From the IMG/VR virus record IMGVR_UViG_3300010388_000223, positions 1 through 30,986 of that record: a stretch of DNA of 30,986 nucleotides; one strand, 5' to 3'. Positions within the stretch are counted from its first letter, which is position 1; every line of letters begins with the position of its first letter. Position numbers and translations under genes: made by a program. Positions 1 to 30,986 of the stretch are shown here, one piece after another. A model generated the notes under the pieces. The model was not told where the DNA came from. It saw nothing but the letters and a program-made list of their open reading frames with translations, and did no database searches. This DNA is from a virus.

Positions 1-55
1 AATAAGTATGGTGATCCTGAGTATCGTTTTGATGCGGTGACTGTTGCTCTTGAGG
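1..55. repeat. 55-bp terminal overlap identical to 30932..30986; marks a circularly closed assembly
   Basis: Read directly: nt 1-55 (aataagtatggtgatcc...ctcttgagg) recur exactly as the last 55 nt. The tail-gene reading frame is continuous across the junction. Confidence 0.95.
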
Positions 56-300
56 GTTTGACTGATGTTCAGAAGATTGATGTGTTGCAACTTGATTTGG
101 GGCAGATTGTTCAGGTGAAGTTTACGCCTAATCAGGTTGGTGACGTTATTGAGCGTTATGCTCAGGTTATTGGTATTCAACATAATGTTGGTGTTGACCG
201 GCATACGATCACTTATAGTTTTGGTTCTTTGCAGTATTCGTTTCTTGTGTTGGATGATACTGGGTTTGGTATTTTGGATGAGAACGCTTTGGCGTTTTAG
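1..300 (+). CDS. C-terminal part of distal tail (Dit-like) minor tail protein; continuation of 30011..30986 across the circular junction
   Basis: Position 1 is in frame with 30011 (30932-30011 = 921 = 3x307). Open frame to TAG 298-300. The joined product is about 406 aa. Confidence 0.8.
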   Translation, partial: NKYGDPEYRFDAVTVALEGLTDVQKIDVLQLDLGQIVQVKFTPNQVGDVIERYAQVIGIQHNVGVDRHTITYSFGSLQYSFLVLDDTGFGILDENALAF

Positions 301-301
301 T

Positions 302-314
302 CCGGTAGAATAGG
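302..314 (+). promoter_or_regulatory. Late-gene cassette motif ccGGTAGAATagg (-10-like TAGAAT at 306-311), followed by TTAGGAGTTTTT-ATG
   Basis: The same motif recurs at 26018, 27069, 27938 (variants at 22791 and 24151). TAGAAT matches the actinobacterial TAGAPuT -10 consensus. No clear -35. Confidence 0.5.
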
Positions 315-336
315 GTTATTAGGTTTAGGAGTTTTT

Positions 337-1236
337 ATGGCTGGTAGTGGGCGTAAGGTTTGGGTGGCTGATGAGGTTTTGGCTGCTGCTGATTTGCAGG
401 ATTATATTCAGGATCAGACTGTTATGCGGTTTGCTAGTTCGGCTGCTCGTGCGTCTGGTATTTTGTCGCCTACTGAGGGTATGGTGACTTATTTGGATGA
501 TGCTAATGCGTTGTTTGTTTATGATGGTTCGTCGTGGGTTGCTGTTGTTGGTGATGGTTCTATTTCTACGGCTAAGCTTGCAGATAATGCTGTTACTACA
601 GTGAAGATTGCTGATGGCAATGTTAATAACGCTAAGATTGCTTCTGATATTGATGCTGGCAAGATTGCTTCTGGTACTGTAAATATTGACCGTATCCCTA
701 CGATTCCGAGTTCTAAGCTTGGAACTGGTAACTGGAATATGGGCGTGTCTACTTTAACTACAGTTAATGTGACTGCTTCTGGTGTTGTTTCCGCTGGCGA
801 TTTTAGCTCTGGCGGTACGCTTACTGCTAATGGCGGTATTGCTTCAACAGATGTTTACAACAGAAGTTTGTCTGGGCCGTATAAAGCTGTTTGGGTTGAC
901 TCCTCTGGGCGTATCGGTAACACTGCTTCCAGTATCAAAATTAAGCAGGATGTTGTTGATGCTGATGTTACGGCTGATGCAGTGTCTGCGTTACGTCTTG
1001 TAGAGTTCAGGTATCGTCAAGCTGTTGAGGCTGAGGGTGCTGAGGCTATGACTCATATTGGTTTAATAGCTGAGGAAGTTGCGGCTATTCCTGGTATGGA
1101 GAAGTTTGTTTTTTATGGTGATGATGGTGAAGTGCAGGGTGTGCATTATGAGCTTTTAGCTCTTGCGCTAATTCCTGTTATTCAGAAACAAGAGGAGCGT
1201 CTTGCTGTTCTTGAGGCTCGTTTGGGAGTGAACTAA
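337..1236 (+). CDS. Tail fibre with C-terminal intramolecular chaperone (peptidase S74-like) domain
   Basis: SD aggag upstream. Repeats of the KIADGNV / KIASD / KIASGTV type. The C-terminus IGLIAEEVAAIPGMEKFV...GVHYELLALALIPVIQKQEERLAVLEARL resembles the endosialidase/tail-fibre autoproteolytic chaperone domain. Confidence 0.75.
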   Translation: MAGSGRKVWVADEVLAAADLQDYIQDQTVMRFASSAARASGILSPTEGMVTYLDDANALFVYDGSSWVAVVGDGSISTAKLADNAVTTVKIADGNVNNAKIASDIDAGKIASGTVNIDRIPTIPSSKLGTGNWNMGVSTLTTVNVTASGVVSAGDFSSGGTLTANGGIASTDVYNRSLSGPYKAVWVDSSGRIGNTASSIKIKQDVVDADVTADAVSALRLVEFRYRQAVEAEGAEAMTHIGLIAEEVAAIPGMEKFVFYGDDGEVQGVHYELLALALIPVIQKQEERLAVLEARLGVN

Positions 1237-1898
1237 TGGCTGGTGCTGGTTGGCGTAGGTTTCAACCTGGTGAGGTTTTAACTGCTTCTAATTTGCAGAC
1301 TTATGGTATTGATCAGAGTGTGCAGGTTTATGCTGGTACTGCTGCTCGTGGTTCGGCTATTGGGACTGCGACTTCTGAGGGCATGATGTCTTATCTTGCT
1401 GATCAGGATAAGTTGCAGTTGGCGACTTCTTCTTCTAACTGGGTGGATGTTTACCCTTCTGTTGCTAACGCTGGGGAAGTCATACAAGTGGTTTACAATA
1501 TTCAAGATACGCAAGTAAATACAACAACTGGTTACCCTGGCGTAACAACTAATTTATCAGCAACAATAACGCCTAAGTTTAACAATTCCAGGATGTTTAT
1601 TTTTGTTTCTCAATATGTTCAACCTGTTTCAACTTCTAACATTTTTGATGGCGGCGTAGGTATTTTCAGAAATAACACTACTGATTTAGGTGGTAATAGC
1701 CTATCTGCTAATGCCGCACAAGGTGCTGGTGGCGCTTTAGCAATTCGTCACTTGGCGTATCTTATGCGCGAAGATTACCCTAATACTACTTCGCCTGTAA
1801 GCTATAACACTAGAATGTGGCTAAGTAATGGGTTGCGTTATGAAGCTCAGCCGAGTAATCAGCGGTCGTCTATTACTATTATGGAAGTCAAAGTTTAA
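1236..1898 (+). CDS. Second tail fibre / receptor-binding protein; its N-terminal ~80 aa are paralogous to the 337..1236 product
   Basis: TAATG coupling. N-terminus MAGAGWRRFQPGEVLTASNLQTY...AARGSAI...SEGMMSYL aligns with MAGSGRKVWVADEVLAAADLQDY...AARASGI...TEGMVTYL. Confidence 0.65.
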   Translation: MAGAGWRRFQPGEVLTASNLQTYGIDQSVQVYAGTAARGSAIGTATSEGMMSYLADQDKLQLATSSSNWVDVYPSVANAGEVIQVVYNIQDTQVNTTTGYPGVTTNLSATITPKFNNSRMFIFVSQYVQPVSTSNIFDGGVGIFRNNTTDLGGNSLSANAAQGAGGALAIRHLAYLMREDYPNTTSPVSYNTRMWLSNGLRYEAQPSNQRSSITIMEVKV

Positions 1899-1900
1899 TT

Positions 1901-2215
1901 ATGAATATTGTTGAAATTCTTACTACTAATTATCGCGGCACTAAGTGGGCTTTGACAGGTAATGATTATGCTGGCCTTGAATGGCTAGATGAAGAAACCC
2001 CTAAGCCTACAGAAGCCGAGCTAAAAAAGCAGTGGGCTGACGTTCAATACCAGACACAACTAGCTGACGTTAAAGCGGCACGCCACTTGGCTTATACTGC
2101 TCCTAACGGTTCTGACGCCGTGTTTATGAAATATCAGCGCGGTGAAGCAACAAAACAAGAATGGCTAGATGCTATACAAGTCGTCAATGATGCTAACCCG
2201 TATCCCGTAAAGTAG
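1901..2215 (+). CDS. Hypothetical protein, possibly a fibre-associated/assembly protein (XkdW-like pattern)
   Basis: 104-aa ORF between fibre and endolysin. The W...LEWLDEETPKPTEAEL pattern is reminiscent of XkdW-type proteins. Function unverified. Confidence 0.55.
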   Translation: MNIVEILTTNYRGTKWALTGNDYAGLEWLDEETPKPTEAELKKQWADVQYQTQLADVKAARHLAYTAPNGSDAVFMKYQRGEATKQEWLDAIQVVNDANPYPVK

Positions 2216-2220
2216 TAGCA

Positions 2221-2934
2221 ATGGCAACTATTAGCGGTATAACACCTATGACGTTAGAACAGTTTTTTGCTATCCCTAACGGAACACAAATATACAACTA
2301 CGGAAACAGTCAATGTGTGGCTTTAGCCAACCAATATGATGAAGGCGTTTTACAAAACCCACTCCCCACAGGTATACAGTCTGCCTATCAATGGTGGACT
2401 CAATACGCTACACAACCTAACCTGAATCAACAGTTTGTGCAGGTATCTGCTTCACCTATGAAGGGTGACATTTTTGTTGGCCGTGGCGGATCATACGATT
2501 CGACTCATGGGCATATTGGTGTTGTGGCTCGTAACTGGGATGGCTCAACTTTCGGTACAATGGAACAAGGCGTTTGGTCTGGATATAACGGCTATGTCAC
2601 TCGATTAAATCGAAACATGGCTAACATTTTAGGTTTCTTACGCCCGATAGAAAACGTAAACCATGATGGAGATGATGAAGTGCCTTCGAGTCAATATTTT
2701 ATAGCAAGTAGTAATAATGCTTCTGGCACTGTTAAAAAGGGTGATGTGTGGGTGCGTGGTTTCCCTGGTGCGCCTCTTACTGCTTTGACTTCTGGTCAAG
2801 CGTATGACTGGTTCCAGTTGCAGAAACTCGACTATAACGCGCCTGGCGTTTATTCTAAGCCTGGGTCATGGTTTGATTTGGCGTTTGCTGAGGATAACAC
2901 TTCTGCCGCTTTGACTAAGAAGGTTCACAGCTAA
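2221..2934 (+). CDS. Endolysin: N-terminal CHAP peptidase/amidase domain plus uncharacterised C-terminal (cell-wall-binding?) domain
   Basis: Cys-His CHAP signature: GNSQCVALANQY ... GDIFV ... THGHIGVV. Lies immediately upstream of the holin. Confidence 0.8.
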   Translation: MATISGITPMTLEQFFAIPNGTQIYNYGNSQCVALANQYDEGVLQNPLPTGIQSAYQWWTQYATQPNLNQQFVQVSASPMKGDIFVGRGGSYDSTHGHIGVVARNWDGSTFGTMEQGVWSGYNGYVTRLNRNMANILGFLRPIENVNHDGDDEVPSSQYFIASSNNASGTVKKGDVWVRGFPGAPLTALTSGQAYDWFQLQKLDYNAPGVYSKPGSWFDLAFAEDNTSAALTKKVHS

Positions 2935-3137
2935 TGTTTGTTTTCACTAAAGCTTTTTGGGCTTACGCTGGTGAGCGTGCTATTAAGACTGTTGCTCAGG
3001 CTGCTCTTGCTGTGATTGGCACTGGTGCTGTAGGTATTTTGTCTGTGGACTGGCAGGGTATTGCTTCTGTATCGTTGATGGCTGGCATTATTTCAGTGTT
3101 GACTTCTGTTGCTAATCATGGTGGCAGTGATGGCTGA
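2934..3137 (+). CDS. Holin (phage r1t-holin-like)
   Basis: 67 aa with two hydrophobic segments. AGERAIKTVAQAALAVIG ... VDWQGI...SVLTSVANH matches the r1t/actinophage holin pattern. TAATG coupling to the endolysin. Confidence 0.8.
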   Translation: MFVFTKAFWAYAGERAIKTVAQAALAVIGTGAVGILSVDWQGIASVSLMAGIISVLTSVANHGGSDG

Positions 3138-3384
3138 GCCTACTCTTAACGATGTCCTAATTGCTATCGCACGTTTGGAAGCTAAACAAGACGCAATGAT
3201 GAAACAACTAGACGAGCTATCCAAGACCAGTGATCAGCATTGGAAGCGTATTAACGAGATTGAAACTAAGCTTGCGCTGTTGGAGCAACGTCAAGGCCCT
3301 CGTGTGCATTGGACTTCTATCGTTGGCCCTATCCTGGGTATTGTCGCTTTGATTGCGGCATATGTGACTTATATCGTCAAATAA
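3130..3384 (+). CDS. Lysis-associated membrane protein (N-terminal coiled coil, C-terminal TM segment)
   Basis: The ATG at 3130 overlaps the holin stop by 8 nt. C-terminal IVGPILGIVALIAAYVTYIV is a TM helix. Function inferred from position only. Confidence 0.55.
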   Translation: MAEPTLNDVLIAIARLEAKQDAMMKQLDELSKTSDQHWKRINEIETKLALLEQRQGPRVHWTSIVGPILGIVALIAAYVTYIVK

Positions 3385-3571
3385 GGTTCTGAGGCACTGA
3401 ACCTTCCCCAGCAGGGGTTTATTTGTAGTGCCAGTTATGGAGTAAATACAGTGGATAATGTTGTTGTTGAAGGCTACTCGGTTCCCCAAGACCCTATGGA
3501 TCAGTTTCAGTGTGATAGCTGTCAATAAGGTATAGTTGTACTACTGCTTGTCCCCTTTCCAGGCAGATAAG

Positions 3572-3610
3572 AAACCCCTCTAGTTGAGTATTCCTAGAGG
3601 GGTTTTCTTT
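3572..3610. terminator. Bidirectional rho-independent terminator between convergent + (lysis) and - (small-protein) transcription units
   Basis: 12-bp perfect stem aaacccctctag / ctagaggggttt with a 10-nt loop, A-run upstream and T-run downstream. Confidence 0.8.
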
Positions 3611-3737
3611 ATGCTTTCAAGTGTTTATATCCGGTGACGATTATTGCGCCTATGAGGAGCAGTGTGAGCCCGTTGAAGCCGGTCAGAATGATTTGTGCTA
3701 CTGCTGCGGTGAATAGTGCCCAGATTATTAAAGCCAT
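3609..3737 (-). CDS. Small membrane protein (42 aa)
   Basis: Hand translation: MALIIWALFTAAVAQIILTGFNGLTLLLIGAIIVTGYKHLKA. Its ATG overlaps the end of the upstream gene. Below the ORF-track size cutoff. Confidence 0.55.
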   Translation of the reverse strand: MALIIWALFTAAVAQIILTGFNGLTLLLIGAIIVTGYKHLKA

Positions 3738-3886
3738 GCGACTATGATTCCTAACGTGGTGAGTGCCATTACGATTACTGCGACTACGCCACAGCCTACG
3801 GCTAGTGCGCGGTCATCTTCCCATTTTTGTGATGCGTAGGAGTCCTCGTATTGGTTGTAGGGGATTGGGTTGTGTTCGTTTTCCAT
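3728..3886 (-). CDS. Small membrane protein (52 aa)
   Basis: Hand translation: MENEHNPIPYNQYEDSYASQKWEDDRALAVGCGVVAVIVMALTTLGIIVAWL. SD gggagac upstream. C-terminal TM helix. Confidence 0.6.
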   Translation of the reverse strand: MENEHNPIPYNQYEDSYASQKWEDDRALAVGCGVVAVIVMALTTLGIIVAWL

Positions 3887-3895
3887 TAGTCTCCC

Positions 3896-4060
3896 TCACT
3901 TCACGATTTCAATTTTTTGTGGCTTGATGTTGTATGCCCCGTAGTAGGTGCTTTTACGGTCTACGCGGATTGCAGTTACTCCATTGTCAGTGATTTCTGT
4001 TACTTCGCGGATGATGTTAGAACCCTTAATTCGGATGATGTCTCCGATTTTGATTTCCAT
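3896..4060 (-). CDS. Small hypothetical protein (54 aa), first gene of the leftward operon
   Basis: The internal Met of the 73-aa track ORF is preceded by aagaaaGGAAAcaaa, the same leader/SD as the duplicated cassette at 7711-7725. Product MEIKIGDIIRIKGSNIIREV... Confidence 0.65.
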   Translation of the reverse strand: MEIKIGDIIRIKGSNIIREVTEITDNGVTAIRVDRKSTYYGAYNIKPQKIEIVK

Positions 4061-4105
4061 TTTGTTTCCTTTCTTCGGGGCTTCGCCCTCTTTGCTTATG
4101 TATAT

Positions 4106-4133
4106 ACAATAACACACACAAAGACTATGTCAA
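4106..4133 (-). promoter_or_regulatory. Leftward early promoter: TTGACA-N16 (with TGn)-TATTGT
   Basis: Reverse complement reads aaatagtgTTGACAtagtctttgtgtgTGtTATTGTatatacataagc. It is duplicated almost verbatim on the + strand at 7655-7682. Confidence 0.7.
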
Positions 4134-4164
4134 CACTATTTTCAAACATTTTCTAAAAAATATT

Positions 4165-4194
4165 TTGGCAAATGTCAGACCCTATGTCTATACT
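4165..4194 (+). promoter_or_regulatory. Rightward early promoter: TTGGCA-N18-TATACT
   Basis: Read directly. Divergent from the leftward promoter, 27 nt upstream of the 4221 start with SD aagggaa. Confidence 0.55.
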
Positions 4195-4220
4195 CAATAT
4201 CAACCTAGAAAGGGAAACTA

Positions 4221-4643
4221 ATGGTTAGAAATCGTGCAAGCGCAAAAAAAGCAGGAACAGCCTTCGAAACACTCGTCGCAGAATACCTAGCAATGAAACT
4301 AGCTGACATCAGAATTGAACGTCGAGCTAAGACTGGTGCTAAGGATCGTGGCGACATTGCTGGGGTTCTCACTGTTGCTGGTGGCGCGGTAGTTATCGAG
4401 TGTAAGAACACTGCCCGTGATGGGTTGCCTCAGTGGATTAAAGAAGCTGAGATTGAACGTAAGAATGATGATGAGGTTACTGGTCGTACTGTGGCTGGTG
4501 TTGTGGTGCATAAGAAGCATGGTTCTAATAAGGCTGCGGAACAGTATGTGACTATGACTTTGGAGACGTTTGTTATCTTGCTTGAGGGTGGTTCGCCTAA
4601 TGCGCGGTTTGTGGATGTGGCTAAAGAGGTGCGGAACGTATGA
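4221..4643 (+). CDS. PD-(D/E)xK-fold nuclease, Holliday-junction-resolvase-like
   Basis: GTAFETLVAEYL ... DRGDIAGV ... VVIECKN (D...ExK arrangement). First gene of a recombination module. Confidence 0.55.
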   Translation: MVRNRASAKKAGTAFETLVAEYLAMKLADIRIERRAKTGAKDRGDIAGVLTVAGGAVVIECKNTARDGLPQWIKEAEIERKNDDEVTGRTVAGVVVHKKHGSNKAAEQYVTMTLETFVILLEGGSPNARFVDVAKEVRNV

Positions 4644-5245
4644 TTCCTGTTGAGCGTTTTATAGTCTCTAGTCAGACTAAGGATTTGTGGCTTGAGGCGC
4701 GTGACCGTGGCGTTACAGCTACTCAGGTGGCTAAGGCTTCTACACCGGCTGGGTTGAAGGAGGTTTTGGCGCAAATTGAGAATCCTCAACCTGTTGATGT
4801 TAATGCTTTCATGTTGTGGGGTGTTGAGCGTGAACCTTATATTGCTCATGTTGTGAAGGAGCGTTTTGGGGTGTTGCCTAACGATTGGCTTATTGCTGCT
4901 GATGGCTCTGGTAATGAGTGGATGATGGCAACTCCTGACGGTTTGTCGCTGGATCACACTGTGATTGGTGAATATAAGACTTCTGGGAAACCGTTGGATG
5001 TTATCCCGTTGAACTATCTCAGGCAGATTCAATGGCAACTGTTTGTGACTGGTGCTGAACAATGTGTGTTTGCGTATGAGTTGCGGATGGAAGGGCCGGA
5101 AGGTTTTGTTCCTGGGTTTGATGTTGAATGTCAGATTGTGGAACGTAACGAGGAGATGATTTCTAAGCTGGTTGATACGGCTCAGAAGGTACAGGAGCAC
5201 GCTGTTTATTGGGAGCGTGCACAACGAGAAAAGGGAGAAAAATAA
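4640..5245 (+). CDS. YqaJ/lambda-Exo-like recombination exonuclease
   Basis: GVTATQVAKA ... WGVEREPYIA ... ATPDGL ... IGEYKT pattern of the YqaJ viral recombinase domain. ATGA coupling. Confidence 0.7.
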   Translation: MIPVERFIVSSQTKDLWLEARDRGVTATQVAKASTPAGLKEVLAQIENPQPVDVNAFMLWGVEREPYIAHVVKERFGVLPNDWLIAADGSGNEWMMATPDGLSLDHTVIGEYKTSGKPLDVIPLNYLRQIQWQLFVTGAEQCVFAYELRMEGPEGFVPGFDVECQIVERNEEMISKLVDTAQKVQEHAVYWERAQREKGEK

Positions 5246-5763
5246 TGGCACAATTCAGCCTTGATTCATACGAGTTAGTTGTTGACCGTATTAAACGGTT
5301 CTATGAAATGTATCCAGATGGTCGCATTATCACTGAGGATTACACTTCAGATAATGACCGCGCTTCTTTGATGTGGCGTGTGAAAGCTACTATTTATTTG
5401 AACGCTGGTGATCAGGCTCTTGGTTTACCTAAGTCAACAGGTCACGCTTTTGAGATTGACGGTGTTGGTATGGCGCAAAAGACTGCCGCGCTTGAGACTT
5501 GTGAAAGCTCTGCTATTGGGCGTGCCCTTTATGCTATGGGTTTGAGTGGGCAGAAAGCTCCTAGCCGTGAGGAGATGGAGAAGGCTCAACGGGGTAAGAC
5601 TCCTCAGAAGCCTGCTGTGAAGATTCCTGATGGCCTGCTTGACACTATTTCTAAGCTGGAGTCTATTGATGCTTTGAAGCTGGTGTGGGCTGAGGCTGTT
5701 GCTGGTGGCTATTCTGCTGATGTGCAGGATGCTGTGACTGCCCGTAAGAAGGAGCTCTCGTGA
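5245..5763 (+). CDS. Putative single-strand annealing protein (Rad52/Sak-like), partner of the exonuclease
   Basis: TAATG coupling to the exonuclease. Motif LETCESSAIGRALYAMGL resembles the conserved annealing-protein helix. Family assignment not verified. Confidence 0.5.
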   Translation: MAQFSLDSYELVVDRIKRFYEMYPDGRIITEDYTSDNDRASLMWRVKATIYLNAGDQALGLPKSTGHAFEIDGVGMAQKTAALETCESSAIGRALYAMGLSGQKAPSREEMEKAQRGKTPQKPAVKIPDGLLDTISKLESIDALKLVWAEAVAGGYSADVQDAVTARKKELS

Positions 5764-6083
5764 CTCCTGAAGAAATAAGGTTGGAGCTGACTCAGGTTGG
5801 GCGTGAACTTAGTAAAGCAAGTGATGCTATACAAAGGTTAGAGATTGCTGCAGAGCAGGCAGAACTAAAAGCACAGTCTGATATGGATAAGGTTTATATG
5901 ACGGCTGAAGGCTCGATTGAGGATCGGCGCACTATTGCGCGTGAGAAAGCTATTGAGTCTCGTGATGCGGCCATTATTGCTAGGGCTTCATATAACAGGG
6001 CTAAATTGAAGGCTAAACATTTAGAGCTTAGTCAGATGAGGCTTATGGCAATTCTTAAATCTGTTCAGCTTGAAGGCGCTTAG
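5760..6083 (+). CDS. Coiled-coil hypothetical protein
   Basis: GTGA coupling. 107 aa rich in A/E/K/R heptad-like sequence. Confidence 0.6.
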   Translation: MTPEEIRLELTQVGRELSKASDAIQRLEIAAEQAELKAQSDMDKVYMTAEGSIEDRRTIAREKAIESRDAAIIARASYNRAKLKAKHLELSQMRLMAILKSVQLEGA

Positions 6084-6152
6084 TTGGTACAATTAATAAA
6101 CCCCAGCGATACGCTAATATCCTGGGGCATGACCAACAAGTTAGGTGTTGAT

Positions 6153-6767
6153 ATGTCTGAGTATAAACGTTGTGCACGTTGTCGCAAAATATTACAATTA
6201 GAATCTTTTGGTAGCCACACTCGTTACAAAGATGGCAAACAACCTAGTTGCAAAGAATGCACTACTGAATATCGGCTGAATTGGAAGCATGAAAAACTTC
6301 TTGTTGATCCAGATTACTTTAATAGGGAATCAAGAGAACGTACATTAAAAAACCCTGAAGCAGTTAGACAATATAAAAAAGAATGGCGCAATAACAATTT
6401 AGATAAAGCTCGTAGTTATGCTGTTGATTGGGCAAAAAGAAATCCTGAGTCTGTAAAGCGTAATATTGCTAATTGGATTGCTAATAATCCTGAAAAAGTG
6501 GCTGCTAGTAAACATTCTAGGAGAACCAGAAAGTTAGCTAATGGTGTTTTTGATGTGCGTAAATCTTATATTGCTAGATTGTATGCTTCTAATTGTGTGG
6601 CTTGTGGAAGCAATAAAAATATTGAGTTAGATCACGTTATGCCTATTTCTCGTGGTGGTGCTCAGAGTGAAGGCAATTTGCAGCCTTTGTGTCGTTTTTG
6701 TAATAGGTCAAAAGGAAATAAAACAATGATGGAATGGCGAATTTGCCAGATAAGAAGGGGTGCATAG
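6153..6767 (+). CDS. HNH endonuclease with N-terminal zinc ribbon (free-standing, homing-type)
   Basis: CARCRK...CKEC, then NIELDHVMPISRGGAQSEGNLQPLCRFCNRSKGNK. Start chosen at ATG 6153 (SD aggtg). The track ORF begins at TTG 6084, which lies inside a tGGTACAAT -10-like box. Confidence 0.8.
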   Translation: MSEYKRCARCRKILQLESFGSHTRYKDGKQPSCKECTTEYRLNWKHEKLLVDPDYFNRESRERTLKNPEAVRQYKKEWRNNNLDKARSYAVDWAKRNPESVKRNIANWIANNPEKVAASKHSRRTRKLANGVFDVRKSYIARLYASNCVACGSNKNIELDHVMPISRGGAQSEGNLQPLCRFCNRSKGNKTMMEWRICQIRRGA

Positions 6768-6994
6768 TGGCTGATTGGCATAGTAAGGCTTTATGCGCTG
6801 AGATTGGTTCTGATTTATGGTTTGCGGATTCTACGCATACGGCTGAGAATAAGCGTGCTAAACAGATTTGTTTTGAGTGTCCTGTTCGTGTGGAGTGTTT
6901 GGAGGATGCTTTGCGTGGGAATATTCAGTTTGGTGTGTGGGGTGGTTTGACGCCCCAAGAACGTAGAAGTTTAAAAAGAAAGCAAAAAAGGTAA
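6767..6994 (+). CDS. whiB: WhiB-family Fe-S transcription factor
   Basis: Four Cys (C-Xn-CFEC-X5-C), GVWGG turn, basic tail RRSLKRKQKR. GTG 6767 (SD aagaagggg) is preferred; ATG 6734 is an alternative start. Confidence 0.85.
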   Translation: MADWHSKALCAEIGSDLWFADSTHTAENKRAKQICFECPVRVECLEDALRGNIQFGVWGGLTPQERRSLKRKQKR

Positions 6995-7635
6995 TGGCAC
7001 TAAATGGGTACGAGGTGCATCCAATATCTAATAAATATGCTTTAGATATGGTGATTGAGAATCACTACTTGCATAGGTCTGCCCCTGCCATGTTTAGCTT
7101 TGGCTTATTTGATGAAATGATGTTGATGGTTGGTTGCATTATTTATGGGAAGCCTGCTTCTCCTTCTTTGTGCCGTGGCGTTTGTGGGCCTGATGAGTCT
7201 GATTATGTTATTGAGCTAACTAGATTGTGGATAGCTGATATAACTCCTAGAAATGCTGAGTCTTTTCTTATTGGTGCGTCTTTGAAAATGTTGCCTAAAG
7301 AGTATGACATTGTTGTTTCTTACGCTGAGATTGGCGCTGGCCATGTTGGTATGGTTTATCAGGCTACTAACTGGATTTATACGGGGCTTTCTGATGCTCA
7401 TGTTGAGTGGCGGTTGGATGGTGATTCTAGTAAGCATTCTCGTCATTTGTTTGATGAGCATGGTGGTGTTGATGGTGCTAAGGCTTTTTATGGTGACAGG
7501 CTTGAACGGCATGAGCGTGGGCGTAAGCACCGTTATGTAATGTTTAGGGGGTCTAAGTTTCGTAGGCGTGAGCTGTTGGGCAAGTTACGTTATGAGGTTC
7601 GTGAGTATCCTAAGGTGTTTGAAAAAGTTTTTTGA
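6994..7635 (+). CDS. Mom-like GNAT-fold protein (candidate DNA base-modification enzyme)
   Basis: Motifs ENHYLHRSAP, GCIIYGKP, VIELTRLWI, VVSYAEIGAGHVGMVYQATNWIYTG, recalled as typical of the Mom (adenine methylcarbamoylation) family. From memory, not searched. Confidence 0.45.
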   Translation: MALNGYEVHPISNKYALDMVIENHYLHRSAPAMFSFGLFDEMMLMVGCIIYGKPASPSLCRGVCGPDESDYVIELTRLWIADITPRNAESFLIGASLKMLPKEYDIVVSYAEIGAGHVGMVYQATNWIYTGLSDAHVEWRLDGDSSKHSRHLFDEHGGVDGAKAFYGDRLERHERGRKHRYVMFRGSKFRRRELLGKLRYEVREYPKVFEKVF

Positions 7636-7654
7636 AAAATTTTTGGAAATAGTG

Positions 7655-7682
7655 TTGACATGGGTTGTACCTGTGATACTGT
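7655..7682 (+). promoter_or_regulatory. Second rightward early/middle promoter: TTGACA-N16 (with TGn)-TACTGT; duplicate of the leftward promoter cassette
   Basis: aaatagtgTTGACAtgggttgtacctgTGaTACTGTatatacataagcaa, followed by a GGGC-loop-GCCC hairpin and aaggaaaGGAAAcaaaATG. Confidence 0.7.
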
Positions 7683-7725
7683 ATATACATAAGCAAGGGC
7701 ACAAGCCCGAAGGAAAGGAAACAAA

Positions 7726-7905
7726 ATGAACAACACAGAAACATTCGTAATAATTGACCGCAAGACATACGAAATTGAAACTCCAGAATTTGCAACCATC
7801 AAAGAGGTTGTTGCTTTCGCAAATGAAAACCTCATTTACAACTGGTTTGACCACTCACAAATTGCTATTGTTAGCGAGCTTAAGCAATTCGGACTTTGGA
7901 AGTAA
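7726..7905 (+). CDS. Small hypothetical protein (59 aa)
   Basis: Hand translation: MNNTETFVIIDRKTYEIETPEFATIKEVVAFANENLIYNWFDHSQIAIVSELKQFGLWK. Conserved leader/SD. It replaces the N-terminal part of track ORF 7754..8146. Confidence 0.7.
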   Translation: MNNTETFVIIDRKTYEIETPEFATIKEVVAFANENLIYNWFDHSQIAIVSELKQFGLWK

Positions 7906-7915
7906 AGGAAAACAA

Positions 7916-8146
7916 ATGGGCGCTATGAAAACTATTGATATTGAACTACAAGACATGGATATTGAAGTTGACTTTGATAACTATGACGACATCTTTGATT
8001 TAATCGTTGATGCCAGGCTAACTAACACTTTTCTTTCACCACTGCTGCTGTCGTATGTTGTGTCACGGTTGAATGATAGTGAGCGTTTGGGCAAATTGTA
8101 TGATTCTGTTGAGTTTTTTGAGGCGTTGGAGTGGCAGTATGTCTGA
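7916..8146 (+). CDS. Small acidic hypothetical protein (76 aa)
   Basis: Internal Met of track ORF 7754..8146, preceded by aaaGGAAAacaa. Confidence 0.65.
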   Translation: MGAMKTIDIELQDMDIEVDFDNYDDIFDLIVDARLTNTFLSPLLLSYVVSRLNDSERLGKLYDSVEFFEALEWQYV

Positions 8147-8222
8147 ACGGGAATGGTTTGAGTTTCGGCGTGCTGAGTGGGTGCGTTTAGTGGTTGCTGA
8201 TGTGAAGTCGAGGATGAAATGA
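8139..8222 (+). CDS. Tiny hypothetical protein (27 aa)
   Basis: ATG overlaps the upstream stop. Product MSEREWFEFRRAEWVRLVVADVKSRMK. It fills an otherwise non-coding gap in a coupled chain of genes. Confidence 0.35.
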   Translation: MSEREWFEFRRAEWVRLVVADVKSRMK

Positions 8223-8353
8223 ATACGCCGCTAAGGTCTGTGAGGGTTTCTGATGAGATTTGGAAGCCTGCTTTGGCTAAGGCTGAGGCTGAGGGTGTTC
8301 CTTTGACTTCTGTTATTGTGACGGCCCTAATCGAGTTTGTGCACTCAAAATGA
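8219..8353 (+). CDS. Ribbon-helix-helix (CopG/Arc-like) DNA-binding protein (44 aa)
   Basis: Hand translation: MNTPLRSVRVSDEIWKPALAKAEAEGVPLTSVIVTALIEFVHSK (beta strand plus two helices). ATGA overlaps on both sides. Confidence 0.6.
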   Translation: MNTPLRSVRVSDEIWKPALAKAEAEGVPLTSVIVTALIEFVHSK

Positions 8354-8964
8354 TTCTCGGAAAGTTTGATTGCTCAACTGGATTATCAAACACTCTTTAT
8401 GTGAATGGTGATTTGACAGTTAGAACAGCATTACCTCAAGACCAAAGTTTTATTGACAAGCTGCAAAAAGATAATTCTTATGCTGTTGGTTTTATTCAAA
8501 ACACTATCTGGGAAAAGTATGTGTTTGGTGGCGAACGTAATTTCATGGTTTTTATTTGTGAAAAGAATAATGACATGGTTGGTTATGTTTTGTTGACTCC
8601 TGGTAGGCGTGCTCATACTTATGCAAAGATTCAGCAGATTGCTGTTCGTGAGGATGCTAGGCGGCTTGATTACGGGTCTGCATTATTAGCTGTTGTTAGG
8701 GATTTTTGTAATACTTTTGACCGTATCGGTGTCACGTTGCGTTGCCGTATTGATTTGGAATCTAATAAGTTTTGGCAGGCTTTAGGGTTTGGCCTGTATG
8801 GTGTTTGGAAAAAGGGTGAAGTTAACCATGTTGGTTTTAAGGCTTCTAATGACATTAATTTGTGGCGTATTGATTTGAATGACAAGTTGCTTTTTTTGTT
8901 TGATGTGAATGAAACTGATACTGGTTTGCATGCTCATTCTGTTGTTAAAGCTAACCGTGATTGA
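8350..8964 (+). CDS. GNAT-family N-acetyltransferase
   Basis: Acetyl-CoA motif A: IQQIAVREDARRLDYGSALL. Downstream NKFWQALGF. Confidence 0.75.
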   Translation: MILGKFDCSTGLSNTLYVNGDLTVRTALPQDQSFIDKLQKDNSYAVGFIQNTIWEKYVFGGERNFMVFICEKNNDMVGYVLLTPGRRAHTYAKIQQIAVREDARRLDYGSALLAVVRDFCNTFDRIGVTLRCRIDLESNKFWQALGFGLYGVWKKGEVNHVGFKASNDINLWRIDLNDKLLFLFDVNETDTGLHAHSVVKANRD

Positions 8965-8975
8965 TTGGTGTGTAT

Positions 8976-9407
8976 ATGTCTATTGGGCGTAAATCTAAAT
9001 CTAACGTGGCTAAATCGCGCCCTATAGTGTTTAGGCGTGACGGGCGTGAATGTGTCGTTGCTGGACTGTTTGAAGCGTATAGGTGGCCTTGTGCAGGCGG
9101 TTTGACGGTACAACACCGGCGCGGTAGGGGTATGGGTGGTTCAGCGAACTGGGATGACCCTGAATGTCTCGTGTCTATGTGTGCGGCACATAATGTGTTA
9201 GAGACTGCTGATGCAGACTTTAAGAAGGTGTGCCTAAAGTTTGGGTGGAGTGTTCCACGCTGGGTGGCTGATCAGTATGCCATGAGCCGTATCCCTGTCA
9301 GATATGCTGATGGCTGGTTTTTGTTGTCTGGTGAGGGCAGGTATAGTATCAGTGACAACACTGCTCAGACACTCATAGAGGAAATCTATGGCACTCTATT
9401 TGAGTGA
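8976..9407 (+). CDS. HNH endonuclease-like protein
   Basis: RRDGRECVVAG...GGLTVQHRRGRGMGG...LVSMCAAHN. Confidence 0.6.
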   Translation: MSIGRKSKSNVAKSRPIVFRRDGRECVVAGLFEAYRWPCAGGLTVQHRRGRGMGGSANWDDPECLVSMCAAHNVLETADADFKKVCLKFGWSVPRWVADQYAMSRIPVRYADGWFLLSGEGRYSISDNTAQTLIEEIYGTLFE

Positions 9408-9412
9408 TACAA
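9404..9412 (+). promoter_or_regulatory. Extended -10 promoter-like box TGaTACAAT upstream of the replication genes
   Basis: Read directly in the 86-bp gap before 9494, followed by an imperfect hairpin ctagccgg...cctggctag. Confidence 0.4.
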
Positions 9413-9493
9413 TAGAGACATAATTTAAAACGGCCCTAGCCGGTTTGAGAGAACCTGGCTAGAGCCTAGAACTGACTGCGAAGGAGTCAACTC

Positions 9494-9736
9494 ATGGATA
9501 CAAGTCTATCTAATAACGCTGAGAAGCAACAAATTGCTTTACAATATCTCAGCATTTCAGCCCGTAAATTTACTGAAGCCAGGGGCGACTACAACGAGTC
9601 AATGCGGCAACTCAAAACGCTGCACAAATATCTAGACCTAGCTATCGAATACGGTTGTAGCAATAATCAGATGCGTATGGCGTTAGGATATTCGCCACAA
9701 CGGTTTAATGATTTGATGAATCAGGCAGGTCACTAA
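9494..9736 (+). CDS. Hypothetical protein, possible HTH DNA-binding
   Basis: SD gaaggag. 80 aa, helical. The C-terminal MRMALGYSPQRFNDLMNQ is HTH-like. Confidence 0.6.
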   Translation: MDTSLSNNAEKQQIALQYLSISARKFTEARGDYNESMRQLKTLHKYLDLAIEYGCSNNQMRMALGYSPQRFNDLMNQAGH

Positions 9737-10407
9737 TGCCTTGGTTTAAAGTAGATGACCGTTTCTGGTCGCATCCAGTAACTTCTGAACTTTCAGATTC
9801 AGCAACAGCGCTATGGATCAGAGCAGGCTCATGGAGTGCCTGCCACCTAACTGATGGTGTTATTCCTAAATCTAAACTGAAGGCTTTTGGCAGTCGCATG
9901 AGGGCTGCACAGGAGCTTGTTGATGCTGGTTTGTGGTCGTACTCAGCCACAACTGAGACATTTTCTATCCACAACTGGGCCAAATATCAGCCAGAAAAGG
10001 CTCAAGTTTTAAAGAAGCGTGAAGATACTAAAAACCGCGTAAATAAGCACAGAAGTGGCATTGGTAACGCTGTTACAGATGATGTTAGTAACACTGCTCC
10101 CGACCCGACCCGTACCCAACCCTTAGTAACTAAAGTTACTAATAACCGCGCTACGCGCATTGATGACAATTGGAATCTTGATGATGCACTCTTAGCATGG
10201 ACTAGAGAAACAGCACCAAACCTAAACATTGTTTTCGAACGTGAAAAGTTTGTTGACTACTGGTTGTCTAAATCAGGCAAGGATGCTACTAAAACTGATT
10301 GGGGCAGAACATGGAAAAACTGGGTGCGTGCCAACATTGAACGTAACCCGTCATTGACTATCACTGCTCAACCTATGAAGCGAAAGATCACCGGCTATGC
10401 TGACTAA
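9736..10407 (+). CDS. Putative replication initiator / helicase-loader-like protein
   Basis: N-terminus MPWFKVDDRFWSHP... and C-terminus REKFVDYWLSKSGKDATKTDWGRTWKNWVR are typical of phage replisome-organiser proteins. Directly upstream of and overlapping dnaB. Confidence 0.5.
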   Translation: MPWFKVDDRFWSHPVTSELSDSATALWIRAGSWSACHLTDGVIPKSKLKAFGSRMRAAQELVDAGLWSYSATTETFSIHNWAKYQPEKAQVLKKREDTKNRVNKHRSGIGNAVTDDVSNTAPDPTRTQPLVTKVTNNRATRIDDNWNLDDALLAWTRETAPNLNIVFEREKFVDYWLSKSGKDATKTDWGRTWKNWVRANIERNPSLTITAQPMKRKITGYAD

Positions 10408-11629
10408 CCAAAATGACGCTGAACTTGCAGTGCTGGGAGCTGTAATTGCTACAGCAGGTGATTGCCTAGACGACATATCTTTAACAGGTCAAGATTTTGC
10501 TAACCCTAAACTAGGTGACTTGTTTGACCTTATGCGCGGTATGCGTAATGAGCAGAAACATATTGACCTAGTTACGGTAATGGATGCTAAACCTTCTGAG
10601 CGTGCCCTGATTGCTACACTCACTGATCATGCGCCATTTGCTCATGCTGTTGAGTCTTATGCAGCTATTGTGACTACTCATTCTATGCGCCGTAAACTAT
10701 CGGCTGTAGCTTTAGGGTTGAACAGTATTGAGCCTTCTTTGTCTGTTGAGGACATGGCTGAATATGCTCGTAAGCTTGTTGATGATGCTGTTGGGGAACA
10801 TAAATCTAAGGTGAAGTTTGTTGCCGATTTTCTGCCAACTGTAATTGAGCGTTTGCAGTCTAAGGATTTGTTTGTTGAGACGCCGTGGAAGAAGCTTGAT
10901 TATGCTATTGGTGGTTTTCGCCCTGGCGCAGTGTATGTGATTGCTGCTCGACCTGGTGTTGGTAAGACTGTTGTTGCTGCTCAGATTGCGGTGGCGTTGT
11001 CTCAGCATGGTGTTGTTCCGTTTTCGTCGCTAGAGATGTCTGGTGAGGAGCTTGTGACTCGACTGGTATCTGAACGGTTGCAGATTAGTGTTGGCCATTT
11101 GAAAGATGCCCGTATGACTGACCGTGACTGGCAGTTATTGGATGATAAGCGTTCTCTTGTTGACGGCTTGCAGATTGCTATTGATGATAGGTCTGGTATT
11201 GGCCCTAGTGAGATTCGCTCGTTTGTGCGTACTGTGTCTCGTCATGGGAAACTTGCAGGGATTGTTGTTGACTATATGCAACTTATGACTTCTAAGAATA
11301 AGGTTGAACGTCATAATCAGGTGGCTGAGTTTAGCCGCCAGTTAAAGGTGATGGCTAAGGATTTTCAAGTTCCTGTCATTGCTTTGTCTCAGTTGAATAG
11401 GAATGTTGAGAATCGGGTTGAGGCTCATCCTCGTTTGTCTGATTTGCGTGAGTCTGGTGCTATTGAGCAGGATGCTGATGTAGTGATGTTGTTGCGCCGT
11501 GAGGGTTCTGATCCGCATGAGTCTTTGGTTATTGATGTTGCTAAGAATCGTCATGGTCAGACCGGTGAGGTTGAGTTGAGCTGGGACGGTATTTATTCTC
11601 GTGCTGTTGAATGGGATACAACATTTTGA
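10397..11629 (+). CDS. dnaB: DnaB-family replicative helicase
   Basis: Walker A ARPGVGKT, SLEMS, VVDYMQLM, LSQLNR, LRESGAIEQDADVV. Confidence 0.9.
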   Translation: MLTNQNDAELAVLGAVIATAGDCLDDISLTGQDFANPKLGDLFDLMRGMRNEQKHIDLVTVMDAKPSERALIATLTDHAPFAHAVESYAAIVTTHSMRRKLSAVALGLNSIEPSLSVEDMAEYARKLVDDAVGEHKSKVKFVADFLPTVIERLQSKDLFVETPWKKLDYAIGGFRPGAVYVIAARPGVGKTVVAAQIAVALSQHGVVPFSSLEMSGEELVTRLVSERLQISVGHLKDARMTDRDWQLLDDKRSLVDGLQIAIDDRSGIGPSEIRSFVRTVSRHGKLAGIVVDYMQLMTSKNKVERHNQVAEFSRQLKVMAKDFQVPVIALSQLNRNVENRVEAHPRLSDLRESGAIEQDADVVMLLRREGSDPHESLVIDVAKNRHGQTGEVELSWDGIYSRAVEWDTTF

Positions 11630-11859
11630 GCCGTATAGAAAACTTGATGGCTGCTGATGCGTTCTTTAACAAGAAAATAACTAAACGCTATATCAACCGT
11701 GTGGAGAAGGAACGCTTTACGCTACAGCCTAAAAAGGCTTATGACATTTTGTATCAGAAAAAGTATAAAAAAGTTTCAACAAAAGGTATACAGTTTGAAT
11801 CTTGGATGGTAGATTTAGCTAAACGAGTCTTAGAAGGGGAATCGTATGCAGAAAGATGA
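11611..11859 (+). CDS. Hypothetical basic protein
   Basis: Track ORF in an A-rich segment. Start uncertain (11611 or ATG about 11647). Confidence 0.5.
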   Translation: MGYNILSRIENLMAADAFFNKKITKRYINRVEKERFTLQPKKAYDILYQKKYKKVSTKGIQFESWMVDLAKRVLEGESYAER

Positions 11860-11992
11860 TGCTGAACGCATTGAGGCGTTGCTAATAATGTTGAATAAGA
11901 TTCTGTATGTCACAGGGCAACAGAACGCTGGGCACATGAGTGCTGAGGTTGCTATGGCAGAAATCACTGCCATAGTTATTGGAGAAAAATAG
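11846..11992 (+). CDS. Small hypothetical protein (48 aa)
   Basis: Hand translation: MQKDDAERIEALLIMLNKILYVTGQQNAGHMSAEVAMAEITAIVIGEK. SD gggga upstream. It fills the gap before ssb. Confidence 0.5.
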   Translation: MQKDDAERIEALLIMLNKILYVTGQQNAGHMSAEVAMAEITAIVIGEK

Positions 11993-12000
11993 GAGCTGTA

Positions 12001-12393
12001 ATGGCAAAGATAGAATCAATGATTGGTTTCGTTACTGAATGGAAGTATGGCAGTGATGACCCTAACCCTAAATGGGCTATGAAAGTTAGTGAACCTCATT
12101 CTAAAAAGGATGGCGAAAAGTGGGTTAAGGTTGGATCAACCAACTACACCATTAAAGCCGCTTACGGTGTAGATATTGATTTCACTAAGTTCGGAAAAAA
12201 TGACCGTGTAGAAGTTAAGGGCACTCAAGTTAGTGAATCTTGGGAGTCTGGAGACAAACGCGGCAAGAACCTTGTCATTAAAGCTACCTCTGTAGAGTTA
12301 TTGACTCGTGGCCAACATGAACACCGTAATGTTGGAACTTTTGACCGTACCCCTGATGGGTGGGTTGAGGTAGATTCTGAGCTTCCGTTCTAA
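12001..12393 (+). CDS. ssb: Single-stranded DNA-binding protein (OB fold with acidic C-terminal tip)
   Basis: SD aggag. The C-terminus ...VEVDSELPF mimics the SSB DDDIPF tail. Beta-rich core. Confidence 0.65.
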   Translation: MAKIESMIGFVTEWKYGSDDPNPKWAMKVSEPHSKKDGEKWVKVGSTNYTIKAAYGVDIDFTKFGKNDRVEVKGTQVSESWESGDKRGKNLVIKATSVELLTRGQHEHRNVGTFDRTPDGWVEVDSELPF

Positions 12394-12548
12394 TGAATCA
12401 GAAGATTAGTAACCTGCTTGTGCTTGTTCTGATAGTAGAGCTTATTCTGCTATCAGGGCAGGCCGAGCCTGTCACAGCAACCATAGGCTATATTTATGCA
12501 GTCTTGTTTGCTATCGCATTAACGGTTCAACTGTTGAAAGGGAAATAA
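12393..12548 (+). CDS. Small membrane protein (51 aa)
   Basis: TAATG coupling at both ends. Product MNQKISNLLVLVLIVELILLSGQAEPVTATIGYIYAVLFAIALTVQLLKGK. Confidence 0.55.
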   Translation: MNQKISNLLVLVLIVELILLSGQAEPVTATIGYIYAVLFAIALTVQLLKGK

Positions 12549-12802
12549 TGTTAGAGAACCTATCTTTTGAGAAGAAACTAAATAATTGCAAGGTTCGCAC
12601 ACTGATCGAGTCGCTCGATAAGAAAGATGCTGAACTGCTTAACGGCTATATTGCTGATGAGGAAAACTGGAGCGCATACACACTATCATTAGCTCTCAGT
12701 AAGCGCGGTGTTGCGCTAGATGATAAAGTTATTGCTAAGCACAGGAGCAAACTTTGCACCTGTGAGGAATATTATGCTAGAAAATCTAACTCCAGCAGCT
12801 AA
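12548..12802 (+). CDS. HTH DNA-binding protein
   Basis: CKVRTLIESLDKKDAELL...WSAYTLSLALSKRGVALDDKVIAKHRSKLCTC, a pattern common in actinophage HTH proteins. Confidence 0.55.
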   Translation: MLENLSFEKKLNNCKVRTLIESLDKKDAELLNGYIADEENWSAYTLSLALSKRGVALDDKVIAKHRSKLCTCEEYYARKSNSSS

Positions 12803-13922
12803 AGTATCTGCACCCTCAAACTTTCGACCAGGTGTCGAGTTTGACGGCACTGAAGGCACTGCAACAACTCCAGGCTATACGTCAGAGCCTCAAAACTTTG
12901 ACGAGTTCCTGATTGATGCAGGGTTTGATCCTGACACTATTGAAGTTGTTGGGAATATGCGCACTAGCCGTTGGCAGAAGTATGATGGCGAGTGGTTGAC
13001 TTCTTACCGTTTTCATTTCCGCAAGAAGGGTACACAGGTTGATTTGCCTGTGTTGATGTCTCAAGCGTTTAAGAAGGTAAAACTTAAACCTATTATTAAA
13101 AATAATGATAAAGCATTAGTAATTTTGTGGAGTGATTTGCAGGTTGGAAAGGTGGACTATCGCGGTAATAGTGAGACTCTTGTTGAGCGTGTCGCTATCA
13201 TGCAGCAACGGTTGACCAAGCTGATTCGTGAACAGAAACCTAGCAAGATACTGTTTTGCGACACTGGGGATGTTGTAGAAAACTTCTCTAACAAGGCTTC
13301 TATGGCACAACTCCAGTCCAATGATTTATCTATTATGGAGCAGGTTGATTTGGCTACCACATTTGCGTGGGAAACCCTGAAACAACTTCATGCACTCGTG
13401 CCAGATATAACCTATTTGAGTATTGGTTCTAATCACTGTCAGTGGCGTGTAAATGGTCAACAGGTAGGCAAGGCAACAGATGACTGGGGTATCTTTATAG
13501 GTCGCCAGTTAGCTAAACTGTCTGATGCTATGGGGTTAGGGATAAAGTTTATTGAACCTCAGCCACATGATGAATCGTTAGCATATGATGTGTTTGGTGA
13601 CGGCTTCCACATTCTCGGGCTAGTGCATGGGCATCAAGTCGCTAGACCTGAAGGGCTTGGTGACTGGTGGCGTAAACAGGCATTTGGTAAGCAGGCTGTT
13701 GCTGGAGCTACTATTCTTGCTCACGGCCATTTTCACCATTTGCGTGTGACTGAGCTGGGTTCTAATGATCGGGGTAATTCACGTTTCATAGTGATGGCTT
13801 CAACACTAGATAACGGCTCAGGCTGGTATCGTCTAAACTCGGGTGAGGATAGTGTGCCTGGGCTTGTGACATTCTTTTTGGAGAAGGATGTTGATTTTAC
13901 GGGTACTGTCTATAAGCTGTAG
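12774..13922 (+). CDS. Metallophosphoesterase (Mre11/SbcD-like nuclease fold)
   Basis: ILWSDLQVGK, CDTGDVVEN, GSNHCQW, GLVHGHQ, LAHGHFHH. Start taken at ATG 12774 (MLENLTPAAK). Confidence 0.7.
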   Translation: MLENLTPAAKVSAPSNFRPGVEFDGTEGTATTPGYTSEPQNFDEFLIDAGFDPDTIEVVGNMRTSRWQKYDGEWLTSYRFHFRKKGTQVDLPVLMSQAFKKVKLKPIIKNNDKALVILWSDLQVGKVDYRGNSETLVERVAIMQQRLTKLIREQKPSKILFCDTGDVVENFSNKASMAQLQSNDLSIMEQVDLATTFAWETLKQLHALVPDITYLSIGSNHCQWRVNGQQVGKATDDWGIFIGRQLAKLSDAMGLGIKFIEPQPHDESLAYDVFGDGFHILGLVHGHQVARPEGLGDWWRKQAFGKQAVAGATILAHGHFHHLRVTELGSNDRGNSRFIVMASTLDNGSGWYRLNSGEDSVPGLVTFFLEKDVDFTGTVYKL

Positions 13923-13945
13923 TTATGTTAGAGAGGGAAGAATAA

Positions 13946-14191
13946 ATGAGTGAAAGCAATATGCAAAAAATGCAAATTCCTTACACACCTACAACAGAAG
14001 AAGTACGCAACCTGTTCTCTTGGCACAACGATGAGGGGGAGATAGTCGCTAAGGGTGGCTTTGACCGTTGGCTTGCTGAAGTAAAAGCAGACGCTTTCAA
14101 TGAAGGTTATGTGGCTGGGAAAGCTATCGGTCTAAGCGATGGAATGAAACTGATTCAAAACATTCGCCACAGGAGAGAGGAAGCAGAATGA
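13946..14191 (+). CDS. FDRWLAE-motif paralog A
   Basis: SD gagggaag. YTPTTEEVR ... FDRWLAEVKADAF. Confidence 0.75.
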   Translation: MSESNMQKMQIPYTPTTEEVRNLFSWHNDEGEIVAKGGFDRWLAEVKADAFNEGYVAGKAIGLSDGMKLIQNIRHRREEAE

Positions 14192-14520
14192 GTGCTGACC
14201 CACAGACGGGATTGCCATCGCTAAATACTGAACAGCTCAGGTTTCTACACGTTGGAGACTTCCGTGGAACTAAGCGTGAGCAAGAAAAGGTTGCTGAGTT
14301 TGACCGTTGGCTTGCTGAAATAAAAGCCGATGCCTTCGCTCAAGGGCGCGACTCACAACGTGACCATGCTGAACACATGGAGCGTGAACGCATCATCAAG
14401 CTGCTTGAAGGCGCAGAGCGTGAAGCCAATACGGCCAAGCCAATCACCGGAGGCTCATACGGCTACTGGGAAGGTTTGAACAAGGCTATTGCGCTTATCA
14501 AGGGAGAGAACATTGAGTGA
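14188..14520 (+). CDS. FDRWLAE-motif paralog B
   Basis: ATGA coupling. EFDRWLAEIKADAF. Confidence 0.75.
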   Translation: MSADPQTGLPSLNTEQLRFLHVGDFRGTKREQEKVAEFDRWLAEIKADAFAQGRDSQRDHAEHMERERIIKLLEGAEREANTAKPITGGSYGYWEGLNKAIALIKGENIE

Positions 14521-14782
14521 AAGCAATATGCAAAAAATGCAAAATCCTTACACACCTACAACAGAAGAAGTACGCGCCAACTATCTTCCACCTAGGACAG
14601 AAATAGTTGACGCAGACGAGCAGTTTGACCGTTGGCTTGCTGAAGTAAAAGCACAAGCATGGGAAGAAGGGCAAATATCACTACTGAAATATATGGGAGT
14701 TCCCCTTTACCCATCTAAAAGCGATGAACCAAGGAACCCCAAACAGCCACTAAACCCTTACCGACAGGGAGAAGAACAGTGA
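14513..14782 (+). CDS. FDRWLAE-motif paralog C
   Basis: TTG 14513 is homologous to the ATG of paralog A (tTGAGTGAAAGCAATATGCAAAAAATGCAAA...), with SD gggagag. ATG 14528 is an alternative start. Confidence 0.7.
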   Translation: MSESNMQKMQNPYTPTTEEVRANYLPPRTEIVDADEQFDRWLAEVKAQAWEEGQISLLKYMGVPLYPSKSDEPRNPKQPLNPYRQGEEQ

Positions 14783-15003
14783 GTGATTACACGCCTACAA
14801 CAGAAGAAGTACGCGCAGCTTATGGGGGGCAACTTATCAAGATTGGTGAAAATAGGTTTGAGTTTATTGACGAGGGACAAGCCGCGTCTGAGTTTGACCG
14901 TTGGCTTGCTGAAGTAAAAGCCCAAGTCTGGGATGACGCGTGGAAAGAAGGTTCTGAATATCCAAAAGAAAACTTCAACCCTTACAGGCAAGGAGAAAAA
15001 TAA
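14779..15003 (+). CDS. FDRWLAE-motif paralog D
   Basis: GTGA coupling. MSDYTPTTEEVR ... EFDRWLAEVKAQVW ... NPYRQGEK. Confidence 0.7.
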   Translation: MSDYTPTTEEVRAAYGGQLIKIGENRFEFIDEGQAASEFDRWLAEVKAQVWDDAWKEGSEYPKENFNPYRQGEK

Positions 15004-15176
15004 TGCCAACATATGTTTACCAGTGTGACTGTGGCTACAGGGAAGAAGTCACACACTCTATCACTGCTGAAATAGAAATAATCTGCTCTTATTGTGACAA
15101 GCCGTTGCAGCGTAAACCTCAACGATCAAGTGTGCAATTTAAGGGTGACGGCTGGGCAAGCAGGGAAACAAGATAA
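15003..15176 (+). CDS. FmdB-family zinc-ribbon protein (57 aa)
   Basis: Hand translation: MPTYVYQCDCGYREEV...ICSYCDKPL...FKGDGWASRETR. CxC...CxxC. TAATG coupling. Confidence 0.7.
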   Translation: MPTYVYQCDCGYREEVTHSITAEIEIICSYCDKPLQRKPQRSSVQFKGDGWASRETR

Positions 15177-15298
15177 TGTTCACCAAACATAATGCACTGT
15201 TTTGTTGCCCAGAGTTTCAGCAGGCGTATCGCAACGGTACAGATACTCAGCATGAGTGCAGTAAAGAACCTGTCTATGTTGTGGAAGGCGAACAGTGA
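15176..15298 (+). CDS. Small Cys-containing hypothetical protein (40 aa)
   Basis: Hand translation: MFTKHNALFCCPEFQQAYRNGTDTQHECSKEPVYVVEGEQ. Coupled at both ends (TAATG, GTGA). Confidence 0.45.
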   Translation: MFTKHNALFCCPEFQQAYRNGTDTQHECSKEPVYVVEGEQ

Positions 15299-16359
15299 AA
15301 ACCATCACTCTAACACCGTGGCCGATATATCCTGTCATGTCTGGCGGTCAAGAAAGATGCTGGAATCTAGCAAAAGCACTAGATGAATCCACAGTGTTTA
15401 GCTTGGACTGGACTGGTGAAAGCACACACCAACGCATTGAGGGCGTGAACTATAAAACTATTGGTGCTGATCCTGCAGCAATAGCACAAGCCAAACTTCT
15501 TATGCAGTCTGGTGTGAAAACTTTTGACCCTATGCCTATGCTGACTAAGAAGAAACTTGACACTATTAGACGTGAGATAGACAACAGCGACCCAGACCTC
15601 ATCATTTTGGAACATCCGTGGCTGTTAGACCTCACAGACGGCAGACCATATATTTATGACAGTCACAACTGCGAGACTCTAAACACTAGGCAACAGTTCC
15701 CTTACAGCCTAGACGTTGACCTAGTAGCTAACCTAGAACGTAGGGCTACACAGCAGGCAGAACATATGACCTACACTGCTGAAAAAGACCTGAAAGCTAT
15801 GCGCCAACTGTACCCTTTCACTACACCAGTAACGCACATACCTAACGGGGTGACACTGCCTGACACTATCGCTACAGGGGAAGAACTCAACCTCATCTTT
15901 ATCGGATCACTCTATGGCCCTAACATTCAAGCCGCGAAAGAACTCATAGCCCTTGCCCCACTACTAAGGGAATACAAGATACGCATACTAGGCAACGTAT
16001 GTTCAGTACTTGAGTCACGTTATGACAATGTTGAACTGATAGGAGCAGTAAACGATAAACAACTTGATTACTACTTTAGAACTGCTCACGCATTTGTGAA
16101 CCTTACACAGACAGGCTCAGGCACACACCTCAAGATTGGTCGCGCCCTAGCCTACGGCCTACCAGTGATAACAACACCTATCGGCGGCAGAGGATACCAA
16201 ACACCACTCATCAGCAGTATCGCCAACGTACCAGACAACATCAGATCACTACGCCGCAACTGGAAACAACACTCAGAATGGTCACGCAGTGAAGCAGAAC
16301 TAATCACATGGGAAATAGTAGGAGACAAGTTCAGGCAGGTAATCAATGGCCTTCAATAA
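15295..16359 (+). CDS. Glycosyltransferase, GT-B fold (family 1/4-like)
   Basis: LTPWPIYPVMSGGQER at the N-terminus. C-terminal GSGTHLKIGRALAYGLPVITTPIGGRGY. Confidence 0.75.
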   Translation: MKTITLTPWPIYPVMSGGQERCWNLAKALDESTVFSLDWTGESTHQRIEGVNYKTIGADPAAIAQAKLLMQSGVKTFDPMPMLTKKKLDTIRREIDNSDPDLIILEHPWLLDLTDGRPYIYDSHNCETLNTRQQFPYSLDVDLVANLERRATQQAEHMTYTAEKDLKAMRQLYPFTTPVTHIPNGVTLPDTIATGEELNLIFIGSLYGPNIQAAKELIALAPLLREYKIRILGNVCSVLESRYDNVELIGAVNDKQLDYYFRTAHAFVNLTQTGSGTHLKIGRALAYGLPVITTPIGGRGYQTPLISSIANVPDNIRSLRRNWKQHSEWSRSEAELITWEIVGDKFRQVINGLQ

Positions 16360-16678
16360 ACCCTGCATAGTCTGTGGCACACTCAGCCGTGGTACTAGAT
16401 GCGAACAACATCAAACAGAACTCGACCAACGCAAACAGGCCGCGAAAGACAAAGACCCCACACACAAAGCAAAGAAAGCCACCCTATACGGGTACAGATA
16501 CCAGCAGGCCAGACGTATAGTCAAAGCAACAGCAACACAATGCCACATCTGTAAACAACCATTCACACCAACAGACAACATAGACGCAGACCACCTATAC
16601 CCAGGCGACCCCACATCACCACTACTTCCAGCACACAGCAGATGCAACCGTAGCAGAGGCAACAGACAACTAGAATAA
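16346..16678 (+). CDS. HNH endonuclease, packaging-associated (adjacent to terminase)
   Basis: CIVCG...C..H; CHICKQPF...DADHL...HSRCNRSRGN. Position immediately upstream of terS. Confidence 0.8.
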   Translation: MAFNKPCIVCGTLSRGTRCEQHQTELDQRKQAAKDKDPTHKAKKATLYGYRYQQARRIVKATATQCHICKQPFTPTDNIDADHLYPGDPTSPLLPAHSRCNRSRGNRQLE

Positions 16679-16706
16679 CCATTCGAACACATATTCGAAC
16701 ACCACA

Positions 16707-16718
16707 ACATATAGTGGT
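16707..16718 (+). repeat. 12-bp direct repeat acatatagtggt, copy 1 (cos/terminase-recognition candidate)
   Basis: Exact second copy at 16833..16844. Also the tandem attcgaacac at 16681 and 16693. Confidence 0.6.
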
Positions 16719-16724
16719 GCATAG

Positions 16725-16757
16725 CCCCCCACGTCATAGATGGGGGGTATCTTTTTT
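16725..16757 (+). terminator. Rho-independent terminator after the HNH gene
   Basis: cccccca-cgtcataga-tgggggg followed by tatctttttt. Confidence 0.8.
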
Positions 16758-16832
16758 GTGACAAACACGCCACTCCTCACCCCCCAGCCTAGCCTTTTCT
16801 GTATATCCGCAGTTCAGACCCCTCGGGATACT

Positions 16833-16844
16833 ACATATAGTGGT
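16833..16844 (+). repeat. 12-bp direct repeat acatatagtggt, copy 2
   Basis: Exact match to 16707..16718, 36 nt upstream of terS. Confidence 0.6.
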
Positions 16845-16879
16845 AGTCTGGATGTGCGAACCTACGCGAAAGGAATGAG

Positions 16880-17323
16880 ATGCCTAATCCGCCTAAGCCT
16901 GCTGAGTTGAAGTTGTTGCAGGGGAATCCTGGTAAGCGTGGTTTGCGTTTGAATGATGCGGTTGCGCCTATGGAGTATGGGTATGTTGAGCCGCCTGCTG
17001 ATTTGCGTGAGTCTGGATTGGCGTTGTGGCAAAAGATTTTTGGTGCTGGTGAGTTGTGGATTTCTATTCGTACTGATGTTGATTTGGTGACTCAGGTCTG
17101 TAGGCAGATGGATAGGCGTGATGAGTTGTCGCGTAGGTTTTGGGATGAGCCTGAGTCTCGTGTTGTGAATATGAGTTTGTTGGAGACTGAGAAGGCTATT
17201 GTTAATGGTTTGTCGCTGCTTGGCTTTTCGCCTGCTGACCGGACTCGTCTTGGTTTGGTATCAGCTAAAACTAAATCCAAGCTTGAGGAGCTGATGGATC
17301 GTAAGGCTCAGGCTGGTAAATGA
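16880..17323 (+). CDS. terS: Terminase small subunit (P27 family)
   Basis: PKPAELKLLQGNPGKRGL N-terminal signature. Upstream of terL with ATGA coupling. Confidence 0.8.
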   Translation: MPNPPKPAELKLLQGNPGKRGLRLNDAVAPMEYGYVEPPADLRESGLALWQKIFGAGELWISIRTDVDLVTQVCRQMDRRDELSRRFWDEPESRVVNMSLLETEKAIVNGLSLLGFSPADRTRLGLVSAKTKSKLEELMDRKAQAGK

Positions 17324-18837
17324 CTTCTTGGCCGCCTGCTGTTTTGACGCCTGTTTCTGTTGAGGCTATTGCTCGTGGTGATGGCGAGTTTGCTGTTGAG
17401 TTTGCTGAGGCGTTTGGTTCTATTGGTAAGGATGGTATTGCTGGTAGGGCTGGTGAGGCGTTGCGTTTGCGTGATTGGCAGAAGGAGCTTCTGTATAGGT
17501 TGTATGCGCGTGATGAGTCTGGTGGGCTACTTGCACAGACGGCACTGATTGGGATGCCGCGTAAGAATGGTAAGAGTGCGTTGTCGTCTGCCGCGATTGG
17601 TTTATATTCGCTGATTGCTGAGGGTATTCAGGGCGGTGAAGTTATTGCTGTTGCTGCTGAGAAGGAGCAGGCGCGTATTGTGTTTGGTGAGGCTAAGCGC
17701 ATGATTGAACAGTCTGAACTTGCCGATATGGTGACTGTGTATAAAGACAGTATCTTTGTGCCTGCTACTAATTCTGTGTTTCGTGTGGTTTCGGCTGAGG
17801 CGTATTCTAAGGAAGGTTTGAACCCTAGCCGTGTAATCATGGATGAGTTGCACGCGCATAAGAACCGTGACTTGTTTGATGTGTTTTCGTTGGCTATGGG
17901 TAACCGTGGCAAGATTGGGCAACTGGTTGCTATTACTACTGCTGGTGTTAAGTCTGATTCGACGGGTAAGGATTCGATTGCTTACAGCCTGTATCAGTAT
18001 GGTAAGAAGGTTGCTGCTGGCGAGATTGTAGACCCTGCTTTTTTTATGGCGTGGTGGGAAGCGCCTGCCGATATGGATCATAGGTTGCCTGAATCTTGGG
18101 AGATTGCTAATCCTGGGTTTGGCGATATTGTGGCGGTGCAGGATTTTGAGTCTGCTGTGCGTAGAACGCCTGAGGCTGAGTTTCGCACTAAGCGTTTGAA
18201 TCAATGGGTGTCTAGTGCTGAGGCGTGGTTGCCTGCCGGTGCGTGGAACGAGTGCGCCGGGGATGTTGTTGTCACATCTGATACCAAAGTAGTGCTTGGT
18301 GTTGATGGTTCTTTTAGTGGTGACTCCACTGTTATCGTTGGTGCAACTATTCCTGAAGGGGATGAGCCGGTGCAGGTGTTTCTCGTCAAGGCGTGGGAGA
18401 AAGATTTAGATGCTGATGGTGATGATTGGCGTGTAGATATTGGGGATGTTGAAGCAACTATTGTTGACTTTTGCCAACAATATTCTGGTGTTCAAGAGAT
18501 AGTGTTTGACCCGTTCCGGTGGGCACGCACTATGCAGGTTCTTGAGGATGCTGGTTTTCCTGTGGTTGAGTTTCCACAGTCACCTTCTCGTATGATTAAA
18601 GCTTGTGCCAAGTTTTATGATGCGGTTGTTGAGCACCGTATTGAGCATGACGGGAACCCTACTCTTGCACGCCATCTTGATAATGCGGTGTTGAAGATGA
18701 CTCCTGCAGGGCCACACATTAAGAAGGATGCCCGTAATAGTCCGCGAAAGATTGACGCTGCTGTTGGCGCTATCATGGCGGTAGATCGTGCAACTGTTGG
18801 TAGAATGGAAACAGTTGTACCACAATTTTTCTATTAA
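17320..18837 (+). CDS. terL: Terminase large subunit
   Basis: 505 aa. IGMPRKNGKS (Walker A-like), VIMDELH (Walker B), and a C-terminal nuclease region. Synteny terS-terL-portal. Confidence 0.9.
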   Translation: MTSWPPAVLTPVSVEAIARGDGEFAVEFAEAFGSIGKDGIAGRAGEALRLRDWQKELLYRLYARDESGGLLAQTALIGMPRKNGKSALSSAAIGLYSLIAEGIQGGEVIAVAAEKEQARIVFGEAKRMIEQSELADMVTVYKDSIFVPATNSVFRVVSAEAYSKEGLNPSRVIMDELHAHKNRDLFDVFSLAMGNRGKIGQLVAITTAGVKSDSTGKDSIAYSLYQYGKKVAAGEIVDPAFFMAWWEAPADMDHRLPESWEIANPGFGDIVAVQDFESAVRRTPEAEFRTKRLNQWVSSAEAWLPAGAWNECAGDVVVTSDTKVVLGVDGSFSGDSTVIVGATIPEGDEPVQVFLVKAWEKDLDADGDDWRVDIGDVEATIVDFCQQYSGVQEIVFDPFRWARTMQVLEDAGFPVVEFPQSPSRMIKACAKFYDAVVEHRIEHDGNPTLARHLDNAVLKMTPAGPHIKKDARNSPRKIDAAVGAIMAVDRATVGRMETVVPQFFY

Positions 18838-18845
18838 AGGTTTAT

Positions 18846-18974
18846 ATGTCTACTCTTATTCAGCTTGCAGGTGCAGTTTCTATCACTGCTGGTGCAACAC
18901 TTCTTAGCCCGATTGCTGGGCTTATTGTAGGTGGAGTTTTTCTCATCCTTATCGGGTTGGCGGTTAGTAAGTAA
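18846..18974 (+). CDS. Tiny membrane protein (42 aa) between terL and portal
   Basis: Hand translation: MSTLIQLAGAVSITAGATLLSPIAGLIVGGVFLILIGLAVSK. TAATG coupling to portal. Confidence 0.5.
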   Translation: MSTLIQLAGAVSITAGATLLSPIAGLIVGGVFLILIGLAVSK

Positions 18975-20329
18975 TGTTTGAGCGTTTGTTTGAGACTCGT
19001 GCGGTTTCGTACCAGTCAATTTGGGCATCAGGTGACAGTGTAGACTTTGGTCAACTATCTGGCACTAACATAAATAACGAGACTGTGTTTCAGGTCAATG
19101 CTGTTTACAGCGCGGTTAGTTTAATTGCTGACACTATCTCAACGCTGCCACTTGATGTTTTTGTTCGCCGTGATGGTGCGCGGTTTCCTTTCCGGCCTGC
19201 TCCTGCTTGGGTTCAGAAGCCTGACGTTGATTTACCTAAAGAGGCTTTCTACTCGGCGTTGATTGTTTCCTTGTTGCTGGATGGTAACGCTTTTGTGCGC
19301 GTGTTCAGTAATAAGCAGGGTGAGGTTGTGAACCTTGTTGTGTTGAACCCTCAAACTGTTGAGATTAAACGTAACGGCTTGGGTCGCCTTATCTTTAATG
19401 TTCAGGGTGAGAAGAAGGCTTTGAGCGCTGATGAGGTTATTTATATTCCTGACTTGTTGCGCCCTGGTGCTGTGCGTGGCGTTTCGCGTATCGAGGCATT
19501 GAAGGAAAACTTTGGTCTTGCTTTAGCGTTGGAGAAGTTCGCTGCTACCTTCTTTGGTTCTGGAACTAACTTGGCTGGTGTGATTGAGTTCCCTGGTAAC
19601 TTGACTCAGGAACAAAGCGATCAGTTGCGTAACGGTTTTGATAAGGCTCATGCTGGTTGGCAACGTGGCCACAAGACTGGTGTTCTTTCTGGTGGTGCAA
19701 CGTGGAAATCTACACAGATTGATCCTGATAAGTCTACGTTGGTGGATTCGCGTAATCAGGCTGTTGCTGATGTGGCTCGAGCTTTCAACATTCCTCCACA
19801 TCTGTTGGCTTTGCCTGGCACTAACTCTTATGCATCAGTTGAAGAATCTAACCTTGCTTGGGTTACTCACTCGCTGCGCCCGATTGTGCAAAAGATTGAG
19901 GGCGCTTTAACGCCTTTGATGTTGCGTACTGCTGGTGGCGAAAACGCCTTCCTGAAGTTTAATCTTGATGGTTTGTTGCGTGCCGATATTCAGTCTCGTA
20001 TGAGCGCATATTCGACTGGTTTGCAGTCTGGGTTCTTGACTATCAATGATGTGCGCCGGTTAGAGGATTATCGCCCGATTGACGATATTTCGGCTGATAC
20101 AGTTCGTGTGCCTTTAGCTAACGTGAACATTGATGCTGCTACGCTATCGGCTGAGTCTGAACGGGTGGCTATGGCGCAGAAACTTATCCTTGCAGGGTTT
20201 GACCCTAACGAGACTATGAAGGCTCTAAGCTTGCCTGTGATTCCTCACACTGGCTTGCCTTCTACACAATTGCAGGCGGTTGCTCAGATTGATCCTGAGA
20301 ATCCTGAATCTGTTTATGGGGTGAACTAA
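18974..20329 (+). CDS. Portal protein (HK97 family)
   Basis: 451 aa. Position after terL. Typical portal-family pattern (LLLDGNAF, ...PPHLLALPG...). Confidence 0.85.
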   Translation: MFERLFETRAVSYQSIWASGDSVDFGQLSGTNINNETVFQVNAVYSAVSLIADTISTLPLDVFVRRDGARFPFRPAPAWVQKPDVDLPKEAFYSALIVSLLLDGNAFVRVFSNKQGEVVNLVVLNPQTVEIKRNGLGRLIFNVQGEKKALSADEVIYIPDLLRPGAVRGVSRIEALKENFGLALALEKFAATFFGSGTNLAGVIEFPGNLTQEQSDQLRNGFDKAHAGWQRGHKTGVLSGGATWKSTQIDPDKSTLVDSRNQAVADVARAFNIPPHLLALPGTNSYASVEESNLAWVTHSLRPIVQKIEGALTPLMLRTAGGENAFLKFNLDGLLRADIQSRMSAYSTGLQSGFLTINDVRRLEDYRPIDDISADTVRVPLANVNIDAATLSAESERVAMAQKLILAGFDPNETMKALSLPVIPHTGLPSTQLQAVAQIDPENPESVYGVN

Positions 20330-20685
20330 TGCAGACTCCTGGCGTTCTTGATATGTCTTGCTATCAGGGTGCAAACTTTGATTACACTTTAACGTGGCAG
20401 GCTGGCGGTTCCGCAGTGAACTTGACTGGCTATAGTGCCCGTATGCAGGTTCGTGATTCGTATGATGGCGGTACAGCTATTGTGTCGCTGACTAGCGGTA
20501 CTGGTATTACTCTTGGCGGTACTGCCGGTACTATCATTTTGGAGTTGTCTGCTACCGCTACTGCCGCGCTTGATGGCACACCTAACACACAGTATGTGTA
20601 TGACCTTGAGCTTGTGTCTGGTGCTGGCTATGTTACTCGTCTAGTTGAAGGCCGGTTCTATGTGTTCCCCGAGGTCACAAAGTGA
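20329..20685 (+). CDS. Ig-like / BppU-N-like beta-sandwich protein (virion-associated?)
   Basis: YQGANFDYTLTW...VNLTGYSARMQVR...YVYDLELV...GRFYVFPEVT. TAATG coupling to portal. Confidence 0.5.
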   Translation: MQTPGVLDMSCYQGANFDYTLTWQAGGSAVNLTGYSARMQVRDSYDGGTAIVSLTSGTGITLGGTAGTIILELSATATAALDGTPNTQYVYDLELVSGAGYVTRLVEGRFYVFPEVTK

Positions 20686-21443
20686 CAGATGTTGTCTATA
20701 CGCAGTCAACGGCTATTGTGACCGTTGCTACTCCAGCGAGTGCGACTGTTAATGTTACTGCTGCTGGTACTGCTGTAGTTCGTCAGGAGCAGGCCACGGT
20801 TGTTTCTGATTTGCAACAGGTGCAAACTATTCAGGCTCCTGACTGGATTCAGTTTAATACTTCTGCTGTTGCTACGCCTGGTGTTGGTCGTCTGCATTGG
20901 AATGATACTGATGGCACGTTTGAGTTCCAGATGAAGGGTGGTCAGGTTACTCAACAGATTGGCATGGAGCAGGTTCTTAGGGTTTCCGCTAACGATAATG
21001 GTGGACTTATTGAGGGTAAAGTTATTTATGCTGTTGGGTCTGATGGCGTGAATTTGAAGGTGGCTTACGCTACTGCTACCAGTGAGACTACTTCTTCTAA
21101 GACTCTTGCCGTTATGACTGAGACTGTAACTGCCGCTAATAAAGGGTTTGCTACAACATTTGGTTTAGTTCGTGGTTTGAACACTAGTGGTATGACTGAG
21201 GGCGCGGCTGTGTGGCTGTCACCTACCGGTTCAGGAAACATGACCACTACTCGGCCTACTACTCCTAATCATGCAGTGTTTATTGGTTACTGTTTGCGTG
21301 CTAGTTCTAATAATGGTGTTGTGTTTGTGAACATCCAGAATGGTTATGAGCTGGATGAGTTACATAACGTAAAGATTACTAACCCACAGGATGGGCAAGT
21401 TTTGAAGTATCAGGCAAACACTGGATTGTGGGTGAACGGCTAA
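20682..21443 (+). CDS. Fibre-like protein in the head module
   Basis: GRLHWNDTDGTFEFQMKGG...QIGMEQ...GKVIYAVGSDG...AVWLSPTGSGNMTTTRP...LDELHNVKITNPQDGQVLKYQANTGLWVNG resembles tail/head-fibre proteins. Confidence 0.5.
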   Translation: MTDVVYTQSTAIVTVATPASATVNVTAAGTAVVRQEQATVVSDLQQVQTIQAPDWIQFNTSAVATPGVGRLHWNDTDGTFEFQMKGGQVTQQIGMEQVLRVSANDNGGLIEGKVIYAVGSDGVNLKVAYATATSETTSSKTLAVMTETVTAANKGFATTFGLVRGLNTSGMTEGAAVWLSPTGSGNMTTTRPTTPNHAVFIGYCLRASSNNGVVFVNIQNGYELDELHNVKITNPQDGQVLKYQANTGLWVNG

Positions 21444-22615
21444 TGCCATATTTTATTCAACAGGGTAACGCTGACTGTAAAAGTGGTTGGGCTGTTATTG
21501 ATGCTGATGGTGCAGTATATGGATGCCATCAAACTAAAAAGGATGCTATTGATCAGGCGGTTGCTGTATCGCTTGCTACTGATGAACCGTTTGAGGGTGA
21601 GCGTACCCTAAATATAGGAGATAATAGAAATATGGATATTCGCGCTACTGCTGAAGAATTAACGCCTGGTGTCTGGATTCAATGGATTCAAGAAGATGAA
21701 ATTGAGTATGGGCAGGTTATTCAGGTTGATGGTGATATGGTTCAAGTTACGCCGTGGGATGAAGAGGATGGTGAGTGGTCTGCTGAGTCTGAGATTCAGC
21801 TTGTTGAGATTGCTCGTGTTCAGGTGATTCCTGCTTTGCCTGCTCCTGAGATGGAAGAGGATAAGCCTGTCAATTCTTTGGCTGGTATGCGTAGTGTGGG
21901 TAAGTTTGAGACTCGTGTTCAGGCTACCGATTTTGAGGTTCGTGAAACTCCTAACGGTATGGTGTTTGAGGGTTACGCTTCAGTGTTCAATAGCCGTTCT
22001 GAAAACTTGGGCGGTTTTACTGAGTTTGTTGCTCCTGGTGCTTTCACTCGCTCGTTGAAGTCTCGTAATGATGTGAAGCTTTTGTGGAACCATGATGCCG
22101 GTCAAGTGTTGGGTTCTACTCGTGCTAAGTCTATGACTTTGACTGAGGATGCTCGTGGTTTGAAGGTTACTGCTACGCTGCCGAACACACAGCTGGGAAG
22201 AGACACAGCAGAGCTCATCAGAACAAAAATTATTGACTCCATGTCTTTTGGATTCAATGTCATTAAGGATTCTTGGAACAGTGAAGGCACTGAGCGCACC
22301 CTGCATTCGGTACGTCTTTTCGAGGTCAGCATTGTGGCCTTCCCTGCCTATTCCTCAACTGCTGGAACTACAACGGTGCGATCATTGGAGAAGTTGGCTA
22401 AGCGTGCTGAGGTTGACATGACTGACCTTGAGGCTGCACTTACCAAGCTTGAGTCTGGCGATGATTTAGATGAGGCTTCTCGTGACCTGCTGAATTCGGT
22501 TATCAATAAGGTTTCGCCTTCTGTGACTTTTGATAATGAGCCTGCTGATAGTGTGGTTGGCGATTTGGGCTTGCTTGCTTTGAAGAAGAAGAAGCTGGAA
22601 CTGTTTGAGCTATAA
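21443..22615 (+). CDS. Prohead protease (HK97/S78 family) with ~170-aa N-terminal extension and C-terminal scaffold-like tail
   Basis: FEGYASVFNSRSENLGGFTEFVAPGAFTRSL...VKLLWNHD...EDARGLKV...DSMSFGF. TAATG coupling. Confidence 0.8.
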   Translation: MPYFIQQGNADCKSGWAVIDADGAVYGCHQTKKDAIDQAVAVSLATDEPFEGERTLNIGDNRNMDIRATAEELTPGVWIQWIQEDEIEYGQVIQVDGDMVQVTPWDEEDGEWSAESEIQLVEIARVQVIPALPAPEMEEDKPVNSLAGMRSVGKFETRVQATDFEVRETPNGMVFEGYASVFNSRSENLGGFTEFVAPGAFTRSLKSRNDVKLLWNHDAGQVLGSTRAKSMTLTEDARGLKVTATLPNTQLGRDTAELIRTKIIDSMSFGFNVIKDSWNSEGTERTLHSVRLFEVSIVAFPAYSSTAGTTTVRSLEKLAKRAEVDMTDLEAALTKLESGDDLDEASRDLLNSVINKVSPSVTFDNEPADSVVGDLGLLALKKKKLELFEL

Positions 22616-22649
22616 TAGTTAAACCCCTCAACTGTTTTGCCGGTTGACT

Positions 22650-22688
22650 TATCCCCTAGTGTTACTGCTCGCTAGGGGATATTCTTTT
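22650..22688 (+). terminator. Terminator-like hairpin after the protease gene
   Basis: tatcccctag-12 nt-ctaggggata followed by ttctttt. Confidence 0.65.
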
Positions 22689-22740
22689 CACGGCTAGTTG
22701 CGGTAAAGTAGAAATACCGCAGGTGGTGTGGTTAGGATTA

Positions 22741-22770
22741 GGTCAGCTTTCAAGCTGGCCTTTTCTGTTT
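22741..22770 (+). terminator. Second terminator-like hairpin in the MCP leader region
   Basis: ggtcagc-tttcaa-gctggcc (one G-T pair) followed by ttttctgttt. Confidence 0.5.
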
Positions 22771-22790
22771 GCGCGACTTTTATTGTATAT

Positions 22791-22800
22791 GCGGTATACT
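22791..22800 (+). promoter_or_regulatory. gcGGTATACT -10-like box upstream of the major capsid gene
   Basis: Variant of the GCGGTAGAAT late motif, 90 nt upstream of ATG 22891. Confidence 0.45.
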
Positions 22801-22890
22801 AAAACTGGTTGAGTGTTAGCACCGCCGTAAATGTTCCGTGAACTTGCGTGTAATCACCAGTTCGCAACCTTACCTTATTGGAGATTAAAG

Positions 22891-24012
22891 ATGAGTGAGT
22901 TCATCAAGTCTCAGCAGGAAGTACGCGCAAACCTTATTGCTCAGGTTCGTGAAATCATTGATTTTGCTGAATCCGAGAAGCGTGGACTGCTCGCTGAGGA
23001 AACCCAGAAAATTGAGCGCATTGAAGCAGACATCCGTTCCGCTGACGATGCTCTCGCAATTGCTACTCGTAACGAGGAGCGCAAGGCTGAGGCTGCTACC
23101 GCTGCCGCTGGTTTTGTTCCTGCTGTAGAAGCACGTTCTGACGCTGACATCTTCCGCGCAATGGCTCGTGGAGAAGTTCGTGGCCACAACTTTGAACAGC
23201 GTGCAACTCTCGTTCCTGCGACTGCAACTGTTCCTGTATCGTTCCTTGACCGTGTATACGGTGTTGCTCGCCTCGTTGGGCCTATGCTTGACGTTGCTGA
23301 GGTTATCACTCGTAGCTCTGGTAACGACCTGCGTATTCCTGTTTACACTGCTTTCAGCACTGCTGCACAGGTTGCTGCTGGTTCTGCAATTGCTGAATCT
23401 AACCCAACCTTTGACAGCATTCTTCTTCAGCCAAAGAAAGAAGCCTTCATTGTTCCAGTTGCTAACGAACTGATTACTGACGCTGGTTTCGACATTGAGG
23501 CTGTTATTGCTGAGCAGGCTGGTAACGCTATCGGTTACGCTGTAAACGGTACTGCTACCGCTAAGCTGGTTGCTGCTGCTGGTTCTGGCGTTACCGCTTC
23601 TACCGCAACTGCTATCTCTGCTGACAACCTGATTGACCTCGCCTACTCGCTTGATGGTGCTGCTCGCCGTCTGCCAGGTGTTGGTTACATGGCTAACGGT
23701 TCCACCATTGGTGCTATCCGTAAGCTGAAGGACACTGCAGGAAACTACCTTTACCAGGTAGGCGTTGGTCAGCCTGACACCTTTGCTGGTTTCGCTGTTT
23801 ACGAGAACCCTGCTCTTGACAGTGTTGCTACTGGCAAGAAGGCTGTTCTGTTCGGTGACTACCGTTCTGTCAAGATTGCTACAACTGGTCTTGATGTTGC
23901 TGTTTCGTCTGACGCATACTTTGCTAACGACGTTACTGGTTACCGTTTCACCTACCGTGTTGACTCTGGTCTAACCCACAGCTCACACGTTAAGTACCTG
24001 CTCCAGCCATAA
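22891..24012 (+). CDS. Major capsid protein (HK97 fold) with N-terminal delta/scaffolding domain
   Basis: SD ggag + ATG 22891. Coiled-coil N-terminus (QQEVRANLIAQVREIIDFAESEKR...). Position after the protease. Distinct C-ending codon preference. Confidence 0.85.
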   Translation: MSEFIKSQQEVRANLIAQVREIIDFAESEKRGLLAEETQKIERIEADIRSADDALAIATRNEERKAEAATAAAGFVPAVEARSDADIFRAMARGEVRGHNFEQRATLVPATATVPVSFLDRVYGVARLVGPMLDVAEVITRSSGNDLRIPVYTAFSTAAQVAAGSAIAESNPTFDSILLQPKKEAFIVPVANELITDAGFDIEAVIAEQAGNAIGYAVNGTATAKLVAAAGSGVTASTATAISADNLIDLAYSLDGAARRLPGVGYMANGSTIGAIRKLKDTAGNYLYQVGVGQPDTFAGFAVYENPALDSVATGKKAVLFGDYRSVKIATTGLDVAVSSDAYFANDVTGYRFTYRVDSGLTHSSHVKYLLQP

Positions 24013-24028
24013 GCTGAGTAGCTAGATT

Positions 24029-24068
24029 CATCCCCTGTCTTGTAGGTTAGGCAGGGGATGTTCTAGTT
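24029..24068 (+). terminator. Terminator-like hairpin after the MCP gene
   Basis: catcccctg-14 nt-caggggatg then ttctagtt. A second 9-bp hairpin taatcccct...aggggatta lies at 24075-24113. Confidence 0.6.
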
Positions 24069-24150
24069 AAACGGTAATCCCCTCAAGACAACCACAATGC
24101 CTTAAGGGGATTAGATAGTTGGGGGAACTATCGTGACTAATCTAATACAG

Positions 24151-24163
24151 GTTATAGAATAGA
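24151..24163 (+). promoter_or_regulatory. gttaTAGAATaga -10-like box upstream of the glycosyltransferase pair
   Basis: TAGAAT at 24155-24160, 26 nt upstream of ATG 24187. Confidence 0.4.
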
Positions 24164-24186
24164 GTCAACCTATTTTTGAAAGGGAA

Positions 24187-25374
24187 ATGATGGCTGTAGA
24201 GAAATTGCGCGGTGTCGTATCTGTTGCTTCTAACTCGTATGATTCGCCTACTGGCTATGGGGTGCAGGTGAAGCTTTTGATTGACCGTATGGTTAAGCAT
24301 GGTTTGAAGGTTGCTAACCTGTCTAATTATGGGCTTGAGGGTCGTATTGATGAGATTAAGACTCCTCACGGGAAGATTCCTCATTATCCTCGTGGATTCA
24401 AGCCTTACAGTGATGATGTCATTCCGGTGTGGCATGAGGATCATAAGTCGCATAATCCTGATGTGAAAGATGCTGTAATTACTCTTTATGATCAGTGGGT
24501 TTACAATGACCTAAAGTTTGATGGTGACATTATTGCCTGGACTCCACTAGATCACGTCACGTTGCCACCTAACGTGCTCAAGTTTCTTTTACGCCCTAAT
24601 GTTCACCCTGTGACTATGTCACCGCATGGGCAACGTCAGTTAGAGCGTGCCGGTGTGGATAGTGTGTATATTCCTCACGCGATTGATACGAGTGTGATGA
24701 AGCCTACTGATGATTTTGTGGGTGTGCCGATTCGCCAATATTTGGATGTTCCTGATGATGCGTTTCTGGTGTCTATGGTTGCAGCTAATAAGGCTAATGG
24801 TTTGGTGCATCGTAAGGCGCTTGCTGAGCAGTTGATGGCTTTCAGTATTTTCCGGCAAGAGTATCCTGACGCTTATCTTTATATTCATAGTGAGCCTAGC
24901 CCTGTGTTTGGTGGGTTTAATATTCCAGCCTTGTTGAGGGCGTGTGGCTTGTCTGATGAGTATGTGCGTATTTTGAATAGTGACGTGAACCGTACTGGAT
25001 ATCCTGACGAGTTTTTGGCGGCAGTGTATACGGGTTCTGACGTTATGTTGCAGGTGTCGTATGGTGAAGGTTTTGGTGTGCCTGTGATTGAGGCTCAGGC
25101 GTGTGGCACTCGTGTTATCACCTCTAATTGGGCGGCGACTCAAGACTTGGCTGGTGATGATTCTTTCTTGGTTGATGGGCAACCGTTCTGGGATGAACCT
25201 CAACAGTCGTTCTACAACATTCCTAACATTGGTTCTATCGTGAACGCGCTAAAACTTGCTTATGCTGCTCCTCGTGGAATCAGTCAGGCTTCTATAGAGT
25301 TTGCTAAACAGTTTGAGGTTGATCGTGTGTGGAACTGGTATTGGATGCCCTATTTGCGTGAGTTCTTCAAATGA
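24187..25374 (+). CDS. Glycosyltransferase, GT-B fold (family 1/4-like)
   Basis: YGEGFGVPVIEAQACGTRVITSNWAATQDL (E-X7-E region). SD aaggga. Confidence 0.75.
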   Translation: MMAVEKLRGVVSVASNSYDSPTGYGVQVKLLIDRMVKHGLKVANLSNYGLEGRIDEIKTPHGKIPHYPRGFKPYSDDVIPVWHEDHKSHNPDVKDAVITLYDQWVYNDLKFDGDIIAWTPLDHVTLPPNVLKFLLRPNVHPVTMSPHGQRQLERAGVDSVYIPHAIDTSVMKPTDDFVGVPIRQYLDVPDDAFLVSMVAANKANGLVHRKALAEQLMAFSIFRQEYPDAYLYIHSEPSPVFGGFNIPALLRACGLSDEYVRILNSDVNRTGYPDEFLAAVYTGSDVMLQVSYGEGFGVPVIEAQACGTRVITSNWAATQDLAGDDSFLVDGQPFWDEPQQSFYNIPNIGSIVNALKLAYAAPRGISQASIEFAKQFEVDRVWNWYWMPYLREFFK

Positions 25375-26018
25375 TTCCTAACCTTATTGTTCCTACGCTG
25401 AATCAGTATGAGAAGCTTCAGCGTATGGTTTATGGCATTGACTATCCTGTTGAACATCTGCTCATTATTGATAACGGTGGCAGGCTTGCTGATTTGCGTA
25501 TTCCTGATGCGGTGCAGAAACTTACTATCCTAAATATGCCTTCTAATTTGGGTGTGTCTACGTCATGGAATCTGGGTATCAAATCGTTTCCTCATGCTGA
25601 CCGCTGGTTTGTTGCTTCTGATGACATCATGTTTGAGCCTGGTGCTCTTGAGGATTGGTTTAATATTTCGCATAGGGAACGCCTGATTACTTCTAGCGAG
25701 TCACCGTATTGGCAGTTTTTTTGTATTGGTGAAGAAGTTGTTGGCAACGTGGGCTTGTTTGATGAGGCTATTCATCCAGCTAATTTTGAGGATGATGAGT
25801 ATGAGTGGCGTTGTGAACAGTTAGGGTATGAAGTTCACAGGGCAGACATAGGGCACTTTCATGAGAAACATTCCACTGTGTTTAGCCCTGAGTATGTTTC
25901 TAAGAATCGTGGGAGTTATGTTTTGAATGAGTCTTATTTTGAGACTAAGAAGCGTGAGCGTGATTATAGTGATGGGTTTTGGACTTTATCGCGTAGACGC
26001 ATTTTGAGCTGGGATTAG
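25371..26018 (+). CDS. Glycosyltransferase, GT-A fold (family 2-like)
   Basis: LIVPTLNQYEKL, LLIIDNGG, NLGVSTSWNLGI, FVASDDIMFEPGAL (DxD). ATGA coupling. Confidence 0.7.
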   Translation: MIPNLIVPTLNQYEKLQRMVYGIDYPVEHLLIIDNGGRLADLRIPDAVQKLTILNMPSNLGVSTSWNLGIKSFPHADRWFVASDDIMFEPGALEDWFNISHRERLITSSESPYWQFFCIGEEVVGNVGLFDEAIHPANFEDDEYEWRCEQLGYEVHRADIGHFHEKHSTVFSPEYVSKNRGSYVLNESYFETKKRERDYSDGFWTLSRRRILSWD

Positions 26019-26029
26019 CGGTACAATAG
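26018..26029 (+). promoter_or_regulatory. Late-gene cassette motif gcGGTACAATagg followed by TTAGGAGTTTATT-TTG
   Basis: Aligns over ~37 nt with the 302-339 cassette. Confidence 0.5.
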
Positions 26030-26051
26030 GTATAGGATTTAGGAGTTTATT

Positions 26052-26660
26052 TTGGCTATTACTAACGGCTATGCCACTCTCGCTGATGTGAAGGCTGCTT
26101 TGCGGATCACTGATTCTGTTGATGATGCGCTGATTGAGATTGCTATTGAGTCTGCTTCTCGTGAAATTGACGGGTACTGTAACCGCGTGTTCTATTCGAC
26201 TAGCGGAACTAGGGTTTATCAGCCTCAAGATGCGTTTGTTTGTCAGACTGATGACATTGTTTCTGTTACTACTCTTAAGACTTCTGACAATGCTCAAAGC
26301 TATGACAATACTTGGGCTGTTACTGATTTTCAGCTTGAGCCGTTGAATGGTGTATCTGGTGGTTTGGTTCAGCCTGCTACTCGTATTCGTGCTGTAGGTG
26401 ATTACCTGTTTCCTATTTGGACTATCGGTTCAACATATAACAATTTTGCGCCGGTTCAGATTGTGGGTGTGTTTGGTTGGTCGAGTGTTCCTACTGCGGT
26501 AAAGCAGGCGGCACTCTTGTTGGCTATGCGCCAGTTTAAGCGTTACGATTCCCCACTGGGTGTGGCAGGCTTTGGCGATTTGGGTGCTATCCGTGTTGGC
26601 CGTGTTGATCCTGATGTTCAGGCTTTGCTTGACCCGTTCCGTAAGGCTGTAGCCTCGTGA
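26052..26660 (+). CDS. Head-tail connector/adaptor (phage gp6-like)
   Basis: TTG start after aggag. YATLADVKAALRITDSVDDALIEIAIESASREIDGYCNR is the classic gp6-like N-terminus. Confidence 0.75.
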   Translation: MAITNGYATLADVKAALRITDSVDDALIEIAIESASREIDGYCNRVFYSTSGTRVYQPQDAFVCQTDDIVSVTTLKTSDNAQSYDNTWAVTDFQLEPLNGVSGGLVQPATRIRAVGDYLFPIWTIGSTYNNFAPVQIVGVFGWSSVPTAVKQAALLLAMRQFKRYDSPLGVAGFGDLGAIRVGRVDPDVQALLDPFRKAVAS

Positions 26661-27058
26661 GCATTGCTGACATCCGCAACGGCTTAGGTGCTAATCTGGG
26701 CACGATTCGTGGCTTGCGTGTAGCTGAGACTATTCCCGATAATCCTAGTCCGCCTATCGCTGTTATAGCGTTGGGAAATGTGGTTTATGATGGCGCATTT
26801 CATGGTGGCCTTGTAACCTACAATTTTACTGTGTCTGTGATTGTGGGGCGTGTTGCTGAGCGTGAGGCTCAACGCCGTCTGGATGCTTTCATTTCTACAG
26901 GTACGGGTTCTATTAAGGGTGCTATAGAGTCTGAGAAGTCTCTTGGTGGTTCAGCGTATGATGTGCGCGTGTCTGAGATGACTAATGTGGGTGCGGTGCA
27001 GATTGGTGATGCAACGTATTTGGCGTGTGATTTCGCTGTTGCGGTTTATGCTAACTAG
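26657..27058 (+). CDS. Head-tail joining / neck or tail-terminator-like protein
   Basis: GTGA coupling. 133 aa between connector and major tail. Function from position only. Confidence 0.5.
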   Translation: MSIADIRNGLGANLGTIRGLRVAETIPDNPSPPIAVIALGNVVYDGAFHGGLVTYNFTVSVIVGRVAEREAQRRLDAFISTGTGSIKGAIESEKSLGGSAYDVRVSEMTNVGAVQIGDATYLACDFAVAVYAN

Positions 27059-27068
27059 CATCATTTAT

Positions 27069-27079
27069 GCGGTAGAATA
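27069..27079 (+). promoter_or_regulatory. Late-gene motif gcGGTAGAATa upstream of the major tail gene
   Basis: TAGAAT at 27073-27078. TTAGGAG at 27107-27113. Confidence 0.5.
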
Positions 27080-27113
27080 AAAGTAGCGTTTTAGCTTTAA
27101 TAATTTTTAGGAG

Positions 27114-27530
27114 ATGATTGTGGCTAAGTTTGTTGCTACTGACGTAAAGACAACCATTAACGGTACGGACTTTAGTGATCACATTGCTGCTGTCACTTTT
27201 GACCTGACTGCTGATGAGATTGAGACAACTGCTTTCGGTACTGCGTGGCGTCAACGTGTTGGCGGCGGTCTGAAAGATGCTTCTATCTCGATTGACTTCC
27301 ACCAAGATTTTGGTGCAGGTTCGGTTGATGCTGTTCTGTTCCCTCTGTTTGGTTCTATCGCTACTGTAGTGTGTGTGCCAACTAGCGGTTCTGTATCGGC
27401 AACTAACCCTTCTTACACTGGAACTTTCTCAGTGACCGCATATAGCCCTGTTGCTTCTAACGTGGGTGACCTTGCAACCCTGTCAGTATCTTGGCCTTCT
27501 GCTGGTACTGTAACTCGAGGAACTGTTTAA
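27114..27530 (+). CDS. Major tail (tube) protein
   Basis: 138 aa, directly upstream of the frameshifted chaperone pair. The true start may be GTG 27120 (better SD spacing). Confidence 0.7.
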   Translation: MIVAKFVATDVKTTINGTDFSDHIAAVTFDLTADEIETTAFGTAWRQRVGGGLKDASISIDFHQDFGAGSVDAVLFPLFGSIATVVCVPTSGSVSATNPSYTGTFSVTAYSPVASNVGDLATLSVSWPSAGTVTRGTV

Positions 27531-27534
27531 ACAT

Positions 27535-27786
27535 ATGCAACCTCTTAACCTACAAATCAGTTTCGTGGATGGCACTTCTTCTGAAGTGTCAACTACGGCT
27601 GCTGACTATATCAAGTTTGAGACTCATTTTGATAAGTCTATTGCTACGTTGGGGAATGATGTTCGTCTAACGTATATGTTCTTTTTGGCGTGGGCTGCTG
27701 CTAAGCGTACTGGTGTGACTGACCTTGAGTTTGAGGCTTGGTCTGAGACTGTTGCTATGGTTGGGGAGTCTGACCCAAAAGCATAA
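27535..27786 (+). CDS. Tail assembly chaperone (G-like)
   Basis: 83 aa. Ends just after the slippery heptamer. Position between the major tail and tape measure genes. Confidence 0.8.
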   Translation: MQPLNLQISFVDGTSSEVSTTAADYIKFETHFDKSIATLGNDVRLTYMFFLAWAAAKRTGVTDLEFEAWSETVAMVGESDPKA

Positions 27787-27944
27787 AGGGTTTGGGTGAT
27801 TCGTCTACGCATTGGATGATTGCCCAGCTTGCTTATGAGTATAAGCTTTCCCCTAATGAGCTTCTTGAGCTTGATCCGCGTATGTTGTGGACTTTACAGC
27901 GTTATCTTGTAGCGCGTGTGAATGCACAGTCTAAGTCGCGGTAG
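27535..27944 (+). CDS. Tail assembly chaperone, -1 frameshift product (G-T-like, about 136 aa)
   Basis: The -1 frame is open from 27780 to TAG 27942-27944 (SIKGLGDSSTHWMIAQLAYEYKLSPNELLELDPRMLWTLQRYLVARVNAQSKSR). Confidence 0.7.
27774..27780 (+). promoter_or_regulatory. Programmed -1 ribosomal frameshift slippery heptamer C CCA AAA
   Basis: X XXY YYZ in the zero frame (GAC CCA AAA GCA TAA), 4 nt before the G stop. Confidence 0.75.
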
Positions 27945-27949
27945 AATGG
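27938..27949 (+). promoter_or_regulatory. Late-gene motif gcGGTAGAATgg followed by TAAGGAGTTTCT-ATG
   Basis: TAGAAT at 27942-27947. It overlaps the stop of the frameshift product. Confidence 0.5.
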
Positions 27950-27965
27950 TATCTAAGGAGTTTCT

Positions 27966-28478
27966 ATGATTACGGCTAGTGTTGATGCTAAGAGTGTTGC
28001 TGACACTTTCCGTATTTTGCGTAAGGTTGAACCTAGTCTTGTTCAGGAATTGCGTAAAGAGTTGCAAAGTGATTTGAAACCTTTGGCTAAAGCTATTGCC
28101 GCTAAGTATCCTAGTGAGCCTACGTTGCGTGGCTTTGAACAGTCTTATGGCCGTTGGGGTTGGGATAAGGTCACTGGTACTGTAAAGATTACGCCTGGTA
28201 AGACTCGTAATGGTGCTGGTCGTAATAATCTTGTGTCTTTGTCTATGAATTATAAGACTGCTACGCCGTTTGTTTTGGATATGATTGGGCGTAAGAATCC
28301 TGGTATTAGTGCTCAGGGTCAGGCTTTGTATCGGGCTGTTATGGCGCAGTTTCCTGGGTGGCCTAATGGTGGGCGTATTTTCTATAAGCCTTTTAAGGAT
28401 GCTCGTGAGCAGGTTGTTTCTGCTGCTGAGGTCACTATTAATCGTTGGAGTGTTAAGGTTAGTGAGGAGTTGAAGTAA
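27966..28478 (+). CDS. HK97 gp10-like virion (neck/tail-completion) protein in an atypical position
   Basis: The N-terminus SVADTFRILRKVEPSLVQELRKELQSDLKPLAKAIAAKYP resembles the gp10 family. It lies between the chaperone and tape measure genes. Confidence 0.5.
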   Translation: MITASVDAKSVADTFRILRKVEPSLVQELRKELQSDLKPLAKAIAAKYPSEPTLRGFEQSYGRWGWDKVTGTVKITPGKTRNGAGRNNLVSLSMNYKTATPFVLDMIGRKNPGISAQGQALYRAVMAQFPGWPNGGRIFYKPFKDAREQVVSAAEVTINRWSVKVSEELK

Positions 28479-30007
28479 TGGCTATTTCATTACCTATCGT
28501 TTCCAAGTTTGATGATAAGGGTGTTAATCAGGCTGAGTCTGCGCTTGACCGTTTGGGTGGTTTTGCTAAGGGTGCAGGGTTGGCTATTGGTGCGGCGTTT
28601 GTGGCTGCTGGTGCGGCTGCTGTAGCGTTTGGGGCTGCTTCTGTTAAGGCTGCTGCTGAGGCTGAGGCTGTTACTCGTGGTCTTGAGAATGCGGTTAAGA
28701 ACGCTAACCAGTTTGGTGATACGGCTTCTTCTATCGGTAAGGCTACTGAGGCTTTAGATAAGCACTCTACTAAGCTTGCTGAGTTGTCTGGTATTGATGA
28801 CGAGATTATTAATCAGATTAAGACTGGTTGGCTGGCTGTTCCTTCTCTTGCGGCTATGGGCGTTGAGGGTATTAATAATCTTGCTCAGGTTGTTGCTGAT
28901 ACTGCTGCTGGTACTGGTAAGGATGTTCAGGCTATTGGTTTGGCGTTTCAGCGTGTAGCTGGTGACACTGAGTCTGCGTTTAATAAGTTGACTCGTGCCG
29001 GTATTGTTTTCACTGATGAGCAGAAGGCTACGTTCGATAGTATTTTGCAGACTAATGGCGAGATGGCTGCTCAACAGTATCTTATTGAGCAGTTGGGCCA
29101 GAAGTATAAGGGTGCTGCTGAGGCTGCCGCTAACCCGTTTGCTAGGTTGAATGTTATTTTCGAGAACTTGAAGGAAACTATTGGCGCGGCTTTGTTGCCT
29201 GCTATTGAGAAGATAGTTCCTATGGTTGCTGATTTTGTTTCTAAGCTTGTGGCTACGCCTGAGTTTGAAGCTTTCTTGGTTGCTTTGTCTGAGGCTTTTC
29301 TTGGCCTTGTTGAAGCGTTGATGCCACTGTTGCCAACGATCGCTGATCTCATTTTATCCTTGATGCCACCATTGATTGAGATTGTTAAAACTCTTGCGCC
29401 ACTGGTTGTGCAATTGGTTGATGCTTTCCTTCCACTGTTGCCTATCTTTGCTGATATGGTTGAGCAATTATTACCACCGTTGGTAGAGCTGATTTCTAAC
29501 TTTGTTAAAATCTTTACTGATAATCCTCAGTTTATGGATAGCGCTATTCAGGGCTTTAAGGATTTCCATGAGGTTATTAAGCCGATTGCTTTTGTGTTGC
29601 AAACTATTGCTGATTTCTTAGGCCAGATAGGTAATAAGAAAACTGTTATTGATGGGCTTGAGGCTCGTGCTCGCGCTGCTCAGAAGGCTGTTAATCCTTT
29701 CTCACTTGCTGGCCCTACTTATGCAGGTAACTGGGGTAAGATTCCTGGTCAGGCTGAGGGTGGCGTTACTATGCGTAGTGGTTTGTCTTGGGTTGGTGAG
29801 CAGGGCCCTGAGTTGTTGAATATGCCTCGTGGCGCTCAGGTTATTCCTCTTGATCGTATTGCTTCTGGTGGTGGCGGTAATGTTACTAATATTAGTTTTA
29901 CTGTGACTGCTGGTATGGGTGCTGATGGTGCTGCACTTGGTGAACAGATTGTTAACGCAATCCGCCGTTATGAGCGCACTTCTGGTGCAGTGTTTGCGAA
30001 AGCATAA
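28478..30007 (+). CDS. Tape measure protein
   Basis: 509 aa, Ala/Leu-rich and helical, with hydrophobic central repeats (LLPTIADLILSLMPPLIEIV..LLPIFADMVEQLLPPLVELI). TAATG coupling. Confidence 0.85.
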   Translation: MAISLPIVSKFDDKGVNQAESALDRLGGFAKGAGLAIGAAFVAAGAAAVAFGAASVKAAAEAEAVTRGLENAVKNANQFGDTASSIGKATEALDKHSTKLAELSGIDDEIINQIKTGWLAVPSLAAMGVEGINNLAQVVADTAAGTGKDVQAIGLAFQRVAGDTESAFNKLTRAGIVFTDEQKATFDSILQTNGEMAAQQYLIEQLGQKYKGAAEAAANPFARLNVIFENLKETIGAALLPAIEKIVPMVADFVSKLVATPEFEAFLVALSEAFLGLVEALMPLLPTIADLILSLMPPLIEIVKTLAPLVVQLVDAFLPLLPIFADMVEQLLPPLVELISNFVKIFTDNPQFMDSAIQGFKDFHEVIKPIAFVLQTIADFLGQIGNKKTVIDGLEARARAAQKAVNPFSLAGPTYAGNWGKIPGQAEGGVTMRSGLSWVGEQGPELLNMPRGAQVIPLDRIASGGGGNVTNISFTVTAGMGADGAALGEQIVNAIRRYERTSGAVFAKA

Positions 30008-30010
30008 ACT

Positions 30011-30986
30011 ATGGGAACTTTAACAACAGTAGAAATCGGCGTATACCTTAACACTGCCAACGCGCCTTATTTTCGACTCAATGACCCTGTTAAAGGAAAA
30101 TTAAATAACACTAGCTATCGTCTTGCTGGGCCTATCTTTTATGACGTTACTGATCGTGTTACTGCTGTTTCTGTTAAGCGTGGTAAGAACCGTCAACTGG
30201 AACGCTACAATGCTGGGCAGGCTACTGTTGTTTTAAACAATGAAGATAGATTGTTTGACCCGTTGAATACGGCTTCTATTTTTTATGGCAACATTATTCC
30301 GCGCCGCCAAATTCGTATCAATTCTGGTGGGTATAACCAGTTTGTTGGTTTGATTGAGGACTGGAATTATGATTATGACGTTTCTGGTAAGTCTACTGCT
30401 CAAATAGTTTCGGCTGATGGTTTTACTTTGTTGGCTCAACAGTCTTTGACTGCTGGCACTGCGACTGCTCAAACTACTGGTGCGCGTATTAATGCGGTGT
30501 TGTCTATGCCTTCTGTGGCGTGGCCTCTTGAGGATAGAAATGTTGATACTGGGCTTGCGGCGTTGGGTGCTGATGTTTGGTCTGCCACAGATAATGCTTT
30601 AACGTATTTGCAGGAAGTTGAGGCTTCTGAGCAGGGTCAGTTCTTTATTGACCGTGATGGATATGCTAGGTTTGTGAATGGTGGCGTTACTCCTACTAGT
30701 GGTTTGTCTGCTGTGTTGTTTAGTGATGCTGGTGATGGTGTGCCTTATACGGGTGCTCAGGTTTCTTATGGTACTGAACTTTTGTTTAATACTGTTTCTG
30801 TAACTTATCCGGCTGGTACTGCTACTGCCGCTAATGTGGCTTCTCGTAATCTTTACGGTATTACTACTACGAGTGTTGATACTTTGTTGCAGACTTCTAC
30901 TGCTGCTGAGAATCTGGCTTTGTTTTGGGTGAATAAGTATGGTGATCCTGAGTATCGTTTTGATGCGGTGACTGTTGCTCTTGAGG
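30011..30986 (+). CDS. Distal tail (Dit-like) minor tail protein, N-terminal part; continues at 1..300
   Basis: ATG 30011 right after the tape measure gene. Open to the window end. MGTLTTVEIGVYLNT...VSVKRGKNRQLERYNAGQATVVLNNEDRLFDP is typical of actinophage Dit-type proteins. Confidence 0.8.
   Translation, partial: MGTLTTVEIGVYLNTANAPYFRLNDPVKGKLNNTSYRLAGPIFYDVTDRVTAVSVKRGKNRQLERYNAGQATVVLNNEDRLFDPLNTASIFYGNIIPRRQIRINSGGYNQFVGLIEDWNYDYDVSGKSTAQIVSADGFTLLAQQSLTAGTATAQTTGARINAVLSMPSVAWPLEDRNVDTGLAALGADVWSATDNALTYLQEVEASEQGQFFIDRDGYARFVNGGVTPTSGLSAVLFSDAGDGVPYTGAQVSYGTELLFNTVSVTYPAGTATAANVASRNLYGITTTSVDTLLQTSTAAENLALFWVNKYGDPEYRFDAVTVALE
30932..30986. repeat. Second copy of the 55-bp terminal overlap
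   Basis: Exact identity with nt 1-55. Confidence 0.95.

Follow-up and report, generated by a model that had tools for sequence, protein, structure and literature searches.

Here, we show that the strand composition of a complete phage genome flips at its cohesive-end site (cos, ~16792), and that the flip recurs in dozens of diverged relatives and in the closest cultured relative, Pontimonas phage phiPsal1 (MG835450). The bias tracks the DNA strand, not the gene or the coding strand, and the flip looks like a lasting mutational footprint of DNA-end copying or repair.

The window analysed is a whole stretch of 30,986 nt, in which a 55-nt terminal direct repeat (1..55 identical to 30932-30986) shows that the genome is circularised and complete, at 30,931 bp. 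It belongs to a cos-packaging siphophage of aquatic low-GC Actinobacteria. The chance that different genomes were joined at block boundaries into a chimeric metagenomic assembly, which a previous sequence-only reading had wanted excluded, is negligible. No independent-sample contig crosses the boundaries at 1480, 2430, 7680, 8040 and 14320, as a chimera would have it, and no evidence favouring a chimera was found. Against it stand the circular assembly with its 55-nt overlap, and an identical sequence, over the parts compared, in the ENA and Logan assemblies of run ERR1597337; the ENA MEGAHIT-style contig k127_48706 measures 31,058 nt (30,931 + 127) and matches at 100% over the 13,653 nt compared. 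Moreover, relatives run collinearly across 4320, 9350, 10700 and 16900, L339 crosses 2430 with 89% identity, and the ORFs stay intact over the intragenic switches.

On the + strand the bases total A 7439, C 5841, G 8193 and T 9513 (57.1% G+T). The sequence-only reading had described two opposite composition regimes that switch inside genes, and its hand counts are exact (361-420, A11 C8 G20 T21; 16561-16620, A22 C25 G7 T6). Penalised optimal partition of the G+T indicator yields 12 segments under a penalty of 10 and 18 under a penalty of 7, far from chance given that shuffled sequence always yields 1. The change points lie at 1480, 2430, 4100, 4320, 5740, 6540, 7680, 8040, 9350, 10700, 11610, 14320, 16400, 16710, 16900, 18450 and 24640, and they bear out the intragenic switches at 1480 (in 1236-1898), 2430 (endolysin), ~4320 (in 4221-4643) and 10700 (dnaB). 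Eight of the nine A/C blocks drawn by eye are significantly G+T-poor compared with the genome (p 1.5e-3 to 1e-44); support for the ninth (3130-3290) is borderline (p 0.0045), and the segmentation misses it. The description of the regimes as opposite is true of only two blocks, 14321-16790 (G+T 0.43) and 4101-4320 (0.38), and the remainder are about neutral (0.44-0.53).

The flip itself coincides with cos. Contigs of seven relatives start at ~16792: four have their first base exactly at genome position 16792 (L317, L319, L322, L323), L318 opens with the same sequence, and L011 and L012 open at ~16792-16794. A further ~45 relatives' contigs terminate 3-230 nt past their HNH homologue. The cumulative keto skew reaches its raw local minimum at 16835 and its detrended minimum at 16899. 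Using K3, the G+T fraction at third codon positions, we find 0.05 over the final 40 HNH codons and 1.00 over the first 40 terS codons, 200 nt apart (0.05 and 0.05, then cos, then 1.00 and 1.00 by 20-codon windows); non-coding G+T is 0.31-0.39 left of cos compared with 0.52 right of it. Approaching cos, K3 in the right-end arm goes from 0.5 to 0.05 and G+T drops to 0.26 at 16401-16710, and the four-fold sites of the HNH gene (A.49, C.34, G.04, T.13) are the mirror of those of the late genes. Right of cos, K3 is 0.93 in terS (16880-17323), falls along terL from 0.98 in the first 50 codons to ~0.70 at the gene end, and is 0.75-0.93 for late genes in general; across the plateau at 18451-30931 it is 0.61-0.91, with the lowest value (0.61) and more C3 in the major capsid gene (22831-24012). 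The hairpin and T run upstream of cos look, from their letters, like an intrinsic terminator of the HNH gene; cos is flanked by this terminator and a probable late promoter.

Table 1 Features of the genome that bear on the strand-bias flip
Feature	Position	Strand	Basis
Near-neutral block, G+T 0.47 over 1481-2430	1400..2430	+	Fibre C-terminus / small ORF / CHAP-lysin cassette
Three small genes, own third positions 75-83% A/C	3609..4060	-	K3; + strand still G+T-rich
Short A+C island, G+T 0.38	4101..4320	+	Early promoter region and first 35 codons of 4221-4643
RecE/YqaJ-type 5'-3' recombination exonuclease	4640..5245	+	phrog_434 E 2e-22; PF09588 YqaJ
Near-neutral block	9351..10700	+	Replication initiator gene and first ~100 dnaB codons
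Stand-alone Mre11-like metallophosphoesterase nuclease	12774..13922	+	phrog_284 exonuclease E 3e-53
Right-end arm, inverted A+C-rich bias, G+T 0.43	14321..16791	+	Segmentation; conserved in relatives
GT4-family glycosyltransferase, K3 0.38	15295..16359	+	Pfam Glyco_trans_1_4 E 1e-11
HNH endonuclease, K3 0.15; final gene before cos	16346..16678	+	phrog_338 E 9e-7
G+C hairpin then T run (CCCCCCACGTCATAGATGGGGGG TATCTTTTTTG)	16725..16757	+	Read from sequence
Physical genome end (cos); left end ~16792 (GCCTTTTCTGTATATCCGCAG...)	16780..16800	.	Contig starts of relatives
G+T bias peak at left end	16792..18450	+	Segmentation, K3
Large terminase terL	17320..18837	+	Anchor for gathering relatives
Late structural genes, G+T plateau, K3 0.61-0.91	18451..30931	+	Segmentation, K3

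The minus-strand genes separate the strand from the coding direction. As the sequence-only reading had noted, those at 3609-4060 sit in + strand G+T-rich DNA, and their own-strand K3 values are 0.18, 0.17 and 0.25 (0.30 and 0.40 in phiPsal1); the strand-linked asymmetry that it had offered as one option is therefore present. The synonymous flips that it had listed extend to every codon family: among ACN codons T makes up 0.66 in late genes and A 0.60 in the right-end block, and GAG/GAA is 0.76 versus 0.24. Codon positions 1-2 shift too, given that K3 correlates with K1 (rho 0.59) and K2 (rho 0.51). Because all codon families shift, K1 and K2 follow and no late gene is less biased than the capsid gene, the pressure is general and not a matter of tRNA matching. 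Non-coding DNA is less skewed (0.44-0.63) than third codon positions, so there may be some selective component in addition to mutation.

The pattern is shared by the whole clade, of which 70 relatives were gathered in IMG/VR via terL. Among 22-52 relatives the mean keto skew steps at terS from -0.07/-0.10 to +0.16/+0.23. Unrelated last genes before cos are still A+C-type (L016, L023, L029, L051, phiPsal1), and terS has a K3 of 0.83-0.93 where the last pre-cos genes are non-homologous. HNH homologues immediately upstream of cos have K3 values of 0.15-0.48, below that of terL at 17 of 17 such loci and at 29 of 31 loci overall, and HNH K3 increases farther from cos (rho 0.45-0.50, p 0.012-0.005). 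Glycosyltransferase homologues have a K3 of 0.25-0.44 in 22/22 cases, with the gradient along the gene kept across lineages, and the K3 decay along terL is repeated in seven lineages. In some relatives (L023, L029) long A+C arms of 6-8 kb end at cos. HK97 and phiC31, which share the HNH-cos-terS layout, show no flip (K3 0.41-0.61 throughout). The flip is specific to a clade of aquatic actinobacterial phages.

Recent substitutions also differ in direction on the two sides of cos. Third-position singletons among 88-95% identical relatives run K>M on the left and M>K on the right, with M>K / K>M rate ratios of 0.42 (p 5e-4) and 1.57 (p 0.04), respectively, from only 88 + 193 polarised singletons spanning ~1.5 kb on the left side and 3.6 kb on the right side. 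At third positions of the left A+C block, recent K>M and M>K changes number 33 each, implying an equilibrium of 0.29 that is identical to today's value; the block is compositionally stationary. Left rates fit the reverse-complemented right rates better (Spearman 0.73 vs 0.50; Poisson logL 59.6 vs 6.8), and the left substitution matrix is roughly the reverse complement of the right. Hence, the large A+C block reflects position and a process still under way, and was not recently imported. In the G+T block right of cos, singleton rates imply an equilibrium of ~0.61 compared with a present 0.87, a mismatch for which selection, an artefact of parsimony or saturation, or imports from relatives with less bias could be responsible.

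The other option of the sequence-only reading was recombination, either as recent imports or inversions or between lineages of mirror-image bias, with a composition not yet ameliorated. As an account of the A+C blocks we consider this unlikely, although at least one boundary is a real junction: L333 is 91% identical up to ~1399 and unalignable beyond, so that its alignment stops where the 1480 boundary lies, and a true recombination junction is placed at ~1400-1480 within a swapped fibre/lysin cassette. Close relatives exchange this cassette, and in other samples an identical holin adjoins at least four different ones. The initiator, the HNH gene at 6084-6767 and 13940-14617 are without nucleotide homologue in the closest relatives, and dnaB and nuclease homologues span K3 0.28-0.98 across lineages, so donors of differing composition exist. 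However, the extreme block at 14.3-16.8 kb keeps its collinearity and orientation in relatives of ~76% nucleotide identity, is A+C-type in all of them even with unrelated genes there, and shows no drift towards G+T; collinearity, relatives' composition and stationarity largely refute import or inversion for this block. Inversion is not borne out elsewhere either, given that BLAST matches to relatives are all + / +. Orthologues of dnaB, terL, the glycosyltransferase and 4221-4643 keep the same internal profiles, and in the early region the lack of a homologue in relatives predicts low G+T only weakly (p 0.088). We propose two sources for the near-neutral blocks: exchangeable cassettes (fibre/lysin) and conserved local features (5' parts of dnaB and the first early gene). 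The low-K3 5' part of 4221-4643 is found in three relatives too, the low-K3 start of dnaB is kept in five lineages, and 10701-11610, directly after the 9351-10700 block, is strongly G+T.

The explanation that we favour, and hold to be reasonably probable, is that two strand-linked pressures are superimposed, one genome-wide and one linked to the cos ends. The genome-wide pressure would keep the + strand G+T-rich regardless of gene direction, and the end-linked pressure would enrich G+T, over ~1-3 kb from each cos end, on whichever strand has its 5' terminus there. Immediately right of cos this is the + strand, whose silent sites would be pushed to ~100% G/T; immediately left of cos it is the - strand, so that the + strand reads A+C-rich. 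On this view the opposite-regime block would reflect an effect of position that is still at work and that changes polarity where the chromosome physically ends. At each infection, synthesis or resection may start at the cos nicks or ends and proceed outwards both ways, displacing or rewriting the 5'-terminated strand. This could take the form of nick translation or strand displacement starting at both 3'-OH groups of annealed cos, 3'-5' resection by the Mre11-like nuclease followed by fill-in, end-primed recombination-dependent replication, or a bidirectional origin adjoining cos. If the strand is exposed, its deamination (C>T, A>G) could give the observed sign; if it is rewritten, G:T mispairing could.

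Two end-processing genes are present in the genome, encoding the Mre11-like nuclease and the RecE/YqaJ-type exonuclease. The former, a candidate end-processing enzyme, has 2530 homologues and is a hallmark gene of the phage clade; its AF2 model (pLDDT 69) has Mre11 4tug/3auz as best Foldseek matches in the PDB (E 9e-8, TM 0.34-0.41). The latter has 5'-3' polarity, which, were ssDNA deamination the mutagen, should lead to a sign contrary to the one observed. An end-linked process also leaves several internal features unaccounted for, namely the 220-nt island at 4101-4320 and the low-K3 5' parts of 4221-4643 and dnaB. A lambda-type origin would be expected near the initiator and DnaB, 6-7 kb away from cos, which speaks against the end-linked view.

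Ordinary leading/lagging skew from a bidirectional origin at or near cos with very unequal arms has a modest chance of being correct. A rightward fork co-directional with nearly all genes would copy most of the circle and a leftward head-on fork would stop within a few kb. In favour of this, keto skew goes from negative to positive when read 5' to 3', as it does at an origin; the bias is tied to strand and not gene; and the long A+C arms of L023 and L029 fit. However, a simple origin does not predict the decay of G+T excess within ~1.5 kb right of cos (terL 0.98 to 0.70, in the seven lineages), 9.7-10.4 kb is where the initiator and dnaB genes are located, along with a weak iteron-like pair, and the early region has blocks matching the late genes in G+T. 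Selection in place of mutation, through expression-phase codon classes, unstructured mRNA or ssDNA, or a packaging need for strand-asymmetric DNA to either side of cos, seems rather improbable. It would account for third positions skewed beyond non-coding DNA, gene-specific K3 kept among orthologues, the surplus of K>M singletons in the G+T block, as if G/T-ending codons were favoured, and the A+C-rich 5' ends in the first genes of operons. Yet minus-strand genes use the opposite codon set, matching strand and not expression class; the HNH and terS genes are neighbours with packaging roles yet occupy the two extremes; codon positions 1-2 move together with every codon family; the most highly expressed gene, the capsid, is the least biased late gene; HNH homologues range in K3 from 0.15 to 0.91 according to location; and HK97 and phiC31 use the same packaging system without skew. 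Transcription-associated asymmetry, by non-template deamination or transcription-coupled template repair, is very improbable. Coding-strand G+T is highest in the late genes, which are presumably heavily transcribed, and a terminator and probable late promoter lie on either side of cos, but the coding strands of minus-strand genes are A+C-rich, which contradicts it, as are + strand genes upstream of cos, and the divergent promoter region 4061-4220 has a polarity opposite to prediction.

In bacterial chromosomes and plasmids the leading strand carries G>C and T>A skew, with sign switches at origin and terminus. The phage likewise has a keto excess on one strand regardless of gene orientation, an abrupt sign change at a fixed landmark at which GC and AT skew both flip, and substitution patterns on the two sides that are roughly reverse complements. 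It differs in a far larger magnitude (silent sites 5% vs 100% G/T), in switching at a cohesive-end site and not a known origin, in very unequal arms (~2.5 kb vs 28 kb) and in an excess that weakens away from the landmark in either direction, much like a dipole on a plateau. Mitochondrial heavy/light-strand asymmetry is attributed to single-stranded time, and varies in strength with constant sign unless the control region is inverted. Here too, C>T and A>G on the exposed strand would give a G+T-rich strand, four-fold sites are comparably extreme and amino-acid composition is shifted, but the phage sign inverts inside one co-oriented gene array, at the chromosome end. In linear dsDNA viruses replicating by strand displacement from both ends (adenovirus, phi29), Grigoriev is said to have described end-to-centre skew switches in 1999. 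As there, G+T is enriched on each 5'-terminated strand close to that strand's end, the polarity expected if both termini start synthesis that displaces that strand. In contrast, the phage has cos/HNH/terminase packaging, an initiator and a DnaB helicase, with no protein-primed polymerase among its annotated genes, and its inverted arm is short, with an effect that decays within 1-3 kb. The exchanged, less biased fibre/lysin cassette with its sharp junction resembles the mosaic modules of phages (morons, host-range and lysis cassettes); the main A+C block is conserved, positional and at compositional equilibrium, and thus unexplained by mosaicism. The packaging layout is shared with HK97 and phiC31, whereas the skew is not. 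With phiPsal1, although TerL is only 57% identical, the phage shares terS, terL, portal, protease, HK97-fold capsid, tail and lysis architecture, the exonuclease, WhiB, initiator and Mre11-like nuclease, and the same skew pattern.

The compositional mosaic that the sequence-only reading had drawn by eye is confirmed, and it is stronger than described. The + strand is 57.1% G+T, and both hand counts of base composition were exact on recount. Optimal-partition segmentation, used in place of a greedy binary segmentation that missed short blocks, cuts the window into 12-18 segments versus one in shuffled sequence, and it recovers nearly all of the A/C-type blocks together with all four switches placed inside open reading frames (at 1480, 2430, ~4320 and 10700). 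Two opposite regimes had been proposed; this holds for the main A+C block at 14321-16790 and for a 220-nt island at 4101-4320, whereas the other blocks are approximately neutral (G+T 0.44-0.53). The G+T fraction at third codon positions (K3) is 0.75-0.93 in the late, structural genes, with four-fold sites at T 0.55-0.79 and G 0.13-0.29, and 0.38-0.82 in the early region. The HNH endonuclease gene at the right end of the main block is the mirror image of the late genes, with a K3 of 0.15 and four-fold sites at A.49, C.34, G.04 and T.13; those of terS are T.70, G.22, A.04 and C.04.

Bases 1-55 are identical to the final 55 bases, which makes the window a circularised assembly with 30,931 unique bases. 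Its gene content predicts a cos-type siphophage. As in HK97-like cos phages, the predicted HNH gene lies immediately upstream of cos (the physical genome end, ~16792) and is followed by terS, terL, portal, protease and an HK97-fold capsid gene, and the ends are defined, with recurrent contig ends at 16792. The likely hosts, judging from WhiB and from the relatives, are aquatic low-GC Actinobacteria. A megablast of 25 kb against the deposited phages in INPHARED gave zero matches, and the nearest cultured phage, Pontimonas phage phiPsal1 (TerL 57%), surfaced only in a protein-level search.

Predicted genes of the window, with coordinates, strand and basis of assignment
Feature	Coordinates	Strand	Basis
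HNH endonuclease	16346-16678	+	PHROG HNH match
terS	16880-17323	+	
terL	17320-18837	+	TerL_ATPase/nuclease domains
Portal, protease, HK97-type capsid			Phage_portal, Peptidase_S78, Phage_capsid domains
Tail genes, two fibre genes, CHAP endolysin, holin			Window gene content
Three small minus-strand genes	3609-4060	-	
Holliday-junction resolvase, RecE/YqaJ-type exonuclease, WhiB, Mom-like protein			Window gene content
Replication initiator, DnaB, Mre11-like nuclease, GT4 glycosyltransferase			Window gene content

In 20-codon windows, K3 declines through the glycosyltransferase gene and HNH down to 0.05 and 0.05, stands at 1.00 and 1.00 at the start of terS and at 1.00, 0.95 and 1.00 at the start of terL, and drops back to about 0.7-0.8 within ~1.5 kb right of cos. 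Expressed as log-odds, the departure from the late-gene plateau is large in both directions: the plateau (K3 0.78) corresponds to a logit of 1.3, terS to 2.6, the terL start to 3.9 and HNH to -1.7. GC and AT skew both reverse sign at this fixed landmark (four-fold sites, terS versus HNH), and non-coding G+T is 0.31-0.39 left of cos versus 0.52 right of it; a terminator-like hairpin lies at 16725-16757. Among contigs of the relatives, L317, L319, L322 and L323 start exactly at window position 16792, L318 opens with the same sequence, L011 and L012 start at the homologous position, and ~45 others terminate 3-230 nt past their HNH homologue. Given these recurrent starts and ends, the flip coincides with the physical end of the genome.

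Three sequence elements around cos are candidate terminase recognition sites: the direct repeat TTCGAACAC, present twice at 16683-16705; the direct repeat ACATATAGTGGT, on either side of cos at ~16706 and ~16836; and the motif CCGCAGTT(C/G)A(G/A)ACCC at 16792-16825, just inside the left end, which is kept in L007, L011, L012, L020 and L318. The last of these, a close relative with an identical terS protein, has an inserted N6/N4 methyltransferase gene that separates terS from the left end (L318:1-830), the inserted gene having a K3 of 0.79 versus 0.96 for terS.

Relatives were gathered with TerL and nuclease anchors, giving >200 related loci, over which the averaged keto skew moves from about -0.1 to about +0.2 at terS. 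In L004, L016, L023, L029, L042 and L051, K3 is 0.15-0.46 in the + strand genes that come last before cos and 0.68-0.93 in terS, and several of the former bear no relation to the window's own last genes. The same is seen in phiPsal1, which comes from culture (terS 0.88, last genes 0.20-0.41). At 29 of 31 loci, homologues of the HNH gene (30-77% identity) have a K3 below that of the accompanying terL, and this holds for all 17 loci where HNH abuts cos; their K3 increases with distance from cos (rho 0.45-0.50), one copy 4.8 kb away reaching 0.91. All 22 glycosyltransferase homologues have a K3 of 0.25-0.44, and both the decay along terL and the drop along the glycosyltransferase gene are repeated in every lineage examined. 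For the nuclease gene, K3 gave no clear trend with distance to the contig end, because the overall offset differs between lineages; the within-locus comparison of HNH with terL was informative. These comparisons argue that the pattern belongs to the clade and to the position, not to this genome or its particular genes. HK97 and phiC31 have a K3 of 0.41-0.61 throughout despite the same HNH-cos-terS layout, so the effect is specific to the aquatic clade. Two loci were left out as probable assembly artefacts: L015:1-6500 has an apparent misassembly at the genome end, with terL and portal repeated in inverted form upstream of terS, and L316:1-8300 appears to have terS/terL fused there to unrelated, unskewed minus-strand genes.

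The strand-linked asymmetry suspected from the sequence is borne out by genes that run the other way. In the window's three minus-strand genes, own-strand K3 is 0.17-0.25 (75-83% A/C at third positions), and in the two of phiPsal1 it is 0.30 and 0.40, roughly 1 minus the K3 of the adjacent + strand genes. That the bias follows the DNA strand argues against both codon classes and transcription-coupled asymmetry, and the latter is further contradicted by A+C-rich coding strands in the minus-strand genes, HNH and the glycosyltransferase gene alike. Synonymous choices do flip between regimes, as had been noted. Translational selection on codon usage would confine the bias to such choices, make it strongest in highly expressed genes and restrict it to certain codon families. 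Against this, every four-fold and two-fold family shifts together, K3 is correlated with the G+T fraction at first (rho 0.59) and second (rho 0.51) positions, and among the late genes the bias is weakest, with extra C at third positions, in the capsid gene, whose expression is presumably the highest; this last point speaks against tRNA-driven selection as the main cause. An exposure gradient of the mitochondrial type, which is monotonic, of one sign and set by two origins, does not fit a K3 plateau of 0.7-0.9 over 14 kb, a mosaic early region and an inversion of sign. At four-fold sites of the late genes, depletion of C is 2-5 times stronger when a pyrimidine precedes (0.02-0.10) than when G does (0.18-0.21), which is compatible with a UV dipyrimidine component or with a preference for CGC/GGC codons; UV alone leaves the depletion of A and the strand inversion unexplained. 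The phage may carry modified adenine, as a Mom-like DNA modification protein is predicted at 6994-7635 (phrog_1384, E 5e-53; PF25680), with a separate GNAT acetyltransferase nearby (8350-8964). The Mom-like gene is present in only 4 of the relatives fetched and is thus not the cause of a clade-wide bias.

Import, inversion, recombination between lineages and chimeric assembly had also been put forward, and they fare differently. A recently imported main block should be drifting toward the resident composition. Instead, 14998-16790 is collinear in relatives, at ~76% identity in L154 and L232 and 88-91% in L324-L330, and its composition is stationary. A four-taxon parsimony spectrum drawn from relatives of 66-85% identity suffered from too much saturation and bias to be read, and we therefore polarised third-position singletons with closer relatives (88-95% nucleotide identity, to the left and right of cos), found by exact-protein look-ups (the HNH protein gave no exact match, the gene being uncalled in the source assemblies). 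Left of cos, changes from A/C to G/T number 33 per 1552 opportunities and the reverse 33 per 646 (rate ratio 0.42, p 5e-4), so that the two directions balance in number and the equilibrium they imply (0.29) is the value seen today (0.29). Right of cos the numbers are 27 of 746 and 115 of 4999 (rate ratio 1.57, p 0.04), and the G+T block stands above its implied equilibrium (0.61 implied versus 0.87 present), a gap behind which may lie the tendency of parsimony at saturated, biased sites to underestimate the fast direction. The twelve left-hand rates, although counts are modest, agree more closely with the right-hand rates when these are reverse-complemented (Spearman 0.73) than on the same strand (0.50), and the reverse-complemented rates also predict them far better. 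Balanced counts and mirrored rates indicate that the A+C block is maintained in place by a process mirroring that across cos. The main block is not a fading import but is positional, conserved and ongoing, and for it the original interpretation is wrong; what stands of that interpretation is the strand-linked asymmetry and one real recombination junction.

That junction bounds 1481-2430, which sits in a cassette swapped among close relatives: L333 has 91% identity to the window until ~1399 and is unrelated beyond, at least four different combinations of fibre, small ORF and lysin precede an identical holin in other samples, and 1400-2430 is absent, replaced or differently related in close relatives, as expected of horizontal acquisition. 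Nothing is inverted, since every BLAST match to relatives is co-oriented. A chimera is not supported either. An ENA contig of run ERR1597337 (31,058 nt, or 30,931 + 127) is 100% identical to the window across the 13.6 kb compared, and the remaining half is matched, gene for gene, by a Logan contig of that run; relatives bridge the boundaries at 4320, 9350, 10700 and 16900, L339 bridges 2430, and those at 1480, 7680, 8040 and 14320 are covered only by the assemblies of ERR1597337 itself. Within the early region, stretches that have no homologue in relatives tend only weakly to be poor in G+T (p 0.088). Near-neutral composition over the first 50 codons of dnaB recurs in five lineages, and low K3 over the first 35 codons of 4221-4643 in four; both 5' features are conserved and not recent. 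The same K3 gradient runs through every copy of the CHAP endolysin, but these copies are ~92% identical and hence not independent. The neutral-to-G+T step at 10.7 kb, by the initiator gene, has the same polarity as the cos step and could mark the true origin; a search for iterons near the initiator found only one weak 18-nt pair.

Several further features were seen along the genome. A second predicted HNH endonuclease (Pfam HNH, E 5e-11) is encoded at 6084-6767; the closest relatives have no nucleotide homologue of this gene, which has the look of a mobile insertion. Four tandem paralogous small ORFs at 13946-15003 (81, 110, ~87 and 74 aa) share YTPTTEEVR...FDRWLAEVKA motifs and 30-75-nt DNA repeats of 78-97% identity, with only partial homologues, in L156 and L157. 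A ~115-nt module of promoter, 5' UTR and start codon occurs twice in inverted orientation (4051-4166 and 7622-7735, 80-82% complementary), one copy heading the minus-strand genes (4060 to 3609) and the other the + strand gene 7726-7905. A perfect-stem hairpin flanked by T/A runs (3563-3614), probably a bidirectional terminator, separates the lysis genes from the minus-strand genes. The two glycosyltransferase genes, at the right end (15295-16359) and beside the capsid gene (24187-25374), suggest glycosylation of the virion or of DNA; phiPsal1 has glycosyltransferases in its structural region too.

Near each end, the strand terminating 5' there is G+T-rich, and this end effect fades over 1-3 kb, superimposed on a + strand G+T plateau that spans the whole genome. 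Outward synthesis could be primed by the 3'-OH groups at cos, and any process of this kind would give the observed sign. It might take the form of nick translation or strand displacement from the two nicks of an annealed cos site, of 3'-5' resection followed by fill-in, of end-primed recombination-dependent replication, or of a bidirectional origin beside cos with a short-lived leftward head-on fork; sequence cannot choose among these. The displaced strand would be prone to C>T and A>G deamination; alternatively, the rewritten strand would gather G:T mispair errors. The phage's own 5'-3' exonuclease, with deamination as the mutagen, would predict the opposite sign. For resection, the candidate enzyme would be the clade's putative Mre11-like nuclease (12774-13922), which has invariant D, GD, GSNH, HGH and GHxHH motifs and zero Pfam matches, and whose model (pLDDT 69) finds Mre11 as its best Foldseek matches (E 9e-8, with a TM of only 0.34-0.41). 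Its true start is probably M19 (12774) and not 12720, and no Rad50/SbcC partner was seen; this stand-alone Mre11-like metallophosphoesterase has >2500 metagenome homologues. We tentatively propose, at somewhat under an even chance, that the cohesive ends are recurrent start sites of strand-specific synthesis or resection in each infection cycle. Where the host's repair is slow or reduced, the mutations so caused would be frequent enough to replace nearly all silent sites over the 1-3 kb next to each end.

Strand skew is a routine aid for finding origins and checking assemblies, and compositional oddities in phages are routinely taken as horizontal transfer. The extreme switch described here, set within an array of co-oriented genes, is no case of either; it is tied to a physical DNA end, conserved in a large clade of abundant aquatic actinophages and still being produced. 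If the cohesive ends act as proposed, the genome itself would keep a natural, quantitative record of how ends are processed and which way forks run in an uncultured group of phages. An end-linked origin of the bias would allow sequence alone to locate cos and report end processing in unculturable phages, and would offer a strong natural case of position-dependent mutation pressure that reshapes protein composition too. It would also mean that, in this group, bias affects composition-based detection of 'foreign' DNA, host prediction from codon adaptation, and phylogenies of terS, terL and HNH. A literature search returned no account of a cos-centred skew switch or of this clade's bias, and the phiPsal1 publication is without analysis of the phage. 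The phenomenon falls in the known class of replication- or repair-linked strand skews, within which it is unusual in how extreme it is, in being anchored at cos and in having the shape of a dipole.

Follow-up and report, generated by a model that had tools for sequence, protein, structure and literature searches.

The gp38 adhesins of T2- and T6-type phages carry hypervariable segments that are set apart by conserved glycine-rich motifs (GRMs) (Trojet et al. 2011, PMC3157838). Crossovers within the small conserved motifs are described as generating chimeras (PMC3157838; Tetart et al. 1998, cited therein). PeSL cassettes, each composed of an early promoter and a stem-loop, lie in the hyperplastic regions of T4-type phages, where short conserved repeats flank small non-essential ORFs and mediate their insertion, deletion and replacement (Arbiol et al. 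2010, PMC2839356; PMC4122927). Relaxed homologous recombination by Rad52-like recombinases on short homologies drives phage mosaicism, with a minimum of about 30 bp for Red-beta (De Paepe et al. 2014, PMC3945230). Here we analyze four tandem genes within a stretch of viral DNA of 30,986 nucleotides (the window). Judging from sequence comparison, we think it reasonably probable that they form an array of a large actinophage family evolving by homologous recombination at short linkers, which the same recombination would also keep uniform.

All four genes, A to D, lie on the + strand and encode FDRWLAE(V/I)KA, and stops overlap starts as ATGA at A/B, GTGA at C/D and TAATG between D and the next gene. 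Gene A (13946-14191, 81 aa) is composed of the leader MSESNMQKMQ, the conserved island I1, a first variable segment (var1) of type NLFSWHNDEGEIVAKGG, the island I2 and a helical C-terminal module without NPYR. Gene C (14513-14782, TTG start, 89 aa) has an A-type leader, I1, I2 and the tail NPYRQGEEQ; an alternative start, the ATG at 14528, gives the 84-aa gene call P0004. Gene D (14779-15003, GTG start, 74 aa), with MSDYTPTTEEVR, a hairpin-type var1, FDRWLAEVKA and NPYRQGEK, is the minimal canonical member. Gene B (14188-14520, 110 aa) is a chimera in which an N-terminal part of the family, with the I2 core kept and I1 diverged, is joined to an ERERIIKLL...IALIKGEN module (about 14362-14517). 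The latter is a standalone gene in the related contigs L006 (3325-3540) and L009 (5771-5995), and is also found inside an ORF of L008 (6131-6391). By its composition, gene B is a fusion, one of the products that recombination at linkers would be expected to yield.

The preliminary description of this locus had reported four coupled genes with a shared core of 29 nucleotides, and we found the same. The core is the I2 29-mer TTTGACCGTTGGCTTGCTGAAGTAAAAGC, encoding FDRWLAEVKA, which is exact in A (14060-14088), C (14624-14652) and D (14893-14921), has one change in B (14299-14327), and gave 0 matches in 100 shuffles. I1 is the 27-mer TACACACCTACAACAGAAGAAGTACGC, encoding YTPTTEEVR, present in A (13982-14008), exactly in C (14549-14575) and with one change in D (14788-14814), with 0 matches in shuffled sequence controls. 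The likeness between the 5' ends of A and C, also part of that description, is a 75-nucleotide repeat with 91% identity that spans ribosome-binding site, start, leader and I1 (13934-14008 and 14501-14575, + strand). The fusion in B and the conservation of the islands in other genomes are absent from that description, as is a third island, I3 (14753-14786, + strand; AACCCTTACCGACAGGGAGAAGAACAGTGAGTGA), at the gene junction. I3 encodes NPYRQGEEQ and the stop, and it also supplies gene D with its Shine-Dalgarno sequence and GTG start; a weaker copy occurs at 14977-15005, and the 3' ends of C and D are 79% alike (14753-14781 and 14977-15005). Between the islands the array sequence is unalignable, in agreement with the strong divergence first noted. 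When codons are compared wherever the amino acid is equal among the four genes, codon choice agrees in 76/93 cases within the islands and in 40/73 outside them.

The islands reach far beyond the array. At residues identical to those of the window, the fraction of identical codons was 0.98 in the islands and 0.38 in shared genes for contig L001, 0.93 and 0.38 for L002, and 0.98 and 0.36 for L128, as opposed to only 0.73 and 0.53 for the closer relative L008; Fisher tests on these fractions use non-independent pairs, and the effect sizes alone are to be trusted. Since island identity is high in the three distant contigs and lower in the closer one, it is decoupled from genome relatedness. The codon identity of about 0.37 between shared genes of unrelated contigs looks like saturation. 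Nucleotide matches of L001, L002, L003, L012 and L014 to the window consist almost solely of the islands, and 34 nucleotides of I3 are 100% identical to positions 10588-10621 of L001, a prophage. The I1 codons recur in other contigs, and I2 is codon-identical in most low-GC members of the family. Ongoing recombination or gene conversion among the four copies had been proposed at the outset. Recombination or gene conversion is still the best explanation, and mosaics are seen directly, but its confinement to four local copies did not hold up: shared nucleotide islands in otherwise unrelated phages and prophages suggest that the exchange spans the whole gene pool.

Members of the family are built as mosaics, in which leader, var1 and var2 modules meet at I1, I2 and I3. 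Among 195 proteins, var1 falls into 124 clusters and var2 into 119, and I1 and I2 are more than 90% conserved. Almost all var1 clusters (27/29) pair with at least two var2 clusters, as do all var2 clusters in the reverse direction (22/22), and there are 10 four-gamete violations. A clear case is the pair L005 and L072: no difference separates them across the junction and I1, their var1 segments (17 and 22 aa) are unrelated, and from I2 onward to the end of the gene identity is again 100%. A first screen for mosaics at an 85% identity threshold returned few pairs; relaxed thresholds, under which further pairs with discordant modules were found, and protein-level clustering were informative. The var1 cluster of gene A is common to P0009, P0018, P0023 and others bearing different leaders and tails, and each copy in the window has closer var1 relatives in other contigs than within its own array. 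Proteins with two I2 motifs around an insert, and fusions of whole units, also exist in the family.

Copy number and position vary as well. Arrays of 2-5 copies are common among family contigs. A survey of related genomes, as suggested in the preliminary description, returned four copies at this locus in the window, two in L008, one in L009 and none in phage phiPsal1, and revealed an alternative site between the RusA and YqaJ exonuclease genes, where the cassette sits in L005-L007 and L122. Islands diverge less within than between contigs (0.17 versus 0.77 and 1.14 versus 1.59 nt), a marginal difference (permutation P-value about 0.07-0.10). The locus had also been taken for a rapidly diversifying family. 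This calls for qualification, since no hypermutation is seen: the variable parts are discrete modules, conserved in their own right, that occur in many combinations. A diversity-generating retroelement was considered and rejected, as no reverse transcriptase was found among the ORFs scanned and the variable segments are of unequal length and cannot be aligned, rather than being adenine-substituted template and variable repeats.

These observations may be accounted for if I1, I2 and I3 (27-36 nt) serve as crossover points for homologous recombination. Within the array, unequal crossing-over and gene conversion would operate, and co-infecting phages and prophages would exchange DNA at the same linkers. 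One process could thereby both reshuffle the modules and keep the linkers uniform. The exchange would probably be catalyzed by the phage's own YqaJ exonuclease together with a candidate annealing protein. The window encodes, on the + strand, a RusA-like resolvase (4221-4643), a YqaJ/RecE-like exonuclease (4640-5245) and the candidate annealing protein (5209-5763), whose C-terminal 53 aa are 43% identical to the tail of an ERF-family protein and whose role is proposed from this and from where its gene lies; profile searches did not identify the product as an annealing protein. The length of the islands, at the lower limit of known recombinase substrates, counts against the role of linkers.

The array is preceded on the + strand by a gene for a metallophosphatase-type exonuclease (12720-13922; phrog_284 at 2.8e-53), with 59% amino-acid identity to the 'repair endonuclease' of Pontimonas phage phiPsal1. 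It is followed on the same strand by an FmdB-like zinc-ribbon protein gene (15003-15176), whose start is coupled to D and which adjoins family genes also in L008 and L009, and by genes for a GT4 glycosyltransferase (15295-16359) and an HNH endonuclease (16346-16678) just before the terminase genes. Together with these last two, the array forms a segment of distinct base composition directly ahead of the terminase genes.

The family is composed of 3,974 clusters at 50% identity and has no annotation. In siphoviruses and prophages of aquatic Microbacteriaceae-type Actinobacteria, its genes lie in the accessory part of the early/replication region. With a median length of 82 aa, a median pI of 4.5 and a net charge of -0.10 per residue, the proteins are small and acidic. 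Searches of Pfam, NCBIfam and PADLOC returned nothing for A-D, with no match at gathering score (PADLOC covers defence proteins, not inhibitors), and no precomputed Pfam domain was present among the best 120 homologues, nor any known extra domain in the longer family members. The PHROG family phrog_33945, which has no annotated function, was weakly matched by C (2.4e-4) and D (7.5e-4), below threshold by A (0.037) and not by B; the matches cover the first 40 or so of 160 profile positions, an N-terminal quarter that corresponds to the region of I1. GenBank phages gave zero matches at the nucleotide level and three at the protein level, all 'hypothetical'. No relevant paper on the motif or on arrays of this kind emerged from literature searches.

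The predicted structures of gene A (helices 17-26, 32-60 and 65-80; pLDDT 78.5) and gene D (helix 8-16, strands 19-21 and 27-29, helix 32-58; pLDDT 79.4) model a two-helix scaffold, with var1 as the loop or hairpin between the helices and var2 as the C-terminal part. A profile search against PDB sequences found nothing, and Foldseek returned nothing significant in PDB (A and D models) or BFVD (D model only), the best match being a BFVD entry without name or function (E = 5e-3). Like anti-defence proteins or DNA mimics, the proteins are small, strongly acidic and in a variable accessory location, features that are not specific. Our guess, and the weakest step of the explanation, is that the conserved helices act as a scaffold for the variable modules, which would bind host targets that also vary, as part of counter-defence or of host takeover.

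The islands could instead be under direct selection as nucleotides, with recombination a by-product, which we hold to be possible but unlikely. The junction and I1 would then form a translation-initiation cassette, with a Shine-Dalgarno sequence, a coupled start and CA/A-rich, weakly structured first codons, and I2 would be an RNA or DNA site for binding, processing or regulation. Downstream CA repeats can enhance translation in E. coli. In line with such a cassette, TACACACCTACAACAG and the junction consensus GGGAGA-N6-NTGAGTGAY are kept across many contigs even where the residues that follow differ, the predicted base-pairing is lower in I1 than in var1 (0.45 and 0.61), and the RQGE codons of I3 also serve the next gene as ribosome-binding site. 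As for I2, we relied on family genes found by a degenerate-pattern scan, which is unbiased at synonymous sites. In 74 unique genes from contigs with GC <= 0.53, the I2 codons are near-fixed (TTT 66/71, GAC 69/72, CGT 64/68, CTT 62/70, GCT 57/61), while the Ala codon that comes next varies (GCA 25, GCC 15, GCT 13, GCG 2) and a conserved Gly is encoded by four different codons. We count the near-fixed codons towards recombination at the linkers, but near-fixed fourfold sites beside a free Ala codon fit direct nucleotide selection equally well. A role in translation start fails for I2, however, because it lies about 115-150 nt inside the genes. Furthermore, the FDRWLAEVERA subclade and the high-GC members encode the same motifs with freely varying synonymous codons, and variant islands, common to both copies, are tolerated in L008 and L028. 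There is no Rfam match between 13000 and 17000 (E <= 1), no promoter or terminator match in the islands, and no consistent pairing between I1 and I2. The DNA- or RNA-level function initially considered for the core is weakened.

Individual constraints on I2 were also discarded. An internal promoter, seen by eye as TTGACC-N15-TAAAAG, has poor spacing and a poor -10 box, and the promoter scan made no call. Antisense ORFs run over I2 in genes C and D only. Avoidance of GATC behind GAC-CGT would explain one codon at most, and GATC is depleted about 2-fold, as are most 4-mer palindromes.

Selection might also act on the islands as built-in recombination linkers or recognition sites, through which cassettes would be shuffled combinatorially across the gene pool, yielding variants of small host-targeting proteins, for example in counter-defence. 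We regard this as doubtful. In that case, codon-level conservation would be upheld for the recombination among copies that it allows, and not as a passive by-product.

Recombination that itself keeps the linkers uniform also contends with explanations in which no exchange takes place. If the copies were young local duplicates, there would have been too little time for synonymous divergence, and the 91% identity of the 5' block in A and C and the common 3' ends of C and D would follow. This is very improbable, given the unalignable sequence between islands of the same array, the recurrence of the island codons in unrelated genomes with a codon identity of about 0.37 in shared genes, and the closer var1 relatives that each copy has in other contigs. 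Repeats can mislead assemblers, and the window derives from a metagenome assembly (ENA ERZ926485, record k127_48706) of the reads ERR1597337, so that the array could have been collapsed, expanded or joined chimerically. We consider such an artefact scarcely credible. The islands measure only 27-34 nt and the longest exact run in the A/C block is about 31 nt; if the prefix k127 denotes, as we presume, a 127-mer assembly, the k-mer exceeds the repeats by far. Outside the shared stretches the four copies differ throughout, all reading frames and couplings across the array are intact, and similar arrays are found on many independent contigs and in the isolate genome of Aurantimicrobium minutum MWH-Bo1. 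The chance that codon bias alone makes equal motifs use equal codons is negligible, for although the segment at ~13.9-16.7 kb favors A/C-ending codons as the islands do, the island codons are minor genome-wide (GTA 12%, ACA 18%, CTT 22%, GAC 31%), their probability given the amino acids is 2.8e-4 (I2) and 2.9e-6 (I1) per gene and still about 1e-3 per gene for I2 under local usage (a hand estimate from local codon counts), and other conserved residues of the same genes use several codons, so that the synonymous-site identity reported earlier is real and goes beyond codon bias.

This large family without annotation recurs in phages and prophages of abundant aquatic Actinobacteria, and its size means that assigning any function to it would give thousands of genes an annotation. 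The locus offers a clean, naturally occurring case of sub-gene module shuffling in non-structural phage genes, with linkers at the length limit of phage recombinases, and it bears on whether short homology islands persist passively by gene conversion or are selected. In metagenome assemblies, such islands can also give rise to chimeric joins or broken contigs, and they can confuse gene clustering. In A. minutum MWH-Bo1, an isolate with such an array exists.

Several known systems resemble this locus in part. At Neisseria pilE/pilS and Borrelia vlsE, conserved DNA alternates with variable DNA, and gene conversion reassorts variable cassettes between silent donor copies and one expression site through dedicated initiation mechanisms. 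The conserved segments of the array alternate with variable ones as in the pilE/pilS and vlsE mini-cassettes, but every one of its copies seems to be an expressed gene, and dedicated machinery of that kind was not seen. In the mosaic nin-type regions of lambdoid phages, runs of accessory genes that are small and translationally coupled separate the replication genes from the late genes. We found no homology of the array genes to nin genes; the likeness lies in the coupled small accessory genes, in a window that also has the YqaJ exonuclease, RusA and the candidate annealing protein.

The comparison is closer with the two phage systems. PeSLs are intergenic promoter-terminator units, whereas the linkers of the array are coding sequence or ribosome-binding site with overlapping stop and start. 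The overlap of the four genes leaves no intergenic space, and a site scan detected neither a sigma-70-like promoter nor a stem-loop terminator of the PeSL type in or between them. Like PeSLs, the I3 junction repeats bound each cassette, and the number and position of cassettes vary among relatives. As for gp38, there is no sequence or fold relation and no Pfam or PHROG adhesin match, and the array lies in the early/accessory region, outside the tail module. A single-copy virion adhesin of known role also differs from multi-copy tandem non-structural genes. As in gp38, I1 and I2 separate leader, var1 and var2, and the natural chimeras have their breakpoints, as placed by sequence comparison only, in I1 and I2. 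The array thus appears to represent phage modular shuffling of the kind known from the GRMs of gp38 and from PeSLs, a likeness in how it would work rather than membership in either system.

The array consists of four genes on the plus strand: A (13946-14191, 81 aa), B (14188-14520, 110 aa), C (14513-14782, 89 aa from a TTG start or 84 aa from the ATG at 14528) and D (14779-15003, 74 aa, GTG start), with ATGA, GTGA and TAATG as stop/start overlaps. All four proteins contain FDRWLAE(V/I)KA (island I2), and YTPTTEEVR (island I1) occurs in A, C and D. The preliminary description of four translationally coupled FDRWLAE genes with a common 29-nt core was correct: exact copies lie at 14060, 14624 and 14893, a copy with one change lies at 14299, and none of 100 shuffled sequences had a match. 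The 27-nt 5' island has identical copies at 13982 and 14549 and a copy with one change at 14788. The likeness of A and C at their 5' ends, which was also described, extends over 75 nt at 91% identity, and the 3' ends of C and D are 79% identical. Synonymous sites were compared between islands and flanks: identical residues within the array share the same codon in 76 out of 93 cases inside the islands and in 40 out of 73 outside. Gene B is a fusion between a family N-terminal part and a C-terminal module, ERERIIKLL...IALIKGEN (14362-14517), which forms a separate small gene in three other contigs (L006 3325-3540, L008 6131-6391 and L009 5771-5995). The start of this module (AAYEWGFEKG) is similar to the AWEEG stretch located 3' of I2.

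Our main new finding is that the nucleotide identity of the islands reaches past this genome. In loci gathered with protein-level or degenerate patterns, I1 recurs as TAC ACA CCT ACA ACA GAA GAA GTA CG and I2 as TTT GAC CGT TGG CTT GCT GAA GTA AAA. A third island, I3, is the gene junction (14753-14786). It codes for NPYRQGEEQ-stop, contains the Shine-Dalgarno sequence and start for the gene that follows, and matches prophage L001 at all 34 nt. Dozens of contigs carry the junction consensus, GGGAGA-N6-(A/G)TGAGTGAY with TACACACCTACAACAG after it. Nucleotide matches between the window and five phage or prophage contigs (L001, L002, L003, L012 and L014) are practically limited to the islands.

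As a control on sampling, the collection was scanned with patterns that left synonymous sites degenerate. In the set of 74 unique genes on contigs of GC ≤ 0.53, the I2 codons are 89-96% uniform; the Ala next to I2 is encoded by GCA (25), GCC (15), GCT (13) and GCG (2), and two to four codons occur at other conserved residues (Tyr, Glu, Gly). Where shared genes have the same residue, the codon of the window recurs at a fraction of 0.36-0.38 in the distant genomes L001, L002 and L128 and of 0.53-0.61 in the relatives L005-L009. Within the islands, the corresponding fractions are 0.98, 0.93 and 0.98 in the distant genomes and 0.73-0.93 in the relatives, so that island identity is decoupled from genome relatedness, with effect sizes rather than P-values carrying the weight because the genome pairs are non-independent.

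The islands separate exchangeable gene modules in the order leader-I1-var1-I2-var2. Two family genes, L005 5925-6165 and L072 1329-1585, are near-identical across the junction and I1, have unrelated var1 segments of different length, and are again 100% identical from I2 to the gene end. Similarly, three genes of contig L086 have either the leader or var1 and var2 in common, in differing combinations. Across 195 single-unit proteins, 27 of the 29 multi-member var1 clusters are paired with at least two var2 clusters, all 22 var2 clusters are paired with at least two var1 clusters, and there are ten four-gamete violations. The pattern had been read as that of a rapidly diversifying family; the variable parts, however, are conserved, reassorted modules rather than hypermutated sequence, because the var1 types of A and D recur in other genes, combined there with several different leaders and tails. 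Some family proteins from other contigs (among P0103, P0106, P0107, P0175 and P0225) carry I2 twice, once on each side of a conserved Cys-rich insert (EREACVNHVKFLYCSHSMEYKPY...), and this set also includes in-frame fusions of two complete units.

Recombination at short linkers is the simplest account of all these observations. Unequal crossing-over and conversion at the linkers would operate within arrays, and exchange among co-infecting phages and prophages would operate between genomes; the same process would both shuffle the modules and homogenise the linkers. The gene conversion or recombination proposed earlier is thus the simplest explanation of island identity, and mosaics are seen, but support for concerted evolution within contigs is marginal. 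Recombination may be a continuing process. An assembly artefact is improbable: the repeats fall far below the presumed k-mer length of 127 used in assembly, and an isolate genome (Aurantimicrobium minutum MWH-Bo1) has an array of this kind. Genes of the window for a YqaJ exonuclease, RusA and an adjacent protein (5209-5763) support the recombination reading. In the adjacent protein, only the last 53 residues match an ERF-family protein of prophage L001 (43% identity, C-terminus to C-terminus); it may be an annealing protein of mosaic origin whose interaction tail is shared. Phage Rad52-like recombinases act on short homologies, with a minimum of ~30 bp for Red-beta (PMC3945230).

Direct selection on the island nucleotides would equally fit the contrast between fourfold sites that are fixed inside I2 and free in the neighbouring Ala, and the junction and I1 may well be selected as a translation-initiation region. 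However, synonymous codons vary freely in the FDRWLAEVERA subclade and in high-GC members, and hence the protein family as such does not need the island nucleotide sequence. Island variants exist, with the same variants in both copies of L008 and L028, and searches for an Rfam match, a promoter, a terminator or consistent I1-I2 pairing in the islands were negative. Codon bias is ruled out, as island codons are minor in this genome (GTA 12%, ACA 18%, CTT 22%, GAC 31%) and their probability given the residues is low (2.8e-4 for I2 and 2.9e-6 for I1, per gene), and the local A/C-ending usage at ~13.95-16.75 kb does not rescue it.

Arrays of 2-5 copies are common among family loci. At the exonuclease/glycosyltransferase locus, the copy number among related genomes is four in the window, two in L008 (with a standalone ERDRII gene), one in L009 and zero in Pontimonas phage phiPsal1, which has two tiny ORFs at this position and one weak family member elsewhere. 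L005-L007 and L122 have family cassettes, again bounded by the junction repeat, at a different site between RusA and the YqaJ exonuclease, two genes that overlap directly in the window (junction 4640), with no cassette. Relatives host one to four small cassettes exactly at this junction (L005 5540-6305; L006 3320-3712), including family members, an ERERII gene and a gene for a small hydrophobic protein, and all of them share a terminal GGGAGAAACAGAATGA-type junction. L009 has a 215-aa ORF (4953-5600) with a DPPYG motif between its exonuclease and zinc-ribbon genes, taken from this motif alone to be a putative DNA methyltransferase; this ORF is a further sign that the locus is an insertion hot spot.

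The window, which comes from a source contig of 31,058 nt (ENA ERZ926485, k127_48706), is a nearly whole siphovirus genome of ~31 kb with every gene on one strand. Tail fibre and endolysin come first, followed by RusA (4221-4643), the YqaJ/RecE-like exonuclease (4640-5245), the adjoining 184-aa protein (5209-5763), an HNH-type endonuclease (6084-6767), a Mom-like DNA-modification protein (6994-7635), an acetyltransferase (8350-8964), a second HNH-type endonuclease (8961-9407), the replication initiator and DnaB, and a metallophosphatase exonuclease (12720-13922) directly before the array. Gene D is start-coupled to a 57-aa FmdB-type CxxC zinc ribbon (15003-15176), followed by a GT4 glycosyltransferase (15295-16359), a third HNH-type endonuclease (16346-16678), and terminase, portal, protease, capsid, connector and tail genes, with a second glycosyltransferase (24187-25374) just 3' of the major capsid gene. 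A single 31-kb genome therefore holds three HNH-type endonuclease genes, a Mom-like gene and an acetyltransferase gene. The zinc ribbons beside family genes in L008 and L009 share 77-89% amino-acid identity with that of the window. phiPsal1 also has glycosyltransferases adjoining its capsid gene; to connect these enzymes with the Thr-rich YTPTT motif would be entirely speculative. The ~13.95-16.75 kb segment, which holds the array, zinc ribbon, GT4 and HNH genes, has an AT skew of +0.1 to +0.59, versus negative values in the structural genes, and third codon positions ending in A/C rather than T. This distinct composition suggests an acquired or mobile accessory block. Across the window, 4-base palindromes are mostly depleted compared to Markov expectation (GATC 48 versus 99, AATT 78 versus 139, GGCC 50 versus 84). 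Since phiPsal1 is the closest isolate (59% amino-acid identity in the exonuclease) and a prophage of A. minutum MWH-Bo1 carries a family array, the inferred host is an aquatic bacterium of the family Microbacteriaceae.

The search for FDRWLAE relatives returned a large family: a profile of the four array proteins matched 945 proteins in a word-indexed search, and a 120-member profile matched 3,974 cluster representatives (50% identity) at E ≤ 1e-3, 675 of them at E ≤ 1e-10. All members retrieved by profile search lack Pfam domains and informative names. The proteins are small and acidic (median 82 aa, median pI 4.5). The best protein-level match in cultured phages spans two hypothetical genes of GenBank ON968453.1 (35586-35849; 37.5% identity, E = 9e-7), a record named Pseudanabaena phage Pan2, whose cyanobacterial host is unexpected in an otherwise actinobacterial family. 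The AlphaFold model of D (pLDDT 79.4) has a short helix, a beta-hairpin and a long helix, and that of A (pLDDT 78.5) has the two helices of D, joined by a loop, and a third helix. From these layouts, I1 and I2 are predicted to lie within two scaffold helices, with var1 as the connector between them. Neither sequence nor fold (models A and D) gave a significant match in PDB; in BFVD, the best fold match of model D (E = 5e-3) is an entry with no name or function. A role in counter-defence or host takeover is a guess from size, charge, location and modular variability.

Among known systems of variation, a DGR is ruled out, since the ORFs scanned include no reverse transcriptase and the variation does not follow the DGR pattern. 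The gp38 adhesins of T-even phages recombine within short conserved glycine-rich motifs that lie between their hypervariable segments (PMC3157838). The array follows the same logic, with conserved short motifs as proposed exchange points between variable segments, but its proteins have neither homology to gp38 nor a virion role. Likewise, PeSL cassettes flank ORFans in the hyperplastic regions of T4-type phages (PMC2839356), and the logic of cassette-flanking repeats is similar; however, PeSLs are promoter-terminator units, whereas the linkers of the array are coding sequence or ribosome-binding-site/start junctions. Because of these differences, the array is a member of neither system.

Follow-up and report, generated by a model that had tools for sequence, protein, structure and literature searches.

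A glycosyltransferase cassette between the capsid and connector genes of a small aquatic actinophage and its possible role in virion glycosylation

Genes and signals at the locus

The window, by which we mean the whole stretch of 30,986 nucleotides analysed here, is a complete circular siphovirus assembly of 30.9 kb with a 55-bp terminal repeat. Its source is a small phage of aquatic actinobacteria. The closest isolate-derived genome is that of Pontimonas phage phiPsal1 (MG835450; 31,069 bp), with a GC content of 53% versus 45% for the window. A glycosyltransferase (GT) pair sits between the gene for an HK97-type major capsid protein (MCP) and that for a gp6-type head-tail connector; these genes, together with the third GT gene, the HNH and major tail protein genes, the hairpins and the promoter-like site described below, lie on the plus strand. 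An earlier, sequence-only reading of this DNA had reported the pair, and both ORFs, their enzyme classes, their translational coupling and their position are borne out.

The MCP gene (22891–24012; PF05065, 7e-41; phrog_10) encodes an HK97-fold protein whose nearest solved structure is the RcGTA capsid (6tb9). Its start is most likely the ATG at 22891, not the mechanical ORF start at 22831, because a GGAG lies 8 nt upstream and the alignment of relatives begins there. On the other side of the pair lie the gp6-like connector gene (26052–26660; PF05135, 5.5e-10; phrog_442, 6e-24) and, further downstream, the gene for the major tail protein (27114–27530; phrog_4574).

The first gene of the pair (24187–25374) encodes a 395-aa enzyme, predicted to be soluble, that matches Pfam families Glycos_transf_1 (PF00534; 4e-9, 36.6 bits, cut-off 26.4) and Glyco_trans_1_4 (PF13692; 7e-10, 39.8 bits, cut-off 27) as well as the glycosyltransferase PHROG 2170 (5e-37). 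Its EX7E motif, formed by E294 and E302 within EGFGVPVIEAQACG, has both glutamates invariant in 34 homologs. The AlphaFold model (pLDDT 85.9) shows the two Rossmann domains of a GT-B fold, and the top 50 Foldseek matches are all GT-B, mostly GT4, with TM-scores of 0.6–0.7; B736L of chlorovirus NY-2A (3oy2) comes first, then MshA, BshA and WaaG, and 6kih is also among them. These resemblances suggest a CAZy GT4-type enzyme, which by its family would transfer sugar from a nucleotide-sugar donor with retention. Close relatives of this GT-B are practically confined to phage-sized contigs: a scan of 185,579 species genomes matched 3 MAG contigs. That scan used two exact peptide patterns, so absence from cellular genomes means that close relatives are missing there, not GT4 relatives in general.

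The second gene (25371–26018; 215 aa) overlaps the first by an ATGA at 25371–25374, read directly, in which the GT-A start overlaps the GT-B stop. Its product matched nothing in Pfam at E <= 0.01, and a precomputed PF00535 match is on record for about 40% of its close homologs. It matches PHROG 29879, annotated 'galactosyl transferase' (7e-42), and Foldseek assigns its AlphaFold model (pLDDT 91.9) to the GT-A fold. Matches in the PDB include AvpGT, PcManGT, TarP, WrtF and ppGalNAc-T2 (E about 1e-8, TM 0.5–0.6), and those in BFVD are 'Glycosyltransferase 2-like' phage proteins with TM-scores up to 0.92. The protein contains IIDNGG and the DXD-type motif S83-D84-D85, in which S83 and D85 are invariant among homologs and some have N in place of D84; F139-E140-D141-D142 make up a second acidic cluster. 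The most fitting description is that of a divergent GT2-like protein. Among the structural neighbours of the two enzymes, those working on small molecules, lipids, teichoic acid or polysaccharides are as frequent as those working on proteins, an observation that speaks against a virion acceptor.

A third GT gene (15295–16359) encodes a GT4-like GT-B enzyme (Glyco_trans_1_4, 1e-11; Glyco_transf_4, 3.5e-7). It overlaps by 14 nt, and is coupled to, an HNH endonuclease gene (16346–16678; PHROG/Pfam scans), a packaging partner directly upstream of TerS, and the gene order around HNH is the same in one relative (L165). Homologs of the third GT, with 35–38% identity, lie between GT-B and GT-A in three relatives (L057, L063 and L074) and directly 3' of GT-B in three others (L079, L130 and L132), where no GT-A match was found before the connector or the contig end. 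The third enzyme probably works together with the pair. Three GTs had been described as a large investment for a 31-kb genome; the genes are there, and their measured share is 2,901 of 30,931 unique bases (9.4%). TM-like segments were found in none of the GTs, and an NCBIfam search with them returned generic GT matches only, all far below threshold and pointing to no particular donor or acceptor.

Hairpins lie on both sides of the capsid gene. One with the stem ATCCCCT/AGGGGAT (22650–22681; fold z = -6.65) was found by a terminator-like scan in the interval from the stop of the protease gene to the start of the MCP gene. At the MCP 3' end, a terminator- or attenuator-like hairpin with the loop TTGTAGGTT and a T-rich tail (24029–24060) was identified by scanning, folding and conservation, with compensatory changes in all 12 pairs and the loop TAGGT invariant across 29 sequences. 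It is followed by a second hairpin (24075–24113; pattern search and folding) whose stem is again ATCCCCT/AGGGGAT; this pattern, ATCCCCT-N-AGGGGAT, was found 3 times versus 0 expected. Rfam holds no family matching the hairpins. Beyond them, a promoter-like site (24133–24160; GTGACT-16 nt-TAGAAT; 9/12 matches in a scan) ends 27 nt before the GT-B start codon (ATGATG, 24187–24192). The promoter-scan count in the region is not above that of shuffles, so the TAGAAT box rests on its conservation in near relatives rather than on the scan: it recurs at the same spot in 7 of them, and it precedes the connector gene in 8 of 9 cassette-less relatives. The sequence-only reading took these elements for MCP terminator hairpins and a TAGAAT box belonging to the pair. 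They are all present, but the hairpin at 24029–24060 is a family-wide element of the MCP gene that also occurs in GT-less relatives.

A variable slot between the capsid and connector genes

Megablast of positions 22000–27000 against 50,697 phage records gave zero matches, so relatives are detectable at the protein level only. Our comparison set comprises about 160 related viral contigs, and the order protease, MCP, cassette, connector, terminator, tail tube is maintained throughout the GT-anchored and connector-anchored loci. The MCP–connector gap, with the connector gene as its downstream border, is a recombination hot spot with accessory content that varies between phages. Nine relatives have no gene there; occupied gaps show many different combinations of genes for GT-B, GT-A, a homolog of the third GT, methyltransferases, a cytidylyltransferase and enzymes of nucleotide-sugar chemistry. 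Other slot genes encode GT2, GT17-like and TOD1-like transferases, RmlD-like and PseB/CapD-like enzymes, epimerases and a UDP-Glc dehydrogenase-like protein. The cytidylyltransferase, present in 32 loci, is TagD-like, which also fits teichoic-acid-type chemistry and is a point against a virion protein as acceptor. A synteny search had been suggested as a check on the earlier reading, and its outcome is strong: GT-B lies directly 3' of the MCP gene in all of the roughly 80 GT-anchored loci with both genes on the contig, and again directly after it in most connector-anchored relatives. In Microcystis phage Mae-JY09, a homolog lies between the MCP and adaptor genes.

Isolated phages show the same arrangement. 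The gene order of phiPsal1 follows that of the window genome-wide, and its slot (gp010–gp012) reads MCP, GT group 1 (51% identity), SAM methyltransferase, GT2 (44% identity), neck; it differs by an extra methyltransferase gene on the opposite strand and by having no third GT. This phage was described as lytic and later lost, and these genes were left undiscussed in that report (PMC6106888). Synechococcus phage S-CBS4 carries a contiguous GT-B/GT-A/SAM methyltransferase trio (gp014–gp016) in its head module. Its GT-B is homologous to that of the window (hhalign probability 98%, E 3e-13) and its GT-A is 27% identical (E 6e-9), although the host is cyanobacterial, the genome measures 69 kb and the trio lies between portal and protease instead of MCP and connector. 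In mycobacteriophage Corndog, the validated modification genes gp35–38 also lie between portal and protease (PMC4351075). The module thus stays with the head genes though its exact site differs between the window, S-CBS4 and Corndog.

Gaps behind strong terminators are classic moron insertion sites, and the position of the pair could reflect no more than a tolerant site of this kind, the GTs acting on a small molecule, on a protein of the host or on a phage protein that is not part of the virion. The slot being empty in 9 relatives indicates that it tolerates gain and loss, and the GT4 neighbours of GT-B include the small-molecule enzymes MshA, BshA and sucrose-phosphate synthase. Such an acceptor nevertheless seems decidedly improbable to us, since the independent insertion points in S-CBS4 and Corndog likewise fall within head modules and the recognised slot genes across the roughly 160 loci are all carbohydrate-related, not a random moron mix.

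Surface-polysaccharide loci, too, are typically hypervariable in gene content. The GTs could modify glycopolymers of the host envelope, such as wall polysaccharide or teichoic-acid-like polymers, or the lipid-linked precursors of these, and so mask the receptor, either against superinfection or against loss of progeny on debris. TarP (PDB 6h21 and others), a phage-borne soluble GT-A enzyme, is encoded on temperate phages, expressed from the prophage and alters host surface antigenicity. It ranks among the best structural matches of the window GT-A, whose model also resembles other polysaccharide GT-A enzymes, while GT-B resembles GT4 enzymes of the WaaG, MshA and BshA type; many relatives add the TagD-like protein and sugar-nucleotide enzymes typical of surface-polysaccharide loci. 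An envelope role has been proposed in the aquatic actinophage literature, alongside DNA protection (PMC10202952). Several features of the locus nonetheless make this role unlikely. An integrase (among the window ORFs screened against PHROGs and Pfam) and a membrane partner (among its annotated ORFs), the first expected of a Gtr/TarP-type system and the second common in such systems, were not found, and phiPsal1 was described as lytic; with no integrase and a lytic isolate, a wall change made from a late operon could take effect only briefly. The likeness to TarP itself reaches TM-scores of only about 0.5, and the window GT-A gene lies in what we take to be the late structural operon. The cassette is fixed in the head-tail module in hundreds of relatives, as in S-CBS4 and Corndog, and not in an early or moron position; membrane segments are missing from the GTs, as are flippase or polymerase partners from the cassette loci; and the near absence of the GT-B family from cellular genomes is unlike recently captured host wall genes.

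Candidate acceptor sites

Among GT-B-bearing phages, 131 MCP columns are conserved, and just 4 of these separate GT-B-bearing from GT-B-lacking phages. Three of the four are Ser/Thr positions kept only with GT-B: T177, S252 and T334 (ORF numbering from 22831). The P value for this co-variation is 0.0037, uncorrected for phylogeny, and the GT-B-lacking set consists of 9 sequences from about 3 lineages. T177 (codon 23359–23361) is T in 95% of GT-B-bearing relatives and A or S in 8 of the 9 GT-B-lacking ones; by alignment to RcGTA, it would lie in the E-loop. S252 (codon 23584–23586) is S or T in 56 of 58 distinct GT-B-bearing MCPs (S alone in 93%) and in 0 of 9 GT-B-lacking ones, which here represent at least 3 lineages. 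T334 (codon 23830–23832) is T in 88% versus 1 of 9. All three are candidate O-glycosylation sites, and LVAAAGSGVTASTATAISADNLIDLAYSLDGAAR is an example of an MCP peptide over candidate sites. The tail tube offers a weaker candidate, S95 of the major tail protein (codon 27396–27398), which is S or T in 54 of 60 GT-bearing relatives and G in 8 of 8 GT-lacking ones; the association is weakened by 5 GT-bearing relatives that also have G. A cassette-linked C-terminal extension or feature of the MCP or the tail tube was looked for among the relatives, and none was seen.

This capsid Ser/Thr co-variation points to the MCP as a glycosylation target, and it is left unexplained by an envelope acceptor and by a small-molecule, host-protein or non-structural acceptor alike. 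The proposal that the phage decorates its own virion gains from the comparison as far as the MCP is concerned. As a general account it fails for the fibre/Ig-like proteins at 20329–21443, which had been named as possible targets: they do not travel with the cassette, and since 29 of 40 GT-bearing relatives lack them, we rejected them as the target common to the group.

We consider the chances about even that the GT pair serves virion protein glycosylation, in a system analogous, and not homologous, to that of Che8 and Corndog. The GT-B/GT-A pair, probably with the third GT4 enzyme, would form a phage-borne protein-glycosylation module, the pair sharing a transcript with the neck and tail genes 3' of the attenuating hairpin that closes the capsid gene. 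In the cytoplasm, late in infection, the soluble GTs would draw on host nucleotide-sugars and assemble a short O-linked glycan on exposed Ser/Thr residues of virion proteins. The MCP, at T177, S252 and T334, would be the prime acceptor and the tail tube a possible second one. Were virion proteins glycosylated in this way, progeny particles would leave the cell sugar-coated, and relatives that swap transferases, methyltransferases and sugar-nucleotide enzymes in the slot would diversify that coat. What the data show are the folds and motifs of the enzymes, the order of the genes, the variability of the slot, the lack of a route to hydroxymethylated DNA and the Ser/Thr co-variation; late expression we infer from gene order, and we further infer that the acceptor is a protein, which sites it offers and that a coat is of benefit.

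Comparison with known systems and implications

To our knowledge, particle glycosylation by phage-encoded enzymes has been demonstrated in only a few mycobacteriophages, and phages at large reportedly show little sign of it. Three later papers that summarise the work on Che8, Corndog and Myrna state that GTs encoded by these phages attach glycans to their capsid and tail-tube subunits (Freeman et al. 2023, Cell Host Microbe 31:1216, via PMC11256854, PMC12619734, PMC12363180). The likeness to the window is one of organisation. Che8 and Corndog, like the phage of the window, are siphoviruses of Actinobacteria with several phage GTs, and a methyltransferase appears in the window's relatives. The Corndog GT genes lie inside the head-morphogenesis module, as the window pair lies within structural genes. 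Che8 gp108–110 immediately precede an HNH gene close to the right-hand terminus of the linear record, where HNH and genome end would mark the packaging junction of cos-type phages, and the third GT of the window, which abuts HNH-TerS, is similarly placed. GT genes are thus found within or next to structural and packaging genes in the window too. The outcome proposed for the window, O-glycans on capsid and tail-tube subunits, would also be the same.

The enzymes themselves are different. Homology to the validated enzymes, Che8 gp108–110 and Corndog gp35–38, was considered and rejected: hhalign of the window profiles against Che8 gp108, gp109 and gp110 and Corndog gp37 and gp38 gave probabilities of 0.06–9%, and the family assignments differ. 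Che8 and Corndog use GT2, GT2-like (Che8 gp109, Corndog gp37) and GT25-like (Che8 gp110, Corndog gp38) GT-A enzymes plus a TylF-type O-methyltransferase, whereas the window has a GT4 GT-B, a divergent GT-A and a second GT4. No mycobacteriophage was found by tblastn with the window GTs. The mycobacteriophage glycans are O-linked at the C-termini of capsid and tail-tube subunits, whereas the window candidates are internal Ser/Thr residues, with no C-terminal acceptor feature; its setting is aquatic, without antibody pressure, and its insertion site is that between MCP and connector. The mycobacteriophage precedent invoked by the sequence-only reading holds as an analogy for capsid and tail-tube glycosylation and does not extend to the enzymes. 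Chloroviruses offer another possible parallel, as they glycosylate their major capsid protein with virus-encoded cytoplasmic GTs. B736L of NY-2A is the best match of GT-B both in sequence (E 8e-6) and in structure (Foldseek E 1e-14, TM 0.65), but it comes from a eukaryotic giant virus and shares 17% identity, a likeness at the level of the GT4 fold.

Glycosylation of phage DNA against host nucleases is a common textbook role of phage GTs, exemplified by the T4 alpha/beta-glucosyltransferases and TET-associated GTs, and it is one of the two roles proposed for Planktophila phage GTs (PMC10202952). The window does invest in other DNA modification, with a Mom-family protein at 6994–7635 (a GNAT was also found in the PHROG/Pfam scans of window ORFs), and one relative (L170) encodes a TAGT-family protein (PF20691) in the slot that precedes TerS. 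We give this role very little credence for the window. The T4 enzymes and TAGT, likewise phage-encoded, need hydroxymethylated bases and belong to other GT families than the GT4 and GT2-like ones matched here. PHROG/Pfam scans of the ORFs of the complete 30.9-kb genome revealed neither a dCMP/dUMP hydroxymethylase or thymidylate-synthase-like enzyme nor a TET/JBP dioxygenase or hydroxymethyl-base kinase, so no base hydroxyl would be available to accept a sugar; the earlier argument against DNA glucosylation, which had cited the lack of a base hydroxymethylase, is upheld. A search of the whole genome for DNA-hypermodification partners yielded none but Mom. Finally, the GT genes lie in the structural operon and not beside replication genes.

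To return to virion protein glycosylation, our comparison suggests that this role is filled by an unrelated set of enzymes in a group of actinophages very common in fresh water and the sea, with a variability of the cassette comparable to that of a bacterial O-antigen locus. We propose tentatively, leaning slightly to the side of doubt, that in aquatic actinophages of ~30 kb, and in some cyanosiphoviruses, the slot is a hypervariable island of virion glycan serotypes, which would place a strain-specific coat on T177, S252 and T334. If so, an abundant and globally distributed lineage would carry a glycan island, and phage particle glycosylation would be a widespread environmental trait rather than a mycobacteriophage curiosity tied to immune evasion. 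The annotation of aquatic-phage GTs, now read as DNA protection or superinfection exclusion (PMC10202952), would change, and the locus would supply acceptor sites open to test as well as a compact toolkit of three enzymes for capsid decoration. The selective agent behind a sugar coat away from animal hosts would then become a question in its own right, with diversifying selection exerted by something that is not antibodies, for instance lectins or enzymes at the host surface, grazers or the stickiness of particles.

The three glycosyltransferases and their genome

The sequence-only reading had described a coupled glycosyltransferase pair between the capsid and connector genes and a third transferase elsewhere, and our analysis confirms these observations. 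GT-B (24187–25374, 395 aa) scores above the Pfam cut-offs of both Glycos_transf_1 and Glyco_trans_1_4, matches PHROG 2170 at 5e-37 and carries an EX7E motif inside EGFGVPVIEAQACG, both glutamates of which are invariant in 34 homologs. Its AlphaFold model (pLDDT 85.9) has a GT-B fold, with the B736L transferase of chlorovirus NY-2A as top neighbour in both structure and sequence, followed in structure by GT4 enzymes, including MshA, BshA, WaaG and sucrose-phosphate synthase. GT-A (25371–26018, 215 aa) has no Pfam match of its own; it matches PHROG 29879 at 7e-42, its model (pLDDT 91.9) has a GT-A fold, and the quoted IIDNGG and SDD motifs are conserved in its homologs. The proposed translational-coupling site is an ATGA overlap, and start and stop abut in relatives wherever both genes adjoin. 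The third transferase (15295–16359) is GT4-like by Pfam and shares a 14-nt overlap with an HNH gene. Despite + strand coding, as in the remaining genome, the region 14000–17000 (small ORFs, third transferase, HNH) changes to negative GC skew and positive AT skew (third transferase –0.12 and +0.21; HNH –0.29 and +0.53); this block may have come from another source.

A 55-bp direct repeat at the window ends (1–55 and 30932–30986) implies a complete, circularly assembled genome, with 30,931 bp of unique sequence in the 30,986 bases and a GC content of 45.3%. All convincing genes lie on the + strand. A minor-tail/fibre ORF across the circle junction (30023–30986 plus 4–297, + strand) is homologous to the putative tail fibre of the Pontimonas phage phiPsal1, and the tail-fibre-like protein at 337–1236 ends in a Peptidase_S74 intramolecular chaperone domain (PF13884, 2e-7), which is characteristic of fibre or spike proteins that cleave themselves. 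From the junction-spanning fibre, the order is CHAP endolysin, a strong hairpin (3563–3614), RusA, RecE/YqaJ exonuclease, a WhiB-like gene, a Mom-family protein, GNAT, replication initiator, DnaB, exonuclease, the GT4-like transferase, HNH, TerS, TerL, portal, two small proteins, S78 prohead protease, HK97 major capsid protein (MCP), GT-B, GT-A, gp6-like connector, tail terminator, major tail protein and tape measure. The closest isolate-derived genome, phiPsal1 (31,069 bp), has the same order, with 44–68% protein identity over the structural module. This relationship, together with the WhiB homolog (6734–6994, + strand; 36% identical to phiPsal1 WhiB, E 2e-12), points to an aquatic actinobacterial host; whiB has been taken as an actinophage marker (PMC10202952).

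The aquatic actinophage literature assigns such transferases to DNA protection or superinfection exclusion (PMC10202952). DNA as the acceptor is highly improbable here, because the ORFs of this complete genome include no enzyme for a hydroxymethylated base, as the sequence-only reading had argued, and because the transferase families differ from those acting on DNA. The early region encodes a Mom-family DNA-modification protein (6994–7635, + strand; PF25680 1.7e-41, phrog_1384 5e-53) and a GNAT acetyltransferase (8350–8964, + strand), and the phage DNA may be modified by a Mom-type route without sugars.

The slot between capsid and connector genes

A search of the metagenome protein set returned 2,488 GT-B homologs at E ≤ 1e-3. 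The top 120 share 63–98% identity with GT-B, and many lie on contigs of 28–35 kb, as long as a complete genome. Relatives of GT-B are encoded at 199 IMG/VR loci, and relatives of the connector at 587 or more. Mapping of nine proteins of the window, together with the methyltransferase of phiPsal1, onto ~160 related loci revealed a constant backbone of protease, MCP, slot, connector, terminator and tail tube, in which slot content varies; transferase genes between MCP and connector, for which a synteny search had been suggested, recur over these loci. In the connector-anchored sample, the slot holds GT-B and GT-A at 23 loci, GT-B without GT-A at 8 (several with 2–3 kb of other genes), GT-A only at 4, both plus a SAM methyltransferase at 3, GT-B with a homolog of the third transferase at 1, and nothing at 9, where the MCP–connector gap is 93–125 nt.

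Unassigned slot ORFs were clustered and the cluster representatives scanned against Pfam. They include a cytidylyltransferase (32 loci), a further GT2 enzyme, GT17-like and TOD1/MUCI70-like transferases, an RmlD-like reductase, a Polysacc_synt_2 4,6-dehydratase (1e-94), NAD-epimerase/dehydratases, a UDP-glucose-dehydrogenase-like protein, methyltransferases and a weak, sub-threshold match to an MptE/Maf-like family. Across the ~160 loci, all slot genes with an assignable function are carbohydrate-related. Given this content, variable or absent on a constant backbone, the gap is a dispensable, hypervariable island of predicted glycan biosynthesis. The third transferase also precedes HNH–TerS in near relatives, and its 35–38%-identical homologs occur in the slot, either between GT-B and GT-A (L057, L063, L074) or straight after GT-B (L079, L130, L132), which would tie it to the same pathway. 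On a related NCBI MAG contig (L170:1–725, JBMFGG010000468.1), a PF20691 TAGT (TET-associated glycosyltransferase) family protein lies upstream of TerS, in the place of the third transferase and HNH.

Capsid gene borders and transcription signals

The mechanical MCP ORF starts at 22831; the true start is probably 22891, since relatives align from M21 and GGAG lies 8 nt before that ATG. The hairpins and TAGAAT box around the MCP gene are where the sequence-only reading placed them. The GC-rich hairpin directly 3' of the MCP stop (24029–24060) is family-wide and persists in empty-slot relatives; it is part of the MCP gene, with the cassette downstream. Across MCP 3' flanks (L003–L160), its stems vary yet pair, with compensatory changes at all 12 pairs. 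The loop TTGTAGGTT is conserved, TAGGT being invariant in 29 aligned sequences that were selected by the loop motif, and GTAGG occurs in 58 of 97 distinct flanks. The hairpin matched no Rfam family. The loop conservation suggests a role beyond that of a simple terminator, perhaps as a site where proteins bind or the transcript is processed. A stem ATCCCCT...AGGGGAT is common to three hairpins around the MCP gene (22650–22681, 24029–24060 and 24075–24113; 3 matches versus 0 expected from shuffles), which may stabilise or delimit its transcript.

The TAGAAT box after the MCP hairpin is found in near relatives and in 8/9 empty-slot relatives. Most other relatives have a 65–75-nt spacer and a TAnnnT-like box 6–7 nt before the ATG of the post-MCP gene, GT-B or connector (e.g. 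L049, L053, L142), a spacing that suggests to us leaderless actinobacterial mRNAs. The window's own GT-B leader is 27 nt long, with the ribosome-binding site AAAGGGAA. A promoter scan of the region scored no better than shuffles. We infer that the transferase genes head a neck/tail transcription unit, made at a lower level than MCP.

Candidate acceptors and known systems

Decoration of the virion, as first proposed, is plausible, and we give virion proteins an even chance of being the target. Synteny, exclusion of the DNA route and capsid co-variation lend this reading some additional strength. Among 67 distinct aligned MCPs, 9 from phages lacking GT-B, 131 columns are conserved in GT-B-bearing phages and 4 of these separate the two groups. 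Three of the four are Ser/Thr kept only with GT-B: T177, S252 and T334, numbered from 22831 (T157, S232 and T314 from 22891). Of the 131 conserved columns, 14 are Ser/Thr (P = 0.0037 for three of four, ignoring kinship). The GT-B-lacking MCPs fall into three or more lineages, and their closest relatives with GT-B (68–74% identical) have the Ser/Thr. As the statistics ignore kinship, this co-variation is a lead to the acceptor, not proof. Alignment to the RcGTA capsid would place T177 in the presumed E-loop, where it is probably exposed. Tail-tube S95 shows a weaker association with the cassette. Among relatives, MCP and tail-tube C-termini do not track the cassette, nor does the presence of the fibre/Ig-like proteins (20329–21443) that had been named as possible targets.

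The host envelope is an unlikely acceptor. It is compatible with the fold, the structural neighbours including TarP, WaaG and MshA-like enzymes, but no integrase turned up among the ORFs screened against PHROGs and Pfam, the genes lie within the structural operon, and they have neither membrane partners nor TM-like segments. Close GT-B relatives are, moreover, very rare among 185,579 species genomes, in which a scan with two exact peptide patterns found 3 MAG contigs only, two labelled Microbacteriaceae or Actinomycetota. An acceptor other than virion, envelope or DNA is quite improbable.

Virion glycosylation has precedent in the mycobacteriophages Che8, Corndog and Myrna, where, according to Freeman et al. 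2023 as relayed in PMC11256854, PMC12619734 and PMC12363180, phage-encoded transferases place glycans on capsid and tail-tube subunits, at C-termini, with Che8 gp110 and Corndog gp38 essential for attachment. The Che8/Corndog enzymes are GT25-like and GT2-like GT-A, with a TylF-type O-methyltransferase. Our locus may work in a similar way but falls outside that system, since the window's profiles matched none of Che8 gp108–gp110 and Corndog gp37 and gp38. The cyanosiphovirus S-CBS4 carries homologs of GT-B (hhalign 98%, E 3e-13) and GT-A (E 6e-9) in a trio with a SAM methyltransferase between portal and protease, and the Microcystis phage Mae-JY09 has a GT-B homolog between MCP and adaptor. 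In Corndog, an O-methyltransferase and transferases occupy the portal–protease interval, and Che8 has transferases directly before its right-end HNH gene, the place of our third transferase. These placements indicate that the tie of transferase genes to head/packaging genes outlasts shifts in exact insertion point. Full-text literature searches returned no paper proposing virion glycosylation for aquatic actinophages of this group. Systems of this kind are known, and what is new lies in the set of enzymes, the group of hosts, the place of insertion and the hypervariable island.
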